Shown here: piece by piece, positions 1 to 64,000 of the stretch
Position numbering within the stretch: the stretch's first letter is position 1
How the letters are laid out: every line of letters begins with the position of its first letter
DNA from: a virus
Lineage: Duplodnaviria > Caudoviricetes
Length of the DNA stretch: 64,000 bases
Reading direction: 5' to 3' (one strand)
Virus record (IMG/VR): IMGVR_UViG_3300037067_003053
Coordinates: 57,381 to 121,380 of that record
Position numbers and translations under genes: made by a program
The notes under the pieces: model-generated
The model's database searches: none
What the model was told of the DNA's origin: nothing
Seen by the model: the letters and a program-made list of their open reading frames with translations, nothing else

Positions 1-484
1 GTCTAAATTTTTCTTCTATATAATTCCATAGTTGTTTGGTTAATAATAAATCTTGATATAAATATTCTTTTATTTCATCTAATTCTAAATCATTCCAATT
101 TTCTTTTTGGAAAACAGTATAATCAATATCTTTTTTTCTATCATCGGCAATATTTATTTCTTTAATAATGTTTTTTAATGAGTATGATTTGAAACCTCCG
201 TTTTTTAATAAAATAGCACGTTTTTTAAATACCCAATATAAATCAATGTGCTTCCAATATGGAATATCTATTTCGTTCCGTTTTAAAATTGGTAAATCAA
301 AATTTTCACCATTAAAGGTGATTATTTTATCAAATTTAGATATAAATGATTTTAAATAATTTTTATCTTTTTGATAATTAAAGAAATAAAAATTATCTTC
401 ATCTAAACAACCAATAAATTTAATATTGGCGTTGTTTATATCTAAACTATCCGTTTCAATATCTAAAAAAAGTAATTTATTTAT
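1..484 (-). CDS. DnaQ/DEDD-like 3'-5' exonuclease domain, possibly the N-terminus of a DNA polymerase (partial, runs off window; probable ATA start)
   Basis: Not in the ORF track. Manual translation gives (M)NKLLFLDIETDSL...IITFNGENFDLPILK...EYLYQDLLLT, i.e. Exo I/II/III motifs. GGAG SD lies 7 nt before ATA at 484, and there is no in-frame ATG before the upstream TAA at 529-527. Confidence 0.8.
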   Translation of the reverse strand, partial: MNKLLFLDIETDSLDINNANIKFIGCLDEDNFYFFNYQKDKNYLKSFISKFDKIITFNGENFDLPILKRNEIDIPYWKHIDLYWVFKKRAILLKNGGFKSYSLKNIIKEINIADDRKKDIDYTVFQKENWNDLELDEIKEYLYQDLLLTKQLWNYIEEKFR

Positions 485-1322
485 TTGACTTCTCCGATAT
501 AATCTTATATGTTTTATCTGAGTTAATTATGATTCCATACAATTTTCCACCACCTTTAGAACCTCCGTCTATCAATATTTTATAATCATTAACTATTGGT
601 CCCGATGGAGTGTGTCCCATTATACAATATTTATCACCAAATAATGATTTAAAATGTGTATCTAAAGATAGATTACGAAAATTATGATTTTGATAAAAAG
701 TTCTATTCCAAAGAATATCCATCATATCATCATGATTTATTTCTTTATCTTCTTTTATTAAATCCATTTGTTTTTTAGTAGAAAAACCGCCATGAATAAC
801 AATACATAATTCATCTTTGTAATAAGGTGATAATGATTTTAGAAATTTTAAATGTTCTTTTGGATAAGATTCTTTAAAGAATTCAAATGAAATAAAATTA
901 TTTTTGGTTTTAAATCCATAACTATCTAATGTTTCTTTCCCACCTTGATAATACCAAATTTCTGGAATAAAAGCACTTCCGCTCGTAATCCATTCAAGCA
1001 TCCAAAAATCATGATTTCCTAATACTGGAAATATATTTTTATTTTCTTTTTTTAGAGAAATTATTAAATTAATTAGTTCTTTAGGAGAAAAATCTGCATC
1101 TTTATAACCGTCGATGTAATCTCCGGTAAATATAAGATTATCCTCTTTTGGATTATAATTTGCTTTAATTAATATTTTATTAAGACCCACATGATTACCA
1201 TGTAAATCCGCAATAATAATATCTCGTTTTTGAGATAAATCAGGACTATTCATAATTCCTTCCAATCTTTTAAATGACTCTTTATTTATTTTAAAATCTC
1301 TCCAAAAGGATTCTGTTGACAT
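477..1322 (-). CDS. Calcineurin-like metallophosphoesterase (Ser/Thr phosphatase-like)
   Basis: Motifs DLHG, GDYID, GNHD, HGG, GHT. Confidence 0.9.
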   Translation of the reverse strand: MSTESFWRDFKINKESFKRLEGIMNSPDLSQKRDIIIADLHGNHVGLNKILIKANYNPKEDNLIFTGDYIDGYKDADFSPKELINLIISLKKENKNIFPVLGNHDFWMLEWITSGSAFIPEIWYYQGGKETLDSYGFKTKNNFISFEFFKESYPKEHLKFLKSLSPYYKDELCIVIHGGFSTKKQMDLIKEDKEINHDDMMDILWNRTFYQNHNFRNLSLDTHFKSLFGDKYCIMGHTPSGPIVNDYKILIDGGSKGGGKLYGIIINSDKTYKIISEKSNK

Positions 1323-1332
1323 ATTATATAAT

Positions 1333-1666
1333 ATATAATGGGTTTGCGCGGTTTATTTAGTTAATTCTCTCGATAGTTTTTCCCTCATCGTTTAAAATAT
1401 ACATTGAGGAAAAATCTTCGTGTTCTTTGTCGTCTTCTTTTGGCATTTTGATTGTATCAGTCAAAACAAGACTTGGATCGTTTTCATAATCCTTATCTAT
1501 GTAACAACAGACCGTTCTCGTTATCGTCTTTTCTTTTTCATTTTCTTCTGTTTTATGACGAATTTCATCAAATCCGTCCTTGATAACCCATTGACTTTTT
1601 TCGTTAATCCATTTTAGTATCATTTTCTACCTACTTTCTGTCTTTATTTGCGCAAACCCGTTATAT
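1333..1666. repeat. 17-bp inverted repeat (16/17 match) bracketing ORF 1357-1623
   Basis: ATATAATGGGTTTGCGC (1333-1349) / GCGCAAACCCGTTATAT (1650-1666). Confidence 0.85.
1357..1623 (-). CDS. Small hypothetical protein ending YILNDEGKTIERIN, enclosed by a 17-bp inverted repeat
   Basis: ORF with AGTAGGTAG upstream; IR arms at 1333-1349 and 1650-1666. Confidence 0.7.
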   Translation of the reverse strand: MILKWINEKSQWVIKDGFDEIRHKTEENEKEKTITRTVCCYIDKDYENDPSLVLTDTIKMPKEDDKEHEDFSSMYILNDEGKTIERIN

Positions 1667-1920
1667 TTTTATAGTTATTTCTCAATAACGTTTGGAAAAT
1701 ATTCTTTCATCATCTCATCCATCGTTCTACCATTTAATGGATAATTTTTATATAACCCTTCACACATTTTACATCCTCTTCTCGGAAGCAACCAATAATT
1801 ACACCACGGATGATGTTCTTCATCAATATTTTGTGTTGCGGAATTATTATCTAAAACATTAAATGCTGATGATGTTTGTTCTTCTTGTATTTTTATGTCC
1901 GGCATTTTCATTTTTAAACC

Positions 1921-2058
1921 TTATGTTGGGTAAGGATTTTCACCTATTATTCTATCGTACCTTTTAACAGAGTTGGACGTTACTGCTGAGTAGAGCATTT
2001 TAACTCGACAAGACAAACCATTCTGTGGTCGTATTTACGCCTTTCACGCTCCAAATAA
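1921..2058 (-). ncRNA. Putative tRNA-like structured RNA with a large central insert
   Basis: Intergenic and GC-richer than its surroundings. Ends TTATTTGG...CCAACATAA pair; D-like arm GCGT-GAAAG-GCGT; T-arm-like AGG-TGAAAAT-CCT before the 3' strand. Confidence 0.4.
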
Positions 2059-2547
2059 TTACCTTATTTTAATTTTCCGTTTTTATATTTTCGATTAATC
2101 TCTTTAACGGACAAAGGTATGTTTATATTTAAGGATTCATAATTTTTACCATCTTTAAAATCAAATCTAACATATCGTTGTCCGCCTTTAGCAGTAACAT
2201 TACCACATGAACATGTTACTTGCTTAATATGAAATAACGAAAAAATAGTTTCATTACATTTTTTACATTTTGCACATTTTAAAATCGTTTTAATCACTTC
2301 CTTTCTGATTAATTATGGGAACGAAATATTCCCAGTTTACTCTTAAAATCATCGTTTCTCCATTTTATCAAAAAAATTTATAATATCGCCAAAACATTTG
2401 TATAATAATTCTTGAATTTTTTCAATTGAATCTATTTTTAAATTAATAATATCTAATTTTTTAGTTAAAATTTTATTAATCTCTCCTTGTTCCTTAACAA
2501 GTTCAAAAATCTTATTATTAAAATCTTCTTGTTCCATAAAATACCTC

Positions 2548-2588
2548 TATAATTTACATCATTTAAATTCAAAAGTCAAGATAAATCT
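2548..2588 (-). promoter_or_regulatory. sigma70-type promoter, extended-motif family copy 1
   Basis: AGATTTATC-TTGACT-17nt-TAAATT. Confidence 0.75.
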
Positions 2589-3099
2589 TTAAAAATAGGT
2601 ATATTATTTTTAATATACTCGACTTCGTAGAGTATTAATGTATCTTTATTGAAAGAATTTCCAAATGTTCCGTTGTTTTTAAAGACATATTTGATTTGTT
2701 GAAAAATTCTATAAACATAATTTGTACCATCTTTAGGTAGACCCAACTCTAAAAACACATCATTTATTCTTTGTATTGCATCTTTTCTTTGAAATTTGTT
2801 ACTGTAACCAAATGTATCTGCGAGAATAGAATAAGGTAATTTATTTATACTTGAATTGCCAAATGGACAACTAAGATGAACATTAAAATTAAATCTATCT
2901 TTATGATTAGATTCTATAAATAATTCTGGTAAATATAAATCTTTATCTTTATAATAAAGACATTTTGCAGCCTTAATTAAATCGATCCTATTTAAATTTT
3001 TATTTATATCTACTAAAAAACTTGTTTCAAAAACATTTATGACATTATTAAGATAATCAATTGGCGCATGATTTAATTTATCATCGAAATCTATTGGAT

Positions 3100-3660
3100 T
3101 TAATTGGCATGACATATTAATCTTTCCTCTTTAGAAACCAAATCATGATTGTTTTCTAATTTTTTTATTTTCAATACAAATTCATCATATGAAATAGGGA
3201 AATAGTTATGGCAATCCACGCCGACATCCATACTTTTTCCATATGATGGAAGTCGACCGTGTGAATGACCATATGCCATATATGCACCATAATGAGAATG
3301 ATCCCACACCCTCATCGCATAATGACATAATACAATATAATTTTCATCTATTCTTATTGTTTTTAGTGGGCATATTTCTTCAAACAGATATGGATGTTTT
3401 AATGCTTCTTTATCATGTGAACCATATATTAGAATTATTTTACCATTTAGTTGTAAACGATAACGTTTTATATTTCCCATAGAAAAATCACCAAGATGAT
3501 ATACTATATCATCTGGTTTTATTTTCTTATTCCAATTTTCTATAAGAATAGAATCCATTTCCATCACATTTTCAAATGGTCTATTACAAAATTGGATTAT
3601 ATTTCTATGACCCCAATGTGTATCGGCTGTAAACCATATATTATTAATATTTAAACCCAC
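3100..3660 (-). CDS. Metallophosphoesterase (phage phosphoesterase family)
   Basis: FTADTHWGH, HLGDF, GSHD, CHY, GHSH motifs. Confidence 0.88.
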   Translation of the reverse strand: MGLNINNIWFTADTHWGHRNIIQFCNRPFENVMEMDSILIENWNKKIKPDDIVYHLGDFSMGNIKRYRLQLNGKIILIYGSHDKEALKHPYLFEEICPLKTIRIDENYIVLCHYAMRVWDHSHYGAYMAYGHSHGRLPSYGKSMDVGVDCHNYFPISYDEFVLKIKKLENNHDLVSKEERLICHAN

Positions 3661-3880
3661 CTTTCCCCCATATTTTGATTAATAATCTTAGTTATAGTAC
3701 AACCTTCGGAAATATAATGAATTTCATTTGTATCTAAATCTTTAATTATCCAAGAATCACCGGTTGCAGTTGGTTTATATAAAACTTCTGCATTTTTGCA
3801 TAACGTAAATTGTGCATTATTAAAATTCACTATAACTTTATCACCAACTTCTATTGTATCTGGCATATTATTCTCCTTTT

Positions 3881-4981
3881 TTATATTTGATACAAACTTA
3901 AAAAATGTAACATATTTTCACGAACCATTAATAAAATTGGTTTCGTTTTATGTATTTTAAATTTAATTAAATCTGCTCCTAATGTTACAACATCTTCAAA
4001 ATCTCTAATAGAGATACCAAATGAAGTATTTTCGCTTGAAACACATTCAACAATACTCTTAGATTCATATTGATTATATTTATAAGATAAATTCATTATA
4101 TTATCTTTTATTTCAACATTTATAATACCGGGTGAATCAAATATAAACCCCCTCATTCTATTAATGGTTTTTGTTAAAACTTTATTATCTACTTCTATAT
4201 TAATTCCTTCCGAATTAATCCATTCATTGATAATACCCAATACCTTTTCATACGGACATTTTTCTTCTATTTGATAAACCCCAAATATAATCTCAGAATT
4301 TATCTTTTTTATAATACCTTTAAAAATTGCCATTTTTGGAGTTTCTAAAATAGCCACAGATAATTCATCTACTTCGGATAATTGCCGATAAATAAATGGT
4401 ATAATTGTTATTGGTTCGGTTGGAAATATTTTCTTTAAAACCACTCCTCGATGATGGTCTGTTGATAATATTCTTTTGCCCGTTAAACAAACGCCGCGTT
4501 CATATCCAAGTGAATCTTTATCTATAAACCTCTGTAAAAGATTCAATTCAACTATCAATGAATCTTTATCAATTGAAGTAAATGTTACTGAATCTAAATT
4601 AGGAAATTCTGGATAAGACAACAAACTTCTAACCGGCAAAGAATATTTTGAATTTCCAATAATTTCTAAATAACCATTGCCGTTTTCCAAATCTTCTTTT
4701 GGAGAAGGAGATGAAAATAATAATTTTGGTACATCATTTGTATTGGAAATGGTTGTAATTGCTTTTGAATCAAGAAGAATTGAAAACGGTTCTTCTTGAT
4801 ATTCAATATCAATAGATGTTTTTATAAACATTTCTTCATTAGTTGCAGAAATGTATAATTTATTATCTTTAATAAACAACAACACACTATTTGTAATCTG
4901 TCTAATATCATTGATATTAGTAATAGATTTAATTATGTTTAAAACTGTTTCTAAATTTTCTCTTTTAATTTCAAAATTCAT
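3881..4981 (-). CDS. dnaN: DNA polymerase III beta sliding clamp
   Basis: 366 aa; N-terminal MNFEIKRENL...LYISATNEE, YPEFP, STDHHR (TDGHR-like). Confidence 0.85.
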   Translation of the reverse strand: MNFEIKRENLETVLNIIKSITNINDIRQITNSVLLFIKDNKLYISATNEEMFIKTSIDIEYQEEPFSILLDSKAITTISNTNDVPKLLFSSPSPKEDLENGNGYLEIIGNSKYSLPVRSLLSYPEFPNLDSVTFTSIDKDSLIVELNLLQRFIDKDSLGYERGVCLTGKRILSTDHHRGVVLKKIFPTEPITIIPFIYRQLSEVDELSVAILETPKMAIFKGIIKKINSEIIFGVYQIEEKCPYEKVLGIINEWINSEGINIEVDNKVLTKTINRMRGFIFDSPGIINVEIKDNIMNLSYKYNQYESKSIVECVSSENTSFGISIRDFEDVVTLGADLIKFKIHKTKPILLMVRENMLHFLSLYQI

Positions 4982-5525
4982 TTTAATTTTCCTTTATTTA
5001 ATTATTTAAATACTAAAATTCTCTAATTCTTTTAAATTTAATGGGGTTATTTTACCATCATATATCGCATTTAATATATCATTTTTATTAGATTTAAGTT
5101 CATCTGGATTATCAGATTTAATTATTCCTAATTTTATAGATTCCGTTATACAATATGCCGATATAAAATTATCTAATATTTTATCATAGCATTCTTTGGC
5201 ATACTTAAAATTATTTTTTACAAATTCTTCATTTGCTAAATAAAAAGGATTCGGATATGGAAAATCCATATTTCCCATAAATTTATAATTGGTTAATATT
5301 TCATATTGTAATGTCATATTTATTCACACCCTAAATGCTTTTTTATATCTGCTATTAAGCAATCTATTGAACAATAATTTTGATTACTAACATCATAATA
5401 ATCCTCTCTATTACTTGCAGACCAAATAACAGAATATCCTTCATTTGGAACGTCTTCTGTATAATAACCCGTTTTTTCTGGAATATCTTTACCACAAGTT
5501 GTACAAATTTTTAAATATTTTTTAT

Positions 5526-5755
5526 TCATATTTTCTCACTCCATTTTATATAACCATATACGTTTAACACACAATAAAATAAATTTAAATAAATTAAAGA
5601 TGGTTGTTTAACCAAAATTGCAAATATTACCCACAATATTCCTGTATTAATTGCACCTAATAACCATCCTATTTTTACTTGTCTGTTATGAATATTGAAT
5701 TTATAACAGACAAATAAGATGCTAAAGAACAAACTATGGTTGCAGTATTATTCAT
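5526..5755 (-). pseudogene. Small PnuC-like membrane protein with an apparent 1-nt frameshift near 5705
   Basis: ATG at 5755 overlaps the upstream TGA (ATGA). Adding one T at GTT(T)AT joins MNNTATIVCSLASYLSV to YKFNIHNRQVKIGWLLG...LNVYGYIKW. Confidence 0.5.
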
Positions 5756-6762
5756 TTTTTATTTTCTATAGTATAGGATTTATCAACCGTTTTTCCACAT
5801 CTCATACACACGTGATTAAAATTTTCATCCAATCTTATTTTAGGATTTCTGCATTCTTTATTATAAGAAAATTCTTTATATTTAGGTTCATAAAAACTAC
5901 ACCTACATAATTCACATTCACCTTGACCCCATCCAGAAAACATTCCAATATCTCGATGTCTATTTTGCTCGTGCCCACATATACAAAGAGTTGGGCTAAT
6001 ATTATTATTCATTTTAATAAATCAAATATCCTATCTTCTTTTTCTTTCAAACAATTCTTTACTTTTTTATCTAAACCACAAAAAACTCTTTTAGCAAAGT
6101 CTTTCCCATTTTCTACCATATATGTACATGGAGGATATGGTGTTAAAAAATCTTTATTGTAATCTATAATAGAAGTATAAAAATCATCATTATGCCTGTT
6201 TATTGCGATTCTTATATTATCACTTATAATAGATTCATAACCAGATGTTGGATGATTGTATATGGTATCAGTAAGAGTATATTCGGTTTTTATTATTTCT
6301 CTACTTTCCCACTTATTTTCACATAGTTTGTACAGTTTTTCAAATTGTTCATCGGTTAATATCATTATTATTCTCCTTCTTATGTTTGATTAATCGTTTT
6401 TATTAACCATCTATTTTTTAGATTTTTAGTATCCTTATTATTATTCTCAGCAAAATTACCATCATATAAAATACCATCCCAACTGGCAGAAATAGGTTTT
6501 TGGGATAATGATTCATTAAAAAACCCAACCAGTCTTTCTTTTAATTTCTTTTCTAAGTATTCATATTCCCAATAATGCCTATTAGAATCTATTTTATTGT
6601 CCGGTTCATCAAATTGCCCCAAAAAAAGAACAGTATCATATAATTCCTGATTTTTCATTTTTCTTTCTTCATCAACTATTACTTTTTGCCATTTTAATAT
6701 CTTTTTCATAATTATTCCTTTATTAAAAACACATTTTTCATATGGGACACAAATTTGTAAAT

Positions 6763-8025
6763 TCATATTTGTTTAATTGTTCCTTCTCTTATTAATTCCA
6801 ATGGTGTTTTATTTGAATTTATAAAATTTAATGTATCATTTGGATAAAAACAATAATAACCACTTGGTATTTTAGATTCTGAAGTAATAACATTCAATTT
6901 AACTCCATTCTTAGAAGTTATAATATACCAAGTATCTGATTTCTTTTCATATGAACCGGTTAATTTGTTTTTTAATTTTTCTATATGATTTAAAATATTA
7001 TCTTCTTTTTTATTTAAAAAATCTATTAATAATATAATGGTTAATTCATTTAATACCATTCTATTAAATGTTTTTCCAATAGATAATTTCCAATTAGAAA
7101 TTAATTCCAAAAATCTTGCAAATTTATTTTTTCCTATTTTATTAAAAATTTCATTTTCATTCACAACCAATGAACATAAATAAAATAACAGTTTCTCAAT
7201 AAAAATTAAATCGTCTATTTTATTAAAATTTATATATTTAAAAGCATTATTATAATCAGAATCAAATAATAAATTTAAAAAGGTTTCTATTTCTTCTTTT
7301 GAAACCCTCGTTAAAACCGATTTTAATAATACTTCATCGTCTTTTATAAGATAAACCTGTTCTAATAATACCAAAGCATCTCTAAGAATGCCATCACATT
7401 TAATAGAAATTTCTAATAATAAAGAATCATTTATATTAAGATTTTCTAATTTTGAAATATATTTTAATCTTTCAAAAATCAAAGATTCATTTATTTTTGT
7501 AAAATTAAAAACCTGACTTCGAGACAAAATAGTATTGGGTATTTTATTTATTTCGGTTGTACAAAATATAAATTTAACAGTAGAAATAGGTTCTTCAATG
7601 GTTTTTAATAAACAATCCCATGCTTTTTTTGAAATATTGTGCGCTTCATCTATTATATAGATTTTATACTTTCCATATTTTGCACCATATTTAGTATCTT
7701 CCGTTAATGCTCTCGAATCATCTACACCAGAATTTGTACCTGCGTCCATTTCAATAGAATCAGGAAATTGCCCCGATAAAGATAATTTGCAATTATCACA
7801 TTTATTACACGGACTTCCATCTTCTAATAAATTTGCACAATTTAATGACCTTGAAACTATTCTTGCCAAACTCGTTTTGCCGCTACCTCGACTACCTGAA
7901 AATATATATGAATTTGGTATTGAATTTAAAAGTATTTCTTTTCGTAAAATTGCCACCACGGTTTCTTGACCGACAACATCATTAAAAATGAGTGGGCGAT
8001 ATTTTCGATGAAATGGTAAATACAT
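6763..8025 (-). CDS. dnaX: DNA polymerase III gamma/tau clamp-loader subunit
   Basis: RKYRP, VVGQE, Walker A GSRGSGKTS, Zn motif C...PCNKCDNC, IIDEAH, LLKTIEEP, TILSR. Confidence 0.95.
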   Translation of the reverse strand: MYLPFHRKYRPLIFNDVVGQETVVAILRKEILLNSIPNSYIFSGSRGSGKTSLARIVSRSLNCANLLEDGSPCNKCDNCKLSLSGQFPDSIEMDAGTNSGVDDSRALTEDTKYGAKYGKYKIYIIDEAHNISKKAWDCLLKTIEEPISTVKFIFCTTEINKIPNTILSRSQVFNFTKINESLIFERLKYISKLENLNINDSLLLEISIKCDGILRDALVLLEQVYLIKDDEVLLKSVLTRVSKEEIETFLNLLFDSDYNNAFKYINFNKIDDLIFIEKLLFYLCSLVVNENEIFNKIGKNKFARFLELISNWKLSIGKTFNRMVLNELTIILLIDFLNKKEDNILNHIEKLKNKLTGSYEKKSDTWYIITSKNGVKLNVITSESKIPSGYYCFYPNDTLNFINSNKTPLELIREGTIKQI

Positions 8026-9079
8026 TTGTTATATCTTAATCGCAATTATTATTAATGATAATGTACTTAATATTGCAAGAATTATACATATCTCTAAAAA
8101 GTTTACCCGAAGATAATAACCTATATCACCAATCAATTCTTTTATATACCAACCAATATTAAAAATAAATTCTTTAATTGGATTTTTTTGTTTCATCTTA
8201 TTCCCCATAACTTTCTTTTATCCATGTAATTATTAACAATCAATTATTTGATATGTTCTAAGTACCGTAAGTGGTAATTTCTTATATCCCAGATATAAAT
8301 TTTTTGTATTCTCATTAAATAATTCCATTGCAGTAATGTGGTCTTTTTCTTTAACTCTACGAACAATTGTTTTTACTTCTAAAGTGGATTCAATTTCAAA
8401 TTTAATAAACGTTCCTACTATAATAAAATCTTCAAATTGATTATTATTTTCCTTCTGAACCAAGTGTCCAAAGTTATTATATTTAAGAAGTTTTTCTCGT
8501 TCGTTTAGAGCCGCATCAATTTCGTCGATTACTGCATCATTATCAAAATCCCGCCTACTTAAACTTCTAAAATCTTTTAGTGTCATCGCATTCATATTCT
8601 TCCTTCCTCCTTCAATCTTATCCATGCTTCACAATCGGCGAGATTACCTTGATAATGAGAAATAAAATGATTATTATCTAATGAATATACTTCATATATA
8701 TTATCCATAAATAATTGAACTTTATATATATTTTTTTTCATCTTATTCTCCATAACTTTCTTTTAATTTTTCTTGTAAAAATTTATCAGATTCAGTATCT
8801 CGTTTTGTTTTGGACATAAAGAAATCTTTTGCGGTCACATTCCTGCGTTTATATTCCCTATAAACATCAAGCACATCCACACCATATCTATTTTTTATAT
8901 CTTCAACTATTTTTGGAACTCGTGCTTTTATTAAATCTGTTATAAATTTAGATATATTTGCTTTATCTCTTTCGTTTCGAGATTCATAAAACATTGAAAT
9001 TGCTTCTAACATTTCACTATAAATAAAATCCTCTTTTTTAAAAGAGAATGTAACTATTTTACCCACATCAGATGACATA

Positions 9080-9352
9080 TTATTCCATCTCCTCTAAATT
9101 TTGTTTTTCTATTAATTCCAAATTAATTCTTATATGCGAACATTTACATTTTAAACAATCTGCAACAGATTTAATTTTTCTGTCCATTAAATAATAACAC
9201 GGTTCTATAGACGTATGTTCAAACACTCTTTCTTGTAGACACCAAAATGGTTGCGAACACACCTCAAGAACTCTATCCCACGTTCTAATATTATTTTTAC
9301 TTAAAAGAATTTTAAATTCTTCGTCACTCATTTCGTGATAATATGGCTTCAT
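9080..9352 (-). CDS. Cys-rich small protein with C-terminal EEME tag (paralogue of 9349-9618)
   Basis: PFWC...C...CLKC; ends INLELIEKQNLEEME. Confidence 0.75.
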   Translation of the reverse strand: MKPYYHEMSDEEFKILLSKNNIRTWDRVLEVCSQPFWCLQERVFEHTSIEPCYYLMDRKIKSVADCLKCKCSHIRINLELIEKQNLEEME

Positions 9353-9618
9353 ATCATTTCCTCTAAATCTTGACTTTTTATTAAATCTTTACCAAGAGAA
9401 TTTAAATAACCGCAATGTCTACAATTAAATATATTTTTTATTGAAAGGGTTTTTAATCCCAAGCAACCATGATATTCTCCCAATGGAAATCTTTTTCCAC
9501 ACCAAGATGGTGGTAAAAAATATTTTGACATATTAATTTTTTTTCTTTTACTATTCAAATAATCATATATTATTTTTTCATAATCATCAAATGATAAATC
9601 TGTAATTAACTTTTTCAT
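9349..9618 (-). CDS. Cys-rich small protein with variant C-terminal tag
   Basis: PSWC...C...CRHC; ends DLIKSQDLEEMI. Confidence 0.75.
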   Translation of the reverse strand: MKKLITDLSFDDYEKIIYDYLNSKRKKINMSKYFLPPSWCGKRFPLGEYHGCLGLKTLSIKNIFNCRHCGYLNSLGKDLIKSQDLEEMI

Positions 9619-11090
9619 TCATGACCTATAAATTTTATTTCAAACTGGTTTTGTTTTTTATAAATATTTAATCTTTGTAATGAATGCCTAAGCAAAATAT
9701 TTGGTTTTTTCTTATTATTAATAATTATATAACCATCATCATCAAAAAAATCAACCAACGTTGCACTTATTTTTCCATCTGTTTTTCTAACCACTCTACC
9801 CAGTTTTTGTAATAAATCTCTACCAAAATCACCGCCTTTACCCGCAGATGCCAATATTATTGCATCCATTTCTGGCAAATCAACGCCTTCTTTTATCACA
9901 GTAGATATAATAATTTTAGTATCTTTATTTATAAAACGTTTTAATATATCTTTTCTTTCTAAGGAGGTATCTTCCCCATATAAAGATTCCGCTTTATTTC
10001 CCAATAATTTTAATAAAATATCACCATGTTCTTCTATTCTATTTACTATAATTAAAGTTCTTTTACCTTCACTTGCTAATTTATTTGCAAATTCAATTAT
10101 TTTTTTATTTCGCTTTTCATTTTTTAAAATATTTTCTTTATAAGATTCTTCCCATGTAATTAAATCCGTTTCTATTTTATTTTTAGAAATAAAAACTGTT
10201 AATTTTGACAAATATCCATTTTCCATTAACCAAGATAAAGTTCTTTCAAATATTATCTTACCTGTAACGCCTTCCAATAATTCTCTTGAATATGAATTTT
10301 CTTTTCCCGGAGTTGCGGTTAAACCAATTCTTATTTTTGCATTGATTGTTTTCATAGCAATCAAATACCATGTATTACCCGGAAAATGTGTTTTACTATT
10401 TGGTTTTTGAATTCTATGCGCTTCATCTAAAAATAATACTTCTGTTGTTTCTAACAATTCTTTTATTTCTTGTGTCTCCAATCGCGCCCAAATCGTTTGA
10501 GACGTTGCAACGTTAATAAGTGATACTTTGTATTCACCATCTCCAATATAACCCACTCGGTCTTTACCAAACCATTCACAGAAGTTTTTATAAGTCTGGT
10601 TTAACAATAATAAACTTGGTACAATATAAAGAGTTTTTCTACCATAGAAATCTATTATTTTTCCTGCAATAACGCTCTTACCACCACCAGTTCCAATTGA
10701 AATTATACCTCTTATCTTTTTATCTGTTGTAACAATGTTCACACACTCATTTTGATATTCCCTTAATTCAAATGGATATTTTCCATTTATTTTTGATATA
10801 TCATTGTATTCTATACGATAATCTGTAATAAGATAATAAATATCTAATTTTTTTAAAGTTGGAATTATCTTTGAAAACAACCAACCCGTTGGAAAAGAAT
10901 TATATCGTTTATTGAAATAACATATTTTTCTTTCCTTTACTTTTATTTGTTTTGTTTTATCTCTATAAAAATATGTTTGAGATAAAGTACAAATATCATA
11001 AATTTCAATTGGAATATCTCCAATTAAATATGAATATGTATTATGAATTTGAATTTCTAACATTAGTCTTTGAAAAACTCGGATAACCAA
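9615..11090 (-). CDS. Superfamily 2 DNA helicase (UvsW/Rad25-like)
   Basis: LREYQ, GTGGGKS, DEAH, GLTATP, EGVDLP, QKLGRVVR. Confidence 0.92.
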   Translation of the reverse strand: MVIRVFQRLMLEIQIHNTYSYLIGDIPIEIYDICTLSQTYFYRDKTKQIKVKERKICYFNKRYNSFPTGWLFSKIIPTLKKLDIYYLITDYRIEYNDISKINGKYPFELREYQNECVNIVTTDKKIRGIISIGTGGGKSVIAGKIIDFYGRKTLYIVPSLLLLNQTYKNFCEWFGKDRVGYIGDGEYKVSLINVATSQTIWARLETQEIKELLETTEVLFLDEAHRIQKPNSKTHFPGNTWYLIAMKTINAKIRIGLTATPGKENSYSRELLEGVTGKIIFERTLSWLMENGYLSKLTVFISKNKIETDLITWEESYKENILKNEKRNKKIIEFANKLASEGKRTLIIVNRIEEHGDILLKLLGNKAESLYGEDTSLERKDILKRFINKDTKIIISTVIKEGVDLPEMDAIILASAGKGGDFGRDLLQKLGRVVRKTDGKISATLVDFFDDDGYIIINNKKKPNILLRHSLQRLNIYKKQNQFEIKFIGHE

Positions 11091-11477
11091 TCTAAAAATT
11101 TTTCAGAAATTTTAAATAAAACTAAAGCCCCGAAAAATATACTAATAAATAAAAAAATACCCCAAAATAAACTTATTTCTATTATCATTTTTTCTCCTTA
11201 TTATTTATCAAAAAACCCAAGTGTATCTAAAATAGTTATTAACAAATATATTAATAAATAGTTAAAAACGGATATTTTTTCCATAAAAATATATGATGGT
11301 ATTAATGTGATTATAATTGATATTATCAAAACCCGTATATAATGACTTTTCATTTTTTAAACCCTTCTTTGAAGAAAGATTTAAATAAATTTTTAAATAA
11401 ATCAATAATTACCAAAACTCCCATTAAAAAACATATACTATTAATCATAAATAAAATATAAATTAATATTTCTTTTT

Positions 11478-11885
11478 TCATTTTTTCCTCTTAATTAAAT
11501 ATCCATTTACTTTTCCAAATTTTAAAGCATCTATAACATTCTTTGTCCATATATCCGCTTTATTTGTATGGCGTTTGTGCATAGTATCGGTAACAACAAA
11601 ATCTTTTATTAAAATAACCGTTATTGTATCACCATAATTAATTTTATTTAAAATAATATCACGAGATAATGCAATTGTTTCATTATTTGGTTTTGTTCCA
11701 TTTGCAGTTATAAACGGAGTATTATCTGTTTGATTTATTTTACTATTATATGCACTAATAATAACATCATAAAAAGTGTTTTTATTTAAAAAAGTAATGT
11801 ATTCTTTATTTGATTGATAAAAAACAAAAATATAAATTATAAACACAATATTTAATAATATAGATATTTTATATCGTATTTTCAT
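11478..11885 (-). CDS. 3D-domain protein (cell-wall lytic transglycosylase-like) with N-terminal membrane anchor
   Basis: SAYNS..NQTD.TPFITANG, IALSRD, DTM...ADIW. Confidence 0.8.
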   Translation of the reverse strand: MKIRYKISILLNIVFIIYIFVFYQSNKEYITFLNKNTFYDVIISAYNSKINQTDNTPFITANGTKPNNETIALSRDIILNKINYGDTITVILIKDFVVTDTMHKRHTNKADIWTKNVIDALKFGKVNGYLIKRKK

Positions 11886-11890
11886 TATAT

Positions 11891-12187
11891 TTATTCCATT
11901 TCCTCTATATCTTGAAGTCTTTCCAATTCCTCATTTATCTTAATCTTTTTTCTTGGTTTTTTTCTTCCTGCACAAAGAAGATATATATTTTTCCAATATT
12001 CGTGACCCTGAGGAGTACAAGCCCATGTCATCAATTCATTTAAATTTGATGACCGATCACGAAATGAAAAACTTTTATCTATCAATGATCGGGCATTTAA
12101 TTCTTTTAAATTTTCAACCGCATCATATTTTTCACGAACGGTTAAACCGTCACAATATGTAATTGAATCAATAATATCTTGCAACAT
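11891..12187 (-). CDS. Small protein with C-terminal EEME tag
   Basis: WACTPQGHEYW motif; ends INEELERLQDIEEME. Confidence 0.8.
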   Translation of the reverse strand: MLQDIIDSITYCDGLTVREKYDAVENLKELNARSLIDKSFSFRDRSSNLNELMTWACTPQGHEYWKNIYLLCAGRKKPRKKIKINEELERLQDIEEME

Positions 12188-12190
12188 AAT

Positions 12191-12508
12191 TTATTCCATC
12201 TCTTCTATATCTTGAAGTTTCTTTAATTTCTCGTTTATTTTTGGGGATTCATCTGATTTTATACCCCACATAAATGGGTTATAAAAAACATAATTTCCTA
12301 TATCAGGACCTTCATTATTAATTGTAGATGTAACAACATATTTTCCTTGTTCATTATCATATTCTAAATTATAAGTCGGCAAATTATCTTTTTCTTTCTG
12401 TTGATTCACATTATTTTCTTCATTATAATCATCTAATCTCCATTCGTCCTGAACGGAAGGTCCCACTGTACCATCATAAGATAAACAAGTCCAATCAATA
12501 TTGCTCAT
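12191..12508 (-). CDS. Small acidic protein with C-terminal EEME tag
   Basis: Ends INEKLKKLQDIEEME; GGAG RBS. Confidence 0.8.
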   Translation of the reverse strand: MSNIDWTCLSYDGTVGPSVQDEWRLDDYNEENNVNQQKEKDNLPTYNLEYDNEQGKYVVTSTINNEGPDIGNYVFYNPFMWGIKSDESPKINEKLKKLQDIEEME

Positions 12509-12516
12509 ATATTCTC

Positions 12517-13881
12517 CTAAAATATATCCTCAGATAAAGCAAGTGTTTTATTATCCCACATCAATTCTATTATTCCTTCGGGTCCGTTTTTTTGCTTTAA
12601 AATACTTATTTCCATCGAATCATCTGCAACTTCTTTTTTGGCCAAATGTTCTCTAAATACTGATAATATTAACCACGAATCTTCTTCAAAAGAACCACAT
12701 CCTTTTAAATCTTCTAAAGTAGGCCGTTTATCTGCCCTTGTTTCTGTTTCTCTTCTTGCTTGGACTATATTGCATATATGTACATCCGCCTCTTCTGCTA
12801 ATTTTTCAACAAAAGATAAACATTTACTAATCATGTTTACTTTATAAGAAGTCTCATTTCTTATTTCTTCAATCCTATCAAATAAATCAATATAAACAAT
12901 ATCTAATCCAAACTTCATTTTTGTATCTAAAACAAATTTACGAATTTCTGGTAAAGAAACCGTACCAGAATGAAAATGAATATTCCAAGAATTAATTTCA
13001 TCGGAGGTCTGTTTTATTTTATTTAAAATTTCTTTTCTTTCTGTTATTATTTTACCATCTACAAATTTAGCCCAATCTTTTATTTTAAGAATTTCTATTA
13101 ACGGAATACCTGTTATAATAGATGTTAATCTATCCATTTCAATATCAAAACCCTGTTCTGGAGTAATATGTAAAACACCAAAATTATTTCTGCATTGATT
13201 AACTGTAAAATTTGCTTTTAATGCGCTTTTACCATGTCGAGTTCTACCAAATATAGTAGAGGTGTGTGTAGGAGAATATCCTAAAGATAATTTTGAATCC
13301 AATGAATTGAAATAAGTTTTAACAAATTTACCAGAAAGTCTTTCAATTAAACCAGACTTTCTTCTTTCAGAAATATTTCCAGAAGAAACTATTTTTTTAT
13401 ATTCTTTATCTTTATCTAAATTTAAAAATTCTGTTAAACCAAGGTTATTTATTTCTTCGGAATTAGCAGATGGTTCGTATGCTTTTTCTATTATTGAATT
13501 ACCAATTAATATCTGTCTTCTTAAATGATATTTTTCTTCTAAAATTTTTATATAATATTGGATGTTGGCTGCAGAAATTGTGGTTTCATATAAACCTGTA
13601 ATAAAATATGCTCCTCCAATCTTTTCTAATATTTTCTCTTTTTTAAGTTCCTCTATTAATAACCCTTCTTCGACAGGTATACCAGATTCATGTAAATGAA
13701 CTTCTGCATTAAAAATCAATCTATTATTTTCTTTATAAAAAAATTCGGGTTTTATTTTAGATATAAACATAGTACAATATTCATAATCTTTTAAAATACT
13801 ACCTATTACTCGTGTTTCAGATTCATCTGAATGTGGTTGAACTTTTACATATTCAATATTAGCCAAATATAATTTCCTCAA
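12517..13881 (-). CDS. dnaB: Replicative DNA helicase DnaB
   Basis: N-terminal PHS.ESE..VIGS, IGGAYF; Walker A GRTRHGKS; IVYID; Q.RR...DKRPTLEDLKGCGSFEED; KQKNGP. Confidence 0.93.
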   Translation of the reverse strand: MRKLYLANIEYVKVQPHSDESETRVIGSILKDYEYCTMFISKIKPEFFYKENNRLIFNAEVHLHESGIPVEEGLLIEELKKEKILEKIGGAYFITGLYETTISAANIQYYIKILEEKYHLRRQILIGNSIIEKAYEPSANSEEINNLGLTEFLNLDKDKEYKKIVSSGNISERRKSGLIERLSGKFVKTYFNSLDSKLSLGYSPTHTSTIFGRTRHGKSALKANFTVNQCRNNFGVLHITPEQGFDIEMDRLTSIITGIPLIEILKIKDWAKFVDGKIITERKEILNKIKQTSDEINSWNIHFHSGTVSLPEIRKFVLDTKMKFGLDIVYIDLFDRIEEIRNETSYKVNMISKCLSFVEKLAEEADVHICNIVQARRETETRADKRPTLEDLKGCGSFEEDSWLILSVFREHLAKKEVADDSMEISILKQKNGPEGIIELMWDNKTLALSEDIF

Positions 13882-14374
13882 TATCTAATATCAATGAACC
13901 AAAACTAAAAGCGTTGTATTTTTTTAATAGTTCCTCATTTAGATTTCCATTACTAATTAAAATTAATGGTGTTTTTTTCAAAATCAAATTAGAAATAAAT
14001 GTTGAAATATACCCCATTTCAAATGAATTGGATGCTTCATCAAATCCGTCAAAAACGATTATACTTCCTTCTTTCCATGTTTCTATTTGTTTGTTTAAGG
14101 AAAAAGAAGGAGATTGTATACAAACTTCAACAAATTGAAATTTTTGAATATAATAAGGCGGATATTTTGATTTATTTTTTGTTATAAAATCTATTGCAAA
14201 GGACAACGCAACATATTTTGCAACCTTTCTCATTATTAATGAACTACATTTAAAATGTAATGGTTTTGGATTATCTAAATAACTTGATAAAATAGGATAA
14301 TTTTTATTATAATCCAATTTTTTAAAATCTGGAAACCCACTATATTGTAATAAATATTCTACGCGAGAAATCAT
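13859..14374 (-). CDS. Degenerate DnaC/IstB-like helicase loader
   Basis: Directly upstream of dnaB; Walker-B-like IIVFDGFDE and sensor-like PLILISN; no clear Walker A. Confidence 0.45.
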   Translation of the reverse strand: MISRVEYLLQYSGFPDFKKLDYNKNYPILSSYLDNPKPLHFKCSSLIMRKVAKYVALSFAIDFITKNKSKYPPYYIQKFQFVEVCIQSPSFSLNKQIETWKEGSIIVFDGFDEASNSFEMGYISTFISNLILKKTPLILISNGNLNEELLKKYNAFSFGSLILDIEEIIFG

Positions 14375-14379
14375 TATAT

Positions 14380-14691
14380 TTATTCCATTTCCTCTATATC
14401 CTGAAGTTTTTTTAATTTTTCATTTATTTTTAGTTTTTTATTTGATTTTAAATCTATAACACCATATTCTTTAATATGTCTATTAATATTTTCCCAATAT
14501 ATACCTCCTTATGGAGTATGTTCCCATATCATAAGGAAAAGCAAATTATCCGTAGTTTCATCAAAGCATAATCCTCTATTATCTATTTTAGATAGTTCTT
14601 CTATTTCTCTTAAATGATTAACCGCCACTATTTTGTCTAATCCAGATAAACCATCACAATTATAAATAGAATTAATAATATTTTGTAACAT
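14380..14691 (-). pseudogene. Paralogue of 11891-12187 interrupted by an in-frame TAA at 14509-14511; carries the EEME tag
   Basis: Reads WEHTP*GGIYWENIN...KINEKLKKLQDIEEME in one frame; the paralogue has Gln (TPQG) at the stop position. Confidence 0.85.
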
Positions 14692-14694
14692 ATG

Positions 14695-14949
14695 TTATTC
14701 CATTTCTTCTATGTCTTGTTTTTTCATAAGTTCTTTATTAATTTGAGGAGTAATATTGTCATCATTACAAATATTATAAATTTTATTTCCAAATGACCAT
14801 TTAAAAAACTCAAGATCGGGATCAACTTGAAAAAACCCGTTTTCTACACTATAAATAACTGTTTTATAATTTTCATGTGAAATTATAACGTCTTTTTTAT
14901 TATAAAATTCGCTATCTCGAACATCACGATAATCTTTAACCATAATCAA
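14695..14949 (-). CDS. Small protein with C-terminal EEME tag
   Basis: Ends INKELMKKQDIEEME. Confidence 0.78.
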   Translation of the reverse strand: MIMVKDYRDVRDSEFYNKKDVIISHENYKTVIYSVENGFFQVDPDLEFFKWSFGNKIYNICNDDNITPQINKELMKKQDIEEME

Positions 14950-15622
14950 TTTACTTTTTCTTGTACCAATTTTTAATTCAATCCGATTATTTATTTCTAT
15001 TTTCTTTCATGGAATTCTGATTATTTGATAATAATTTATTATGTTTAACCGCACGAACAGCTCTTTTTATTGTTTTTATATTTATTGTTCCTTTTTTGGA
15101 TGCAGCATGAACGACACGTTTTTTTAAACGATTATCTTTATATTCAAAATTGTCACAAAAACACGTAAATGCATTTACCACAGGATACCATGCTTCGACC
15201 GGTTCTCCATCCAACCAATGTAACCAATGCATAACACCCATGCTCGGATTTCTACATTCGCCTTCATCTTCATTATATTCATCAACGTGTTTATAGTGTA
15301 AACATTCATTACATCGTTTAGATAATGTATCCATATAATTTCCTTTAATTTTAGATTAGATTGACTTAATGTGTAATTTTTTTCCACAGTAAAGACACTC
15401 ATCCCATTCATAACTTTCTCCATAAGGATGGGTATTAAATTCTTTTTTATGATTAGTTTGTCTGTGTTTGCATGTTTTTCTTGTTATTTCGCCAATTGCA
15501 TCTAACATTTCTTCAACCTCATCAAAACCAAAGTACATTCCTGTTTTAATTCTTTGGCATTCAATTAATTTTTGTTTTAATTCATTTGTTATGTACATAT
15601 ATCTCCTTTATTTAAAAATCTT

Positions 15623-15707
15623 TGGGCTACCGGAAGGATTTGAACCTTCACTCTTCCTATTCAGTTTTCACCGAAATCGGAACTGCTAATCATTGCACCA
15701 CGGTAGC
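15623..15707 (-). ncRNA. tRNA-like RNA with elongated anticodon arm (tRNA-Arg(UCG)-like with ~10-nt insert)
   Basis: Acceptor GCTACCG/CGGTAGC; T arm GAAGG-TTCAAAT-CCTTC; anticodon region TTCC-GAT-TTCGGT-GAAA-ACTGAA-TA-GGAA. Confidence 0.7.
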
Positions 15708-15713
15708 TTTTTT

Positions 15714-15851
15714 CTGCGCGGGTCGGGCTTGAGTACCGACTATGATGACCCCTGATAACTCGTTGCTTTATCATTCGTGCCCCTATCCCTGTTGGCCAGC
15801 GAAGGGTATCATTCCTAACGGCTAAACTGTGTCCATCCACGTCGCCGCGCA
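15714..15851 (-). ncRNA. tRNA-like RNA (~138 nt) with multi-hairpin insert
   Basis: Acceptor TGCGCGG/CCGCGCA; D-like GTG-GATGGA-CAC; T-like GTCGG...CCGAC; internal hairpins CCCT/AGGG and TGATAA/TTATCA. Confidence 0.6.
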
Positions 15852-15921
15852 TATTATTCCCGCCTTTTTGACTTTTGAAATTGAACAGTAATTAACATTG
15901 ACGGGAAATTTCAAAAAGCAA

Positions 15922-15962
15922 TATAATATACAAAATATTAATTCAAAAGTCAAGATAAATCT
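15922..15962 (-). promoter_or_regulatory. sigma70-type promoter copy 2, upstream of the tRNA-like RNA pair
   Basis: AGATTTATC-TTGACT-17nt-TATATT. Confidence 0.82.
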
Positions 15963-16292
15963 TTATTCAAAATTTTCTATAAATCCTTTTCCATCACATC
16001 TATCACATTTAATACCATAATCATCATATAATGCCGTCGTTTCTGAAAAATATTTACCTCTTCCTCCACATTGTGAGCAATTTATATAATTATGCTTTTT
16101 TATAATTTTTTCTGTGGGTTGTATTCGATGCCAACATTTTAGTTTTCTACAAAATGGGGGGACTGCAATAATCAAACCAATCGTATATTAAAACTTCATC
16201 TTTTATTCGTTTAATAATTTTATTTAAAGTACCATCCGAATTACAAAAAAGTATTAATTTTTCATCTTTTGAAAAGTTTTTCATAATTTATC

Positions 16293-17057
16293 CTACTTAA
16301 AATACGTTGTTAGTAAATCAATTAATAATTCATTTACTGTTTTATAATTTGGTTTATCTGGTAAAACAGATTTATCTTTTATATCTTCCATATCTTTAAA
16401 CAATCTATTTGCTTCATTTTTTACTTGTTCTAATGTCCACAAACCTTTTTTAATTTCAATTAATTTACTTTTATTTTTTCTAAAAACATTTACTTGTCCC
16501 GTTTTTAGAAATTCTATTCCCATTTCCAAAAGTCTAATTAAATGGGAAGCATTAGAACAATCAAATCCCCATTTATAAATTAATTCTTTTCTTTTTTCGC
16601 CCATATATCCTTGTGTACTACCATGTTCCATTCTTTTTAATTGAGAATATGCATATCCACAAAAAGAATTATATGCCAATTTAGAACTAAATAAATCTCG
16701 ATTTTTAATTAATTCATCACCAATGAGTGTTTTTCTTAAATATAAATCTTCTGGCAACCAAAGCAACCCAAGAACATTTGGATTATTTTTTAATAAAAGA
16801 AATACAAATTTTCTTATGTCATATAACACAACATCCCAATATTTTTTTTGTAAAACCAGAGTATTTCTACTTCCAAATTCTTTTAATCCAAAGAAATAAT
16901 CAATTGGCGGAACAATAATTCCCATAACATCTTTATCGTCAATATAATTTGGAATATATGTTCCATGAGAAATAGACCCAACATATCCTAAAATAATAGA
17001 ATGGTTAAATAAATCAAAATCTTTATTTTCTGTTAATAATTCATTTAAAATTCTCAT
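16293..17057 (-). CDS. Pol-beta-superfamily nucleotidyltransferase (RlaP/YcgL-like)
   Basis: GSISHGT...DDKDVMGI, KNNPNVL, GYAYSQLKR, HLIRLL. Confidence 0.82.
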   Translation of the reverse strand: MRILNELLTENKDFDLFNHSIILGYVGSISHGTYIPNYIDDKDVMGIIVPPIDYFFGLKEFGSRNTLVLQKKYWDVVLYDIRKFVFLLLKNNPNVLGLLWLPEDLYLRKTLIGDELIKNRDLFSSKLAYNSFCGYAYSQLKRMEHGSTQGYMGEKRKELIYKWGFDCSNASHLIRLLEMGIEFLKTGQVNVFRKNKSKLIEIKKGLWTLEQVKNEANRLFKDMEDIKDKSVLPDKPNYKTVNELLIDLLTTYFK

Positions 17058-17720
17058 AATTTATCTCAGGGTTAAATCTATAAACATTTTAAATCTATCA
17101 TATTGATGTTTTTTCATATTTTTTATTTTTGTTTGTGCATTTTTAAAAGAAGAAGCCTCAACAAAAATGGTTTCTGTATTTAATCTCCAAACATTATAAT
17201 CAACTTCATGTTCATAAGCATATTGAATATAAAAATATTTTTCACTCATTTTTAATCTCCGGTTCTTATCGCCGTTTTTCAATGGTTTTATTTCTTTTAT
17301 AAAGTCATATAAATTATTAAACTCTTGTAACATTTTTTTTCTGGCCAATAATTCCTGTTCTTTATCCGTTAAATATTGGTCTTGATCCTCTGACATATAC
17401 AACATGTAAAAACAATTTATCCAATCATCTACGGTTTTTATATTTGCTTCTTTATTCCAACCCACAATAAAAAAACAAACCTTTAATTCTAAAGATAAAT
17501 TCTTTTTATTCACCTTAAATTCACGCCATCTAATTGTATATTTCATCTTTTTCTCTATTAGTCATAATATTCTTGACTTTCTTGATTTTGTTTTTCTAAT
17601 AAACAATCATGCCCATCGTCTTTATAGGCATCAATCTTTTCACAGATTGGACAAATTTGAATTATGGAATTTAGTGGTTTTAATTCGTTGATTTCGTGGG
17701 TTAGTTTCATCTCTTCTTTT

Positions 17721-18083
17721 CTAATTTTTGATATTACCATAATTAATTTCCTTCGTTAGTCGCGGCTCTACTCTATGCCAGGATTTTACATATTCATCCG
17801 TGTCTGCATTTATATCACATATTAAATTATCAATATCATCCCTCGGACAATTTGGTAATCCTAAAAACGCACAATCAGCGCAGCCCCATTGATGCGCCAT
17901 ATCCCATTTATATTTAACGCCTTCGATAGTTATTTCTTCTATTTTTCCATCACTTCTTTCAGCCGGTATAACCATAGCGTCCACCTGACGCTGTGAGCTG
18001 TTGATAAATTCAAATAAATCATCATACGATAATCCTTGTTCGCGCCATTTGTCCATATAATCATCAAAGTCTTTTCTTTTCAT
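17721..18083 (-). CDS. Hypothetical Cys-containing protein that starts inside the attC loop
   Basis: ORF with AGGA RBS; CADCAF..C motif. Confidence 0.65.
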   Translation of the reverse strand: MKRKDFDDYMDKWREQGLSYDDLFEFINSSQRQVDAMVIPAERSDGKIEEITIEGVKYKWDMAHQWGCADCAFLGLPNCPRDDIDNLICDINADTDEYVKSWHRVEPRLTKEINYGNIKN

Positions 18084-18128
18084 ATCATTATCCTTTCCAT
18101 TCGCGCAGGTGACGCATCCTCGTTAGGC
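17966..18128 (+). mobile_element. Integron attC recombination site
   Basis: R'' GTATAAC, 5-nt spacer, L'' CGT(C)CACC, TG(A)CGC ... GCGCA, L' GGTGACG, 7-nt spacer, R' GTTAGGC; both extrahelical bases sit in canonical positions. Confidence 0.75.
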
Positions 18129-18156
18129 TTTTTTTAAATCATGTTCCCGCAATCTT

Positions 18157-18219
18157 TCAAGTATTTCCACACATTTGTCTATTAAACTTATCCCATGCTC
18201 TAAATTTAATCTCTCTCAT
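18157..18219 (-). pseudogene. Truncated YopX-family gene stub
   Basis: MREIKFRAWDKFNRQMCGNT* after an AGGAG RBS; MREIKFRAWD is the YopX N-terminal signature. Confidence 0.7.
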
Positions 18220-18540
18220 ATAATCTCCTTTGTTAAAAATCATTGGGGTATCTTGGTAAACTATATTAAGGCTCTGTAGTAATAGTAGCGATATGTGTTG
18301 TCAAATCCATCTTCTTGACTTCCGATACAATTTCCAACCTTAAAAGCATTTATGTCAATCGGGTTATATGCACCATCCCTTGTTTTTACACATAAGTCCC
18401 CAATTTTCGCTCCTGCATATTCTTCTTCTTCATCAATTTCTTCAACAATCCACCAGCCTCTATGTCTACGTCCAATTGTTTCTGGATTAATACCAAATTT
18501 TTCAAATACTTCTTCTTTTGTCATTTTAATTTCTCCTTTG

Positions 18541-19467
18541 TTAATTTTGTGAGTTATTGATAGTATTTGAATCTTCACTATCCAATAATATCCTATTTCC
18601 TATTCTCCAAGATTCTTCCGGTTTTAATAAATCTTCATTAAATAAATCATTAAAATTAATATCTTTTATCCCAACCAATCTATTTTCAACTTCTTTTAGG
18701 ATTTTAAAATACATAGCATTTTTATTTTTAGGCGGAATAAAAATATATTTATTATTTAATATATCAAAATATCCATATTCAGATATATCTTGTTTTTCTC
18801 CAAAAAAATTTATAACAGGAATATTTTCTTTAGATTGTTCTAAAATTTTATTTTCCCTAAGATATTTTTCAACCAAACTTGTTTTTTTATTTAAGAAAAT
18901 AAGATAAACATCGGTTGTTTTCCCAATACTTTTAAAATATTCATTATCCAACGCACTCAATAAAATTGCAAGCACATCTTTTGGAGATAAAACTTCTTTG
19001 TATTGAGAAACCACTTGCATAAGAGCAAAAATAAGATTGGCTTTAAATTTTGAATGAATAAATTTCCCATAACCCCGTTTTATAAGTTCCTCAATATAAG
19101 GTTCGACAACCAAATGTCTTAATTTTTTAGAGATATTGCTCTTAGTAATAGAGATTTTATTGGGCTGTTCAATTTCACCCCCCAATGGTTTAAAAGGTTT
19201 AGAAATATATTCTTCTAAAAAAGAGGAATATATTTTTAGTTCCTCAAAATCAGGCATCAAATTTAAAATTTCTTCCAGAGAGGTTTTTAAAGCAAATTCT
19301 TTTATTGAGAATAAAATAGTTAAATCTTCCCACCTTGGTAATTTTCCCTGTTCAATTCTAAAATTCAAAATTTTAAATAAAAAAGACAAAGAATTTGGGG
19401 ATAAATATAATAGTTTTTGAAAAATTTCTATATCAAACTCAATTTTATTTTCTTTAAAATTTATCAT
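18541..19467 (-). CDS. Hypothetical protein (308 aa), possibly replication-related
   Basis: Long ORF directly downstream of the 19469-19584 repeat element; no recognisable motif. Confidence 0.6.
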   Translation of the reverse strand: MINFKENKIEFDIEIFQKLLYLSPNSLSFLFKILNFRIEQGKLPRWEDLTILFSIKEFALKTSLEEILNLMPDFEELKIYSSFLEEYISKPFKPLGGEIEQPNKISITKSNISKKLRHLVVEPYIEELIKRGYGKFIHSKFKANLIFALMQVVSQYKEVLSPKDVLAILLSALDNEYFKSIGKTTDVYLIFLNKKTSLVEKYLRENKILEQSKENIPVINFFGEKQDISEYGYFDILNNKYIFIPPKNKNAMYFKILKEVENRLVGIKDINFNDLFNEDLLKPEESWRIGNRILLDSEDSNTINNSQN

Positions 19468-19468
19468 C

Positions 19469-19584
19469 GCGATTCTTATTAAAAGTAATAGTAATTACTT
19501 TTAAATATATCCCATATAATTTATATTTATATTAATAATATATTTATATATACATATTATTCTTTCTTTGGTTCTTTCTTTCTT
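19469..19584 (+). repeat. Dispersed ~115-bp element, copy 1
   Basis: GCGATTCTTA, palindrome TTAAAAGTAAT-AGTA-ATTACTTTTAA, AT tract, TTCTTTCTTTGGTTCTTTCTTTCTT; second copy at 49925-50045. Confidence 0.85.
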
Positions 19585-20070
19585 AAACATTGTTTTATTC
19601 GCCCACCGGATTTACCAATTCAAAATCAACAATAATATCTTTTGAAATCTTTTTAACACCCTCAATTGTTAGTGATATTGAAAAGAAATATTTTGCGCTA
19701 TCAGGATTGATATTTTGTTTTAAACATTCTTCAAAAACCAAATCTCTAATAGAGTCTGAAATAAATTCAAATGTCTTTGTGAACTCATTTCGGTTCCAAG
19801 TAGTTTTTAAAGATGCCGATTCTTCTAATTCCGAAAATTCCACATTTTTTTTAATTTTAATTAAATTTTTCATACCCTCTTTCCTATTTCTCGGTTTATT
19901 TCATTAACAAATTTCTTTAATTTTACCAAAGATGTTACAATAATATTTACATTTTTTTCTAAATTAAAAACTCTTATAAAGAGAACAATGATTAAAATAA
20001 ATTCCAATAAATCCGAAATTATTCTTGCCATTTTACACCTTCATTTAATTAAACAATAATCGTTTCACAC

Positions 20071-20111
20071 TATAATATACGAAATTTAAACTTAAAAGTC
20101 AAGAGAAATCT
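20071..20111 (-). promoter_or_regulatory. sigma70-type promoter copy 3
   Basis: AGATTTCTC-TTGACT-17nt-TATATT. Confidence 0.82.
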
Positions 20112-20746
20112 CAAATATATTTTGTTATTATAACTGATATATTATGTTATAATAACGTTATAACTGTATTATAATAGTATTAAATAAGTATAAACAAATG
20201 AGTTTTATAAAATAATACATAAACATTATTTTATAATTGCTTGCAATTTACTTATTGACATCTTTATAAAAAGTCCTTTTTAATATTTTACAATAAACTA
20301 TGTTCATGTTTTCAATATAAATGCCTTTTGGGCAATCTTTACATGATTTTACAAAAATAGTAATGTTTTCATCCATATTATTTCTCCGATCTTAATATTT
20401 TTTCTCTATAAAATGCATGATATATATTACATAGATAAGATTTAACTATATCTGGTAAGTTAGAAGTTTGAACTGATTTTTTATGATGTTGCAGCCACAT
20501 ATTACCCATACAATTTTTAAATTTTGAATCTTTAAGTTTTGTTATATTTTTAAGACCAGTTGTGAATCTTTCAAAATAATCTCCAACCTTTTTAGAATAA
20601 TATGCATTTTCTTTTTCTTGCATAATATTATATAATGAAATAGAAGATTTAAATTTTCCATAAGTATGAATATTTTCTACAATATAATCATTTTTTAATT
20701 TTATCATATATATCCTTATTATTTTCTATTTTTAATTAAATTTTTG

Positions 20747-20817
20747 CTCACGAGCCCAGATTTGAACTGGGAACTAATGATTAACAGTCATTTGTGATAC
20801 CATTTCACCACCCATGA
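20747..20817 (-). tRNA. tRNA-Asn(GTT)
   Basis: TCATGGG/CTCGTGA acceptor; AATGA-CT-GTT-AA-TCATT; CCCAG-TTCAAAT-CTGGG. Confidence 0.92.
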
Positions 20818-20823
20818 ATAATA

Positions 20824-21909
20824 TTATTCTCCATATTTTAATAAAAAATCAGTATTAATTACCTTAAAAGATATTTGTTTTTCTTGATTTCTACAAACAA
20901 TACCTTCTCTATAAATATCAGAAATAATAGATTTTCCATGTGCATATTCCACCATTTCGGGAATTGTGGATTTTAATTTTGAATATTCAAGAAATGGTAC
21001 TCTTTTTAATCCAAGTTGTGAAAGAACACCGCCATATTGACCAAATGAAATTATTTTTTTATCGGGATAAATAAGATTGAAAAAATAAACATCATATCCT
21101 TTTATATTATATTTATTTTTTTGTATACCTTCTCCAATTATTTCCCCCTGTAATGCCACATAATCATATTTACCAATTAATACTTCTAATTTATTTTTTA
21201 AATCATATTGTTTTGCTATCGTCCAGTAAGAACTATTATCCAGTTTAGATAAATGAATTCTTCGACTGCATACACCAAAAATATATTTTTTACCAAATAA
21301 AGTTTTCTTTTTTATTAAAAACCATGTACCCGATTGACCATCGAGTTTTTCAGTAAAAGTAAAAATAGTATCTTTTTCTCTTTCACAAATATTTGGAAAT
21401 AATTGTATTCTATCTTCATCCGTTTTTGGAATAAACTTTGGGAATTCTCCTTTGTTTGAATGAAGTAAAAATAATTTTCTATACCAAGAATACCTTTTCA
21501 TAAATTTGAAAATTTTATTTTGTTTTCTATTTTCAATATCTTTTAATAATTTTGCTTCAAGTTCTCCTTGTGGATCATATTTTTTAATATTTAAAATTTT
21601 TGTTACATCATCGTTTTCATTCCATTTTTTATTTGGCAAAATAGATAACGGAAATGCAATACCTTGCGAAATTTGTCCACGAAGTTTTATAGTTTTAATT
21701 CTAAATTTTTTATCTTTTAAAAATTCAAATTCTGGTTTATCTGGTAATATAGAATCTACTTCACAATATACACAATAATCACCTTCATTAAATTCACCCT
21801 TTTTAACAACTAAAGACCAACCCAATATTGTTGCTTTTTCAATAGAATCGGCATTTTCAATTGGTTCGAGTTTAATAATTTTTTGTATTGATGCTAATTT
21901 TCGTTCCAT
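20824..21909 (-). CDS. RNA ligase, DRB0094 (Rnl2/Rnl5-like) family
   Basis: MERKLASIQ N-domain, KLRGQISQG, FIPKTDEDRIQ, TEKLDG, QGEIIG.GIQKN.Y, REGIV, FKVIN. Confidence 0.93.
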   Translation of the reverse strand: MERKLASIQKIIKLEPIENADSIEKATILGWSLVVKKGEFNEGDYCVYCEVDSILPDKPEFEFLKDKKFRIKTIKLRGQISQGIAFPLSILPNKKWNENDDVTKILNIKKYDPQGELEAKLLKDIENRKQNKIFKFMKRYSWYRKLFLLHSNKGEFPKFIPKTDEDRIQLFPNICEREKDTIFTFTEKLDGQSGTWFLIKKKTLFGKKYIFGVCSRRIHLSKLDNSSYWTIAKQYDLKNKLEVLIGKYDYVALQGEIIGEGIQKNKYNIKGYDVYFFNLIYPDKKIISFGQYGGVLSQLGLKRVPFLEYSKLKSTIPEMVEYAHGKSIISDIYREGIVCRNQEKQISFKVINTDFLLKYGE

Positions 21910-21911
21910 AT

Positions 21912-22889
21912 TTATTCATCCTTTTTATTTAAAAAATATTCAACTTTATTATTGTGGTCTATACAAACATCTAAACAATTTTTTCTACAAATAGGGTCAT
22001 TATAAGTATTGGTTTTTTCAAACCATTTTTTTCGTTCTTTTTTAATTTCAGTTAATGTTTTATTATATATGGTACCAATTGATTTTCCTTGTTCTCTCAT
22101 ATATATAACACAAGGAAAATGTTTCCCATGCAAAATAGCCATATCATCTTTAACCAAATGGCATTTTTTACAATCTTTTTCTGTTATTCCCCTAACATGT
22201 CTTTTATTTTTAATATTATTTAATCTATATGATAAAATTCCATAGTCTGTTTTTATATCATCAATATTTAAATAATGATTAGATTGCGAAGATGGAATTA
22301 TTCTAATATCTGAAACACCCAAAGATGTTGCATAAGAAATTATATTTTTTAAATCTGAATTATTTTGTTTATCTAAAACTACTCCAACAGTAACATATGT
22401 TAATTTAGATAGTTCTTTAATGATATTTGTGATATGTTCAAAATTAGCATTTGTACCAGCCATTATATTTGCCATTGAACTACAACAAGCATCTAATGAA
22501 ATCGAAAAATCATTAACACCCAATTTATATAAATATTTATAAAATTCCAGTGATGCACTTCCATTTGTAGATAATGCTATATGCTCAATACAAGAAAAAC
22601 TTTTGGTATATTTTACTAATTCGACTAAATCTTTCCATATTGTGGGTTCTCCGCCAGAAAATCGTATATTATGAATATTTCCACTAACCCATATATCAAT
22701 AATTTCTTTTGCTTGTTTTAATGTTAAATCTCCTTGCAATTCTTTTTTAATACCGCGACAATATAAACATTTAAAATTACATCTGTCGGTTAAAATAAGT
22801 TCACATCTTTGTAAATCACTTTTCCATGAAACATTTTTTGCTCTTTTATCGGATAATGAATAAAAGCCAATTTCTTCTAATTTTTGCAT
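21912..22889 (-). CDS. Radical SAM protein
   Basis: CNFKCLYC, FSGGEP, STNG, C-terminal Cys cluster. Confidence 0.9.
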   Translation of the reverse strand: MQKLEEIGFYSLSDKRAKNVSWKSDLQRCELILTDRCNFKCLYCRGIKKELQGDLTLKQAKEIIDIWVSGNIHNIRFSGGEPTIWKDLVELVKYTKSFSCIEHIALSTNGSASLEFYKYLYKLGVNDFSISLDACCSSMANIMAGTNANFEHITNIIKELSKLTYVTVGVVLDKQNNSDLKNIISYATSLGVSDIRIIPSSQSNHYLNIDDIKTDYGILSYRLNNIKNKRHVRGITEKDCKKCHLVKDDMAILHGKHFPCVIYMREQGKSIGTIYNKTLTEIKKERKKWFEKTNTYNDPICRKNCLDVCIDHNNKVEYFLNKKDE

Positions 22890-23184
22890 TTACATACCTT
22901 TATATTTGAGATTTAAAACAGATTTCAAATTCTTCTTTTGTTAAATGAGTCCAAAAATGAATTTCATTAAACCAAAACATAACAGCAAAAGTATTATTTT
23001 TTGGTCTAAAAAATAATTTATCCCCCTCTATATAACCTATGGCATATTTTTTAATGATTTCTCTATTTTTTTCTATAGAATTTGTTCTTGTTTCAATGCC
23101 AAATACTGATAAACTACCGGATTCCCATCTTTCTTTTGTAAAAAATTCACTTGAGAACCGTTCTAATTTATTCATCCTTTTTAT

Positions 23185-23951
23185 TTAAAAAGAACAGGAT
23201 TCATAATTTAAATAAGTATCTAAATAATTAAGTATGTAATTTAAATTTTCTTTATAATCTTTTTCCCAAACAATTATAATATTGAATCCCATTTTTTCTA
23301 ATTCAGAAATTCGATTTTTATCTTTTTCCCATATTTCTTTTGCGGATATATTATGATGAACAATATCATTTTCTTTATATAATAAAGGATTTGCGTGCCA
23401 AAAATCTCCATAAAATTCTATAATAATTCCACATTTAAAAATAATACAATCTGGTAAAAACCAAGTATTATTGTTTTTAATAGATACTCGTTCTATATCA
23501 GATACAAGTTCTGAAAGTTTATTAAAAAATCTTTTTCCATATTAGAAATATTATATGAATAATTATTTGGAATAATGACCCCATTTTTCCAATTATTTTT
23601 CATAATATTACTTCTCAATGTTTTTTGTTCGGGATTGTTTTTATACCATTCAATCATTCTTTTGCTTTGTTCTTTTTTAAAAGATTCTTTTCTTGGTTTT
23701 GAATTATTTTTTATAACCTTTTTAGCATACTCATCATTTTTCCAATGTTCTTTTGAAGAAATAGAACATGCGTTTTTGATTTTATCAATAGTTTCTTTAG
23801 AATGGTGCTTACCATAAAAAGGATTATTTTTACCGGTTCTAATAACATGTTTTATACAATAACCGGTTTTATTTTTATCTGATAATTCATTATTACATAC
23901 AACACATTTTTTGTTTAATTTATATTTTCTCACATATATAATATACAACAC
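23185..23951 (-). CDS. Free-standing homing endonuclease (NUMOD3 + EDxHD/Vsr-like nuclease) split by a -1 frameshift at ~23525
   Basis: Frame 0 has GKNNPFYGKHHSKET (NUMOD3). The -1 frame has FLPDC...IIEFYGDFWHANP...IWEKD..R...GFNIIIVWEKD ending at TAA 23185. Junction sequence is T-TTT-TTA. Confidence 0.8.
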
Positions 23952-23977
23952 TTTTAATCAAATGTCAAGAGAAATCT
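23938..23977 (-). promoter_or_regulatory. sigma70-type promoter copy 4
   Basis: AGATTTCTC-TTGACA-17nt-TATATT. Confidence 0.82.
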
Positions 23978-25052
23978 TCATATTTAATCCTTTTCTTTAA
24001 TTATTTTTGAACGCCCAATTAATAATTTTTTAACCATTTCAGGTTGTTCTTCTAACATTCTTTTAAAATAATCTTCAGATTTTTCATCGTCTTTTTTATT
24101 AAACGGTTCAAAATCCTCTTCATATTTTAATAACATTTCCAATGATAAATTTAATAAAAATTTAAATTTATTTTTAATTTCTAAAATTTCTTTATCATCA
24201 AATGAATCTTTTTTTAAACCCTTTGTCGAAAAATTAAATAATACATATGATAATAATGTTCTATTGCTTTGTATATCCAAAAAAGCAATAAAATCATTTA
24301 TCATTAAAATAATGGGAATCAACTCTTGAATAGAATCAATATTTTCAGTTTCAAGAATATTCTGATAAAACTTTTTATATTTTTCATTTTTTATTTTGTT
24401 TATTAAATCTTTCATATTACATTTCCCAACCGTTATATTCAAATGGGTCTTTTTCATAGATACCAACCATATCTCTCAGTCTTTTTAAATTTTCTACCCC
24501 CATTTCTTCTTCACAATATATTATCTTTTTAGATAAATCTACAGTAATATAATATATACCTAATAATTTTATAGATAGTCTTGTAAATTTATTATCTATT
24601 CCCTCATAAAGAATAGTTCCGTCTGACCAATCTATAATAAAATTATTTTCGTCTAACAATGTTATACATTTTAATAATGTAAAATCCAATATTTTAGATT
24701 CAATAACAGTATATAATTCTTCACTTACGTCATCCAAAATTGAATATAATTCTTTTATAATATCTGTATCTCTCTGAGATTTTGATAATATTTCACAATT
24801 TTCTTTATCTATTAAATCATCTAAAAAAATATTAAATAATTCTTTTAAATTATATGGATTACAAAAATAATATTTAAAAAACATTTCTTTATTATTATGG
24901 GTTGGAAACTTACAATAATGAGTGTAAAATTGATAAAGTCTATTAGTAAACAAAGGTTCTAAATCTTTTATAGATTTATCTTCAGAAAGGGCTTTAACCA
25001 ATTCTTTAAATTGTAAAATAATACTTCTTTTCATACTTAATATTGGCATATA

Positions 25053-25883
25053 TTATTTATAGGTTATATTTAAATTTTTCAAAAAATTAATAATCTCAGA
25101 TTCTGTTGTATAATTAATAATTTCAGAAATATCTTTATTTAAAATATCAGATATTTTTATTTTAAGTGAAGACAATAATATTTTCTCAATTGTATAACAT
25201 GTATTAAAAAATGTTGATGTTGGGTTATCTGTAAACCGTCTCGAATCATATTTATCTGGATTAGACATATATTTTTTAAATCCATAAATCCAATAAAGAG
25301 GAATAAATTTTGTAGATAAATTTAACACACCATATGTTGGATATATAGAAATAAAATTATGTCCCGTTGAAGAAACACAATGTTCGCTTGCTATGCACCA
25401 TGCAACATGAAAATCTAATTTATATTGATTTACCAATAACATCAACACTTTAGGAAAAGATGGATATTCTTGAAGCATTCGTAAAGCACAAAGATAAATA
25501 TATAATAAACTTTTATTTGGTTCTTTAAATCTTATTACAGGACAAAGATTTTCTACCATATATTTATTTATATATCTTGGTAAAACTTTATATTTTTTAC
25601 ATATTTGGATATAATCAAATATTTCTTTTTCGGTTAGGTCTGGTTTTACAAAAGATTTTTTTAAATAATACACCAATCTGTTTGGATTTTCAACTTTGCC
25701 TATGGCGTAATCAAGACCGCTAAAACACGCCGTACTAACGACTTTAAAAGAATTATTATTTTTTTCCGATACTAACGGTATCAATTTTGTATCGATTTTA
25801 TTATTTTTTTCGGAATATATAATATATGTTGTATCCATAGGATTTGTTCTTTGAGGAACGCGAATAACCATATCTTTTTCCAT
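25053..25883 (-). CDS. Hypothetical protein of the amidoligase cluster
   Basis: 276-aa ORF co-oriented and adjacent to the GATase. Confidence 0.65.
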   Translation of the reverse strand: MEKDMVIRVPQRTNPMDTTYIIYSEKNNKIDTKLIPLVSEKNNNSFKVVSTACFSGLDYAIGKVENPNRLVYYLKKSFVKPDLTEKEIFDYIQICKKYKVLPRYINKYMVENLCPVIRFKEPNKSLLYIYLCALRMLQEYPSFPKVLMLLVNQYKLDFHVAWCIASEHCVSSTGHNFISIYPTYGVLNLSTKFIPLYWIYGFKKYMSNPDKYDSRRFTDNPTSTFFNTCYTIEKILLSSLKIKISDILNKDISEIINYTTESEIINFLKNLNITYK

Positions 25884-25894
25884 AATAGTACCCC

Positions 25895-26683
25895 TTATAT
25901 TATTTCAGAACCAAGCGCTTTAATACAATTTTGACATAATGGAACTTCCGTTATAAATTCTATTAAACCATGTTGATCGCATAAAGCGCAAGTTCCTCGT
26001 TTAATAGAATCGTCTTTTTTAGATTCTGTTTTTGGTAAAATATTTTTATTTGAATTTATATCTTTATACCAATTATCATAGTAATCTTTTTCTGAATATG
26101 TGCGAATATAAGAAGAATTTGAATATTTTATTCCTTTACATTCTAAAAATGTTCCAAATAAAATATATTCTCTTTCTGGAGATAATATTGCTAATTTATT
26201 AAGAGAACCCAAATATTCAGATATTAAATCTCTCATTGGTTGAGAATGAAAAAGTCCTTCATATATAAAAGGATCGGATAAAATCTTTTTAACAAATTCT
26301 TGTGAATCTGATAAAATTGATTTAAATTCCGGTATGCAATTTCTTAATACCCCATTATGTGCAGCAACTGATCTGGTTGTTACACAATATGTATTTCTTA
26401 AATCCTCATCTTTATCTGATATAATAAACGGATGAGTATTTCCTTCATCTTTATTTCCATGTGTTGCAATTCTACAATGTAAAATAGCAACATCTTCAGG
26501 CTTTATATATTCTTCAACATCTTTCCAAAACTCATCAAATTTAAAATATCCTTTTTTGAGAATTGTACTACCATTATCTTTTGCCACAGCAAACCCCGCA
26601 CCCTGCGGATTAGCGTCAAAACAATTTTCTAAATTGTCTTTATCTAATATTGCATTTTGGGGTTTAACAACAATAACACACAT
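25895..26683 (-). CDS. Class II (Ntn) glutamine amidotransferase
   Basis: N-terminal MC, NPQGAG, LHCRIATHG, THPF, AHNGV, DS. Confidence 0.9.
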   Translation of the reverse strand: MCVIVVKPQNAILDKDNLENCFDANPQGAGFAVAKDNGSTILKKGYFKFDEFWKDVEEYIKPEDVAILHCRIATHGNKDEGNTHPFIISDKDEDLRNTYCVTTRSVAAHNGVLRNCIPEFKSILSDSQEFVKKILSDPFIYEGLFHSQPMRDLISEYLGSLNKLAILSPEREYILFGTFLECKGIKYSNSSYIRTYSEKDYYDNWYKDINSNKNILPKTESKKDDSIKRGTCALCDQHGLIEFITEVPLCQNCIKALGSEII

Positions 26684-26707
26684 AATTACTCCTACAATAT
26701 ATATTAT

Positions 26708-28249
26708 TTATTTTAATCTTCCTAATGATTGATATAGTTTAGTATTGTTTTTTTTAACGTAATCCATAAATACGTTCCATAAAAACCCTTTTCTTTTATT
26801 TGTAAAATCTAATATAAAAGATGATTTACTATGTAATTTAAAAAACTCTATTAAACTATTTGTGAATCTGATATAGTTCATAAATTTTTCATATTCAATA
26901 TCTCCATTAAATACTCTAATTTCAATGGTATTTTTATTTTGAAGATTAATACAAGAATGCCGGTCTATTGCCTCTCTATTTCGTAATCCTCTTATAATGT
27001 TACCCGCTTCTATTCTATGACAAAATTCATCTACTTTATCTAAGTTTTTTCTATTACTAAATTCTATAATTTTATCAAAATAATTATAAAAAAATGTTAA
27101 TAATTTATAAAGAAAATTATTTTCTCGTTCTTTTTTATTCATATCTTTAAATTGGTTTTTATCAATATGAATATGAATTCCACATAATTCATTACCATCT
27201 ATATAAACATATTCTTCTAACCATTTTAATAATTCTCTAATAATAAATTCTTTTCTTATAAAATTATAGGTCATTGGATGTGTGACAATTTCAAATCCGT
27301 TGCCTATACTTCTATCAAATTTTAAATAGAATACATTATTAAATTCATTTGGAAATTTTTGAGATAATTTATGTGCCAAAGAACCTCTGTCCAATTTTTT
27401 AGAAGTAACTTCGATTTCTAATCCAAAAAACGGAGAATTTTTTAAATCTTTTATTGTACTTAAAAATTTTGGTTCCGGTTTATAATTATAATCATTTACA
27501 AAATGTTTAAATTTACAATTGTTACACAATATATGACCATCTACTTTTTCATATTTATCTCGTTTACTAAAATAGCCACACAATTCACATTTATCAAATA
27601 AACTATTTGAACATGGAACACAATATAAATCACCATCTATTTCGCGTATATAACTGCGTAAAATAATTTTTTTACAATTACTACATATTCTGGTTTCAAC
27701 TACGGCACAATCTTTACAAAGATTTACATTTTTTATATTTGTACTGCCGTAAACTTTTATTGTATTTTCTGTATAGAAATATGATTTACATGCATCGCAT
27801 CTTGTAATGTTATCGGAAGTTTTTATGCAATCGGTACACCATAATTCATATTCTTTTATCAATCTTTTAGATTTAAAAACTTTACATAACTTTTCTGAAA
27901 AAATATATTTTCCACATTTATCGCATTTATGATAATAATTATCAAAACAATTTTCACATATATATTCGCCTATTTTGGAATGGGCTTTTTCCATATATTT
28001 TTCTTCATATGTATTACCACAATGCGGACATTTTATAACTTTAAGAGTAGTAATACATTTACTACATACTTGTTTGGTTGTTTTTTTATTAAAATGAACC
28101 GTTGTTGCTTGCCTTTTAAATTTAAATTTTCCACAACAATCACATTTATAATAATGTATATCAAAACAAGTTTTACAATAATTACCACTCGGTCTTTTTA
28201 TTATTTCGGATTCTTCAAAATTCTTTTCACATGAAACACATTTTATCAT
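26708..28249 (-). CDS. Putative amidoligase (COOH-NH2 ligase) with N-terminal Zn-ribbon array
   Basis: Many CxxC pairs in residues 1-250; FGLEIEV, DRSI..GFEIVTHP, CGIHIH, R..CINL, TIEIRVF. Confidence 0.88.
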   Translation of the reverse strand: MIKCVSCEKNFEESEIIKRPSGNYCKTCFDIHYYKCDCCGKFKFKRQATTVHFNKKTTKQVCSKCITTLKVIKCPHCGNTYEEKYMEKAHSKIGEYICENCFDNYYHKCDKCGKYIFSEKLCKVFKSKRLIKEYELWCTDCIKTSDNITRCDACKSYFYTENTIKVYGSTNIKNVNLCKDCAVVETRICSNCKKIILRSYIREIDGDLYCVPCSNSLFDKCELCGYFSKRDKYEKVDGHILCNNCKFKHFVNDYNYKPEPKFLSTIKDLKNSPFFGLEIEVTSKKLDRGSLAHKLSQKFPNEFNNVFYLKFDRSIGNGFEIVTHPMTYNFIRKEFIIRELLKWLEEYVYIDGNELCGIHIHIDKNQFKDMNKKERENNFLYKLLTFFYNYFDKIIEFSNRKNLDKVDEFCHRIEAGNIIRGLRNREAIDRHSCINLQNKNTIEIRVFNGDIEYEKFMNYIRFTNSLIEFFKLHSKSSFILDFTNKRKGFLWNVFMDYVKKNNTKLYQSLGRLK

Positions 28250-28574
28250 TTCTTTCTCCTTAATATTCTATAACATTAAATTTTACTATATTCTTTTTTA
28301 AATCTTCATCATAATAATTATAGTATGTTATAGGATAATTTTCTAACTCTGTCATACCATACTGTAATTTATATGAACAATTATCTATAAATTCTATTAA
28401 AGTAATATTATATATTTTTGCATTGGATGCAATATATGCTTTAGCAATATCTTTAATAATGCTTGATAGATTATAATCTCCAATTTCTTCATTGGTTTTA
28501 TCTAAAATATCTTGATAAATATGAAATCTTACATAACCAATATATTTTTTAACTTCTGTGGTTGTCATAATTTT

Positions 28575-29297
28575 TTATTTATGTATTTTTTTATTTTCTG
28601 TTATTACTCTTTTCATTTTTACATTTAAGATAGTATTTCTTGTTTTATATGTACATAATGCATTTATACCATCATGAGAATTAAAATTATGAATATAACC
28701 ATTTATATCTGAAAACAAAAATCTAAAATTTAAAAATATAAGTCTAATTTTCTTAAAAATATCTCTTATATATAAAATATCGTCATCTGACCCACAATAT
28801 GAGTATTTTTTTGCTAAATTTACTGTTTCAATTAAATATTGTTCCATATTTTTATAATCAACATCTTTTAAAGATTTTCCTGTTCTAAATAAGAAAAATC
28901 TTGCAAGTAATAATGCAAATGAAATTAATGCGGTATGCCGAAACCAATCATTTTCAAAAACAAAAACTAATCCACGTGTAATTTCTGTATCCGAATGTTT
29001 TATAACTAATTTTTTTATTTTTGGTATTTTTATTCTACATAATTTTGAACATTCTTTTAAAATAGAAGAAATTGCAAAAATAGCAGATTCTTCATTTTCT
29101 TGTTTTGTAGAATTTATACCAATTGATATTTGCAATTCTTGTTTATTTTTTTCTAAAAAACGTCTTATATTGTCGGAAGTATATTCTCGACATGTGGTTA
29201 AATAATCAATACTTTTCTTATCTTTACTAATTATAAAAAAAGTTGGCAGAGTATTTTTATTTAAACGACCGCGTTGATCCTTAAAATAAATTTGCAT
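28575..29297 (-). CDS. Hypothetical protein with TCRE motif (distant paralogue of 30409-31044)
   Basis: LTTCREY; W...L.S...L.R pattern shared with 30409-31044. Confidence 0.6.
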   Translation of the reverse strand: MQIYFKDQRGRLNKNTLPTFFIISKDKKSIDYLTTCREYTSDNIRRFLEKNKQELQISIGINSTKQENEESAIFAISSILKECSKLCRIKIPKIKKLVIKHSDTEITRGLVFVFENDWFRHTALISFALLLARFFLFRTGKSLKDVDYKNMEQYLIETVNLAKKYSYCGSDDDILYIRDIFKKIRLIFLNFRFLFSDINGYIHNFNSHDGINALCTYKTRNTILNVKMKRVITENKKIHK

Positions 29298-29671
29298 AAT
29301 ATTTTCCTTTTTAAAAGGGCGTTGTTTCTTCTTTAATAACTATTTGTTTTTTTAATCTTGTATATACCATCGTAGAAACTTTATGACCATCATCATCATT
29401 AGTTTCTATTGTAAAATATACTAATGGATAATCATGTATTACAATTTTATTATTTTGTTCAATAAAAGAACAATATTTAAAAAAATCAAGAAAAGATATT
29501 TCTGATTTTGCCCCATCAACATTTGAATTATATAATGAAATTAGGGATAATAAAATATCCGAAAAAATTTTACCTTTCAAAACAATATTTGGATACATTG
29601 TATTTAATTCAAAATATACTTTACTCCGAATTTTGTTTATTCGCTTAATTAACTTTTTCTTTTTACTCATA

Positions 29672-30412
29672 TTATTTTGACTCAAAAAAGTTTTTAATTA
29701 GAGGAAAATCATTTAATTCTTCAGGATGCCACTGTACTGCCAAAATATTTTTAAATTTAATTGCTTCTACAAGAAATTCATTTTTATCATAGGGCGCAAT
29801 GGCAATTATTTTTGTATCAGAATATGTTTTTGGTATTATAAACCCCTGATGATGCATTGAATTTACAGCAATTCTTTTTATATGTGATTTATCACAAGAA
29901 TTATTGAAATTAAAAATAATTTTTGTTAAATCTGATTTTTCAAAATTAATATTATTTATACTTGAATATAATTCTTTTTCATCAATAAATATAAAATGAA
30001 TGGGTATATTTCTATCCACATCTGTATTTGTTGGATGATTTTTTAAATCCTGAATATATTCTCCTTTTAATTCTCCTAATGCAAATAATTCAAGACAAAT
30101 GAGTTGAAATCCTCTACAGATTCCAAATATCTTTTTATCATTTTTTAAAAAATATTCTATTAAATTTCTTTCAAATGAATCTCTTGTTGGTGAAACACCT
30201 GAAGAATCAATATTATTAAAACCATAATAAATAGGATCAATATCTATTCCGCCAGATAATAATAATCCATCACATTCTTTTAATAAATCCTCTATAAATT
30301 TATTTTGTGGAATGAATACCGGTGTTAATCCCGCACCAATTAAATAATCTATGTATGTGGTATTTATAAAATTTTGTGTTTTAGACCCACATAATGGCAC
30401 TGCTATTTTCAT
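29672..30412 (-). CDS. Class I glutamine amidotransferase / peptidase C26 (gamma-glutamyl hydrolase-like)
   Basis: GGIDIDP, RD.FE, GICRGFQ, VNSMHHQ, VQWHPE. Confidence 0.92.
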   Translation of the reverse strand: MKIAVPLCGSKTQNFINTTYIDYLIGAGLTPVFIPQNKFIEDLLKECDGLLLSGGIDIDPIYYGFNNIDSSGVSPTRDSFERNLIEYFLKNDKKIFGICRGFQLICLELFALGELKGEYIQDLKNHPTNTDVDRNIPIHFIFIDEKELYSSINNINFEKSDLTKIIFNFNNSCDKSHIKRIAVNSMHHQGFIIPKTYSDTKIIAIAPYDKNEFLVEAIKFKNILAVQWHPEELNDFPLIKNFFESK

Positions 30413-31044
30413 GATTGCCCCCTTATCTTTTTAAATTTTTCATATTCATTTTTAAATATAGAATATCCTTTTCCAAAAGCTCGTATTCCTATATCGCCCA
30501 TATCAAAATCATACTTATCATATTCTTGTGTACGAAATGTTTTATTACCAAGAATATATTTATAATTTTTTAAAATTAATTCAGCATTTTCAAAATCATA
30601 TTTATAAGTCGAACTAATTTCGCCGGTAGTATCGTGTCTTATAACCGATAAAAATTCCGATAACATAATTGTTGTATTAGTCCATTTTTTATCTAAAATA
30701 AGATAAAAACAATGTTCAATGATTTCTTTTGAATTATCTTCATAAGAAGAATAAATATTTGTAAATTTTTTTAAAACAGTTTTCTTTAAACCATATTTTG
30801 CTTCTAATTCGCGAACCGTTTTTAAATTTGGTTTATCGCAATAAAATGGAATAATTATAACTATTTTAAATTTTCTGTCCTCGCATTTATTAATAATTTC
30901 ATAGCATAATTCTTCCCTGCAAGTAAAAAAAGCCCAATTTATCACATGCATTAGATTTTTATTTATCTTATCCTTTTCCGCAATTCCAAACCACATTTCT
31001 TCATTTTCAGGATTATCAAAACTATATTTCATTTGTAATTCCAT
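30409..31044 (-). CDS. Hypothetical protein with TCRE motif
   Basis: FFTCREEL; lies within the ligase cluster. Confidence 0.6.
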   Translation of the reverse strand: MELQMKYSFDNPENEEMWFGIAEKDKINKNLMHVINWAFFTCREELCYEIINKCEDRKFKIVIIIPFYCDKPNLKTVRELEAKYGLKKTVLKKFTNIYSSYEDNSKEIIEHCFYLILDKKWTNTTIMLSEFLSVIRHDTTGEISSTYKYDFENAELILKNYKYILGNKTFRTQEYDKYDFDMGDIGIRAFGKGYSIFKNEYEKFKKIRGQS

Positions 31045-31047
31045 ATA

Positions 31048-31323
31048 TTATTCCAATTCCTCTAAATTTTGTTTTTTTATTAATTCTTCGTCATATTTTT
31101 TTAAAACAAAATATGGAAAATAAAAACGATTATATTTACCGTCTTCTAATAAAATTCCAGTATTATAAATGCCGGTTATTTTACAAACCTTTCCAACTAT
31201 TTCATCCATATAAGATGGCCATAAATTTTCCCAACCATTTTCATATTTAAATGCTTTTCTGGTTACAATAACCATATCATTTATTTTTAAACCGCATTTA
31301 TTTTGTTCGCTTAAATAACTCAT
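31048..31323 (-). CDS. Small SH3-like beta protein with C-terminal EELE tag
   Basis: Ends DEELIKKQNLEELE; starts 1 nt after the ATP-grasp stop. Confidence 0.78.
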   Translation of the reverse strand: MSYLSEQNKCGLKINDMVIVTRKAFKYENGWENLWPSYMDEIVGKVCKITGIYNTGILLEDGKYNRFYFPYFVLKKYDEELIKKQNLEELE

Positions 31324-31324
31324 T

Positions 31325-32152
31325 TTATTCTTCTTTTAATACGGGATGATACATATATTTTCTTAATGCTTCATTTGGAACGTCAAATAATATTTTATTA
31401 TTGTTTTCAAAATAATTATCAAATAAATAATCAAAACCATTTGCAAATAATTCTGCGGTATATGAACTATTTATAGATAAGGCGGTATTTATTTCTAATA
31501 AATATGAAATATTATTTTCATCAATTATAATATCTGCACCACCAAAATCTAATCCAACCATATTCATGGCTTGTATTGCCAATAATCCTGATTTTCTTGG
31601 CCAATCTTTCCAACGAATATTTTCAAATGTAGAACCTTGGATATGATTCCATGCAATGGATTCTTTATCTTCTGCTATCTTTTCACTTATAGCCAATATT
31701 CTATTGGACATAATATAAACCCTAATTTCCCTTACTTTTTTAATATATTCAGAAATATAAAATTTATCCAAAGTATTAAACCTTCGTAATTCATCCATTG
31801 TATTAATAAAAAATAAATTAAAACCCCCAAAATGATGAAGAGGTCTAATAATTACTGGAAATTTATCTACCTCATTTCTTTGTGTACAATACCATGTTTT
31901 TGGACAAGATAATTCATTTTCTACACACATTTTTCTAAATTTATATTTATTGGACGCCGTAATAATGGCATCAGATTCATTAATTGTGATTCCTTTACAT
32001 GGGTATTCTTGTACATTTCCAAATCTAACTAAAATATCCGGATTTTTGATTCGTCTGCTACCATTTGAAATAAAAATTTCATTGACTAAATTTTCAGAAA
32101 CACTATTAATGGTTTCTTTAGAAAATCCTCTATTTCTTAAAAATAAAATCAT
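31325..32152 (-). CDS. ATP-grasp ligase (RimK/phiEco32-like)
   Basis: ASNK, FPVIIRP..H.GG, YISEYI...REIRV, WNH..G, GLDFGGADI, LEINTA. Confidence 0.9.
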   Translation of the reverse strand: MILFLRNRGFSKETINSVSENLVNEIFISNGSRRIKNPDILVRFGNVQEYPCKGITINESDAIITASNKYKFRKMCVENELSCPKTWYCTQRNEVDKFPVIIRPLHHFGGFNLFFINTMDELRRFNTLDKFYISEYIKKVREIRVYIMSNRILAISEKIAEDKESIAWNHIQGSTFENIRWKDWPRKSGLLAIQAMNMVGLDFGGADIIIDENNISYLLEINTALSINSSYTAELFANGFDYLFDNYFENNNKILFDVPNEALRKYMYHPVLKEE

Positions 32153-32168
32153 ATAGAATACCTTAATT

Positions 32169-33047
32169 TCATTTTAATTTCCATTCTTTTTCAAATTCAA
32201 ATTCTTTATTTAAAACATTATTTAAAGAATTTTTGGTTATATCACTTAAATATTCATAAACCACATGATTAATTATAGTTAATGCTGATATTTTATCGCC
32301 ATCATTTATAATGCGACAAATCTCGTTTTGCCCTTTACATTCCTCTATTAATTGATTGTCTTTTTTATCTTTAACAATTTCAAGACAATCTCCAACCATA
32401 TTATAAATTAACTCTACTAATTTTGGAGATTTTAACCAAAAATTAGATAATACCCTATATTCTATACCATAATCTGTAGGTCTATGACATCCTGCTTTAC
32501 CATAAAGTTTTTTTCTATCCATAGATTCTTTTGAAGAATCTAAAATAATAGATGAAATTCCTAAAATACAATCCATAGTTCTCACAGTTTGTATTTTTCC
32601 TTCCATTTCCAATAAAAAAGGATATTCATCTAAATTTCCAACATGAACATGGGCTCCACAGCTTCTTAAATTTGTAGTTGGTTTGGAGGGCATGTTCATA
32701 CTTATTGTCCAAGCATTAAAATCCGGATCACATCCAAACTTTTTTGCTTCTTCATGGAATAAATATTTTTTCTCAAAAACATGTGAAGATTTTGGTATAA
32801 TAGAAAATCCATTTGGAATATTTTTTAATACCTCTTTATAAGTATTTTCAATATTACAAATAAATTCCTTTAAATCAATCGCAGGTTGGGTTGCAAATTC
32901 TAATGCCACATTATCAAACGATAACTTCGATCCATTATTGAGATTCTGTGGATTGTGTTTTGTCCCCGCAATATAAGGAATTGCTGAAACTATTTTTTTA
33001 CCATCATGTAAAAAAAACTCAGGGTCTGTTCCTATTGTAAATCTCAT
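32169..33047 (-). CDS. phiEco32-like COOH-NH2 ligase type 2 (copy 1)
   Basis: IGTDPEFF, GTK.NP, DNVALEF, FGCDPDFNAW, RSCGAHVHVG, R..LYGKAG..R...YGIEYRVLSNFW; start placed at the ATG after GGAGG. Confidence 0.92.
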   Translation of the reverse strand: MRFTIGTDPEFFLHDGKKIVSAIPYIAGTKHNPQNLNNGSKLSFDNVALEFATQPAIDLKEFICNIENTYKEVLKNIPNGFSIIPKSSHVFEKKYLFHEEAKKFGCDPDFNAWTISMNMPSKPTTNLRSCGAHVHVGNLDEYPFLLEMEGKIQTVRTMDCILGISSIILDSSKESMDRKKLYGKAGCHRPTDYGIEYRVLSNFWLKSPKLVELIYNMVGDCLEIVKDKKDNQLIEECKGQNEICRIINDGDKISALTIINHVVYEYLSDITKNSLNNVLNKEFEFEKEWKLK

Positions 33048-33064
33048 TTTACCTCCAAAATATC

Positions 33065-33850
33065 CTATATCTTTCCTTCCCATACTATTTTACCATTTTC
33101 CCCATGTAATCTCCATATCTTACCATCAAAAGAAGGAACCAATCCCTTCTCCCGTAATTTTATTGCAGAAGAAAAATCATATTTATATTTAATATTGAAA
33201 AATGATGAAATATAAACCCAGACAGAATCCCTGACAGAAACCCTGACATAATCCTCGACAGAATCCATGATAGAATCCCCGACAGAATCCCTGATAGAAT
33301 CCCTGACAGAATACCAGACAGAATCCCTGATAGAATCCCTGACATAATCCTCGACAGAAACCCTGATAGAATCCCTGACAGAATCCATGATAGAATCCCT
33401 GATAGAATCCCTGACAGAATCCATGATAGAATCCCCGACAGAATCCCTGATAGAATACCCGATAGAAGTCCTAACAGAATTCCATTTCTTCAATAATTTA
33501 ATATCCCCTTCAGATATTAAATTATTATGTAAATTAAATGGGTTGATTATAGGTTTTATTATTAACTCTGGTACAATAGTTTTGAAATCTAAAGATTTAC
33601 AAAACTTTTCTATTTTCTTAGAATCATCCACAGTATTTAATTGGTCAATAATAAATTTCTTTGTCAGTGGATTGTATTCATATTTATTAAGTTTATCCTC
33701 TTTCTCCCCTTTAAATCCATAGTAATCTGCTATGGAGGTATGGGAGTCTGTCTCATATTTTAACTTACCTTTCATTATTTTCTTTCTGATAACAGAATCA
33801 AAATAATAAGGTTTATTACCATCCGATACTAAACTAAAAAAGTTACACAT
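33065..33850 (-). CDS. DSV[RW] tetrapeptide-repeat protein, paralogue 1 (22 units)
   Basis: MCNFFSLVSDG N-domain, 12-nt VNTR, GLVPSFDGK.WRLHG C-domain. Confidence 0.85.
   Translation of the reverse strand: MCNFFSLVSDGNKPYYFDSVIRKKIMKGKLKYETDSHTSIADYYGFKGEKEDKLNKYEYNPLTKKFIIDQLNTVDDSKKIEKFCKSLDFKTIVPELIIKPIINPFNLHNNLISEGDIKLLKKWNSVRTSIGYSIRDSVGDSIMDSVRDSIRDSIMDSVRDSIRVSVEDYVRDSIRDSVWYSVRDSIRDSVGDSIMDSVEDYVRVSVRDSVWVYISSFFNIKYKYDFSSAIKLREKGLVPSFDGKIWRLHGENGKIVWEGKI
33218..33481 (-). repeat. 12-nt tandem repeat x22 (consensus GATTCTGTCAGG)
   Basis: Read directly from the sequence. Confidence 0.95.
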
Positions 33851-34940
33851 TATTTACTCCTTAATTTAATTATTTATTTGATAAATATGTTAGGACAATC
33901 TAAATTTTCCGTCTTTTCTTAATTGATTCCACCAATCAGATGGCATAGAAAGACTTTGAATAGATTCTCGTTTTATTTCTTTTATATCTCCCATTTTACC
34001 ACAACATTTACACATTTCTTGATTATAAGAAACTTTATCTGCCGCAGACCTTATACCTTTGCCCGGCCATTTATATTGACATATAGAAACTATATTATAT
34101 GTATGACCAAATCTTTGACATTTTTGATCCGGATTATACCATTCTTTAAATATTCTAATTATTTTATTAAAAAAGTGAATCTTTTTTGTCTTTAGTACAT
34201 TATTCATAATTTACTCCTTAGATAATTCTTTACCAATTAGGAAATTTTAATTGTTCTTGCCACATTTCAACAGTACAACATTTTTTACTAACTAATTCTC
34301 CAAAACATGTTAAATCCGATCTTATATAAACCTCATTATGTTTTGTAAAACAGTTTATTAATGGATTTGTAATTAAAGATAATGTGCCTTTTTTACTATA
34401 TTCTTTTAAATAATCGCGCAATCTAAATGCAACCATTAAATTACATTTATTATCAAATAATTTATTTTGAGATATTTTTTGCATTTGCCGAATCATTTCA
34501 ATTTTAAAATTAAATATGGTTTTATTAAAGGTTTCATAGTCTTCAATATGGAGAACCCAATAAGTTTCTCCGTTCATTTTTAATTTTAAAAAATTATATC
34601 CTGTCATTATTTAATATTAATTTTTAGTTCAAACATAATTATTTTTTTAATTTTCTCGTGGCTTTTGAGTAATTAAAGAATGTTTCCCATACTTCTATAT
34701 GAAAATCTTTTGGTAATTCTTTAACCATATTTTCTATTGCATGTTTTTGACCTAAAACTTTACAATCAGAATCTTTTGGATTCTGATATGCTGTTCCAAC
34801 CGCCCATGGTTTTTCTTCTGAAACATCTACCATAAATAAATTTGCAGTTGTTTTTCTTACCATTTTATCTCCAAATTTAGCAGGAACCTTTGTCGAATGA
34901 AATTTTAAATACATCATAATTTACTCCTTGTTTGAATTGT

Positions 34941-35471
34941 TTATTTGATAAACTTATTTAAAATATTTTTATAAAATAGAACGTCTGAATCACGTGAAGT
35001 TGAATGAGATATTCCTACTAATTGAATTTTTTTATTTACATATTTTTTATAATATTTAAATTTTATAGATAAATTTATTTTTGCTTGTAATGATTTTTCA
35101 TCATGAAATATAAAATATCTTTGATAAATTTCCTTTTCAACATAATCTTTACAATTAATTGTAAATTTTCTTCCAACCATTACAGTTTTTGCTTCATAAT
35201 CCATCCAAAACTTATTTAAGCAATATTCTATTATAGGAAGACCAAGATAAATTGTTTTACTTATTTTTCTATTTGTTCCAAAATCATAAATCTTACATTT
35301 CATTCCCAATGCTAACCACATAAGTAAATTGTTATCCAAATCGGAAAATAATTTATACCAATTTTTACGTTCAAGTGTGGTTGATTGAATTCTAATAAAA
35401 TTTATTTTATTCTTTGGTATATGCGGTATTTGTTCTATACCGTTTGTAAGATTAATAAAATATTTAACCAT
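34941..35471 (-). CDS. Conserved-looking phage hypothetical protein (FINLTNGIE...FIRIQST)
   Basis: 176-aa ORF with enzyme-like motifs; function unknown. Confidence 0.6.
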   Translation of the reverse strand: MVKYFINLTNGIEQIPHIPKNKINFIRIQSTTLERKNWYKLFSDLDNNLLMWLALGMKCKIYDFGTNRKISKTIYLGLPIIEYCLNKFWMDYEAKTVMVGRKFTINCKDYVEKEIYQRYFIFHDEKSLQAKINLSIKFKYYKKYVNKKIQLVGISHSTSRDSDVLFYKNILNKFIK

Positions 35472-36309
35472 TATTTAATTTCTATTTTATATTTTTTCAT
35501 AATATCATTTATATTTTTTTTAATTCGTATTGAATCTGATTTTTTAATGGTTAAAAAATCATCATATAATCCAAATTTATTTCGTGTCATTTTTGTTAAA
35601 GTGGTTAATTTTGGTTCACTTTCTTCTAAACAAAACTGTTCATTACCAGATTCTCCGGTAAATTTATTTTTATTTGATTTTAATTTCTTAATTATTTTTA
35701 ATCTTGGAAAAACCAATAAAATAGGTGGATTTAATAATCGTTTTATTTCCTCTTTTCTATTAATTTTATGAGAGGTATCTGGATATTTATCTTCTATAAT
35801 AGATTGTAACATTTTACAGCATTCTTTAGATAAATCATGTTGGTTTAGATTATCTCTTTCCTGTTCAACCATTATAACTCTTTTCTAATAATATTAGATT
35901 TTCAAACTCTTTAAGCAACTTTTCTGTTATTTTTCCAGCAAAGATTAAATCACGAATTTCTTCCATTCGTTTTTGAATTTCTTCTAAAGATTTCATATGT
36001 TTACTTTGGTGGCGATAAATCCTTCATTATATCCTTCATTATATCCGTCATTATAGGCCTCTGCAATTACTGCCATAAAGGATATTAATAAATCGTCTTC
36101 CTTGTGTTCAAATGTATCATCCATTTGATTTTTAAGTTTAATTGCAATATTTGCTCTTCTTGCAACTTCTTCAATACTTAATTTCATTTTTATTTCCTTT
36201 TGTTATCAATAATTATAAATAATATTCAAATATAGAATGTTTTATTAAATAAAGAAATAAAATAATAACAAATGTTCCAAATATAGGTAAAAATATTTAT
36301 TCATATTAT

Positions 36310-36576
36310 TTAATATTGACTGGAAAAATATTTACCTCTACGAAATACCTTTGAATTATAAATACATTTTATCCTACAACCAATTATTTTTTCGTAACCT
36401 ATTTCTATGCCAGATATTAGAACATATCTTTTGGCCCTTTCTTCCGGAGTACTATGTGGCATAATTTTATCAATTAAAGCATGGGCTTTATCAATTCCAG
36501 AATCGTCATCACCAAAATTGTAGACCCGCCCTAATAATATGTCTATTAATATCAAATCTGTTTCTTGTCCGAGCAT
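36310..36576 (-). CDS. Hypothetical protein (true start likely 36576)
   Basis: AAGGAAAGGA RBS before ATG at 36576; the longer ORF call overlaps tRNA-Tyr. Confidence 0.6.
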   Translation of the reverse strand: MLGQETDLILIDILLGRVYNFGDDDSGIDKAHALIDKIMPHSTPEERAKRYVLISGIEIGYEKIIGCRIKCIYNSKVFRRGKYFSSQY

Positions 36577-36613
36577 GATATATGTTCCTTTCCTTTTGTT
36601 ATCAATTTCCTTG

Positions 36614-36693
36614 TGCGTTGAAGAGGATTTGAACCTGCTTTGATGATTAAACGGATTTACAGTCCGCTCCCTTACCAATCGGGCTATCAACGC
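36614..36693 (-). tRNA. tRNA-Tyr(GTA)
   Basis: GCGTTGA/TCAACGC acceptor; GCGGA-CT-GTA-AA-TCCGT; long variable region; imperfect T stem. Confidence 0.82.
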
Positions 36694-36698
36694 ATTTT

Positions 36699-36900
36699 GT
36701 TAAAGTCTCGGTATAGAATCAAACTATACATTATTATTTTTTAATAAAAATAATTTGTTAATTTTGTTGTGAATCACTTGGGTATAGCCCAAGAGTTGCT
36801 CAAATAGGAGTAAATCATACAGACATAACCGCTTGGATATAACACAAAAATTAGATTATTTTTAAATAATTTTTCTATCATTGAAATACGAAACTTTAAC
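36699..36900 (-). ncRNA. tRNA-like RNA (~200 nt) with a long hairpin replacing the anticodon loop
   Basis: 12-bp closing stem GTTAAAGTTTCG/CGAGACTTTAAC; D arm TTTC-AATGATA-GAAA; T arm GTATAG-TTTGATT-CTATAC; internal stems AAAAATAAT/ATTATTTTT and CTTGGG/CCCAAG. Confidence 0.65.
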
Positions 36901-37002
36901 ACGAAAAACACACACATAATATCTTTAATTATATAATATTATTTTAGTATATTAAATAATTAAATTTTTAACTCAAATTAAGTTTTTTCACTTTCCACTC
37001 CT

Positions 37003-38469
37003 TTATTGTTCGTTTACCCATTCAATTACTTTATTTTTTATTGTTAATAATAGTTTATCTTCCATTGTGCGAATAGACGCCCAATAAATATAAGGTATTC
37101 CTATATAATATTTATAATTTATTGACAATTTTTCATTTATAAAACCATCAATATCCAAATTATTAAAATATCCATCTGGGCAAGATAAAAATAAAATAAC
37201 AAATGGATTTTTTGATACTACCCCTAAAAGATTTTTATATAAGATTCCTTTTATATTAGAATCAAAGCATCCATCATATTTTATAATTAAATTATTTTCT
37301 TTATATCCATTAACCCAATATTTAAAAATATTATCAGAGTATAGTGTTTCTTTTTTAAACTCTTCTAATATTTTTAAATCATGATCGTTTAATCCACAAT
37401 ATTCTTTATATTCTTCTTTTGTTGGTCTTGACAATGGGTTTGTATAATAAACAATTTTAATATTCTTAATATAAAAATTATCTGCTAAATTTTTAGCAAT
37501 TTTGATCCATAAATAATAATATTGTGGTTTTTTATAAATCATAGCAGGAGGTGTTCTATATTCAAATCCCCAGTTTTTTCTTTCTGAAGATGATAATCTT
37601 CTATATTGACCTCTTTTTTCTCCACTTTTATCTATTGTATAAAATCCAATATAAAAATCCAATATTTTAACAAATTCATCATTACGTCCCACATTTCCAA
37701 AATGTATATGACCCCCAAGAGCAACATAATTACCGGCCACAGATATACCCTGTACTTGTTTTGATGCTTCTGTTATTAATCCCTTTAAATTTTTAACGGC
37801 ACTTTTTATAGTTGTGGCATATTTTGGTCTAAATTCTCCGGTACATGCTGCCCCATCACATCCAATTTCTCTATCAGAACCAGTATTAAATACTGTGTTG
37901 GCCGGAACAAATTCATCATTTTCAATAATTTCAAATTCCGGATCAGCACCAATCGTAATTACTTTCTTTATTTTAATACGTTTTTTATTTTTTGAAAAAG
38001 CATCGTTCATAAAACTAATAAGAAATTCTACACCATCGACACTATGGGTATAATCTTTTAAAAACAATATATTTTTTACACCAAAAAATTCTTTGAAATA
38101 ATAACCCAATTTAATTGTAAAATTCTCTCCTCTACTAAGTATATAGCAAGTATTAAAAGATTGATTATTATTTTGAATATATCTACCTAAAGCATTAAAA
38201 ATTGGTCCCTCATCAAGACAAGATGAGGAAATAAGTTTATCATATTTTTTAATTAAATTTTCATCATTTAAAATAATTTCTTTATAATCTAATTTTTTTA
38301 ATAAATCAGGTGAAATACATTTATCTGAATATAAATATATTGTATTATTTTTAAATATAACAGTGATGCCTGAATGAGCATAAATATTTTCAAATCCATA
38401 GTATACTGGAGGATTATTAATTTTATCTAAAAATATGGATGTGGATTCTGTGGGATATATATCTTTCAT
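37003..38469 (-). CDS. phiEco32-like COOH-NH2 ligase (copy 2) with N- and C-terminal extensions
   Basis: TIGADPEFE, IGCDG...GEFRP, GGHIHFG, GFEYRTPP. Confidence 0.85.
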   Translation of the reverse strand: MKDIYPTESTSIFLDKINNPPVYYGFENIYAHSGITVIFKNNTIYLYSDKCISPDLLKKLDYKEIILNDENLIKKYDKLISSSCLDEGPIFNALGRYIQNNNQSFNTCYILSRGENFTIKLGYYFKEFFGVKNILFLKDYTHSVDGVEFLISFMNDAFSKNKKRIKIKKVITIGADPEFEIIENDEFVPANTVFNTGSDREIGCDGAACTGEFRPKYATTIKSAVKNLKGLITEASKQVQGISVAGNYVALGGHIHFGNVGRNDEFVKILDFYIGFYTIDKSGEKRGQYRRLSSSERKNWGFEYRTPPAMIYKKPQYYYLWIKIAKNLADNFYIKNIKIVYYTNPLSRPTKEEYKEYCGLNDHDLKILEEFKKETLYSDNIFKYWVNGYKENNLIIKYDGCFDSNIKGILYKNLLGVVSKNPFVILFLSCPDGYFNNLDIDGFINEKLSINYKYYIGIPYIYWASIRTMEDKLLLTIKNKVIEWVNEQ

Positions 38470-38762
38470 TCCATTTCCTCTATATCTTGAAGTTTTTTTA
38501 ATTCATCATTTATAAATGTGTACATTGGAATATTTTTTAATAATGCTCCATATTTTGAAGCCAAACAAATATGTTTTGTTGTAGTTTGTGATATTCTATC
38601 TTTTCCAATATAAGGAAAAACAAACTTTATTCCCCACGCCGTATATCCTATTTTTAATTTAAAAGAATATAAATTTTTACCATCGGTGGAAATATTTTTA
38701 CCAATTGCGGGAACATTGGATGACCAACATACCACAACCAAATTATTATCTAATGTTTTCAT
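38466..38762 (-). CDS. Small protein with C-terminal EEME tag, overlapping the ligase 2 start (ATGA)
   Basis: Ends INDELKKLQDIEEME. Confidence 0.8.
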   Translation of the reverse strand: MKTLDNNLVVVCWSSNVPAIGKNISTDGKNLYSFKLKIGYTAWGIKFVFPYIGKDRISQTTTKHICLASKYGALLKNIPMYTFINDELKKLQDIEEME

Positions 38763-38856
38763 ATTTCTTTACAATTTAATATTAAATTCATTACTTCCAT
38801 AATGAATTACCGTTTTTGAAAAATTCATTTAAAATCCTATTTACAATTTTTACAAT

Positions 38857-38901
38857 AAAAAAGGGCGAATCTCAGAATATTTCTATTCTAAAACTCGCCC
38901 T
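38857..38901 (-). terminator. Rho-independent terminator
   Basis: AGGGCGAGTTTTAGAATA-GAAA-TATTCTGAGATTCGCCCT followed by a T run. Confidence 0.85.
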
Positions 38902-38977
38902 GTGGTACACTTGGAGGATGTACTAAATTCCCAAATGTTTTACGTTGCGAAAAGAAATTTTTTAAAAATACTTTATC

Positions 38978-39715
38978 CTATATCTTACCTTCCCATACTA
39001 TTTTACCATTTTCTCCATGCAACCTCCATGTTTTACCATCAAAAGAAGGAACTAACCCCTTCTCCCATAATTTTATTACAGGAGAAAAATCATATTTATA
39101 TTTAATATTAAAAAATGATGAAATATAAGCCAAGACAGAATCCCAGACAGAATCCCTGACAGAATCCCTGACAGAAACCCAGACAGAATTCCTGACAGAA
39201 ACCCTGACAGAATCCCCGACAGAAACCCTGACAGAAACCCTGACAGAAGCCCTGACAGAATTCCTGACAGAAACCCAGACAGAATCCCTGACAGAATCCC
39301 AGACAGAATCCCAGACAGAATCCCTGACAGAATCCCCGACAGAAACCCACTCTTTTAATAATTTAATATCTTCTTCAGATATTAAATTATTATGTAAATT
39401 AAACGGGTTTATGATAGGTTTTATTATTAACTCTGGTACAATAGTTGTAAAATCTAAATTATCACAAAATTCTTTAATTTGTTTTGAATCATCCACAGTA
39501 TTTAATTGGTCAATAATAAATACTTTGGTAAGAGGATTATACTCATATTTATTTAATGAATCCTCTTTCTTCCCTTTAAATCCATAGTAATCTGCTATGG
39601 ATGTGTGGGAATCTTTCTCATATTTTAACTTACCTTTTATTATTTTCTTTCTGATAATAGAATCAAAGTAATAAGGTTTCTTTCCATCCGATACCAAACT
39701 AAAAAAGTTACACAT
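38978..39715 (-). CDS. DSV[RW] tetrapeptide-repeat protein, paralogue 2 (18 units)
   Basis: Near-identical N- and C-domains to paralogues 1 and 3. Confidence 0.85.
   Translation of the reverse strand: MCNFFSLVSDGKKPYYFDSIIRKKIIKGKLKYEKDSHTSIADYYGFKGKKEDSLNKYEYNPLTKVFIIDQLNTVDDSKQIKEFCDNLDFTTIVPELIIKPIINPFNLHNNLISEEDIKLLKEWVSVGDSVRDSVWDSVWDSVRDSVWVSVRNSVRASVRVSVRVSVGDSVRVSVRNSVWVSVRDSVRDSVWDSVLAYISSFFNIKYKYDFSPVIKLWEKGLVPSFDGKTWRLHGENGKIVWEGKI
39131..39346 (-). repeat. 12-nt tandem repeat x18
   Basis: Read directly from the sequence. Confidence 0.95.
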
Positions 39716-40910
39716 TATGCTCTCCTTAATTCATTGTCTATTAAAGAAACTACAATTTTCCTGCTTCCACTTCCACCAGTTTCAGTAATATCTCGTATTT
39801 TACACAATAATTGTTTTAAATCCGTCACCTGTTTTATAAGTGGATTTTCTTTATCTATTAATGTCCGCAATTCTTTTAGCATTTTTAACCGATGCATTTT
39901 ACCCAGTTCGCTTACCGGTTCATATTCTTCAAAAAATTTAATATCTTGAAGAATTTTCAATTGAGATTTTTCCATACTTACCTCTCTTTACTTTTAAAAA
40001 AGTTTTGATTTGTAATTCTCATATTCTATTTTTATTCCGCCCTGAGAAATTGCGGGTTATTTAATGAATTATATCTTTATTATTTTAATAAATTTATAAT
40101 TATTATCGGTATCCGCCACCAACAATTCTAAACCAAAAGGTTTTAATAGTTCATCTATATCCTCAAACAAATCTAATGAGGGATAAATTTCCATATCAAT
40201 AGCCATAAATGGCCAATATTTTACCTTACCAGCTTCTTTATATGTTATTTTTTTCATTATAAATAATACCCGCTTTCAAATTTTAATGAATTATATTATA
40301 TTTATCTTTTATTTTGCACATATTAATAATAATTTTATAGAATTTTTTATATCTATCAGTACCCAAATAATTATTGCTCTTAAAAACTATTTTGCCCACG
40401 GAGTCACAGCAATATCCCAAACATGTTTCACTTCTCCATATTCTCGGGATTCTACAACATTTTTTTCTATTATTAAAAAATCCAAATGTTTTTGTAAATT
40501 TATATTTCTTTTTTAAATATAAAAGTCGTTCCTTGTCTTCAAAGAAATATGAATTGATATTAAAATACCCATTTCGCTCACCACATTTAGAACAACATCC
40601 ACATTGTTTGGATTTAAAACTTTCGCATTTATTATGAGTTTTGTTTAAAAGTTCTTTTTTGATGAAAGTATATTTATACTCACTTTCATGTTTTTTGCTC
40701 AAAGGATATTCAAAATCTATATCACATCCATTATCATCTTCATAAATATAACGATATTTTATTGGGGCACAAATACAATCCGAACAATATTTTTTATTTA
40801 TCGAATCAAAAATATTACCTATTTTTTTAGATAATAAATTTAATTCTTTTAAATCTTCTGGTTCTATTTTTATTAATTTATCCATACATACTCCAAATAT
40901 TTTTAAATTG

Positions 40911-40982
40911 TTGGGATAATTAGACTCGAACTAATGACCTCCCGCTTATAAGGCGGATGCTCTACCACTGAGCTATATCCCA
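40911..40982 (-). tRNA. tRNA-Ile(TAT)
   Basis: TGGGATA/TATCCCA; GCTC-AGTGGTA-GAGC; TCCGC-CT-TAT-AA-GCGGG; ATTAG-TTCGAGT-CTAAT; discriminator A. Confidence 0.92.
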
Positions 40983-40991
40983 ATTTGAGAA

Positions 40992-41327
40992 TTATTTCTT
41001 TTCTTTTAATGATTCGATCATTTCGTCCAATTTTAAATTGGTCATTTCCAACATTTTGTCTGAAATTTTTTGGATTTTTTTATTATTTACAATCTTGGGC
41101 AAGACATAGATTATTTCTGCTTCCTTTGTTGATGGAATCATAGCCCCAATTATTATACTAATAATTCCAATTACTAATATAATTTTTGAAGGTTTTTTAC
41201 CAACACCATCAGACAACTGAACAAACAACCATACAACAAATATAATTACGGATATTACGCCAGTAGCCAAAAAAAGTCCAGATAGAACATCCAATTTTTG
41301 CCACAAATAAATTTGAAACCAAGTCAT
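40992..41327 (-). CDS. Two-TM membrane protein
   Basis: Two hydrophobic segments followed by IPSTKE. Confidence 0.7.
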   Translation of the reverse strand: MTWFQIYLWQKLDVLSGLFLATGVISVIIFVVWLFVQLSDGVGKKPSKIILVIGIISIIIGAMIPSTKEAEIIYVLPKIVNNKKIQKISDKMLEMTNLKLDEMIESLKEKK

Positions 41328-41564
41328 TTTTTCCTTCCTTCTCTAATTTTATTTATTGCGTTTGTAAAGGCTTTTTTCTTATCCGCCTTTATTTTCTTTT
41401 TAAGAAATTTACGAGCCTTTCTTTCCATTTTTACCTTATCGGATACCACCTTTTTAGGTAATTCCGGTAAAGTATATGGAATAAATTTCTCGTGATTGTG
41501 TTCTACTTCTCCCATAATTTCCTCCAAGTTATTTGTGTTTTAATTCTAAAACTCGCCCCTTATC

Positions 41565-42209
41565 CTATATCTTCCCTTTCCATACTATTTTACCATTTTC
41601 CCCATGTAATCTCCATATCTTACCATCAAAAGAAGGAACCAATCCCTTCTCCCATAATTTTATTGCAGAAGAAAAATCATATTTATATTTAATATTGAAA
41701 AATGATGAAATATAAACCCAGACAGAATCCCTGACAGAAACCCAGACAGAATTCCTGACAGAATCCCTGACAGAATCCCAGACAGAATCCCTGACAGAAT
41801 CCCAGACAGAATCCCTGACAGAATCCCAGACAGAATCCCACTCTTTTAATAATTTAATATCCTGCTTGGTAACTTCCAATGTTTTAATATCTTTAAATGG
41901 GTTGACAATCGGTTTTATTATTAACTCTGGTACAATGGTTGTAAAATCTAAATTATCACAAAATTCTTTAATTTGTTTTGAATCATCCACTGTATTTAAT
42001 TGGTCAATAATAAATACCTTTATTAGAGGATTATACTCATATTTATTTAATGAATCCTCTTTCTTCCCTTTAAATCCATAGTAATCTGCTATGGAGGTAT
42101 GGGAGTCCTGTTCATATTTTAACTCACCTTTTATTATTTTCTTTCTGATAACAGAATCAAAATAATAAGGTTTCTTACCATCCGATACCAAACTAAAAAA
42201 GTTACACAT
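41565..42209 (-). CDS. DSV[RW] tetrapeptide-repeat protein, paralogue 3 (10 units)
   Basis: Start placed at ATG 42209 after GGAGG; same domains as paralogues 1 and 2. Confidence 0.85.
   Translation of the reverse strand: MCNFFSLVSDGKKPYYFDSVIRKKIIKGELKYEQDSHTSIADYYGFKGKKEDSLNKYEYNPLIKVFIIDQLNTVDDSKQIKEFCDNLDFTTIVPELIIKPIVNPFKDIKTLEVTKQDIKLLKEWDSVWDSVRDSVWDSVRDSVWDSVRDSVRNSVWVSVRDSVWVYISSFFNIKYKYDFSSAIKLWEKGLVPSFDGKIWRLHGENGKIVWKGKI
41718..41837 (-). repeat. 12-nt tandem repeat x10
   Basis: Read directly from the sequence. Confidence 0.95.
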
Positions 42210-44028
42210 TATTTCCTCCAAGTTATTTGTTTTTTAATATTCCATCAAGAATTTCTTTCATTTCTTTTTTAAAAATATATACACCCGTTTTAAACAGTAT
42301 TTTTTCATATGCATATATTTTCTGTTTTTGTGTTAAACTTCCAAATTTTTCACAAAGATTATTTTTACTATGTAATGGGCATTTTCCATGCTTGCATTCA
42401 CGCACAGAATATACTCTACAAAAACCAGAAACATCTTCTGGTAATTCGTTGCCAAATTCTCGATCTTTTTTTGCGGGCATTTTTCTATTTATATTAATTG
42501 CCCTTAAAACCTTTAATCTTTTATACCTTTTAAACCACATAATTTTCTTACATTCTCTTTTTTTGTTGTTTTGTATGTTTTGCCCATGCAATTATTGTTA
42601 ATGAAAAACCAAGAAATATCCAAAATAGAACAGCACCAAAATTATCTATTCCTTTTAAATATTTTATATAAGAAGCGATTCCCAATCCATATAAAGGTAT
42701 AGAACCCAATAAATAACCAATTCCTTTCATACGTCCTCCATTATTATAATTACGAAGAGCATCTAATTGTTTTTCTGTTAAAACAATTCTATCTCCTTCA
42801 TTATATTCATATCTTTGTCCGCATTTGGGGCATTCATTATTACTATAAGATTCATAATGGTTTGGATTAATCCATCCTTTTTTCATGGAAGATAGTCTTC
42901 CATAATTAGCCCCACATATAATACAAAATGGACCCATTTCTTTATAAGTTACACCATTTATTATTTTATTACTCATACATCCTCCATTATTTCATTCAAT
43001 TTATTAATATCTTCCAAAGATAAATCATAATCGGTTAAACCAATTTCAACCAATTTATTACCATTGAATATTAATTCATCTGGTAATTCTTTATACGAAT
43101 GACCAATTTCAATAACCAAATATTGTTTTAAATAAACTTTATTAATCTTGAAATCTTTATCAAGAATATATTTTTCAACAATATTTTTAATTATTTCATT
43201 CATAATAGATTAAAAAAATAGGATAAAACTACCAATTATTTATTGATAATTCTATCCATATTTTTATTATTAATAAAGCCAGATATTTCCCAAGAATTTT
43301 GTTTATTTTTTCTATAAACCCTTATTCCACCAGTTTCTTTTACATACATAAAATAACCCAATAAAGTGTTTTTAAAACTGGTTTTTCCAGTTAAATATGT
43401 TAATTCCATAGGATCAAGCATTTATTTTCCTTTAATAAAATTATTATATAAATATTCATATAGCCAGTGGAGCCCACACCAAATCGCCGAATTGAGAATC
43501 CAGATTTTTGCCGTTGATTCCGTTTCTAAAAAGATTGCAATAACACAACACGTTAAATATGCCATATGTAAAAAACCACTAAAATATTTCATATTATTTC
43601 CTCGATAATTTAATTATATCACTTGAACATAATTTTTTAATCTTGGGAACAGTCATCGAAAAAAGATTTTTCCTCAATGTACTATTATTAACCCCCAATG
43701 AAGATGCATAATTACAACATCTTTCAATTGCTTTCCGTTTTTCATTTTCCATAAATTTAGTCATATATCCTCCAAAGTTTTATATTATTCCTTTAATTAA
43801 AACATCGTAACATAATAAAATTGAAAACGATTCAACTTTTTATAATTAGTAAGTGGTTACTTTAAATTTGCATATGCTACATAAATTTCGCCATCTTACT
43901 AACATTTCAAATAAGCCTTAGCCCCCTAATTGGATTCAATCCACGTTTTAGAACGGTTAGGGGTAATATAAAGGGATTAAACTTTACATATAATCTCCTT
44001 GGTTATTATTTAATTTCAAAAAACTTTC

Positions 44029-44160
44029 TGGGGCGCGGGAGATATTCCGGTTATTTTTGGCTTTTTCTTTTTCTTGATCGTTACCGGAAACGGCGCCCGT
44101 ATTACATACCATGGATTTTTTTGCACGGGCATTTCATGATCGAACTCCACAGGCGCCCCA
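44029..44160 (-). ncRNA. Putative structured ncRNA
   Basis: GC island closed by TGGGGCGC/GCGCCCCA, inner stems GGAG/CTCC, GCCCGT/ACGGGC, TTCCGGT/ACCGGAA; promoter-like TTTACT-17-TGTATT at 44210-44238. Confidence 0.5.
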
Positions 44161-44981
44161 TATTCTTAATTCAAATTTATTGCCATATCTATATCCATTA
44201 CAGATATATAATACATTTTATAAAATTTACAAAGTAAACCAAAATAGATTTTCATTACTCCCCCACAATTCTTTTAATACATTTATCTATATTTTTATCC
44301 ATATAAAAGGTATCAAATTCAGTATTTCTTATTTCATCCGCTGTATTTGGAAATAAGAAATATAGTGCATTAAAAAATGCCTGCCCATCCCGTTGTTTAT
44401 AAACGGTTTTATATTTAGTTTGTAATTCCTGGACTTTAATTAGTTCTTCATTGGTGAGTTTATTTTTCATCTATTTTCAATATTTTTGGTTTTATTTCTT
44501 TACCGTCTTTTAAGACAATCTTTTCCAATATACAGTTATTGGAATACGATATAAATTTGTTGGAAATGTAACCGTTTAAAATCGTTTCTCCTAAATTACA
44601 CGTTTCTCCTGTCTCCATGTCACTATTTGCACACGGACAATCTTCACAACTAAAGACTTTTTTCATAATATCCTCCTATTTAAAATAATTATAATAGTTT
44701 TTACCACTATTATTTTGGGATTTATTATCTATTTTATTATCTTTTAATTCAGTTTTAATATTCTCATGAGATTTTACACGAATTTCTTTTAAAAGATTCT
44801 TATTTGTACTATAAATCTGCTTGGTATTATTCATAAAATTACCCACTTTATTTATTAAACCTACTTATCAAAATTTTATATATCGCCACGGGGGATTTTG
44901 AATACTTTCTCGTCGTGAAAATCAAAACTTTAATAAATTAGGCACTTTTTAAAAAAGCATCAAAAAACAGTTAAAATTTGC

Positions 44982-45013
44982 CCCGTCCGCCGATCTGCGA
45001 GCGCGCGGACGGG
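44982..45013. terminator. GC-rich hairpin, probable terminator
   Basis: CCCGTCCGC...GCGGACGGG downstream of ORF 45037-45258. Confidence 0.55.
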
Positions 45014-45467
45014 AGGAAAAAATACCATCTTAATTATTAAAAAAGATCCCCGCCCCAAAATTCTTCATTCTTTTCGGGATCGGTAATATCCACAAAATCC
45101 GAAACATATGGATAAGGTGGTTCTGTACGTAATCCTGCCGCTTTTATTTTTTCAACGGCATCTTCAAAACTTTCGGCTTCCACTATTTCACTTTTATATT
45201 CAAGGGAAATTGTCCGATTAACGGTGTACCCAACTTCAAATTTCATTTTATCCTCCAAGATAAAAAATTATATCTCTTTTGATATACCAGCAGATATTTA
45301 TTCTGGTTTTACCATTTCAAATATTACTTATTAAATATTAATCAAACTATATTTTAAAAAACCTAAAAAACATTTCCATAAAAACACGATTTTCAAATGT
45401 ATTACTTTATAAGTACTCTATTTATCAAATACTTATAAAGTAATATACTTAAATTTCAATAAACAAA

Positions 45468-45498
45468 ACAAGGGCGGAAATTGAATTTCCGCCCTTGT
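45468..45498 (-). terminator. Rho-independent terminator after 45519-46037
   Basis: ACAAGGGCGGAAA-loop-TTTCCGCCCTTGT followed by TTTGTTT. Confidence 0.85.
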
Positions 45499-45518
45499 GG
45501 TTTCCAGGTTGATCGGGC

Positions 45519-46037
45519 TTATTTTGTGACAGTCTGCAACACTTTGCGCAAAGTCGTGACCTCGTCGATTTCGGCAACTTTGGCCGTGTACTCGATAACA
45601 TCCGCTTGCAAGTTTTCAATAACCCGTGCTTGATTTGTTTTAAGTTCGTCGATTTGAGCCTTGATAAATTCAGCACGTTTTACGTTGTCACTGAACCACT
45701 TGCCCGCATAAAGAATCAGCAAACCACGTGCAGTCATCGTTCCGGCCTTGATAGATTCGATTGACGTTTTAATTTTCTTGATTGTTGAAAGTAGCCCCTT
45801 GCGTTGACTATCTGAATAATCCGATTTCTTCAGATAGTCCTTAAGCAGGCCGGCGGCATAGGTTTCGGCATCAGCGGGGTCAATCATTCTCAGCGTTTCC
45901 AAAACGTTTAAGTCTTGCTTGCTTGCCCGTAACGCCAGGAATTTGTCAACCATTTCCATTGTTTTGGCTTTTTTCTGTTCTGCTGTCAATTCAGGTGTGC
46001 CAGCCTCAACCTTTGCTTTGTTTACTTCGTTTCCCAT
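45519..46037 (-). CDS. First gene of the left arm; helical/coiled-coil hypothetical protein with GC-richer codons
   Basis: AAGGAG RBS, own terminator, many C/G-ending codons. Confidence 0.8.
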   Translation of the reverse strand: MGNEVNKAKVEAGTPELTAEQKKAKTMEMVDKFLALRASKQDLNVLETLRMIDPADAETYAAGLLKDYLKKSDYSDSQRKGLLSTIKKIKTSIESIKAGTMTARGLLILYAGKWFSDNVKRAEFIKAQIDELKTNQARVIENLQADVIEYTAKVAEIDEVTTLRKVLQTVTK

Positions 46038-46533
46038 TTTGTACTCCTTTGTTTGTGTTTGTTTACTTGTTTTATACGTCTATTCACGGGATTAAATGGA
46101 CATATTTAAAAAATTAATACAACGGTTTTAAAGCCGTTTAATAGTCCGATCAACTCGCAATTTCAATTTAGCGTTTTCCTAAAAACACTCAAAATCTTGC
46201 AACCCAGGTACCAGTCCGAAAACGTAAAATCCACTCGCAAGTTTTGTCGAAAACCTGACCGATCACACCTCGGGCGCAACGTAAAAAAGTCTAATAATCA
46301 AATAACGAGTGAAATTTACAGTACAGTGAACGACTATACAAGTAAAATCGTAAAGTGGCTAAATTTATGTTTATAAAGTGTTTTAAGTGAATGAGTTATA
46401 TATGTAAAGTAACCCAGGTTGATAATGTATAAAGATAAATGGAAATGATAATAATGATTAAATAAATAAAGATTTGAAATTTTGAAATGAAGGGAAATAG
46501 CACTTTTCAGCCTCTACCCCCATCCACTCCCTA

Positions 46534-46700
46534 CGTCTGAAATGTTTCTATTATATTATATTTTCTTAGTATCTGTTCACGCGTCTGAAATGTTTCTATT
46601 ATATTTTCTTAGTATAACTCTATTATGTATTATCGTTTACTATATCAACCCAATATCTTTACTATTTAGTCCCTACATCTGAAATGTTCCTTATTATATA
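46534..46700 (+). repeat. Iteron-like direct repeats in the strand-switch region
   Basis: C(G/A)TCTGAAATGTT(T/C)C..TTATA at 46534, 46582 and 46676. Confidence 0.8.
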
Positions 46701-46961
46701 TACCAATCCAAAATATCTTTATTATATTATACGTTTCAATATAATATAAATACCTATAATGTCTACTATATTACTTTATGGTATATACGACTCAAATGTC
46801 TTTAATATATTATTCTTAATATATATAATCACTTTTATTATCTACTATATTGCTTTTAAGACGTTTTATTTATATTGACATACATTATACATCTATATGT
46901 ATTATAATCTTACTCCGTTAGGCACGCATTGGTCATTATTAAATATTTGTTGTTTAATGAA

Positions 46962-47002
46962 AGATTTCTCTTGACATTTGCATTAAAATGTTGTATATTA
47001 TA
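46962..47002 (+). promoter_or_regulatory. sigma70-type promoter copy 5
   Basis: AGATTTCTC-TTGACA-17nt-TATATT. Confidence 0.85.
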
Positions 47003-47563
47003 AGCGTGTATTATGAAAGGATTAGATATGAAGACATTTGATTTAGGTAATGATTTAAGACTTGAGATTAAGAATGATAACATTATGTTTATTTCTAATG
47101 GACGTATATATGGTCAGATTACTAAAGACCCCCTTAAAGTTGGTAAGAAATATGATGGTGTTAATAATCAACTACCTTTAAAATATAGACCTACTAAGGA
47201 TAGTTGGATTAATTGGGATAAACTCTATAATAAGGTTACTGAGAAATCTTATCAAGAATTAAGGGATGAAGCATTTAAAAGAAATATGGTTGAAATAGTT
47301 GAAGAAAAACCAAAAGAACCTTCTTCTTTTGAAATGTGGTTACCTCTTATAGCGGTTGGTGTTGGTTTAATTATTATGATGCTGTTATAATTTAAGGAAA
47401 ATATGAGATTGGATATTCAAAAACTTAGAAAAGACATGGAAGAATATTCTAAAAAAATTACTTCTTCTGTGGCGGCATCAAGAGAATTTTTGGTTAAAAC
47501 TGGTATTTTTAATGCAGAAGGACTTCTTCAAGAACCTTATAAAAATTTAAATAAAGGAGAATA

Positions 47564-47980
47564 ATGAATATAATATTTATAATTTGTATGTTTCTTTGGT
47601 GTTTAAGTAGAGGTGCTACTGAGGGTTATAAATGGTTGCATGATAATAAATGGATGCATAGAAATAAACTTATCAGTCCTATTTATCATAAAGGATACCA
47701 TGCCGTGATGGATTATCATGCGTGGAGAACATTGGAAGCATTATCTATATTCGGTATGTTACTTACATATAACAATATCTTTGTTTTAATTGGTAGTTAT
47801 ATGTTTGGAATTTATACTATATATGAACGCGCATTAAATTATGTATGTTATTTTGGACGCATGCTTGCTAAGAAACCAATTTGGAATTGTTTGTGGTTTA
47901 AAATTGAACAATCATTATATCGAGAAATGGCGATTGCTTTGATGGGATTAGGAATAATGATATATGGCATGTTTAAATAA
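47564..47980 (+). CDS. Membrane protein
   Basis: AAGGAG RBS; several hydrophobic segments. Confidence 0.65.
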   Translation: MNIIFIICMFLWCLSRGATEGYKWLHDNKWMHRNKLISPIYHKGYHAVMDYHAWRTLEALSIFGMLLTYNNIFVLIGSYMFGIYTIYERALNYVCYFGRMLAKKPIWNCLWFKIEQSLYREMAIALMGLGIMIYGMFK

Positions 47981-48188
47981 TTTTTATTGAAAGATTTATA
48001 AAATGAAACAAACTGATTTGTCTTATAAAATTCTTAGATATATTGGGTGGTTATTTACATCACCTGCGTTTATTTTAATATATTTAATTGGTCTTTTTAT
48101 TGGTATAATCATAGGTTTAGTGGTATTTTCTATTATGATTATATTTTATATGATTTTATTGTTTTTATTCATAATAGAATGTTTGAAA

Positions 48189-48271
48189 GGAGATGTCACC
48201 TAACGGTATGGTAACGGTCTTGAAAATCGTCGGGCTAAATGCCCGTGTAGGTTCGATTCCTATCATCTCCG
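48189..48271 (+). tRNA. tRNA-Ser(TGA)
   Basis: GGAGATG/CATCTCC; ACGGT-CT-TGA-AA-ATCGT; long variable arm CGGGC/GCCCG; GTTCGATTC; G73. Confidence 0.93.
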
Positions 48272-48273
48272 CT

Positions 48274-48347
48274 GCCGTCATAACTCAATTTGGTAGAGTG
48301 ATTGCTTTCCAAGCAAATGGTTCTGGGTTCAAATCCGAGTGACGGCT
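48274..48347 (+). tRNA. tRNA-Gly(TCC)
   Basis: GCCGTCA/TGACGGC; TTGC-TT-TCC-AA-GCAA; GTTCAAATC; U73. Confidence 0.88.
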
Positions 48348-48628
48348 CAAGTGTAAAAAGTAAAGGAAAACGATGGATGATTTTTTTGTAAACTTAACTT
48401 CAGATGAATTAAAGATTATTTTAGAATCTTTAATATTTTCTGCGTGTACCGATGCATGTGCTAAATGGAATAGTGACGATGTTCAAAGTATGTTAGAATT
48501 AGCACAAAAATTACGTTCTAATTTATCAAATGAATTTTCTTTTGATAATATCTATATATCAGATTCTTCATATTATGACGATGATGATATGGTTAGAAAG
48601 GTGCGTTCATTGGGGGTAAAAACCAACG

Positions 48629-48973
48629 ATTGACGCATCACAGATATATGGAATAGATAAAGAATGTGTTGATTTATGTAATGCAATGAATAAATTCGAT
48701 GGTATTGAAACCGTTGAATCTTGTTGTGGTCATAATAAAACATCTTATAGAATATATTTTCTTGCGCGAGATTTAGAATGTTTACCAAGATTGCTTTATT
48801 GGTTTGATACATGTCATACTGGTATAAGAGGATGGAGAGTAATAGTATATACAGATTGTTCGATGTGCCCTGTTCATTTTTGTTTAGAGGGTACTATTGG
48901 CGAACAATCATATATAGAATCAAAAGAAATTGCAAATAAAATGGAAGAATATTTGAAAAATGAAAACAATTAA
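48629..48973 (+). CDS. Hypothetical protein with ESCCGH motif (probable ATT start at 48629)
   Basis: In-frame extension IDKECVDLCNAMN lies upstream of ATG 48686; ATT overlaps the previous TGA; in-frame TAA at 48617. Confidence 0.6.
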   Translation: MDASQIYGIDKECVDLCNAMNKFDGIETVESCCGHNKTSYRIYFLARDLECLPRLLYWFDTCHTGIRGWRVIVYTDCSMCPVHFCLEGTIGEQSYIESKEIANKMEEYLKNENN

Positions 48974-49661
48974 TAATATAAAACAAGATGGTTGGGAATC
49001 CGCTATAAACTCTATTGTATGTGCAGATTGTTTTGATTTACTTGGTCTTATTCCAGATAAATCTATTGATTGTGTTTTAATGGACCCGCCATATGGCGTA
49101 AATTTAGGTAAAAATAGTAAATTTAAATATGATAAATTTGAAGATACTCCTGAAAATGTAATTAAATTAGTAAATAATATTTTAAAAGAATGTTTTAGAG
49201 TAAGTGATTTGGTAGTAATGACGCCCGGAAATACTAATTTATTTGAATACCCAAAGCCGACGCATGTCGGTAGTTTATTTTTCCCACATGGTACGGGCAT
49301 GAATAATTGGGGATTTACATGTTGGCAACCTATTTATTTTTATGGTAACGACCCATATCTTGAAAAAAGAATGGGCAGCAGACCAGATAGTTTGTGTATT
49401 ACAGATATACCCCAAAAAAATGGTCATCCATGCCCAAAAGGTATTAAACAATGGCAATGGCTGGTTAAACGAACATCCTTTCAAAATCAATTAATTTTAG
49501 ACCCATTTATGGGTTCTTGGACTACCGCAGTTGCTTGTAAATCATTAAATAGAAATTTTATTGGTTGTGATATATCAGAAGAATATTGTAAAATTGGAGA
49601 AAAACGATTAAAATCTGTATTTGAAATAAAAGAAAATAATAAAAATGAAACAATAATCTAA
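48960..49661 (+). CDS. Site-specific DNA methyltransferase (N6A/N4C, beta class)
   Basis: DPPY motif IV, HPCPK, motif I DPFMGSWTT. Confidence 0.9.
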   Translation: MKTINNIKQDGWESAINSIVCADCFDLLGLIPDKSIDCVLMDPPYGVNLGKNSKFKYDKFEDTPENVIKLVNNILKECFRVSDLVVMTPGNTNLFEYPKPTHVGSLFFPHGTGMNNWGFTCWQPIYFYGNDPYLEKRMGSRPDSLCITDIPQKNGHPCPKGIKQWQWLVKRTSFQNQLILDPFMGSWTTAVACKSLNRNFIGCDISEEYCKIGEKRLKSVFEIKENNKNETII

Positions 49662-49870
49662 AACAACATTGTAACAATCTAAAACATTTGCTCTTTATAC
49701 CGTAATTTTTGACACTTTAAATTTTTTAATAGTTGGTTGCTTTAAAATTTATTAGAGTGTCGTTGGATAGGTATGCCCATTTTTTATATGTGACGCATAT
49801 ATATTCTCAAAAATTTAAGAGGTTTGTAATACATAATTTGTTCTATTTTCTTTACTCTAAAAGACTTTTA

Positions 49871-49917
49871 GTTGCGGAACGAAGTGACGCAACATTGCAG
49901 ACGCGAAGCGTCTGCAA
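49871..49917. other. Paired GAA mini-hairpins (ssDNA-origin-like)
   Basis: GTTGCG-GA-ACGAAGT-GA-CGCAAC and TTGCAGACGC-GAA-GCGTCTGCAA. Confidence 0.7.
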
Positions 49918-49924
49918 ATTGAAA

Positions 49925-50045
49925 GCGATTCTTATTAAAAGTAACAGTAGTTACTTTTAAATATAATCCCCCATATTTTATATTAATATTAATAATATAT
50001 ATAATATACTCCCCTCCCTTTTCTTTCTTTGGTTCTTTCTTTCTT
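49925..50045 (+). repeat. Dispersed ~115-bp element, copy 2
   Basis: Palindrome TTAAAAGTAAC-AGTA-GTTACTTTTAA (compensatory change relative to copy 1) and TTCTTTCTTTGGTTCTTTCTTTCTT. Confidence 0.85.
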
Positions 50046-50152
50046 TTTTAAAAATGAAAATTTTATATGAGTTTTGGGCTTTAATTTCTAAGGAAAATGA
50101 GTAAAATATCAACTTTTTTCACTTTTTTTGTATTATTTTATTAAAAACATGA

Positions 50153-50193
50153 AGATTTCTCTTGACTTTTGAAAAAAAATGTTGTATATTATA
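50153..50193 (+). promoter_or_regulatory. sigma70-type promoter copy 6
   Basis: AGATTTCTC-TTGACT-17nt-TATATT. Confidence 0.85.
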
Positions 50194-50311
50194 TATAGCA
50201 AATATTTAACCAACATACACAAATATTTGCTGGCTCTTTAACATTGCGAGAAATGAAAACAAGTGCCCCGCTTTTACGGGAGCGGGGCAAAACTTTTTGA
50301 AAGGATAAAAA

Positions 50312-51352
50312 ATGTTTAAAAACTTTATTGCGTCTATCCGGGAAGAAAAAGAAGGATTTTCTTTTTACAAACCTTGGAGACATGATGAGAAATCAATGAG
50401 TGTAATAGTTCCAATTATTCGAGAATCTAAAAGAAAAAGAGATTATATTACATTTGCAGAGGCGTTAACAGATTTTTCTGTTGTAGAAACAGGCGAAGTC
50501 GGATATGTGCTTGCTAAAAACGATAGTGAAAAACCGGTGTTAATAACACGTGGAGAAATTTTTGCAGGTAAAACACAAGAACGAGCAGCAATTCATAGTC
50601 ATATTGTTATGCCGCATAGTTCTTTGAGAGTAGCAGTTAGATGTATTCATAGAAGTCAAGGATTATCTTGTTCAGTATACATGTCGTATGGTGGAAAAAT
50701 ACCTTATGATATTGATTTGAGTAATCAACATAAAACATGGGGAAGCGTAACAACATATTGTTCCACTTTTAATATATCGGATGATGTGACAAATAAAAAT
50801 AATAGTATTGATAATTTGAATATAACATTAGGAAATTCTTATATTGTTGATAATATATATCATAACCCTTTTGGTGATATAATTTGGCACGACCCCATGC
50901 CGATAATAGATGGTATAAATGCATATGGATATAGTCGGAATAATGAACCGAAAGATAATCTTTATGATACTATGAAAGATATGTCAAATATGATGAAAAC
51001 TGCTTTAGAAAAAATGCCATATATTGATAATCAAGTTGGTGTTGTATTTTTAAAAGGAAATGATTTACTTGGGTTGGAAGTTTATGATTTAAAAGATTCT
51101 TGGGAAGCAGTTAAAAAAGAAGTAATAGAAAAAGAAGGTTCCAATATTCTCGAAGAATATTCTGAAGATATTTTTGAATTTAAACAAGATAAAATAAAAT
51201 CTTTTTTAAAAAGAAAATTGAATATTAATTTTAATGAAAAGATTGTTCATGAAGGAAAATACAAAGTTGTTAGTTTAATAAGTGATTCAGTATTAGGCGA
51301 AGGTACTATTTTAAATGGTAAAGTAATACATTTGTCTTTATGGAAGAAATGA
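50312..51352 (+). CDS. ARPP-1 / DUF6569-family protein
   Basis: V.ETG.V..V...N.S..PVLI..GEIF.G..Q.R, V.CIH, Q...W, QVGV, VIHLS. Confidence 0.72.
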   Translation: MFKNFIASIREEKEGFSFYKPWRHDEKSMSVIVPIIRESKRKRDYITFAEALTDFSVVETGEVGYVLAKNDSEKPVLITRGEIFAGKTQERAAIHSHIVMPHSSLRVAVRCIHRSQGLSCSVYMSYGGKIPYDIDLSNQHKTWGSVTTYCSTFNISDDVTNKNNSIDNLNITLGNSYIVDNIYHNPFGDIIWHDPMPIIDGINAYGYSRNNEPKDNLYDTMKDMSNMMKTALEKMPYIDNQVGVVFLKGNDLLGLEVYDLKDSWEAVKKEVIEKEGSNILEEYSEDIFEFKQDKIKSFLKRKLNINFNEKIVHEGKYKVVSLISDSVLGEGTILNGKVIHLSLWKK

Positions 51353-51514
51353 GTATTGAATCAAAACGAAGATTGTGGATAATGATGAGATTGGAGAGAT
51401 TTTTGGAGGAAACTCTCCAACTTCGTCCAAATTCTCTGGCAAATATGCAATTTGATGAACTAATTGAAAAAGCAGAAAAAACCATACAAGATTTAAAAAA
51501 TGAATTTAAATAAT

Positions 51515-51587
51515 AGCGGGATATATCAATTGGTAGATTGTCAGATTCATATTCTGATGGCTGGAAGTCCGAGTCTTCCTCCCGCAA
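51515..51587 (+). tRNA. tRNA-Met(CAT), initiator-like and degenerate
   Basis: A1xA72 mismatch; GCGGGA/TCCCGC; TCAGA-TT-CAT-AT-TCTGA; T loop TCCGAGT. Confidence 0.75.
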
Positions 51588-51601
51588 CTATGAGTATAAA
51601 C

Positions 51602-51674
51602 GCCACAGTAGCTCAGTTAGTAGAGCGGCGGATTTGTAATCCGCGGGTCGAGGGTGCAAATCCTTCTTGTGGCT
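51602..51674 (+). tRNA. tRNA-Thr(TGT)
   Basis: GCCACAG/TTGTGGC; GCGGA-TT-TGT-AA-TCCGC. Confidence 0.9.
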
Positions 51675-51967
51675 CGTTAATAAAAGAATGGAGGTGAGTG
51701 TCTTATGATTACGAAAATAGTAATTGAAAAAGACGGAAAGAAAACAAAGTATATTATCAAGGATGAACCAAAAATTGAGAAGGAAATTGACAAATTTTGG
51801 TCGGAAATGCACGATGAGATGAGAAACGCGTTCAAATTATTGAATTCTTATCCTAAATTTACTGCTCCGTCATTAAATATAAGTAATTTCTTTGGTTTTT
51901 TACCAGAAACTACTAAAAAAGACGAAAAAGATAAAGATTCTGCGTCAAAGGAAGTTAAAATAGTAGA

Positions 51968-52786
51968 GTGAGTGATGATATTGAAAAAGTAGACGAAACT
52001 ACTAAAAAAGAGAAGCGTGTAGTAAGAACTGACCCAGATTTCCTCGCAAAGTACGTGGAAAATGTCACAGTAGTTAGTCCGATTGAAATATATTGGACTA
52101 CTACTGACGGGTCCAAACCAAGACGTATATGTGGTGCTATTAAACTTGATGGAAAACGATGTTTAGACTTTGCAGGGGCTAATACCGACCATAATGGTGT
52201 TGGTTTTTGTAGTTTACACGAAAAAAGTTATAAAAAATTCAAAAAAAATTGGCTTGCTTTGGTATCCGAGAGTGCAAAAACCACTACTTTGGGCGCATTA
52301 ATAGATGTTAGTCAAGAGCAAGAAGTAAAAATAGGCGATGTTCAAGAGGAAATAAAATTAGAACAAGCCCTTATTCTTTGGTTTGTTAATAGTGTCGTTA
52401 ATCGTGAACCGGATTATGATAAAAATGGAAACAGAGTTCAATCTGAATTTACAAAAGATGATATTAAGTTTTTAAAAGAACTTAATATTGATATGATTAA
52501 GAGTAAAGAGGCTGCGGCTCGTATTAAAGGTAGTATGAAACTCGATGCATTAACCGTTAGACAATTTGCAGACCAAATACTTACATTTTTATTTGGTAGA
52601 CTTGTAAAAATGGTTGGTCGGACAGAAGCATATAAACTTGCTTATGATATGAATAACGAGGTGTTTGCACCCATGATTGCATCTTCGATGATTAGTGGAG
52701 AAATGTCACCATTGAGACAAATACCCGATTCATTAAAAGATATGCAATTAATTGGTGATAGGTTAAAAGAAAAAGAAATTGAGTAA
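51968..52786 (+). CDS. Terminase small subunit (putative)
   Basis: CGA....G..C...AG..T.H.G.G.C..H Zn motif; directly upstream of TerL. Confidence 0.65.
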   Translation: MSDDIEKVDETTKKEKRVVRTDPDFLAKYVENVTVVSPIEIYWTTTDGSKPRRICGAIKLDGKRCLDFAGANTDHNGVGFCSLHEKSYKKFKKNWLALVSESAKTTTLGALIDVSQEQEVKIGDVQEEIKLEQALILWFVNSVVNREPDYDKNGNRVQSEFTKDDIKFLKELNIDMIKSKEAAARIKGSMKLDALTVRQFADQILTFLFGRLVKMVGRTEAYKLAYDMNNEVFAPMIASSMISGEMSPLRQIPDSLKDMQLIGDRLKEKEIE

Positions 52787-54317
52787 CCAAGACCAAAATG
52801 ACCTTTCATTTATAGCCTCTTCTGCTAAAGATTGGCTTGATTCTCTTATAAATAGAGAGTTTAAAGGTGCTAAATTCTTTTGGACTAAAGATAAAGCAAG
52901 AGAATTTGCAGATGTACCAATAGAAACTTTATTGTTTGATGAATATTTTTTAAATGGTAAAAAATGGTTATATCCCGGTATAGTAGATACAATTCTCGAT
53001 ATATACGAACAAAGGAAAACTCGCAAAGTAAAAATTGTATGTGTTGCGGCAGGCTTTGGTTGTCTTCCAAGTTATACGCCAATAAAAACAAATAATGGTT
53101 ATGTTACCATGGAAAATCTTTCTGTTGGCGATAAAATTTTAGGTGTTAATGGTGATACCACAGAAGAATGTAATGTTATAAGAAAAATCTATTCTGGTAA
53201 AAAAGAAGTTTTTCGAGTTTATACAAAAGATGGTAATTATATTGACGCAACAAAAGAACATATATTTGAAGTGTGGATTTGTGAAAATAATATTGGAAGA
53301 TATAGACAAAATTGGTCGATAAGTAGTATTATTAATTATTTGTGTAATGATAAAAAAACAACCAATTTCATTAGTTTAATTAGAATAAATAATAATCAAA
53401 CTAATGAAATTACAGGATATAAATCTTTAGGATATATGGATACCTATGATATATCAATAGATAATAAAAGTAAATGTTTTTTATCTTATAATGATTTTAT
53501 AACACATAATAGTGGAAAAACCGAAGGTTTGGGTGCAGTTCTTAATTGGTTAAATTGGTATCATTTTTCTTGTAAATTTAAACCAGAATCAACCAATGCG
53601 TGCCCGCAGGAGTATTATGATTTAAAACCAACTTCTAAAGTGGCTTTTATCGCATTATCTAAAACATTGGAAAAGTCTAAATTGATTACATTTTCTGCAA
53701 TGCGTTCTGCATTTAGTAGTCATTTTAATCAAGAATATTTTCCAATTAATCCAAGAATTTTAAGTAGATTGGATATTCCGGGTAATAACACAATGGTGTT
53801 TCCAAATACAGCAACAGAAGCCGCGAATGCAGGTTGGTCTATATTTTCATTTGTAATGGATGAAATTTCATTTTTGCAAATAACAGATAATTCTTCGAGG
53901 TCTATCGGTTCTTCAAAAGATGTATATGACCAAGCCAAAGAAGCGTTTGATTCAGCAGAAGGTCGTATGTTTTCGCGATTTATGTATGATGGTATGGGAA
54001 TTTTAATATCATCTGTTAATTATGATGAAGATTTTTTAATGACAAAAATTCGCAAAGCATTTAGAGGAGATGTTTCGGAGAGCGATGTTTATTTTAAAAT
54101 ATTGTTACCATGGAAGGCAAATCCTGCTAAATTTAGTATGGAAAAAAGTTTTTATTTTGATACTAATAAATTTGAGATTATTAAAGATGAAAAAGAAATT
54201 GGTTTATTAGATAAATATTATGTTGAAGTTCCTATAGAACAAATTATATTTGGAGAAAATAATAATGATCCAAATGACAAATTATTGGAAGATTTTAGAA
54301 ATGGAAAAATAAGATGA
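52779..54317 (+). CDS. Terminase large subunit, ATPase half, containing a mini-intein
   Basis: Walker A GFG|SGKT interrupted by the intein; Walker B FVMDEISF; LISS motif III. Confidence 0.9.
   Translation: MSNQDQNDLSFIASSAKDWLDSLINREFKGAKFFWTKDKAREFADVPIETLLFDEYFLNGKKWLYPGIVDTILDIYEQRKTRKVKIVCVAAGFGCLPSYTPIKTNNGYVTMENLSVGDKILGVNGDTTEECNVIRKIYSGKKEVFRVYTKDGNYIDATKEHIFEVWICENNIGRYRQNWSISSIINYLCNDKKTTNFISLIRINNNQTNEITGYKSLGYMDTYDISIDNKSKCFLSYNDFITHNSGKTEGLGAVLNWLNWYHFSCKFKPESTNACPQEYYDLKPTSKVAFIALSKTLEKSKLITFSAMRSAFSSHFNQEYFPINPRILSRLDIPGNNTMVFPNTATEAANAGWSIFSFVMDEISFLQITDNSSRSIGSSKDVYDQAKEAFDSAEGRMFSRFMYDGMGILISSVNYDEDFLMTKIRKAFRGDVSESDVYFKILLPWKANPAKFSMEKSFYFDTNKFEIIKDEKEIGLLDKYYVEVPIEQIIFGENNNDPNDKLLEDFRNGKIR
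53061..53510 (+). mobile_element. Mini-intein (150 aa, no homing endonuclease)
   Basis: Starts CLPSYTPI, block B ATKEHIF, ends TYDISI...FITHN followed by Ser. Confidence 0.92.
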
Positions 54318-54490
54318 AAAGAGTTTTAGGAAATTGGTTACATTGGTATAAAAACGATAAAAGCGTAGGTATTTTACCAAAAGGAAAATGTTGGCATTTT
54401 AAATTAGAAGAATGTAATTTTATAACATGTAAATATTGGACTTTTTGGAGATTTTTTTATTCAAAAAATAATAAAAAAGGAAGTGATTAA
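54314..54490 (+). CDS. Small Trp-rich hypothetical protein between the TerL halves (58 aa)
   Basis: ATGA overlap with the TerL-N stop; MKRVLGNWLHWY...KKGSD. Confidence 0.55.
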   Translation: MKRVLGNWLHWYKNDKSVGILPKGKCWHFKLEECNFITCKYWTFWRFFYSKNNKKGSD

Positions 54491-54689
54491 AACGAAGATT
54501 TATCAAGCAGATGAGACTAAAAAATTAAATTGCCCAAAACATGGAGAAGTTTGTGGTAATAATATTCTTGTATTTGAATTTTTAAATAAAGATGGAACAA
54601 AATTTTACAATCATTCGTATTGTTTAATTTGTTTAGAAGAAGTTGTGTTTAATGATGTTTATTTATTAGAATGTGAGAGTAATGAGTAA
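54483..54689 (+). CDS. Small Zn-finger-like protein between the TerL halves
   Basis: CPKHG ... YCLICL. Confidence 0.6.
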   Translation: MIKTKIYQADETKKLNCPKHGEVCGNNILVFEFLNKDGTKFYNHSYCLICLEEVVFNDVYLLECESNE

Positions 54690-54930
54690 ATTTGATGGAA
54701 AAGATTTTTATGCTACTGTTTCTGCATTACGAAATTTAGGTGGTATTGGAATGTTTTCGGCGATAGATAAAGAAGCACAGAAAACAAATTTTGGAAATGA
54801 AACAAGACGGGTGTTGAGATACCTTGAAAATAAAAAATTAATTAAGTCGGATAGACCGCTTCTTCCATTAAGTTTAGAACTTAGATGGGAAGTAATTGAT
54901 AATGCTAAAATAGAGACATTTAAGGAATAG
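54673..54930 (+). CDS. Small winged-HTH-like protein between the TerL halves
   Basis: TRRVLRYLENKKLIK...RWEV pattern. Confidence 0.5.
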   Translation: MRVMSKFDGKDFYATVSALRNLGGIGMFSAIDKEAQKTNFGNETRRVLRYLENKKLIKSDRPLLPLSLELRWEVIDNAKIETFKE

Positions 54931-54941
54931 GTGATTTTTAA

Positions 54942-55943
54942 ATTCCGATTCTGAAAGTTCCATGGCAATATTATAATCGTGTAGAAAATGATCCTTATGC
55001 TACCGCACGAGACTTTTTTTCTATACCGAGGGGGTCAATATCTCCTTTTTTACCTGAGTTTACAAAATTAAAAAGATGTATTGATTATGATATACCGAAT
55101 CCGTTTAATGAGAGTACATTAACATTTGATTCTAATTTTATATGTAAAGATCGTATTCCGAGATATATGCATATTGATTATGGTCCCAAATTAAATGGTA
55201 CAGGTATTGCCATGTGTCATGTAATCGGGTTTAAAACGGTTACTATTATGGATACAGGTAAAGAAACAGAGGTAAAACTTCCATATATTAGGTTTGATTT
55301 TTTAGGCAAAGTTTTTGCGCCCGTTGGCGGTATGATAGATTTGGCCGATATACGAGAAATGGTTATATATGAATTAGCTCGTAGAGGATTTAATATAAAA
55401 CTTATATCGTTTGATAAATATAATACACTTGAATCTGTATCTATTTTAGTTAATGATGGTTATGCGTGTGATAATCTCAGTATAGATAGAACTATGTGTA
55501 AGTTAATAGTTGATTATGATAAACCAAATAAAGTGAAACGGGTATCTACAAATGGTGCATATATTGCTGCTTGGGATGCACTTAGAGAATCATTGGTAAA
55601 TAATAGAATTATTATGCCATATCATCCTGATTTTGAAAACGAAGCACGTCATGCTGAAAAACGTATTATGGGGGTAAAGACAGTAATTAATTGCCAATCT
55701 TCATCTCTTTCATTGGATTTACTTGAGGCAATGGCGGGAGCAGTTTATAATACTATTAATAATGAGATTCATGCAGATTTAAAATTTGACGACCTTGATA
55801 CTGAAGAAGATAAACGGGCGTCTATTTTTTACAAAGATATGGGTAGGTTTGGAGGTTCTGATAATTATTTACCAACAGAAGACAATAATCAGGATTTATA
55901 TAATGAATTGTACAATAAAGGTGGAGAATCAAAATGGACATAA
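54942..55943 (+). CDS. Terminase large subunit, RNase H-like nuclease half (probable ATT start)
   Basis: Frame open from ATT 54942 (AGGTGA SD 7 nt upstream, TAA at 54939): PILKVPWQYY...NDPYATARDFFSIP...MHIDYG...ISFDKY...LDLLEAMAG. Confidence 0.85.
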   Translation: MPILKVPWQYYNRVENDPYATARDFFSIPRGSISPFLPEFTKLKRCIDYDIPNPFNESTLTFDSNFICKDRIPRYMHIDYGPKLNGTGIAMCHVIGFKTVTIMDTGKETEVKLPYIRFDFLGKVFAPVGGMIDLADIREMVIYELARRGFNIKLISFDKYNTLESVSILVNDGYACDNLSIDRTMCKLIVDYDKPNKVKRVSTNGAYIAAWDALRESLVNNRIIMPYHPDFENEARHAEKRIMGVKTVINCQSSSLSLDLLEAMAGAVYNTINNEIHADLKFDDLDTEEDKRASIFYKDMGRFGGSDNYLPTEDNNQDLYNELYNKGGESKWT

Positions 55944-57904
55944 ACAAAATTTTTAAATTTAAAGTTGTATCTAAAGATAAATTATCATTTGAAATAAAAA
56001 AGAATACAGATGAAGCGGTTAGAAGTGCCGTTGATAAAGTTTCTAATGAATTACATCAGGATTTTAAGCAACGTCTTATTTCTATTAAAAGAGAATATTC
56101 AGATGATAGTAAAGGTGACCCTTTTTATGAGAGTCTTTATTCAACATATTATGGTAAAGATAATAAATATTCCGAAGAAAAGTTACCAGAGTTAATTAGA
56201 GAATCTGTTAAATATTCAAAGGCTAAAGGATATTTAACCGTTTATACTTCTCCTATGGAAATAGAACAAGAAGACGAATTACGAAGATTTGCGCAAATAA
56301 TATCATACGTGCGTGCGTTTGAAGACCCGGTTGTGGGTGCTATTCCAGATTCATTACAAAGATTTGTATTGGGCAGAGGTATTAAATATAAATGCCCAAA
56401 TGAGGATGTACAATTCTTATTAGATTTCTTTTGGCATTCCAATAATATGGAAATGTATAATAAAACATTGCTTTGGTTATTGATAGTTCAAAGTGAATAT
56501 TTCCCCCTTTATTTTAGAAATCCTGATACCGGTGATATAAAAGTACGCGAAATACAACCATTAGAAATCATTAAAGTGGAAACAGACCCAGATGATAAAG
56601 CATCTATTCTTTCTTATAAAAGAGAATATATGAATACTAAAGGTACTGCATATACTAAATATTATGCTGATATTAATTATTACGATATAAAAGAAAAAGA
56701 AAATAAAAAATCTGATTTTGAAGATAATAAAAATTGGCAAGGTGAAAACGTATTTGTTCAGTTTATTAAACTTATGCGTAATAGAGAAGTTAGAGGAAGA
56801 GTATATTTAGAGAGAGTTCTCAAATGGGCAGAATGGTATAAAAATTGGATTATAGATAGGGCAATCATTAATCATGAAAAAGGTCGTGTTGTATGGTTGC
56901 TTATTTTAAAAGGCACGCAGGACGATGTTTGGGAAAGATTTAAAACTCCGCCCGCAGGTGGAACAATTAAAATTTGTACGCCAGATAGAGAATGGAAACC
57001 AATAAATGCTAATATAGACGCAGATGATGCTAAAGAAGATGGTTTGTTTTTATTGTATCAAGTTGCAGCAGGCGCAGGTATTCCTATTCACGTGCTTACA
57101 CAAAGAACGTCCGAGAACGTGTATTCCAGCATAAGGGCGTCAGACAGTCCATTTAGTCAATTTATTTTAGATGTTCAAGATACTTTAATGGATGGTTATT
57201 TAAAACCAATGTTTAAAATGGTTATAAAATCATACATAAAGGCTAATAAAATCCCTAAAAAAATTAAGATTAAGAAATATGTTAAAGAATATTTAAGAGA
57301 CACTTTCAGAAGTCAGTATGATAGATATACTGAAGGTGAATTAAACGAACAAAAGATGCTTAGGTTTATTAAAATTTTAACAGAATCCGCTATAAGGGAT
57401 TTTGAAAATGATAAATTTTTAAAAGAATCTTCTGATTTATATAAAAAAGTAATAAGAGAATGTAAATTATTAGAAAATTCTTATACAAACGAAACATTAA
57501 AACTTTTAGAAAATTCAAATGAAAAGTTAAAACATGAAATTTTAGTTAAAGCATTTGAAGTATTTGAAAATGGAATTGAAGTTGAAATAAATACAGAAAC
57601 CATTCCTATTGATATAGTATTTCCGGATATGGTAAAAGAAAATATGGTAGATTCTGCAAGAATTCTTGAAATACATAGAAAAATGGGTATTGTTTCTAAG
57701 ACAACCGCGTCATCTAAAGCCGGTTATAATTCTGAACAAGAAAAATTCTTATTAAAAACAGAAGATTTTGGCGAACCAGAAGAAGAAATTGCTGACCCAT
57801 TGAAAGATACCGATGATGAAGATATTGATGATGGTGAAGAAACCAAAGAACCGTTAAAAGGAAAAACTAAAAAATTAGATAAGGAAAAAAATGCCAAAAA
57901 ATAA
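55934..57904 (+). CDS. Portal protein
   Basis: Follows TerL; FVLGRGI, RGR.YL...L.W...Y..W..DR..IN, GAGIP.H.L; acidic tail. Confidence 0.85.
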   Translation: MDINKIFKFKVVSKDKLSFEIKKNTDEAVRSAVDKVSNELHQDFKQRLISIKREYSDDSKGDPFYESLYSTYYGKDNKYSEEKLPELIRESVKYSKAKGYLTVYTSPMEIEQEDELRRFAQIISYVRAFEDPVVGAIPDSLQRFVLGRGIKYKCPNEDVQFLLDFFWHSNNMEMYNKTLLWLLIVQSEYFPLYFRNPDTGDIKVREIQPLEIIKVETDPDDKASILSYKREYMNTKGTAYTKYYADINYYDIKEKENKKSDFEDNKNWQGENVFVQFIKLMRNREVRGRVYLERVLKWAEWYKNWIIDRAIINHEKGRVVWLLILKGTQDDVWERFKTPPAGGTIKICTPDREWKPINANIDADDAKEDGLFLLYQVAAGAGIPIHVLTQRTSENVYSSIRASDSPFSQFILDVQDTLMDGYLKPMFKMVIKSYIKANKIPKKIKIKKYVKEYLRDTFRSQYDRYTEGELNEQKMLRFIKILTESAIRDFENDKFLKESSDLYKKVIRECKLLENSYTNETLKLLENSNEKLKHEILVKAFEVFENGIEVEINTETIPIDIVFPDMVKENMVDSARILEIHRKMGIVSKTTASSKAGYNSEQEKFLLKTEDFGEPEEEIADPLKDTDDEDIDDGEETKEPLKGKTKKLDKEKNAKK

Positions 57905-58559
57905 AATGTCTGGTGCAACACTATTAGAAGAACCTGTAGTTCAAGAAAAGAAAGTTATTGCTGCGGTTACGTTAGTATTATATGATACTCTTGAAAAAGA
58001 TATACTTGAAAAAACAAATATAGAAGATATTGAATATAGACCAACACCAGATTCTTTGTCTATATTCAATTCTTTTTTAAATGATGTGTGTATGTCTATA
58101 AATTTTAGTGATGTCTTATCTAAATATGTTGCAAAGTAGGTAGTTTGGAAACATTAAAAGATGAATTAAATAATGCAATAAGACTTACATCATATTTATT
58201 GAATGTGAGACGAATATATAATTTTATTACAGATTCGTCTTATTATTCATATATATGTTCATTAAATAAATTAGAAGAATACTTATCATTTGCAGTATAT
58301 GATAATTTTGATAGTCTTTTATCTATAATATACGATTGGGATTTAAATAAGCAAAGTACAATAGATAGTTCAGTTAAAAATCAACTAATTTCTAATCTTT
58401 TCATACAAAAAGTAATTAAAAAGTAATATTCTTAAAGAACTTTACTTTTTTGCTTTGCTTTTTGCGTATTTTATTATTATATTATAATCGACATTATAAT
58501 AATGTCGTAAAATATGCAAAAATTATATAAATTAATGTATTTTCAAAAGGTAGATAATT

Positions 58560-60146
58560 ATGCCATATAGCAAATTGTCTGATTTGCCAAATAATATTAA
58601 ACGTTTTCCTTTGAATCAAAGAAAAGCATGGATGGCATCGTTTAATAGCGCCTATAATTCTTTTGATCCAAATAAACATAAAGCCGCAAACGCCGAAGCA
58701 TATGCTTTTGCTGTTGCTAATTCTGTGGTTAAAAAAATGAGAAAATCTAAGAAAGAATCCCTTTCTATTTTTCCAAATGGTACTAAATTTACTACAGAAA
58801 AAGAATTAGATAATTATACATCTATAATAGAAACATTTCTTGAAATTGATGGAGATAATATGAAAGATTATAATATAGGTAATTCTATCCTTGCTTCTTT
58901 AAAAGAGGCTAAAATAGATAAAGATTCAAGAACTGCAGAAATAGTTGCTCTTGAGTCCGGTTGGTCTAAAAATGGGAATTATTATTCAAAACCGGTTGCT
59001 GAAAGTTTGGCACCTTTTTTATTGCAAAGACGTAAAATATATGTAAATCATGTTGAAGAATCGGAAAAGAAACTCGGAAGAGATTTATCAGATTGGGCGG
59101 CAACTGTTGAAGAAGCATATGGAAAAGAAGGAAAATGTCATGCAAAGATAAGATTTAGTGAAAATTTAAACGGAGAATTTTTATTTAAAGAATCTTTGAT
59201 TCATCCCGAAGAAGTTCAATTTTCAATTGATGCGCTTGCGAGAGCCAAAGAAGGAGAAGCAGAAGGTAAAACCGGTATTATAATTGAAAAATTTGCTATG
59301 CTTGATTCATTGGATTTTGTTGATTATGCATCAGCAGGTGGAAAATTAATTAAAGCATACGCGTCCGCGGCTGCAACAGAATTATCTTTATTGCATGAAG
59401 CCGCGTTGACGTTAAAAGATAGAGTAGAAAAAGATGTTGAAAAATATAAACTGCAAACCTTATTTTGGGCGTTTGTAGACTTTTTACATGAACTTTCATG
59501 GTCTTGTGACTATGATAATGATGCCGATAAAAAAGCGGCAATCCAAACATTGGTAGATGAATTTCTGGCAGAGTTTGGAAAAATTGATGTTATAAAGGCG
59601 TTTGAGTCTTTACAAAAAGTGGGAGGTAAAATGAACCTTGTTGAATTGAAAGAAAAAGAAGGCACTCTTTTGGAAGAATTTAAGAAAGAAATTTTGAATT
59701 CTGAGGAAGTAAAATCCAAAGATACTAAAATTACAAGTCTTGATTCAGAAGTTGCAAAACTTACAGAGAGTTTAAATATATCCAAAACGGACTGGGAAAA
59801 AGAAAAAGATAGTCTCGTTAAGGAAAAAGAAAATTTACAAAAAGAAGTAGATGTTTATAAATCTGTTGAGGAAGCAAGCAAAAGAACTGCAAAAGTTAAA
59901 GAGTTGTTAAAGGAATCTACTCTGGGAGAACTTGAAAAACTTCCTAAAAAGATTCAAGATGATTTGGTTAAATTAGAGAAGGATGAAGATATTAAAGAGG
60001 CTATTAAAGCATATTCTGAATTAAAATCTTCAATTACCACAGTTGTTACTGCGGCAGGAGTAACAACTGTTACAACTGCACAGACCGATGACGTTTCTTT
60101 AGCCAAAGATAATGATAAAGCGGCTAAAATTTTTAAAAGCAAATAA
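58560..60146 (+). CDS. ChaB domain + prohead protease + scaffold polyprotein
   Basis: ChaB-like MPYSKLSDLP...AW...FNSAY; protease GWSKNG.YY, YVNH, FSI.A, SLDFVD..SAGG; coiled-coil C-terminus. Confidence 0.85.
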   Translation: MPYSKLSDLPNNIKRFPLNQRKAWMASFNSAYNSFDPNKHKAANAEAYAFAVANSVVKKMRKSKKESLSIFPNGTKFTTEKELDNYTSIIETFLEIDGDNMKDYNIGNSILASLKEAKIDKDSRTAEIVALESGWSKNGNYYSKPVAESLAPFLLQRRKIYVNHVEESEKKLGRDLSDWAATVEEAYGKEGKCHAKIRFSENLNGEFLFKESLIHPEEVQFSIDALARAKEGEAEGKTGIIIEKFAMLDSLDFVDYASAGGKLIKAYASAAATELSLLHEAALTLKDRVEKDVEKYKLQTLFWAFVDFLHELSWSCDYDNDADKKAAIQTLVDEFLAEFGKIDVIKAFESLQKVGGKMNLVELKEKEGTLLEEFKKEILNSEEVKSKDTKITSLDSEVAKLTESLNISKTDWEKEKDSLVKEKENLQKEVDVYKSVEEASKRTAKVKELLKESTLGELEKLPKKIQDDLVKLEKDEDIKEAIKAYSELKSSITTVVTAAGVTTVTTAQTDDVSLAKDNDKAAKIFKSK

Positions 60147-60162
60147 TTGGAGGTGAAAATAT

Positions 60163-60627
60163 ATGTCTACATCGTCTAATGTTGTTATTAAAGAATATGA
60201 TGAAAGATGCGTTGTTAAATTACCAGTAGCCTCTGCAACAGTATTGGCCGCGGGTGATTTGATTGTTGCCACTGCGGATACTGCTACTACGTTAAAAGCG
60301 GCCGCCCTTTCTGCATCGTCTTTATATAATACTTTTGTAGGTGTTGCACTCGAAGGTTCTGAGAGTGGACAAGTGGAATATATCAGCGTTGCAACTCGTG
60401 CGAGAATTGCAATTAAGGTTGTTTCTACGAGTGCTGCGGCGCTTGTTGGAGATGCATTTTATTATAGTGCAGGTGCAAACGGTACAGATTGGCAAGTAAC
60501 CAAATGTACTTCCGGCGTTAGTGGAATTACGTGGGCTCTTGAGGCGGTTGCCGCAGGAAGTTCTGGTGAATTTCTAATTGATACTCATGTTATGAAATCG
60601 GGCTTTGAGTTCGATAAAATTACTTAA
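60163..60627 (+). CDS. Capsid decoration/cement protein 1
   Basis: Between scaffold and MCP; GDLI, FVGVALE. Confidence 0.75.
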   Translation: MSTSSNVVIKEYDERCVVKLPVASATVLAAGDLIVATADTATTLKAAALSASSLYNTFVGVALEGSESGQVEYISVATRARIAIKVVSTSAAALVGDAFYYSAGANGTDWQVTKCTSGVSGITWALEAVAAGSSGEFLIDTHVMKSGFEFDKIT

Positions 60628-60648
60628 TTAATTTGGAGGTGGATATAA

Positions 60649-61110
60649 ATGTCAAGTACATATTCTAATGTTGTTATAAGAGATTATGACCCGATTAGCG
60701 TAATCAAACTTCCCGTTGTTTCTGCGACTGTTATTGCAAAAGGGGATTTAATTGATGCGAGTGCAGATACTGCTACAACTCTTGTTGCGGCTTGTCATGC
60801 GGGTGATAATTCGTTGTTTTTTGGTGTTGCTTTGGAAGGTTCTGAAAGCGGAGAAGTTAAAGATATTTCTATTGCAACTATTGCAAAAGTTAATATTAAA
60901 GTTGTTTCTGGAAGTACAGATGCTCTTCCGGGAGATGCTTTTAAATATAGTGCCGGTGCTAATGGTACTGCGTGGCAGGTTACAAAAGCCACATCAGAGG
61001 GCATCATGTGGGCACTTGAACCGGTTTTGGATACTGCGGAAGGTGTTTTCCTTATTAATTCCCATGCTCTTGCTGGTGGATTTATATGGGATACTTGTAC
61101 CGAAGGTTAA
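60649..61110 (+). CDS. Capsid decoration/cement protein 2 (tandem paralogue)
   Basis: Shares KLPV.SATV...GDLI.A.ADTATTL and YSAGANGT.WQVTK with protein 1. Confidence 0.75.
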   Translation: MSSTYSNVVIRDYDPISVIKLPVVSATVIAKGDLIDASADTATTLVAACHAGDNSLFFGVALEGSESGEVKDISIATIAKVNIKVVSGSTDALPGDAFKYSAGANGTAWQVTKATSEGIMWALEPVLDTAEGVFLINSHALAGGFIWDTCTEG

Positions 61111-61139
61111 TTAATTCTATAATTTGGAGGTTAATATAA

Positions 61140-62324
61140 ATGTTTAATAAAACACAAGATATCGTTAAGTTGATTGAAAGCCATGTTAAAGAAAGTGGCA
61201 ATAAAGAAAAAGGTTATGAAGCCGTTGGTGTGCAACTGCTTGAAAATCTAAAATCTGAAAAAATCAGAAAAAGTGAAATTTCCATTCGTGCTTTGTTTGA
61301 AGCGTGTCTTCAAGAAGCTCATCCCGATAGAGAACTTTCTCTGTCTACTGAAACACATAAATTGGCAGAAGCCGTTGGTAGTTCCAGTTTTCCTAATATT
61401 ACGAAATATATCGTTAGTTCAGAAGCTATTCCTAAATTTGAATATAATATGGATAGAATTGCACCGTTGTTTACTGATATGGCGGCAACACGAACTGATG
61501 TTGAGAGAATTCCCGGTTTTACGGCCAACGAAGGCGTAGAATATGTCCCAGAGCAGTACCCTGTTCAGGAAACGGATTTTCATGAAAAATATGCAGAGGT
61601 TAAACTCTCTAAATTTCAACGTTCAATTTCTTTGACCAAAGAAGCCATTTTTAATGACAATACAGGTCAGATTATTGACCGTGCTGCATCTCTTGGTGAA
61701 GTTGCCGGCGAACAAATGGAAAAATTCTTAATTCAAACGATTGAGGTTCTTCCGAGAACGTTGCTTCCTTATGAAACAACGACTAATTTGGAATGTGCAA
61801 AATTTGACGGTACTACTGTTACGCGTACCAATTTTTACAGCACCGACCATAGTTCATTGGCTTATATGGGTTCGCAAACAAATGCTAATACGGCATCTTC
61901 TTGCGCTCTTGGTATTGATGGTATTGATACTGCTTATAAACTGTTTCCGAGTATGAAAAATGAACGCGGAGAATATATTGGTGTTAAACCCAAAACTCTT
62001 TTAATTCATCCTAATAATGCAGTTATGGCATATCAGTTGTTACAATCAATGTTTCAACCGGATACGCCTAATAATGCAAAGAATTTCTGGACTGGTCAAT
62101 TTGATGTTGTTGCATCTAATTATATTGCCACTTCTACTGATTGGTATATGGGCGATTTTAAGAAAGAACTTGTTCTTTTGTATTGGGAACGCCCGAATGT
62201 TATTTCTCAGTCTGGCAATTTTGAAGCATCTTTTACCAGTGACATCTTAATGAGATGGAAATTTGGTTTTGGTGCCGGTGCTGGTCATAGAGATTATCGT
62301 TATATTGCTCGTTTGACTGCGTAA
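61140..62324 (+). CDS. Major capsid protein (Mu gpT-like HK97 fold)
   Basis: EA...S.FP, KF.R.I.LT.EAI.ND.TG.I, G..IG..PK.LL, WY.GDF, G.RDYR. Confidence 0.92.
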   Translation: MFNKTQDIVKLIESHVKESGNKEKGYEAVGVQLLENLKSEKIRKSEISIRALFEACLQEAHPDRELSLSTETHKLAEAVGSSSFPNITKYIVSSEAIPKFEYNMDRIAPLFTDMAATRTDVERIPGFTANEGVEYVPEQYPVQETDFHEKYAEVKLSKFQRSISLTKEAIFNDNTGQIIDRAASLGEVAGEQMEKFLIQTIEVLPRTLLPYETTTNLECAKFDGTTVTRTNFYSTDHSSLAYMGSQTNANTASSCALGIDGIDTAYKLFPSMKNERGEYIGVKPKTLLIHPNNAVMAYQLLQSMFQPDTPNNAKNFWTGQFDVVASNYIATSTDWYMGDFKKELVLLYWERPNVISQSGNFEASFTSDILMRWKFGFGAGAGHRDYRYIARLTA

Positions 62325-62338
62325 TTTAAGTTACTAAT

Positions 62339-62366
62339 GGGGAGGAGGGGGATTCTACTCCTCCCC
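62339..62366 (+). terminator. Stem-loop after the MCP gene (no U tract on +)
   Basis: GGGGAGGAG...CTCCTCCCC. Confidence 0.55.
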
Positions 62367-62391
62367 TAAAATAAAATAAAGGAGAAAAAAA

Positions 62392-62859
62392 ATGGGTGCA
62401 AATTCTCATACAACTACTTGGATTAAGAGGTTGTTTCTTGGTGATAAAGGTTCCAGTGCCGTCGAAACTTTAACCGATGGTGATATGGAAATTCAAAATG
62501 ATTTATATGTTAAAGGTATTCTTGATGTTAATGGTGCTACTGATTTTGCAAGTACAGTAGCAGTAACAGGTGTTTTAACAGCCACAGGCGGAATTAGTGT
62601 TGCGAAACCATTGGTTGTTGCATCTACTTTATTTGGTAGAAATGTATTTAATGGCACATCAACGTCAGACGAAGTTACTTTATCCGGCGTTCTTTCTGGA
62701 GATACAATTCTTGCATTTCCATATGGTAGTTCTGTTAATGAATCCGGTGATACATTATCATGCGCCGCGAGTTCTACTGGTGGAGCATTTACTGTTTATA
62801 GAGATTCTGGCGGAACATCTGGTTTGACTTATGCGTATTTAGTTTTACGCGCTGCATAA
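62392..62859 (+). CDS. Virion structural protein (head fibre/decoration-like)
   Basis: Gly/Thr/Ser-rich, in the head module, AAGGAG RBS. Confidence 0.6.
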   Translation: MGANSHTTTWIKRLFLGDKGSSAVETLTDGDMEIQNDLYVKGILDVNGATDFASTVAVTGVLTATGGISVAKPLVVASTLFGRNVFNGTSTSDEVTLSGVLSGDTILAFPYGSSVNESGDTLSCAASSTGGAFTVYRDSGGTSGLTYAYLVLRAA

Positions 62860-62870
62860 CTAAAAAATAA

Positions 62871-62895
62871 TAAAGGGGCGGTAATCGCCCCTTTA
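62871..62895 (+). terminator. Rho-independent terminator
   Basis: TAAAGGGGCG-GTAAT-CGCCCCTTTA. Confidence 0.75.
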
Positions 62896-62916
62896 TCTTC
62901 ACAATAGGAGATTGAA

Positions 62917-64000
62917 ATGCCACACGTGGTCAAAGTTTACGATGAAGTAAATGCTAAAACTGCTCATATTCTTAGTGGTGTGACTTATACTTTTGATGCA
63001 ATGGTTGAAGGTTCTGCTTATACTGGAAACCTTCAAACGGTTCCAATTTTAAATTCCACTAAAAAAGATATTGGTTGGTTTGATTCAAGTGCTTGTACGT
63101 TTACAGGAGATGTGTTTGTAACAGAAAAGGAAGAAGAACTTAATGTTTTAAGCAATGGTGATTATTATCTTGATTATAAAAACGGTTATTATAAGGTAAT
63201 TGCCGCCACATCTGCTACACCAACTATTTCATATACTACATATATGATAGCAATTGCTTCTGTTGTGGATGTAGAATTAGGTTCCGTGGAATTGAAAAAT
63301 GGCACGGATGATACAAGAGCCACAATCAATGCTGCAAATACAGCAAGAACAACAGGAACAACCACGTTGGTGGTTCAAAATATAGATGCTACTGGTAAAG
63401 TTTCTCCTGCTGGGGATGCTGTTGGCAATGCTCCTTTTGTAAAATTAGGTGATGGTACTGATACTTTAAATATATTAGTAGATAATGCTGCTTTTTCTAC
63501 AGGCTCGACCGGAATTGGCATATTTGGTAAATATGAAGCAACCGCAACTACGTATAATGATGGTGATGCCGTACCGATTAAATTAGATGAGAATGGTAGA
63601 GTTGTTCTTAGTTCAGATATAGAAATTGGCGGCGTTGAATTGAAAAATGGCACGGATGATACAAGAGCCACAATCAATGCTGCAAATACGGCAAGAAGTA
63701 CGGGAACTACTACATTAGCAGTTCAAACAATTGATGCTGCTGGTAAGGTAATGTCTTCAAATGGATTTAGAATAATAGCAGAAAGTTCATTAACGGTTAC
63801 TACTGCCGGAACTCCTGTTGCTTGTCCTACCAATGCAAGTGCTAAAGCAGTTAGAGTTATAAATAATAATGTAGATGGAACAATTATAGCAGTTGGATTG
63901 AGTGCGACAGTAGATGCCATTTCTTCTCCGCCTATTGGTGTTGTTTTGACATCTTACAGTTCTGTCGTTATGTATGTCGTTGTAAATAGTAATGTACTCG
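62917..64000 (+). CDS. Virion structural protein with internal repeat (partial)
   Basis: Not in the ORF track; ATG 62917 after AGGAG, open to the window end; VELKNGTDDTRATINAANTAR occurs twice. Confidence 0.8.
   Translation, partial: MPHVVKVYDEVNAKTAHILSGVTYTFDAMVEGSAYTGNLQTVPILNSTKKDIGWFDSSACTFTGDVFVTEKEEELNVLSNGDYYLDYKNGYYKVIAATSATPTISYTTYMIAIASVVDVELGSVELKNGTDDTRATINAANTARTTGTTTLVVQNIDATGKVSPAGDAVGNAPFVKLGDGTDTLNILVDNAAFSTGSTGIGIFGKYEATATTYNDGDAVPIKLDENGRVVLSSDIEIGGVELKNGTDDTRATINAANTARSTGTTTLAVQTIDAAGKVMSSNGFRIIAESSLTVTTAGTPVACPTNASAKAVRVINNNVDGTIIAVGLSATVDAISSPPIGVVLTSYSSVVMYVVVNSNVL

Follow-up and report, generated by a model that had tools for sequence, protein, structure and literature searches.

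Eight small genes with a common C-terminal tail

The DNA analysed here is a window of 64,000 nt, corresponding to positions 57,381-121,380 of the IMG/VR record IMGVR_UViG_3300037067_003053, an uncultured low-GC phage (Caudoviricetes). All coordinates below are those of the window. Exactly eight of its ORFs carry the sequence EL(K/I)x(L/K)Q(D/N)(I/L)EE(M/L)E directly before the stop codon, and these eight lie on the minus strand. A degenerate 21-nt pattern corresponding to the core of this tail matches the window eight times versus 0.12 matches expected by chance, and eight matches were reached in none of 100 shuffles. In the whole contig of 121,380 bp, the pattern matches the same eight sites only. 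With a profile built from the 30 C-terminal residues, the eight tagged ORFs scored 45.6-53.6 bits and the next-best six-frame ORF of the contig 9.0 bits. A preliminary description of this DNA had listed these ORFs with their translations and the shared tail, and our analysis confirmed it in this respect.

Six of the eight genes are located in the replication module, which encodes an SF2 helicase, DnaB, a clamp loader and also a beta clamp. The ORFs 9080-9352 (90 aa; tail at 9083-9127, ...INLELIEKQNLEEME) and 9349-9618 (89 aa; tail at 9352-9396, ...KDLIKSQDLEEMI) belong to the same Cys-rich family. The stop codon of the first is followed by the next ATG after 1 nt. The second comes after the core gene of the SF2 (ResIII/DEAD) helicase (9615-11090, minus strand), its stop codon overlaps the next ATG, and its tail is the sole one without a terminal Glu. 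The DnaB-type helicase gene (12517-13881, minus strand), another conserved core gene, has slots for tagged genes on both sides. The first gene after it is ORF 12191-12508 (105 aa, orphan body; tail at 12194-12238, INEKLKKLQDIEEME). ORF 11891-12187 (98 aa; tail at 11894-11938, INEELERLQDIEEME) has a phrog_16354-like body of the 'NTPQG..YWE' family. Its paralogue at 14380-14691 is interrupted by an internal TAA (14509-14511), which was noted before and is identical in both other assemblies covering this ORF, while the tail (14383-14427) is intact and in frame. In ORF 14695-14949 (82-84 aa, orphan body; tail at 14698-14742, INKELMKKQDIEEME) the EE pair is encoded by GAA-GAA, and the tail does not contain GAGG.

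The other two tagged genes touch genes for ligases, and the gene adjacencies are as initially reported. ORF 31048-31323 (91 aa; tail at 31051-31095, YDEELIKKQNLEELE) starts 1 nt after the gene of a RimK-like ATP-grasp enzyme (31325-32152, minus strand; PF08443, E 3e-9). The stop codon of ORF 38466-38762 (98 aa; tail at 38469-38513, INDELKKLQDIEEME) overlaps the start of the gene of a phiEco32-like COOH-NH2 ligase type 2 (37003-38469, minus strand; PF14395, E 1.6e-15).

The tagged proteins are very small (82-109 aa). When their bodies were compared without the tails, only those of 11891-12187 and 14380-14691 were similar (46% over 69 aa, E 9e-17), and the bodies of 9080-9352 and 9349-9618 are connected via a homologue in a related phage. 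Thus there are six body families including two pairs, in agreement with the earlier estimate of about six unrelated families with two pairs of paralogues. The body of 11891-12187 matches a 76-position PHROG profile which stops short of the tail. The body of 38466-38762 is similar to viral small-protein clusters of 76-105 aa; the best structural look-alike cluster (TM 0.92 as listed for this match) has 76 aa and is aligned to residues 4-85, leaving no room for a tail.

In the related phage, the DnaB of which is 88% identical, six further tagged genes were found, resulting in a total of 14 tails. Their consensus is EL(K/I)x(L/K)Q(D/N/E)(I/L/M)EE(M/L)E-COOH, with 12-15 conserved residues and a net charge of about -4. 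Hydrophobic residues are regularly spaced within a charged stretch (positions -15, -11, -8 or -10, -5 and -2), whereby either -10 or -8 is hydrophobic, never both. As previously stated, the C-terminal residue is Glu in seven of the eight window tails, the exception being the Ile of 9349-9618; over the two phages, 13 of the 14 tails end in Glu after the invariant EE. Neither pattern scans nor a profile search against 1.84 billion proteins, an analysis proposed together with the preliminary description, revealed a further occurrence of the tail. The tag-bearing genomes are two, the window phage and its relative, and neither contains an intergenic or out-of-frame copy.

Selection on the peptide and exchange of gene bodies

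The tail is translated, and selection on the peptide maintains it. Over the 14 tails, pN/pS was 0.38, and it was 0.16 in the last seven codons, while the same DNA read in the two shifted frames gave values of 0.68 and 1.81. Each of the invariant residues L(-11), Q(-7), E(-4) and E(-3) is encoded by at least two codons (CTT/TTA/TTG, CAA/CAG, GAA/GAG), in line with the synonymous variation described earlier. The true orthologue of 31048-31323 in the related phage (L094:1502-1780) retains the tail: 28 of 45 nt are shared, and ELI(K/R)KQ(N/E)(L/M)EE(L/M)E is kept. Further, the fusion frame is the same for all six body families of the window (by chance (1/3)^5 = 0.004), and the other two frames of the tail DNA mostly hit stop codons inside the tail. 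The proposal that selection acts on a peptide which is portable across unrelated bodies was thus borne out by the pN/pS values and the six families. A conservation of the DNA exceeding that of the protein was not found, and only in the true frame do the substitutions follow a codon periodicity.

Part of the constraint is nevertheless on the DNA, because GAG, which makes up 11% of the Glu codons genome-wide, is present at position -4 in 9 of the 14 tails. In addition, the subtype-B tails of the window are alike at 39-42 of 45 nt, with one exact run of 25 nt, and they resemble each other more than positional orthologues do between the phages. Such a pattern indicates that tails were copied recently or homogenised by gene conversion, and either process could imitate part of the tail conservation.

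Tagged genes occupy variable slots between conserved core genes. While core genes share 81-91% identity between the two phages, the tagged genes in matching slots belong to different families or are 33-43% identical. Two blocks of homology between the phages begin 60 and 46 nt before stop codons (at 11950 and 9126, respectively); in both cases the block starts at the 5' edge of the tail and the bodies upstream are unrelated. Since the DNA homology sets in again at the 5' border of the tag, downstream of bodies of different families, the tail represents a mosaic junction. It also lies close to the next gene: the next start follows the stop codon after 0-5 nt for all eight window tails, as was claimed, and for 13 of the 14 tails over both phages. 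For comparison, 46% of the same-strand gene pairs have a gap of at most 7 nt (0.46^8 = 0.002). A GAGGA Shine-Dalgarno sequence for the next gene is contained in 9 of the 14 tails, and 5 lack GAGG. The tail-borne Shine-Dalgarno sequence is often suboptimal, because its distance to the start codon is 7-16 nt versus the 5-8 nt usual in this genome.

These features raise the question of whether the 45-nt junction acts at the DNA level only, by providing recombination homology, a stop codon, a ribosome-binding site and coupling, with the peptide as a functionless passenger. The coincidence of mosaic breakpoints with the tail, the start codons abutting 13 of 14 tails, the enrichment of GAGGA (9/14 versus the 11% GAG background) and the homogenised copies within the genome would fit such a module. 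So would the tail kept behind the premature stop of 14380-14691, an observation which counts against a function as a tag. The tail RNAs do not fold stably or in a common way (MFE 0 to -4 kcal/mol for six of the eight, z about 0), and unstructured RNA suits an initiation site. Yet the codon periodicity is confined to the true frame, synonymous changes occur at each invariant residue, and independent fusions are all in frame, although out-of-frame ones would also terminate cleanly. Moreover, the five tails without GAGG, the tail at L039 11581, where the next real gene is 34 nt away and has its own ribosome-binding site, and the lack of intergenic or out-of-frame copies in either genome speak against a mere module of DNA, which we regard as an unlikely explanation. 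From the earlier idea of a shuffling module supplying a ribosome-binding site, the swap junctions and the usual presence of a Shine-Dalgarno sequence were retained. A role as RNA or promoter element is ruled out by the absent fold and by promoter-like sites at shuffle level (57 versus 57.4); terminator-like sites were likewise at shuffle level, with none at the tails.

Short repeats at such positions have precedents. PeSLs are mobile regulatory cassettes of T4-type phages, consisting of intergenic promoter and stem-loop motifs (PMC2839356, PMC4122927). Like PeSLs and lambdoid boundary sequences, the tail DNA borders small variable ORFs in hyperplastic regions, and like PeSLs it coincides with the points where close relatives differ by an insertion, deletion or replacement. 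Unlike PeSLs, it is an in-frame coding sequence under selection for its peptide, and has no promoter, terminator or RNA fold.

Relation to the ligase cluster

The window harbours a ligase cluster with two PF14395 genes, one PF12224 (Amidoligase_2) gene, the RimK-like ATP-grasp gene, a Peptidase_C26 gene (gamma-glutamyl-hydrolase-like) and a GATase-II-like gene. In its content it resembles the phiEco32-type amidoligase cassette, reportedly described by Iyer et al. in 2009 (Mol Biosyst 5:1636). The preliminary description had tied the tail to this cluster: the phage ATP-grasp and/or COOH-NH2 ligases would extend or conjugate the C-terminal Glu of the tail on diverse proteins, either by adding Glu, as RimK does on S6, or by conjugation to amines, as in Pup/PafA or LysW/LysX. 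Pup-type modifiers end in GG(Q/E). RimK reportedly adds up to fifteen Glu residues to the C-terminus of S6 (PMC4431377). The likeness to these systems lies in the presence of RimK-like ATP-grasp and glutamine-synthetase-like ligases in the genome, in the EE(M/L)E-COOH ends (13 of 14 tails with Glu after the invariant EE) and in the translational coupling of one tagged gene to the ATP-grasp gene, a pairing which is conserved, tail included, in the relative with 88% DnaB identity. A second tagged gene overlaps the start of the PF14395 ligase gene, and the presence of Peptidase_C26 and Amidoligase_2 in the cluster is another point in favour of a ligation handle.

Several observations speak against it. 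Six of the eight tagged genes are located among replication genes, only two touch ligase genes, and one tail ends in Ile. The tails do not contain GG(Q/E), a PafA/Dop-family member is absent among the ligases found (PF14395, PF12224), and there is no consistent adjacency. The expected co-occurrence of tail and ligase cluster did not hold up: a relative with 55% DnaB identity has genes for a COOH-NH2 ligase, Peptidase_C26, Amidoligase_2 and an ATP-grasp-like protein, the last with a 65-aa gene behind it, yet the tail is absent throughout 25 kb, and three loci from other phages with ATP-grasp homologues have no tailed gene. PF14395 cassettes are widespread, while the tail is confined to one narrow cassette-bearing lineage and was found nowhere else among the 1.84 billion proteins; the terminal-Glu tail is co-conserved with the ATP-grasp enzyme in one close relative only. 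Finally, 12-15 conserved residues with a hydrophobic pattern are more than a terminal-Glu handle would need. The link of the tail to the ligases is therefore weak, and we consider conjugation via the tail, or any other use of it as a ligation handle, to be unlikely.

A putative docking or address peptide

Based on the sequence data, we propose, with a probability of about one half, that the tail serves as a portable C-terminal peptide for docking or addressing, a short linear motif specific to this lineage. It would be appended in frame to small, fast-turnover accessory proteins from unrelated families, and one common partner would read all of them via the tail, so that any newly captured body would be handled alike. 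This putative partner might be a hub protein of the phage or the host, a receptor for sorting or packaging, or a protease; searching the PDB sequences with a tail profile gave no match and yielded no candidate. The repeated tail DNA of approximately 45 nt would act as a homology patch for the swap or capture of bodies without harm to the downstream gene, for which, starting 0-5 nt later, it usually supplies the Shine-Dalgarno sequence.

The peptide could also work without a dedicated reader, as a short acidic helix for self- or mutual association or as a cap for the solubility or half-life of tiny proteins. The regular hydrophobic pattern in a charged stretch, with one of the positions -10 and -8 being hydrophobic, and the small size of all carriers are consistent with this. 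However, with two heptads the tail is short for a coiled coil to be stable, subtype-A tails have a low helical hydrophobic moment, and the near-invariant Q and the EE(M/L)E-COOH end resemble a recognition motif more than a generic cap. Such a reader-free peptide thus seems doubtful, though somewhat less so than a module of DNA only.

Docking tails are known from other phages. The acidic C-terminal tails of T7 gp2.5 and gp4 dock on T7 DNA polymerase, and the C-terminal clamp-binding tails of T4 gp43, gp33 and gp55 dock on gp45. Those of T7 are discussed in 10.1101/2025.03.07.642097 and PMC12593628. As in these phages, a short acidic/hydrophobic C-terminal peptide is common to unrelated proteins and is conserved; the T7 and T4 tails are read by one hub, and here most carriers are encoded in a replication module with a beta clamp and a clamp loader. 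In contrast to T7 and T4, the carriers are tiny orphan accessory proteins instead of replisome enzymes, the tail is also located at recombination junctions, and it does not end in an aromatic residue and matches neither the QL[SD]LF nor the PIP consensus. By analogy only, the tail can be compared to encapsulin cargo-loading peptides and to the N-terminal capsid-targeting sequence of T4 internal proteins, short terminal peptides by which unrelated cargo is addressed to one HK97-fold shell or scaffold. Its conserved (I/L/M)-E-E is reminiscent of (L/I)-x-E, where the T4 prohead protease cleaves; a T4-type prohead protease was not detected in this phage and, unlike that cargo, the tagged genes stand among early or replication genes.

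Phages are already known to use common C-terminal docking tails and, separately, to shuffle small ORFs by means of repeats. Here, one 45-nt element would combine a docking-type tail, shuffling and the ribosome-binding site of the next gene. In effect, it would be a coding junction, at which a captured body receives a ready-made tail while downstream expression stays intact. If the ligation reading were true, the phage would encode a tagging system for a whole set of fast-evolving effector proteins, analogous to pupylation or S6 glutamylation, and the phiEco32-type cassette would gain a protein substrate; the tail offers a cheap and direct test of whether phiEco32-type ligases have protein substrates. 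If one reader exists, a short transferable tag would be gained, and the identity of this reader would show the role of the whole set of orphan accessory proteins, be it in host takeover, counter-defence or as virion cargo.

Tagged proteins and their genomic surroundings

The contig harboring the window comprises 121,380 bp in IMG/VR (estimated 64% complete, about 25% GC); the window is its 3' half, and nearly all genes between window positions 1 and 46,000 are on the minus strand. Translation of eight small ORFs on this strand, 9080-9352, 9349-9618, 11891-12187, 12191-12508, 14380-14691, 14695-14949, 31048-31323 and 38466-38762 (cited below by their first coordinate), confirmed the common C-terminal peptide, or tail, noticed in the preliminary description. 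This acidic tail of 12-15 residues has the consensus INEELKKLQDIEEME-stop. The degenerate 21-nt pattern of its core has exactly eight matches in the window, with 0.12 expected, and scanning the whole contig revealed no site beyond these eight. A profile built from the final 30 residues gave the tagged ORFs 45.6-53.6 bits, while the best other six-frame ORF of the contig reached 9.0. Two subtypes can be distinguished: A, EL(I/M)xKQ(D/N)(I/L)EE(M/L)E, in 9080, 9349, 31048 and 14695, and B, ELKKLQDIEEME, in 11891, 12191, 14380 and 38466. A hydrophobic residue is present at position -10 or -8, counted from the C-terminus, but never at both.

When the rest of each protein (the body) was compared without the tail, similarity was detectable for 11891 and 14380 alone (NTPQG family), while 9080 and 9349 are linked via a homologue of both in a related phage; the earlier estimate of about six body families thus holds. 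A Pfam scan of the tagged proteins yielded no match, and a PHROGs scan only PHROGs of unknown function. The AlphaFold2 model of 38466, computed with no alignment, was unusable (mean pLDDT 37). In 14380, a premature TAA is located at 14509-14511, the remaining frame and the tail being intact. Since the sequence is identical in both other assemblies covering this stretch, 14380 is probably a recent pseudogene or encodes a truncated 60-aa product.

Six of the tagged genes form three two-gene arrays within the replication module, one after the SF2 helicase gene (9615-11090), one after the DnaB gene (12517-13881) and one before a 171-aa gene overlapping DnaB; genes for the clamp loader (6763-8025) and the beta clamp (3881-4981) are nearby. 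The other two adjoin a cluster of amide ligases, which contains a GATase-II-like gene, Amidoligase_2, Peptidase_C26, a RimK-like ATP-grasp and two PF14395 ligases.

GenBank phages showed no DNA match to window positions 9000-15000, no protein match to 38466 and DnaB matches at 28% identity or less; judged from these sequences, no cultured phage seems to be close. Uncultured relatives were reached through DnaB homologues, while DnaB peptide patterns had no match among viral contigs. The nearest, the NCBI contig JBINOF010002745.1 of GCA_043955465.1 (22.4 kb; loci L039 and L094; run SRR22315503), has a DnaB 88% identical and other core proteins 81-91% identical to those of the window. It carries six tagged genes, two after DnaB, three after the SF2 helicase and one directly after the ATP-grasp gene. 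The latter is the true orthologue of 31048, with a body 64% identical and the tail ELIRKQEMEEME.

Other features were observed in these phages. An RNA-repair-like set (20824-23175 and 16293-17057; L094 9030-10193) consists of an RNA ligase with a PHA02142 OB domain, a radical SAM protein and an RlaP nucleotidyltransferase, together with eight tRNA genes. By tblastn, the window contains no match to the RtcB gene of the related phage, and in a relative whose DnaB is 55% identical RtcB lies elsewhere. A 346-aa ARPP-1-domain protein (PF20208, E 2e-28) is encoded at 50312-51352, with tRNA genes on one side and the terminase gene on the other. In the split large terminase, the N-terminal half (52779-54317) resembles an intein splicing domain in residues 109-244, a weak Pfam match below threshold (E 0.004) and relevant to the separately noted split.

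Gene starts and mosaic junctions at the tail

The tail DNA overlaps the initiation region of the next gene. A start codon follows within 0-5 nt in 13 of the 14 tails of the two phages, the genomic background for gaps of at most 7 nt being 46%. In this genome the ribosome-binding site (RBS) is usually AAGGAG, placed 5-8 nt ahead of the start codon. GAG accounts for 11% of the Glu codons genome-wide, yet it is found at position -4 in nine of the 14 tails, resulting in GAGGA, these counts not being phylogenetically independent. GAGG is absent from five tails, among them L039 11581. The latter is followed by a six-codon remnant (MLEDIF-stop; L039 11582-11614) and then, at a distance of 34 nt, by a gene that has an RBS of its own, AAGGGAG. 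The remnant is the start of a deleted NTPQG-family gene and lies behind the tagged gene that comes first after DnaB in the related phage. To judge from the sequence, it appears to be the scar of a cassette replacement in which the inserted gene brought its RBS along.

The position of the tail also coincides with mosaic junctions. DNA homology between the two phages restarts at the 5' edge of the tail in window 11950-11475 versus L039 11789-12262 (83%) and in window 9126-8733 versus L039 15190-15583 (87%); the bodies directly preceding these blocks are of different families in the two phages. The NTPQG family is located after DnaB in the window and after the SF2 helicase in the related phage. 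Subtype-B tails of the window share 39-42 of 45 nt, including an exact run of 25 nt, even when 24 kb apart. They are more similar to each other than to positional orthologues, which suggests copying or gene conversion. We rejected an RNA-structure reading of the element, which has no stable fold, and a promoter or terminator reading of the PeSL type, neither signal being present.

Selection on the peptide

The over-represented GAGGA, the start codons close behind the tails and the restart of homology at their edge could all be accounted for if the element were DNA only, a junction module supplying an RBS. However, all six body families are fused to the tail in the same frame. The other two frames mostly close inside the tail, so out-of-frame fusions would have been viable if the DNA alone mattered, and we regard this explanation as quite unlikely.

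Conservation stronger in DNA than in protein, which according to the preliminary description would refute the proposed tagging system, was not found. Over the 14 tails the pooled pN/pS was 0.38, and 0.16 in the last seven codons, while shifted-frame readings of the same nucleotides gave 0.68 and 1.81; for core genes compared between window and related phage it was 0.11-0.25 (pS 0.39-0.47). The invariant residues each use at least two codons (Leu -11 CTT/TTA/TTG, Gln -7 CAA/CAG, Glu -4 and -3 GAA/GAG), and 31048 and its orthologue (L094:1502-1780) retain the peptide pattern with 28 of 45 tail nucleotides in common. In addition, the matches of two bodies do not extend into the tail: the 76-position PHROG profile matched by 11891 stops short of it, and the best structural look-alike cluster of the 38466 body, at 76 aa, is too short to contain it. 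These data and the common frame argue for conservation at the protein level. Thus, what these unrelated and rapidly exchanged small proteins have in common is a C-terminal module that is translated and under selection.

Distribution and possible role of the tail

The tail had been proposed to be a handle for the phage ATP-grasp and COOH-NH2 ligases. A RimK-like enzyme is indeed present in the window, but the genomic context fits none of the systems Pup/PafA, RimK/S6 and LysX/LysW, and only the two tagged genes mentioned adjoin the ligase cluster. Moreover, no recurrent tail was found in more distant relatives (L040/L095, DnaB 55% identical, 25 kb; L043, DnaB 47% identical), although L095 encodes a COOH-NH2 ligase, a sub-threshold ATP-grasp-like protein followed by a 65-aa gene, Peptidase_C26 and Amidoligase_2. 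The 251-aa ATP-grasp-like gene and the 65-aa gene (L095 5547-6508) are at the place matching the ATP-grasp/tagged-gene pair of the window and may represent the ancestral untagged state. At three loci from other phages, each with a homologue of the ATP-grasp, no tailed gene was present either. In this context, a ligase handle is very improbable. When the ATP-grasp, with a 6-row alignment, was co-folded with ATP, Mg and the tagged 91-aa protein encoded next to it, the outcome was 'no answer' (score 0.00), which counts neither for nor against binding.

Exact degenerate-pattern scans of IMG/VR, JGI metagenome contigs and GTDB genomes revealed no further carriers, the matches being due to chance (internal, out of frame or in single unrelated proteins). 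When 1.84 billion representatives were searched with a profile at E <= 1e-3, the window's own seven intact proteins were retrieved and nothing else; the tails of the related phage (about 27 bits) would fall below this cut-off, and weak relatives could be missed likewise. A homologue search with 11891 retrieved that protein alone, and since other contigs carrying it are all 100% identical, there was no population variation to exploit. The ending NWQDMEEME-stop on a large protein of unrelated phages (L032, L034, L035, L038; IMG/VR, about 48% GC) was read as coincidence, as only one family is concerned and its neighbourhood contains no further tailed genes. Together with the tail-less relatives and ATP-grasp loci, the empty searches indicate that the tail arose recently within one narrow lineage, while the ligase cluster is older and more widespread.

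Partners of the tail were sought as well. Two genes downstream of tagged genes (13859-14374 and 30409-31044) were considered as paralogous readers (uncorrected BLASTP E 0.003) and rejected, the composition-corrected match comprising 23 residues (E 0.012). The tail profile had no meaningful match among PDB sequences. A role in self-association or stability, which needs no reader, seems rather unlikely.

With a probability of roughly one half, we favour a docking or address peptide, the DNA of which doubles as a homology patch. Functionally, the tail comes closest to the acidic tails at the C-terminus of T7 gp2.5 and gp4 and to the T4 C-termini that bind the clamp. In evolutionary terms, the nearest parallel is the PeSL cassette of T4-type phages (PMC2839356, PMC4122927). 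That cassette is regulatory and lies between genes, whereas the element described here is coding. As a docking or address peptide, the tail would be read by one common partner, while its DNA would allow bodies to be captured and shuffled in frame.

Follow-up and report, generated by a model that had tools for sequence, protein, structure and literature searches.

The sequence considered here lies within a 64-kb window, bases 57381-121380 of a 121,380-bp viral contig in IMG/VR (CheckV completeness, 64%); all positions given below are those of the window. The contig has a GC content of 28% overall and about 25% around the segment of interest, carries eight tRNA genes, and has almost all genes of its first 46 kb on the minus strand. 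Its TerL is 24-29% identical to the terminases of Vibrio and Stenotrophomonas siphophages. Inference of a host from this protein was dropped, given so low an identity.

At the center of the locus is ORF120 (17721-18083, minus strand), an orphan phage gene of 120 codons that is preceded by a good ribosome binding site (RBS; GGAAAGGA) and has also been predicted as a gene in three further assemblies. Its GC content (36%) and GC3 (0.31) exceed those of its neighbors (about 25% and 0.1-0.2, respectively). Neither Pfam nor PHROG holds a family to which ORF120 belongs. A word-index search of 5.8 billion clustered proteins returned only ORF120 itself, and HMMER, run exhaustively against 1.8 billion representatives, gave only two spurious matches to repeat proteins. 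When IMG/VR was scanned with back-translated ORF120 and three neighboring genes, neither a relative of ORF120 nor a close relative of the neighbors appeared, and blastn of the region against phages yielded nothing. Look-alikes of ORF120 in the atlas all score <0.85, and its AlphaFold model (pLDDT 39) is too poor for a fold search. Two other contigs that carry ORF120 are 100% identical over 3.4-8.6 kb, with no variation and no rearrangement. ORF120 overlaps the following 60-aa ORF (17558-17740) by 20 nt (17721-17740, minus strand), and the RBS of the latter, GAAGGAAA, sits within the final codons of ORF120.

Upstream of ORF120, the next gene (18261-18524; 87 aa counted from an ATG with an RBS before it) is likewise an orphan. 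Two patches of elevated GC content, ~17700-18180 and 18240-18480 (33-44%, compared to about 25%), cover ORF120 and this gene, both of which may have been acquired recently; small genes are tightly packed in this part of the contig. Between the two genes, on the minus strand, lies a 20-codon mini-ORF with its own RBS (18157-18219; MREIKFRAWDKFNRQMCGNT, followed by a stop codon). Its sole Pfam match is to YopX (profile positions 1-15, E = 0.087), and it is probably what remains of the N-terminal end of a YopX-family gene. No other match to YopX, and hence no remainder of the gene, was seen in the contig. The truncation of a YopX-like gene at this place indicates that some rearrangement has happened at the locus.

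Spanning the start of ORF120 is a 163-nt segment that resembles an integron attC site when read on the + strand (17966-18128). It begins with an R''-like heptamer, GTATAAC (17966-17972), which agrees with RYYYAAC at six of seven positions and has the AAC intact; its A at position 3 is also present in the real sites arr-3 and estX. A 5-nt spacer (CATAG) separates this box from the 5' arm, CGT(C)CACCTG(A)CGC (17978-17991, + strand, bulged bases in parentheses), which corresponds to codons 31-36 of ORF120. The 3' arm, GCGCAGGTGACG (18103-18114, + strand), falls in the ORF120 leader, 20 nt upstream of the start codon. All 12 of the 12 possible pairs form between the arms, leaving C17981 (or C17982) and A17988 unpaired. 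The helix thus consists of 3 bp, the bulged C, 6 bp, the bulged A and another 3 bp, with the bulges 9 and 16 nt from the R'' box. Seven nucleotides (CATCCTC) then lead to an R'-like heptamer, GTTAGGC (18122-18128, + strand), which matches GTTRRRY at all seven positions. The 111 nt between the arms (17992-18102), which would constitute the variable terminal structure, hold codons 1-30 of ORF120 with its start codon, the RBS and 19 nt of leader. The start of ORF120 is therefore inside these 111 nt, and its reading frame continues across the 5' arm and the R''-like heptamer.

The original prediction, made from the letters alone, had described this layout base by base, and direct reading of the + strand bears it out, including the position of the RBS and first ~30 codons of ORF120 within the loop. 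Its statement that both extrahelical bases are placed as in classical attC sites also holds for most real sites: among 99 distinct real sites, C and A occupy the two top-strand positions in 78 and 75, respectively. A further element of the prediction, a second core-like site at 17755, fares less well. GTTAGTC (17755-17761, + strand), which lies inside codons 108-110 of ORF120, agrees with GTTRRRY at only six of seven positions (the third R is T) and so is not matched by this consensus; true GTTRRRY heptamers occur once per ~1.4 kb on the + strand. Being off-consensus and a near match to so common a motif, GTTAGTC carries no weight. It also differs at two positions from the complement of the R'' box. 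The unit that GTTAGTC and the R'-like GTTAGGC would delimit (17756-18122) ends inside ORF120, 11 codons before its stop. Closing the unit into a circle would leave the ORF120 frame open for another 10 codons beyond the junction, with a stop right before the ORF120 start codon. The GC content of the unit is 39%, compared to 27% in the left flank and 35% in the right.

Covariance models and chance expectation

To compare the candidate with real attC sites, we collected sites from class 1 arrays on plasmids (R100 and five others) and from 80 loci that surround IntI1 or chromosomal relatives with 73-77% identity to it. Cassette junctions in the fetched loci show the order R'' box, 5 nt, 3 bp, bulged base, 6 bp, bulged A, apical stem, 5-6 nt and R' box, a canonical layout that the candidate matches on its 5' side. 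A covariance model built from four seed sites (R1) recovered 121 sites in integron loci, nearly all on the expected strand, and these 121 matches were used to build a second model (R2; our own model, distinct from the attC_4 model of IntegronFinder), which we searched with filters off.

R2 matches 17966-18128 on the + strand over the full span of the model and at exactly these coordinates, with the R''-like heptamer at model positions 1-7, scoring 24.6 bits. The corresponding E-value is 6e-5 in 2 kb and 0.002 in the 64-kb window, and rises to about 0.004 per contig. The original prediction had named the lack of a covariance-model hit as grounds for rejection; a model trained on real attC sites does in fact match the segment end to end. 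R1, the narrower model, misses the candidate even with filters off, probably since 163 nt is longer than it permits for a match. In the R2 alignment, the apical stem is deleted (11 positions on the 5' side and 8 on the 3' side) and 111 nt are inserted. About nine in ten of the 155 R2 matches in integron loci score >30 bits, placing the candidate in the bottom tail. Its score falls in the range of wrong-strand echoes of real sites, which under R2 reach 18-39 bits and mostly 18-27. In one control locus, L006:6118-8230 (plasmid CP083235.1), the attC following blaIMP-26 is interrupted by a group II intron with ltrA on the opposite strand; in the same locus R2 still calls an attC at 8067-8127, immediately before qacEdelta1.

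How often would such a pattern arise by chance? A composition-blind scan for boxes plus geometry found 91 R''/R' box pairs in the contig, of which the candidate is the only one with 12/12 arm pairs; the next best has 9/12. As a control, we generated 300 dinucleotide-shuffled genomes, using both global and 400-nt block shuffles. None of the ~50,000 box pairs in these genomes reached 12/12 and two reached 11, from which we extrapolate ~0.002 per genome. An expectation of 0.002-0.004 per 121 kb amounts to about 0.02-0.03 per Mb. For single attC calls, Cury et al. give a false-positive rate of 0.03-0.07 per Mb, which is why these authors, in developing IntegronFinder, discarded single sites. The pattern is therefore unusual for one genome, yet it occurs at the published false-positive rate of single attC searches.

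The GC-richer patch around ORF120 might be taken as support for a cassette of foreign origin. We rejected this argument, as the island exceeds the unit and as the R2 consensus is GC-rich, such that chance matches are expected in the GC-richest patches of an AT-rich genome. Overlap of the candidate with the island is thus what chance predicts. Rare codons in the arm were likewise set aside as a sign of selection, since the reasoning is circular: a GC-rich match must use GC-rich codons.

Folding of the candidate and of real attC sites

An attC site is expected to be recombined by integron integrase through its folded bottom strand. For each of the 99 real sites, the fold of this strand was predicted using DNA parameters, and z-scores were computed against shuffles. 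All 99 fold as whole-length hairpins. Their minimum free energies range from -0.12 to -0.46 per nt and their z-scores from -0.59 to -13.6 (median, -4.4), compared to -0.08 and -0.54 for the candidate, values worse than those of every real site. Only 16% of the bases of the candidate are in pairs that enclose its center, versus a median of 67% in real sites, which is lower than in 99% of them. The 111-nt interior has no hairpin of its own. With 163 nt, the candidate is also longer than any of the compared sites (55-132 nt), and real sites of at least 95 nt fold well (z-scores of -2.5 to -13.6), with one weak exception.

At the base of the would-be hairpin the comparison is more favorable. On the bottom strand, the L-box helix (3+6 bp) has a predicted probability of 0.34, compared to a median of 0.25 for real sites. 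The 12/12 arm pairs of the candidate are reached by only 27 of the 99, and its 5-nt 5' spacer is shared by 92. The 7-nt 3' spacer is less typical, as the usual length is 5-6 nt and only 5 of the 99 have 7 nt.

Folding of the bottom strand, proposed originally as a check, gives a divided answer: the L-box helix is predicted to form more readily than in the median real site, whereas the z-score and energy of the whole site lie outside or at the edge of the real-site range. The candidate lacks the whole-length palindrome of attC, with its stable apical stem and/or structured variable terminal structure, and it also exceeds the length expected of attC (about 55-140 nt). Given the missing whole-length hairpin, the excess length and the bottom-tail score, the label "canonical" in the original prediction does not stand.

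One R2 match counted among the real sites, L086:4641-4751 (minus strand) in a chromosomal array of Roseateles, folds as poorly as the candidate (z = -0.59, with 6/9 L-box pairs). Either some true attC sites are only weakly structured or a false member entered the training set.

Search for integron components in the contig

The profiles for IntI (TIGR02249) and for tyrosine recombinases (PF00589) had no match anywhere in the 121-kb contig, extending the earlier statement that the window contains no IntI. Neither R2 with filters off nor the geometric scan detected a second attC-like site in the 121 kb, and no attI was found. The next-best R2 scores are 13.4 bits in the window, for a partial match, and at most 9.4 bits in the other 57 kb of the contig. 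The 13.4-bit match (49894-49919, minus strand; E = 0.87) covers the apical-stem part of the model only and corresponds to a short GC-rich hairpin (50% GC) that is not attC-like.

Upstream of the candidate there is no top-strand ORF of more than 35 aa, and hence no gene in cassette orientation. Inverted repeats in the contig include no family of attC-like hairpins, and the gene junctions in the small-gene region are tight, leaving no room for further sites. Rfam searches over the region gave nothing relevant, and scans for promoters and terminators found nothing that would explain the inverted repeat. As a single site, the candidate also falls short of the CALIN definition (at least two sites within 3-4 kb).

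Origin of the attC-like segment

On balance, and with moderate confidence, we favor the view that the candidate is a fortuitous mimic, neither evolved for integron recombination nor left behind by it. The 163 bases comprise the leader and RBS of ORF120, an orphan accessory gene situated in a GC-richer patch, together with its first 39 codons. A GC-rich imperfect inverted repeat of 12-13 bp brackets the ORF120 translation start, with one arm in the leader and the other in codons 31-36, and two loosely defined heptamers (xxxxAAC and GTTxxxx) sit at the right distances. Together, ~40 constrained bases imitate the hairpin base of an attC (an R box, a spacer left unpaired and an L box with two bulges) well enough to pass a covariance model. 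We infer a chance origin for a candidate that stands alone, with no array, no integrase, no cassette and no folded body. Several observations pull the other way. An E-value of ~0.002-0.004 per contig is not large when this genome is judged alone; arm pairing, bulges, 5' spacer and L-box folding are all good; and there is a GC step on the left of the unit and a truncated gene next to it.

Some of these observations feature in a second explanation, that the segment is a real but isolated attC, left when a cassette or cassette-bearing DNA entered the phage and now either a relic or functional. Insertion could have occurred, for example, in a host with an integron, through IntI action at a secondary GTT site, and the attC may since have been partly domesticated through loss of the hairpin body or acquisition of the ORF120 start. 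We regard this scenario as unlikely. It accommodates the full-length covariance match, the canonical bulge positions and the good folding probability of the L box, and precedents have been described, both for isolated cassettes located outside integrons and for phage-borne attC clusters. Less easily reconciled with it are the absence of a hairpin body, unlike in 99/99 real sites, the excessive length and the bottom-tail score. The proposed unit is GC-richer than its left flank, but the right flank is GC-rich too, so the island does not fit the unit. The unit adjoins the stump of the disrupted YopX-like gene, but the resemblance to YopX stops at about 18160-18170, some 40 nt away from the would-be crossover (18122/18123). 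In favor of the scenario, ORF120 remains open across the circle junction. Against it, the left boundary, GTTAGTC, is off-consensus with two mismatches to the complement of R''. Finally, ORF120 is antisense to the site and overlaps it, and in the databases searched no homologue of it was found in a cassette or elsewhere.

The inverted repeat might instead be functional for reasons unrelated to integrons, with the AAC and GTT heptamers present by chance. It could form a long-range helix in the ORF120 mRNA, between the leader and codons 31-36, that tunes translation or stability, or a DNA-binding protein could recognize its two arms. For a genome of 28% GC, a helix of 13 bp that includes 9-10 G:C pairs is a rarity, and CACCTGC and GCAGGTG occur only four times each in the 121 kb. 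On the transcribed strand, the MFE fold and the centroid fold both contain the helix, which brackets the RBS and start codon. It does not, however, sequester either of them, and the fold of the whole segment is no better than that of shuffled sequences (z = -0.04 to -0.6). The repeat belongs to no Rfam family and has no homologues in which covariation could be sought. Moreover, for boxes and bulges to fall by chance into attC register around such an element is less likely than for the whole pattern to arise by chance. We consider a function of this kind improbable.

Two further schemes invoke active exchange of genes. One supposes a working cassette junction in mirror image, in which an attC-type base at the front of the gene, with the start codon inside it, allows accessory genes such as ORF120 to be swapped into the place of a YopX-family gene, using host integron integrase or a recombinase whose gene would lie in the roughly one-third of the genome that is unsequenced. 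This we judge very unlikely. The other, advanced in the original prediction, is that the phage actively shuffles its small genes by means of host integron integrase, with cassettes reversed and ORFs running through the sites. The orientation of ORF120, opposite to the attC top strand and starting inside the site, is as this scheme would have it. Nevertheless, the 121 kb contain a single site by both R2 (filters off) and the geometric scan, the junctions in the small-gene region are tight, and the inverted repeats lack a family of attC-like hairpins. The contig has no attI and no recombinase, the second core is off-consensus, the unit cuts ORF120, and the other readable assemblies are 100% identical across the region, with no rearrangement. 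These data argue against shuffling, which we deem the least probable of the explanations considered.

How does the mimic that we favor compare with established attC sites? Like those of aadA1/aadA2, cmlA1, aacA4 and arr-3, and like the consensus in IntegronFinder-type models, the candidate has R'' (xxxxAAC) and R' (GTTRRRY) boxes, a 5-nt spacer, and 3 bp, a bulge (C on top, G on the bottom), 6 bp and a second bulge (A on top, T on the bottom), and its bottom-strand base is predicted to fold. Unlike them, it has an apical stem of only 3 bp and a 111-nt interior of unstructured coding sequence, and it is accompanied by no cassette-oriented ORF, no neighboring attC or attI and no IntI. Integrase-less clusters of attC sites (CALINs) have been described in phages, including virulent ones, and IntI1 recombined five of six phage sites tested (Qi et al. 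2023, PMC9892861). The candidate resembles these in being an attC-type site in phage DNA that lacks an integrase, but it is single, and a phage CALIN was called only from two or more sites within 3 kb, single hits being unreliable (PMC9892861). Single attC sites in the absence of integron integrase, termed SALINs, have been proposed to derive from cassette insertion at secondary genomic sites, and 3400 were counted in 21,105 genomes (Loot et al., bioRxiv 10.1101/2022.09.11.507474), a frequency not far from that of false positives under the attC model. With SALINs the candidate has in common a lone attC-like site next to a CDS, with neither an att site nor an integrase in the vicinity; it differs in that SALINs are defined by an IntegronFinder call, whereas the candidate was matched by our own model R2, and in that the CDS here is antisense and overlaps the site.

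If real, the candidate would add one more case to a small published set of phage-borne attC sites, and one in which the site overlaps the start of an opposite-strand gene, with a bearing on phage access to the integron cassette pool. Since phage-borne and single attC sites have both been published already, even this favorable reading adds no new kind. The main value of the case is as a caution. Rules for the attC base, involving ~40 constrained bases, can be satisfied by chance at ~0.03 per Mb, and a covariance-model match alone is insufficient to establish a lone attC. It is the stability of the whole-length hairpin that sets the candidate apart from 99/99 real sites.

A mimic that arose by chance could nonetheless be a substrate. 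On the bottom strand of attC, the bulges are G and T, 6 bp apart and 9 and 16 nt from the R box, and the variable terminal structure of class 1 sites spans 3-100 nt (Nivina et al. 2020, PMC7439510). Arbitrary sequence that carries an R box, an unpaired spacer and two bulges 6 bp apart recombines, even inside a gene (PMC7439510). In that study, the synthetic sites combined a variable terminal structure of 3-21 nt with a stable apical stem, whose stability made a difference of up to 12-fold. The candidate is like them in that the site rules are satisfied within a gene, and unlike them in its 3-bp apical stem and 111-nt loop. Because IntI reads structure rather than sequence, the candidate may, as the predicted L-box fold suggests, still serve as a weak IntI1 substrate on single-stranded DNA.

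Follow-up and report, generated by a model that had tools for sequence, protein, structure and literature searches.

Three paralogous genes were found on the minus strand of the window, i.e., the whole 64,000-nt stretch of phage DNA analyzed here, and each of them carries an array of 12-nt tandem repeats in frame with its ORF. The features are as follows:

33065..33850, minus strand: paralogue A, 261 aa (ORF with translation; full-length homologues found)
33482-33850, minus strand: N-terminal lobe of paralogue A
33218..33481, minus strand: array A, 22 units of 12 nt (Tandem Repeats Finder 33217-33480, 22.0 copies)
33065-33217, minus strand: C-terminal lobe of paralogue A
38978..39715, minus strand: paralogue B, 245 aa (ORF with translation; modelled with AlphaFold2)
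39131..39346, minus strand: array B, 18 units (Tandem Repeats Finder 39134-39348, 17.9 copies)
41565..42209, minus strand: paralogue C, 214 aa (ORF; ATG giving the Met-Cys start of the family)
41718..41837, minus strand: array C, 10 units (Tandem Repeats Finder 41717-41840, 10.3 copies)

Paralogue A has its own Shine-Dalgarno site, and its stop codon overlaps the start of a COOH-NH2 ligase gene. The mechanically called ORF of paralogue C opens 12 nt upstream of the chosen ATG, at a TTG (42221); the start was chosen by the family consensus MCxFFS.

Based on the unit table, the 22 + 18 + 10 = 50 units of GAT-TCT-GTC-AGG counted in a preliminary description of this DNA were borne out. As described there, the third codon positions are fixed: unit positions 3, 6 and 12 are invariant, and position 9 departs from C only once in the 50 units, in a single GTT. 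Variation is found at unit positions 1, 2, 5, 7, 10 and 11, giving the residues D/V/N/A/Y/T, S/Y, V/I and R/W/G/M/E/L, and adenine is an observed state at every one of these positions. The first residue of the unit (x1) varies through base 2 (and 1), and the fourth (x4) through base 10 (and 11). Array A contains duplicated multi-unit blocks and, exclusively among the three arrays, the unit types DSIR and DSIM; array B consists mainly of D/V/N/A - S - V - R/W/G units, and DSVW and DSVR alternate for most of array C.

Among just 11 distinct variant types (position x base) in the window, a single one lies at a third codon position, against an expectation of one third. A binomial estimate for so few silent types gives P of about 0.075, and the window's own deficit of silent variants is only suggestive. 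It becomes compelling because of a calibration inside the window and 74 independent homologous arrays. Third positions differ among A, B and C by 14-21% in the flanking domains versus 0.9% in the array units, and units of different paralogues differ by 37% at position 2 and 58% at position 10. The codons of the arrays are rare in the phage (GTC is 5% of Val, AGG 10% of Arg and GGG 9% of Gly codons), and the repeat unit looks like frozen DNA rather than codon-adapted sequence. The presence of adenine at all variable positions is weak evidence for adenine targeting, because it is expected by chance in about 8% of cases with 2-3 states per site, before the A+T-rich composition (G+C = 25%) is taken into account.

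The paralogues belong to a family of 3938 full-length homologues with a fixed architecture: about 120 N-terminal residues, always with a Met-Cys start, a tetrapeptide run and about 50 C-terminal residues. The N domain falls into 357 clusters at 50% identity, and among the 150 listed the match nearly always begins at residue 1. As to the repeat structure, whose prediction the preliminary description had proposed, AlphaFold2 predicts that the array forms a helix-loop-helix arm, variable in length, which stands on a globular base. Confidence was high for the N- and C-terminal parts, which form a compact base of two lobes in the model (pLDDT 87.6 and pTM 0.82 for paralogue B), and a second model (pLDDT 91.3) has a helical arm and a compact base as in B. 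The confidence of the arm is moderate (pLDDT 64-82 in B, and below 50 for the loop in P0102), and Gly at about a fifth of the x4 positions is an odd fit for long helices.

Searches with Foldseek against PDB for both models returned nothing at E <= 0.001, the BFVD fold search gave no match, and a PDB sequence profile search gave nothing. The best Z values of VIA-align against 48,161 chains were 4.0 and 3.5, mostly for helical hairpins. In the ESM Atlas, the matches were unnamed viral clusters only, with a value of 0.78 for the N domain alone, which is below the useful range. The base matches no solved fold in the searches run, which does not by itself prove a new fold. The paralogues had no significant match among Pfam, PHROGs, NCBIfam and PADLOC profiles, and no consistent Pfam match was found among 118 family members. 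The F-F ... Y-F ... R ... H ... E spacing, together with the gene-sized mobility, prompted a comparison with GIY-YIG nucleases; at E <= 10, the sole match of profile PF01541 was an unrelated gene (G000:C1:9197-9454), and GIY-YIG chains were absent among the listed fold matches.

No near-identical DNA or protein was found in named phages (INPHARED megablast, tblastn), and an exact-protein look-up of two window proteins recorded none on other contigs. The contexts at related loci are runs of small, unnamed, co-directional genes, and 16 neighbouring proteins encoded in the window, the two COOH-NH2 ligases and the ATP-grasp protein among them, had no relative in 80 related loci (tblastn). A link of the Met-Cys protein to the amidoligases next to it, as their partner or substrate, lacked support and was given up. 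In three proteins (P0126, P0127 and P0137), the Met-Cys N domain and a short array of like kind are followed by DUF6745 (PF20530), whereas the window proteins have a 50-residue C lobe without a Pfam match. The short motif RLH-x-ENG is common to DUF6745 proteins and the window C lobe, although the similarity is weak (E 0.023, single comparison). In the literature searched, no paper was found on the repeat motifs, on DUF6745 or on phage cases of such a repeat regime.

For the tabulation in homologous arrays that the preliminary description had proposed, 74 non-identical arrays from other uncultured phages were compared. The comparison confirmed that amino-acid-changing variation exceeds silent variation throughout the family. 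The family unit is [D/A/N/G/V/S]-S-V-[W/R/G], with a family-wide preference for GAT-TCG-GTC-NGG. Unit positions 2 and 10 are mixed in almost all of the 74 arrays, with a within-array heterozygosity of 0.44 and 0.58, respectively, versus 0.03-0.07 at third positions. After removal of the edge units, position 10 was variable in 71/71 arrays, and third positions in 4-33%, depending on the position and the majority base. Silent codons are uniform inside an array and different between arrays (TCG/AGC/TCC/TCA/TCT for Ser, GTC/GTG/GTT/GTA for Val and GAT/GAC for Asp). The proportions of residues are stable across the family, being about W 44 : R 34 : G 22% at x4 and D 65 : A 30% at x1. The unit number ranges from 6 to 48, and it should be noted that arrays of 216-264 nt from short-read metagenome assemblies may be wrong in unit order or number, as has been shown for fungal repeats (PMC12222747).

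The two Arg codons of the hot position are kept apart: AGG and CGG are mixed in only 4 of the 65 arrays having two or more Arg units, while random assignment expects 37.8 such arrays (minimum 28 in 5000 shuffles). The rarer x1 alleles Gly and Val likewise cluster by array. Along the arrays, no autocorrelation of the W/R/G or D/A order was detected at any lag from 1 to 10 units, and helical periodicity was rejected on this ground as the cause of the W/R/G mix. The x4 of one unit is independent of the x1 of the next, and the D-W association inside a unit is weak.

The preliminary description had likened this pattern to a diversity-generating retroelement (DGR), possibly with adenine-directed mutagenesis in trans, in which a reverse transcriptase (RT) would copy an A-rich template and randomize adenines into the arrays. 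As in DGR variable regions, the variation lies in a phage protein and is confined to amino-acid-changing positions of selected codons, with adenine at each variable position, and in the unit most frequent in the family, GAT-TCG-GTC-AGG, adenine stands at the two hot positions and nowhere else. In addition, the record is about 64% complete, which leaves some room for a distant or host copy of the RT. However, RVT_1 (PF00078) gave no match at E <= 1 in the 121-kb record, and none at E <= 0.01 in four records of related phages, of which two have a completeness of at least 90%. The template search (24-mer, up to 6 mismatches) found only the three arrays in the record, and an A-substituted array version found nothing there with up to 5 mismatches. 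Adenine specificity was not seen either: in the TCA or GTA arrays, third-position adenines are fixed (heterozygosity 0.063 versus 0.39-0.64 at the hot positions, 8 cases), and AGG arrays lack CGG, although both encode Arg. Identical arrays are carried by near-identical phages of different samples and by the two copies at locus L086, unlike the variation between near-identical genomes that DGRs produce. Moreover, DGRs usually act on one variable region at the C terminus of a protein with a C-type-lectin or Ig fold, rather than on a central tandem helical array. A DGR is thus the least credible of the explanations weighed here, and this part of the preliminary description was not supported. Variation restricted to amino-acid-changing positions of a repeat is not by itself evidence of a DGR; silent adenines and the AGG/CGG alternative offer simple controls for such claims.

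Some other site-specific hypermutation of unit bases 2 and 10, e.g., by a motif-directed enzyme, would agree with the identical hot positions across arrays, with the random-looking order of states and with the preferred unit GAT-TCG-GTC-NGG. Nevertheless, the separation of AGG and CGG and the lineage-specific minor alleles of x1 indicate that unit types are inherited rather than repeatedly randomized. Furthermore, the A-to-C change at position 2 and the use of AGG over the transition-derived CGG misfit a simple mutational spectrum, and the arrays are stable among near-identical phages. We regard such hypermutation as improbable.

Exchange between paralogues is visible in several genomes. The homology of the mosaic paralogues A, B and C extends from the Shine-Dalgarno site to just past the stop codon. 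At L086, the flanks of two copies are unrelated, but the copies themselves match fully from the start codon to nt 728. The paralogues at L026, L027 and L032 share one codon set and differ in their flanks, and L026 and L027 repeat the low silent difference of array units versus the rest of the gene.

Based on the above results, we suggest that the repeat pattern probably reflects concerted evolution by slippage and paralogue exchange, together with selection on the protein that keeps two residues per unit mixed. Slipped-strand or unequal recombination would duplicate or delete units in any register, and sequence would be exchanged among the paralogues of one genome. Silent positions would consequently become uniform inside a genome and drift between lineages. 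Selection on the protein would oppose this homogenization at x1 and x4, so that the unit classes TGG, AGG or CGG, and GGG persist while the remainder of the unit is swept clean. We infer that slippage and conversion are the homogenizing processes, and selection, not targeted mutation, appears to maintain the mix. One observation sits less easily with this reading: simple recent unit duplication would predict some autocorrelation of the unit order, and its lack fits strong shuffling or selection against runs, but would also fit randomization after duplication.

Neutral slippage, with a very recent amplification of a small number of variant units and a lack of silent changes by chance, would be compatible with the single silent type in the window and with the duplicated blocks of array A. 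It predicts equal diversity at silent and x1/x4 positions, but the observed gap is about 10- to 20-fold. In 74 independent arrays whose codon sets differ, it is again these two positions that are hot, and the W, R and G unit classes are common to the whole family. We consider neutral slippage very improbable. The preliminary description would have fallen back on recent slippage of a few variants given no RT or template and third-position changes at neutral rates; RT and template were indeed not found, but third positions do not change at neutral rates within arrays, and such slippage is therefore not the whole story.

It could also be proposed that a constraint on the DNA or RNA, such as an overlapping frame or a nucleic-acid motif, and not homogenization, holds the third positions. 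Mechanical ORFs in other frames do cross the arrays (33160-33345 and 39108-39350). However, they do not reach past the stop-free repeat, the silent bases differ by array, so that no particular base is required, and changes at positions 2 and 10 would alter the second frame too. These ORFs were judged mechanical and rejected as genes, since codon sets differ between arrays and no conserved product of another frame is seen among the homologous arrays, and a constraint of this kind has very little to recommend it, even less than neutral slippage.

The arrays are stable on a short time scale. At loci with more than 90% identical flanks, 8 of 10 comparisons had identical arrays; the remaining two, both against L032, shared one point change, which lies outside the hot positions, and the unit number did not change in any near-identical pair. 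A contingency locus or phase-variable VNTR was rejected, since the 12-nt unit keeps the frame and the number is constant in such pairs. There is no sign of an ongoing short-time-scale arms race, because near-identical phages carry identical arrays.

These observations bear on what is selected. Under concerted evolution, the x1/x4 mix may serve a structural or compositional need (solubility, helix packing, kinks) instead of a recognition surface, as the stable family-wide proportions, the identical arrays in near-identical phages and the lack of positional order would suggest. The data would be accounted for equally well by a plain compositional or structural need to mix W/R/G and D/A residues and by target-driven diversification. 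On the other hand, paralogues with flank differences of a few percent have wholly different unit numbers and orders (in the window and at L026). The arm is the main distinction among the copies kept side by side, because the flanks are similar and the arrays wholly different. We treat a purely structural need as possible, though not likely. The helical-repeat surface under diversifying selection proposed in the preliminary description stands in part: the array is predicted to be helical, and selection for two-residue heterogeneity is the best explanation, while its role in binding can only be suggested. The arm may be a surface that contacts a partner which varies and probably belongs to the host, and the three paralogues would then provide three versions of the arm.

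It is conceivable, if rather doubtful, that the protein consists of a new-fold base bearing a programmable recognition arm, in which two specificity residues per unit are shuffled by slippage and paralogue exchange. The conserved N-terminal Cys of the base and its invariant His, Asp, Lys, Glu and Arg would be candidates for catalytic residues, and several versions of the arm would engage variable host targets. If true, the repeat diversification of fungal NLRs and TAL effectors would have its first counterpart in a virus, without a dedicated mutagenic enzyme.

Phages diversify binding proteins via dedicated machinery (DGRs) or module exchange. A very large phage family, with thousands of members and often several copies per genome, appears to display a third route, in which a minimal 12-nt repeat is kept letter-perfect through recombination while two residues per unit are still mixed. 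To our knowledge, descriptions of this concerted-repeat regime have so far mostly concerned fungal immune receptors and TAL effectors. The phage arrays provide a clean, replicated natural case for the interplay of concerted evolution and selection, and an abundant phage protein with a conserved N-terminal cysteine is a target for experiments.

TAL effector arrays are near-perfect DNA repeats of variable length that are shuffled by recombination; their units of 33-35 residues read DNA bases one to one, and the repeat-variable diresidues hold nearly all variation. The phage array is similar in that two residues per near-perfect unit carry nearly all variation, but it has no sign of nucleic-acid binding or of a code.

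The WD40, ANK and TPR repeats of Podospora het-d/het-e and relatives have high internal conservation (PMC4986451, PMC12222747). The phage arrays share with these fungal NLR repeats near-identical DNA units attributed to concerted evolution (silent sites, 0.9% in units versus 14-21% in flanks), a varying unit number with exchange within and between paralogues, and a few hypervariable codon positions per unit with an excess of amino-acid changes, as seen in the heterozygosity values and the shuffles. The fungal units comprise about 34-42 residues and form a propeller or solenoid, whereas the phage unit has 4 residues (12 nt) in a predicted helical arm, and the carrier here is not a fungus but a phage whose near-identical relatives have identical arrays.

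Tandem Repeats Finder detected three 12-nt arrays, of 22.0, 17.9 and 10.3 copies, each inside one of three paralogous genes. No further copies beyond these three were found in the 121,380-bp record.

33065–33850, minus strand: paralogue A, array in frame, mid-gene
38978–39715, minus strand: paralogue B, array in frame, mid-gene
41565–42209, minus strand: paralogue C, array in frame, mid-gene

Cutting the arrays into codon-phased units gave 50 units of GAT-TCT-GTC-AGG. Third positions 3, 6 and 12 were invariant in 50/50 units, position 9 changed once (GTT), and the variable positions were 1, 2, 5, 7, 10 and 11. Thus, everything that the preliminary description had stated about third-position invariance, the single GTT, and the variable positions and their residues was correct. 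In the window alone, 11 different types of variant occur, and a single one is silent (binomial estimate P ~0.075); the statistical weight of this count is modest because the units are mutual copies and not independent events. Stronger evidence is provided by calibration against the paralogues' own flanks. Outside the arrays, 14–21% of third codon positions differ among A, B and C, mostly silently. Between units of different paralogues, the difference is only 0.9% at third positions but rises to 37% for position 2 and to 58% for position 10. The array codons are rare in this phage (GTC, AGG and GGG account for 5%, 10% and 9% of their codon families, respectively).

The proteins matched no family in Pfam, PHROG, NCBIfam or PADLOC and had no match in named phages. 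Full-length homologues in metagenomes numbered 3938, with ~60% identity, nearly all unnamed and mostly viral. From 80 related viral loci, 74 non-identical arrays were extracted, and the unit was [D/A/N/G/V/S]-S-V-[W/R/G] in 74/74 of them. Silent codons vary freely across arrays (Ser TCG/AGC/TCC/TCA/TCT, Val GTC/GTG/GTT/GTA, Asp GAT/GAC) and are almost uniform inside one array. The mean within-array heterozygosity for the 74 arrays was 0.44 at position 2, 0.58 at position 10 and 0.03–0.07 at third positions, and position 10 was variable in 71/71 arrays once edge units had been trimmed. The predominance of amino-acid-changing over silent variation, noticed initially in one phage, therefore holds in the homologous arrays, with positions 2 and 10 hot and third positions near-fixed. 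Such a pattern, far beyond chance, is the mark of concerted evolution from which two positions are exempt, and it characterises the whole family rather than this phage.

Among the 80 loci, family genes were often located at contig ends. L029 and L076, as well as L047 and L057, represent opposite ends of the same contigs, and two contigs were broken inside the array, with overlapping strings of units at each end; assembly breaks at the arrays. In repeats of this kind, short-read assembly can mistake unit order and number (PMC12222747), a caveat that covers arrays A (264 nt) and B (216 nt) and leaves the position-specific pattern unaffected.

Adenine-directed mutagenesis of the kind performed by diversity-generating retroelements (DGRs) had been proposed as a possible source of the variation. 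The search for its components yielded neither: no reverse transcriptase (RVT_1) was detected in the 121,380-bp record or in the records of four related phages, of which two are ≥90% complete, and no extra or A-substituted copy of the array that could be a template was found in the whole record. Arrays with a third-position A serve as natural controls (for example, locus L019, with 14 TCA and 14 GTA, and L085, with 17 GTA). The heterozygosity of third-position A was 0.063, as fixed as other third positions, against 0.39–0.64 at the hot positions, which argues against adenine specificity. In addition, A and C at position 10 both encode Arg, so that selection is blind to the choice and random mutagenesis would mix them. 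AGG and CGG occurred together in 4/65 arrays, whereas 37.8 were expected and none of 5000 shuffles gave fewer than 28. Even at a hot position, therefore, the silent alternative acts like any silent site, indicating that protein selection, not mutation supply, keeps the W/R/G mix; a site-directed mutator other than a DGR, targeting the hot positions, is unlikely. We also compared 10 near-identical locus pairs with flanks >90% identical, nearly all on contigs from different metagenomes. The arrays were identical in 8/10 pairs, and the other 2/10, both against L032, shared one and the same change, located outside the hot positions. Based on the absence of a reverse transcriptase and a template from the records searched for each, the fixed third-position A, the mutual exclusivity of AGG and CGG and the stability of the arrays, we reject DGR-type diversification.

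The most economical model combines slippage, exchange between paralogues and selection on residues 1 (x1; bases 1 and 2) and 4 (x4; bases 10 and 11) of the unit. Slippage would frequently duplicate and delete units in any register and would also recombine positions within the unit, the paralogues would swap sequence, and selection would act on which residues make up x1 and x4. Arrays that are all-AGG or all-CGG would arise because drift is fast among units of one class, for example R. AGG predominates family-wide, although a transition from TGG would yield CGG; this predominance argues that the unit classes are old and inherited and not recreated. However, recent duplication should leave some autocorrelation, and none was found when W/R/G and D/A were followed along the arrays; this point is not fully explained. 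From the initial suggestion of a helical-repeat surface under diversifying selection, the selection-kept diversity at two residues per unit is supported; the DGR-like mechanism is rejected.

The homology of A, B and C extends from the Shine-Dalgarno site to just past the stop codon, and the three are mosaics of each other. Other phages also have two or three paralogues. A 131-kb phage contig (L086) carries three family copies. Two of them (L086:2264–3010 and L086:7323–8069) match perfectly over the first 728 of 747 nt, counted from the start codon, the whole array included, and immediately beyond the gene their flanks are unrelated; the pattern resembles conversion of a gene-sized tract or a cassette-like duplication. 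The third copy (L086:11311–12042) is diverged. Three paralogues lie in tandem in L026, and two are present in each of L027 and L032. In both L026 and L027, arrays of the paralogues use one shared codon set and the gene flanks differ.

The record belongs to an uncultured virus and is estimated as ~64% complete, the window (G+C ~25%) being its final 64 kb. Replication genes (clamp loader, helicases, RNA ligase) are on the minus strand, and a head module (portal, head protease, major head protein) occupies the plus strand from ~48 kb. Amidoligase-type genes are scattered among the paralogues.

26708–28249, 31325–32152, 32169–33083 and 37003–38469, minus strand: four amidoligase-type genes

They include an amidoligase (phrog_2443), a RimK-like ATP-grasp and two phiEco32-like COOH-NH2 ligases, the start of one of which overlaps the stop of paralogue A. 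In the 80 related loci this association did not recur and no conserved gene neighbourhood was found; the surroundings of the family gene look like early or accessory regions with small unnamed genes. The GC-skew sign and the coding strand both flip at ~47–48 kb, between the replication/accessory and head modules (region ~44000–48000), and G+C rises to 0.38 in the final 4 kb (60001–64000) versus ~0.25 elsewhere. Eight tRNA genes, among them tRNA-Ile with anticodon TAT, are dispersed among the early genes (40910–40982 and seven other sites), and a mechanically called ORF (36310–36690) overlapping tRNA-Tyr is probably not a gene. Outside the window, the same phage record contains a GIY-YIG domain gene, probably of homing-endonuclease type (G000:C1:9197–9454).

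AlphaFold2 with 118 homologues gave confident models (pLDDT 87.6 and pTM 0.82 for paralogue B; pLDDT 91.3 for P0102, a 5-unit relative). In the B model, the N-terminal strands and helices to ~residue 126 and the final 45–50 residues were confident, and from the secondary-structure layout and pTM we read these parts as a probable compact two-lobed base. The array was predicted as helix-loop-helix at lower confidence (64–82 in B; <50 for the P0102 loop), in agreement with the helical repeat suggested initially. The models had no match among solved or predicted viral structures, which is no proof of a new fold. In the family alignment, R22, H37, D52, K56 and E58 are invariant, and M1-C2 is nearly so. 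An exhaustive search with the N domain gave 357 clusters at 50% identity, and for almost every one of the 150 listed clusters the match starts at protein residue 1. Together with the near-constant M1-C2, this suggests that the N-terminal cysteine may have a role. In three homologues (P0126, P0127 and P0137), the Met-Cys N domain recurs with a short array behind it, and DUF6745 (PF20530) follows in place of the short C lobe; the units of P0126 are D/A-Q-V-x, with Gln where Ser is otherwise found. A short, weak RLH-x-ENG motif is common to DUF6745 and the C lobe of the window proteins. We read the family protein as putatively interacting with the host, the copies that a phage keeps differing from one another in arm length and surface residues. 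The chances are about equal that the array is a recognition arm or that the mixed composition of x1 and x4 meets a purely structural need.

A literature search found no paper on the repeat or the family. The regime of these arrays resembles that of TALE repeat-variable diresidues. Nearest to it are the high-internal-conservation repeats of fungal NLRs, in which concerted evolution and paralogue exchange go together with diversifying selection at hypervariable sites (PMC4986451, PMC12222747). Unlike those, the phage arrays have a minimal 4-residue unit, a predicted helical arm and a viral carrier, and near-identical phages have identical arrays. The arrays are a variant, new here, of a known evolutionary regime; the phage protein family that carries them is abundant and uncharacterised.
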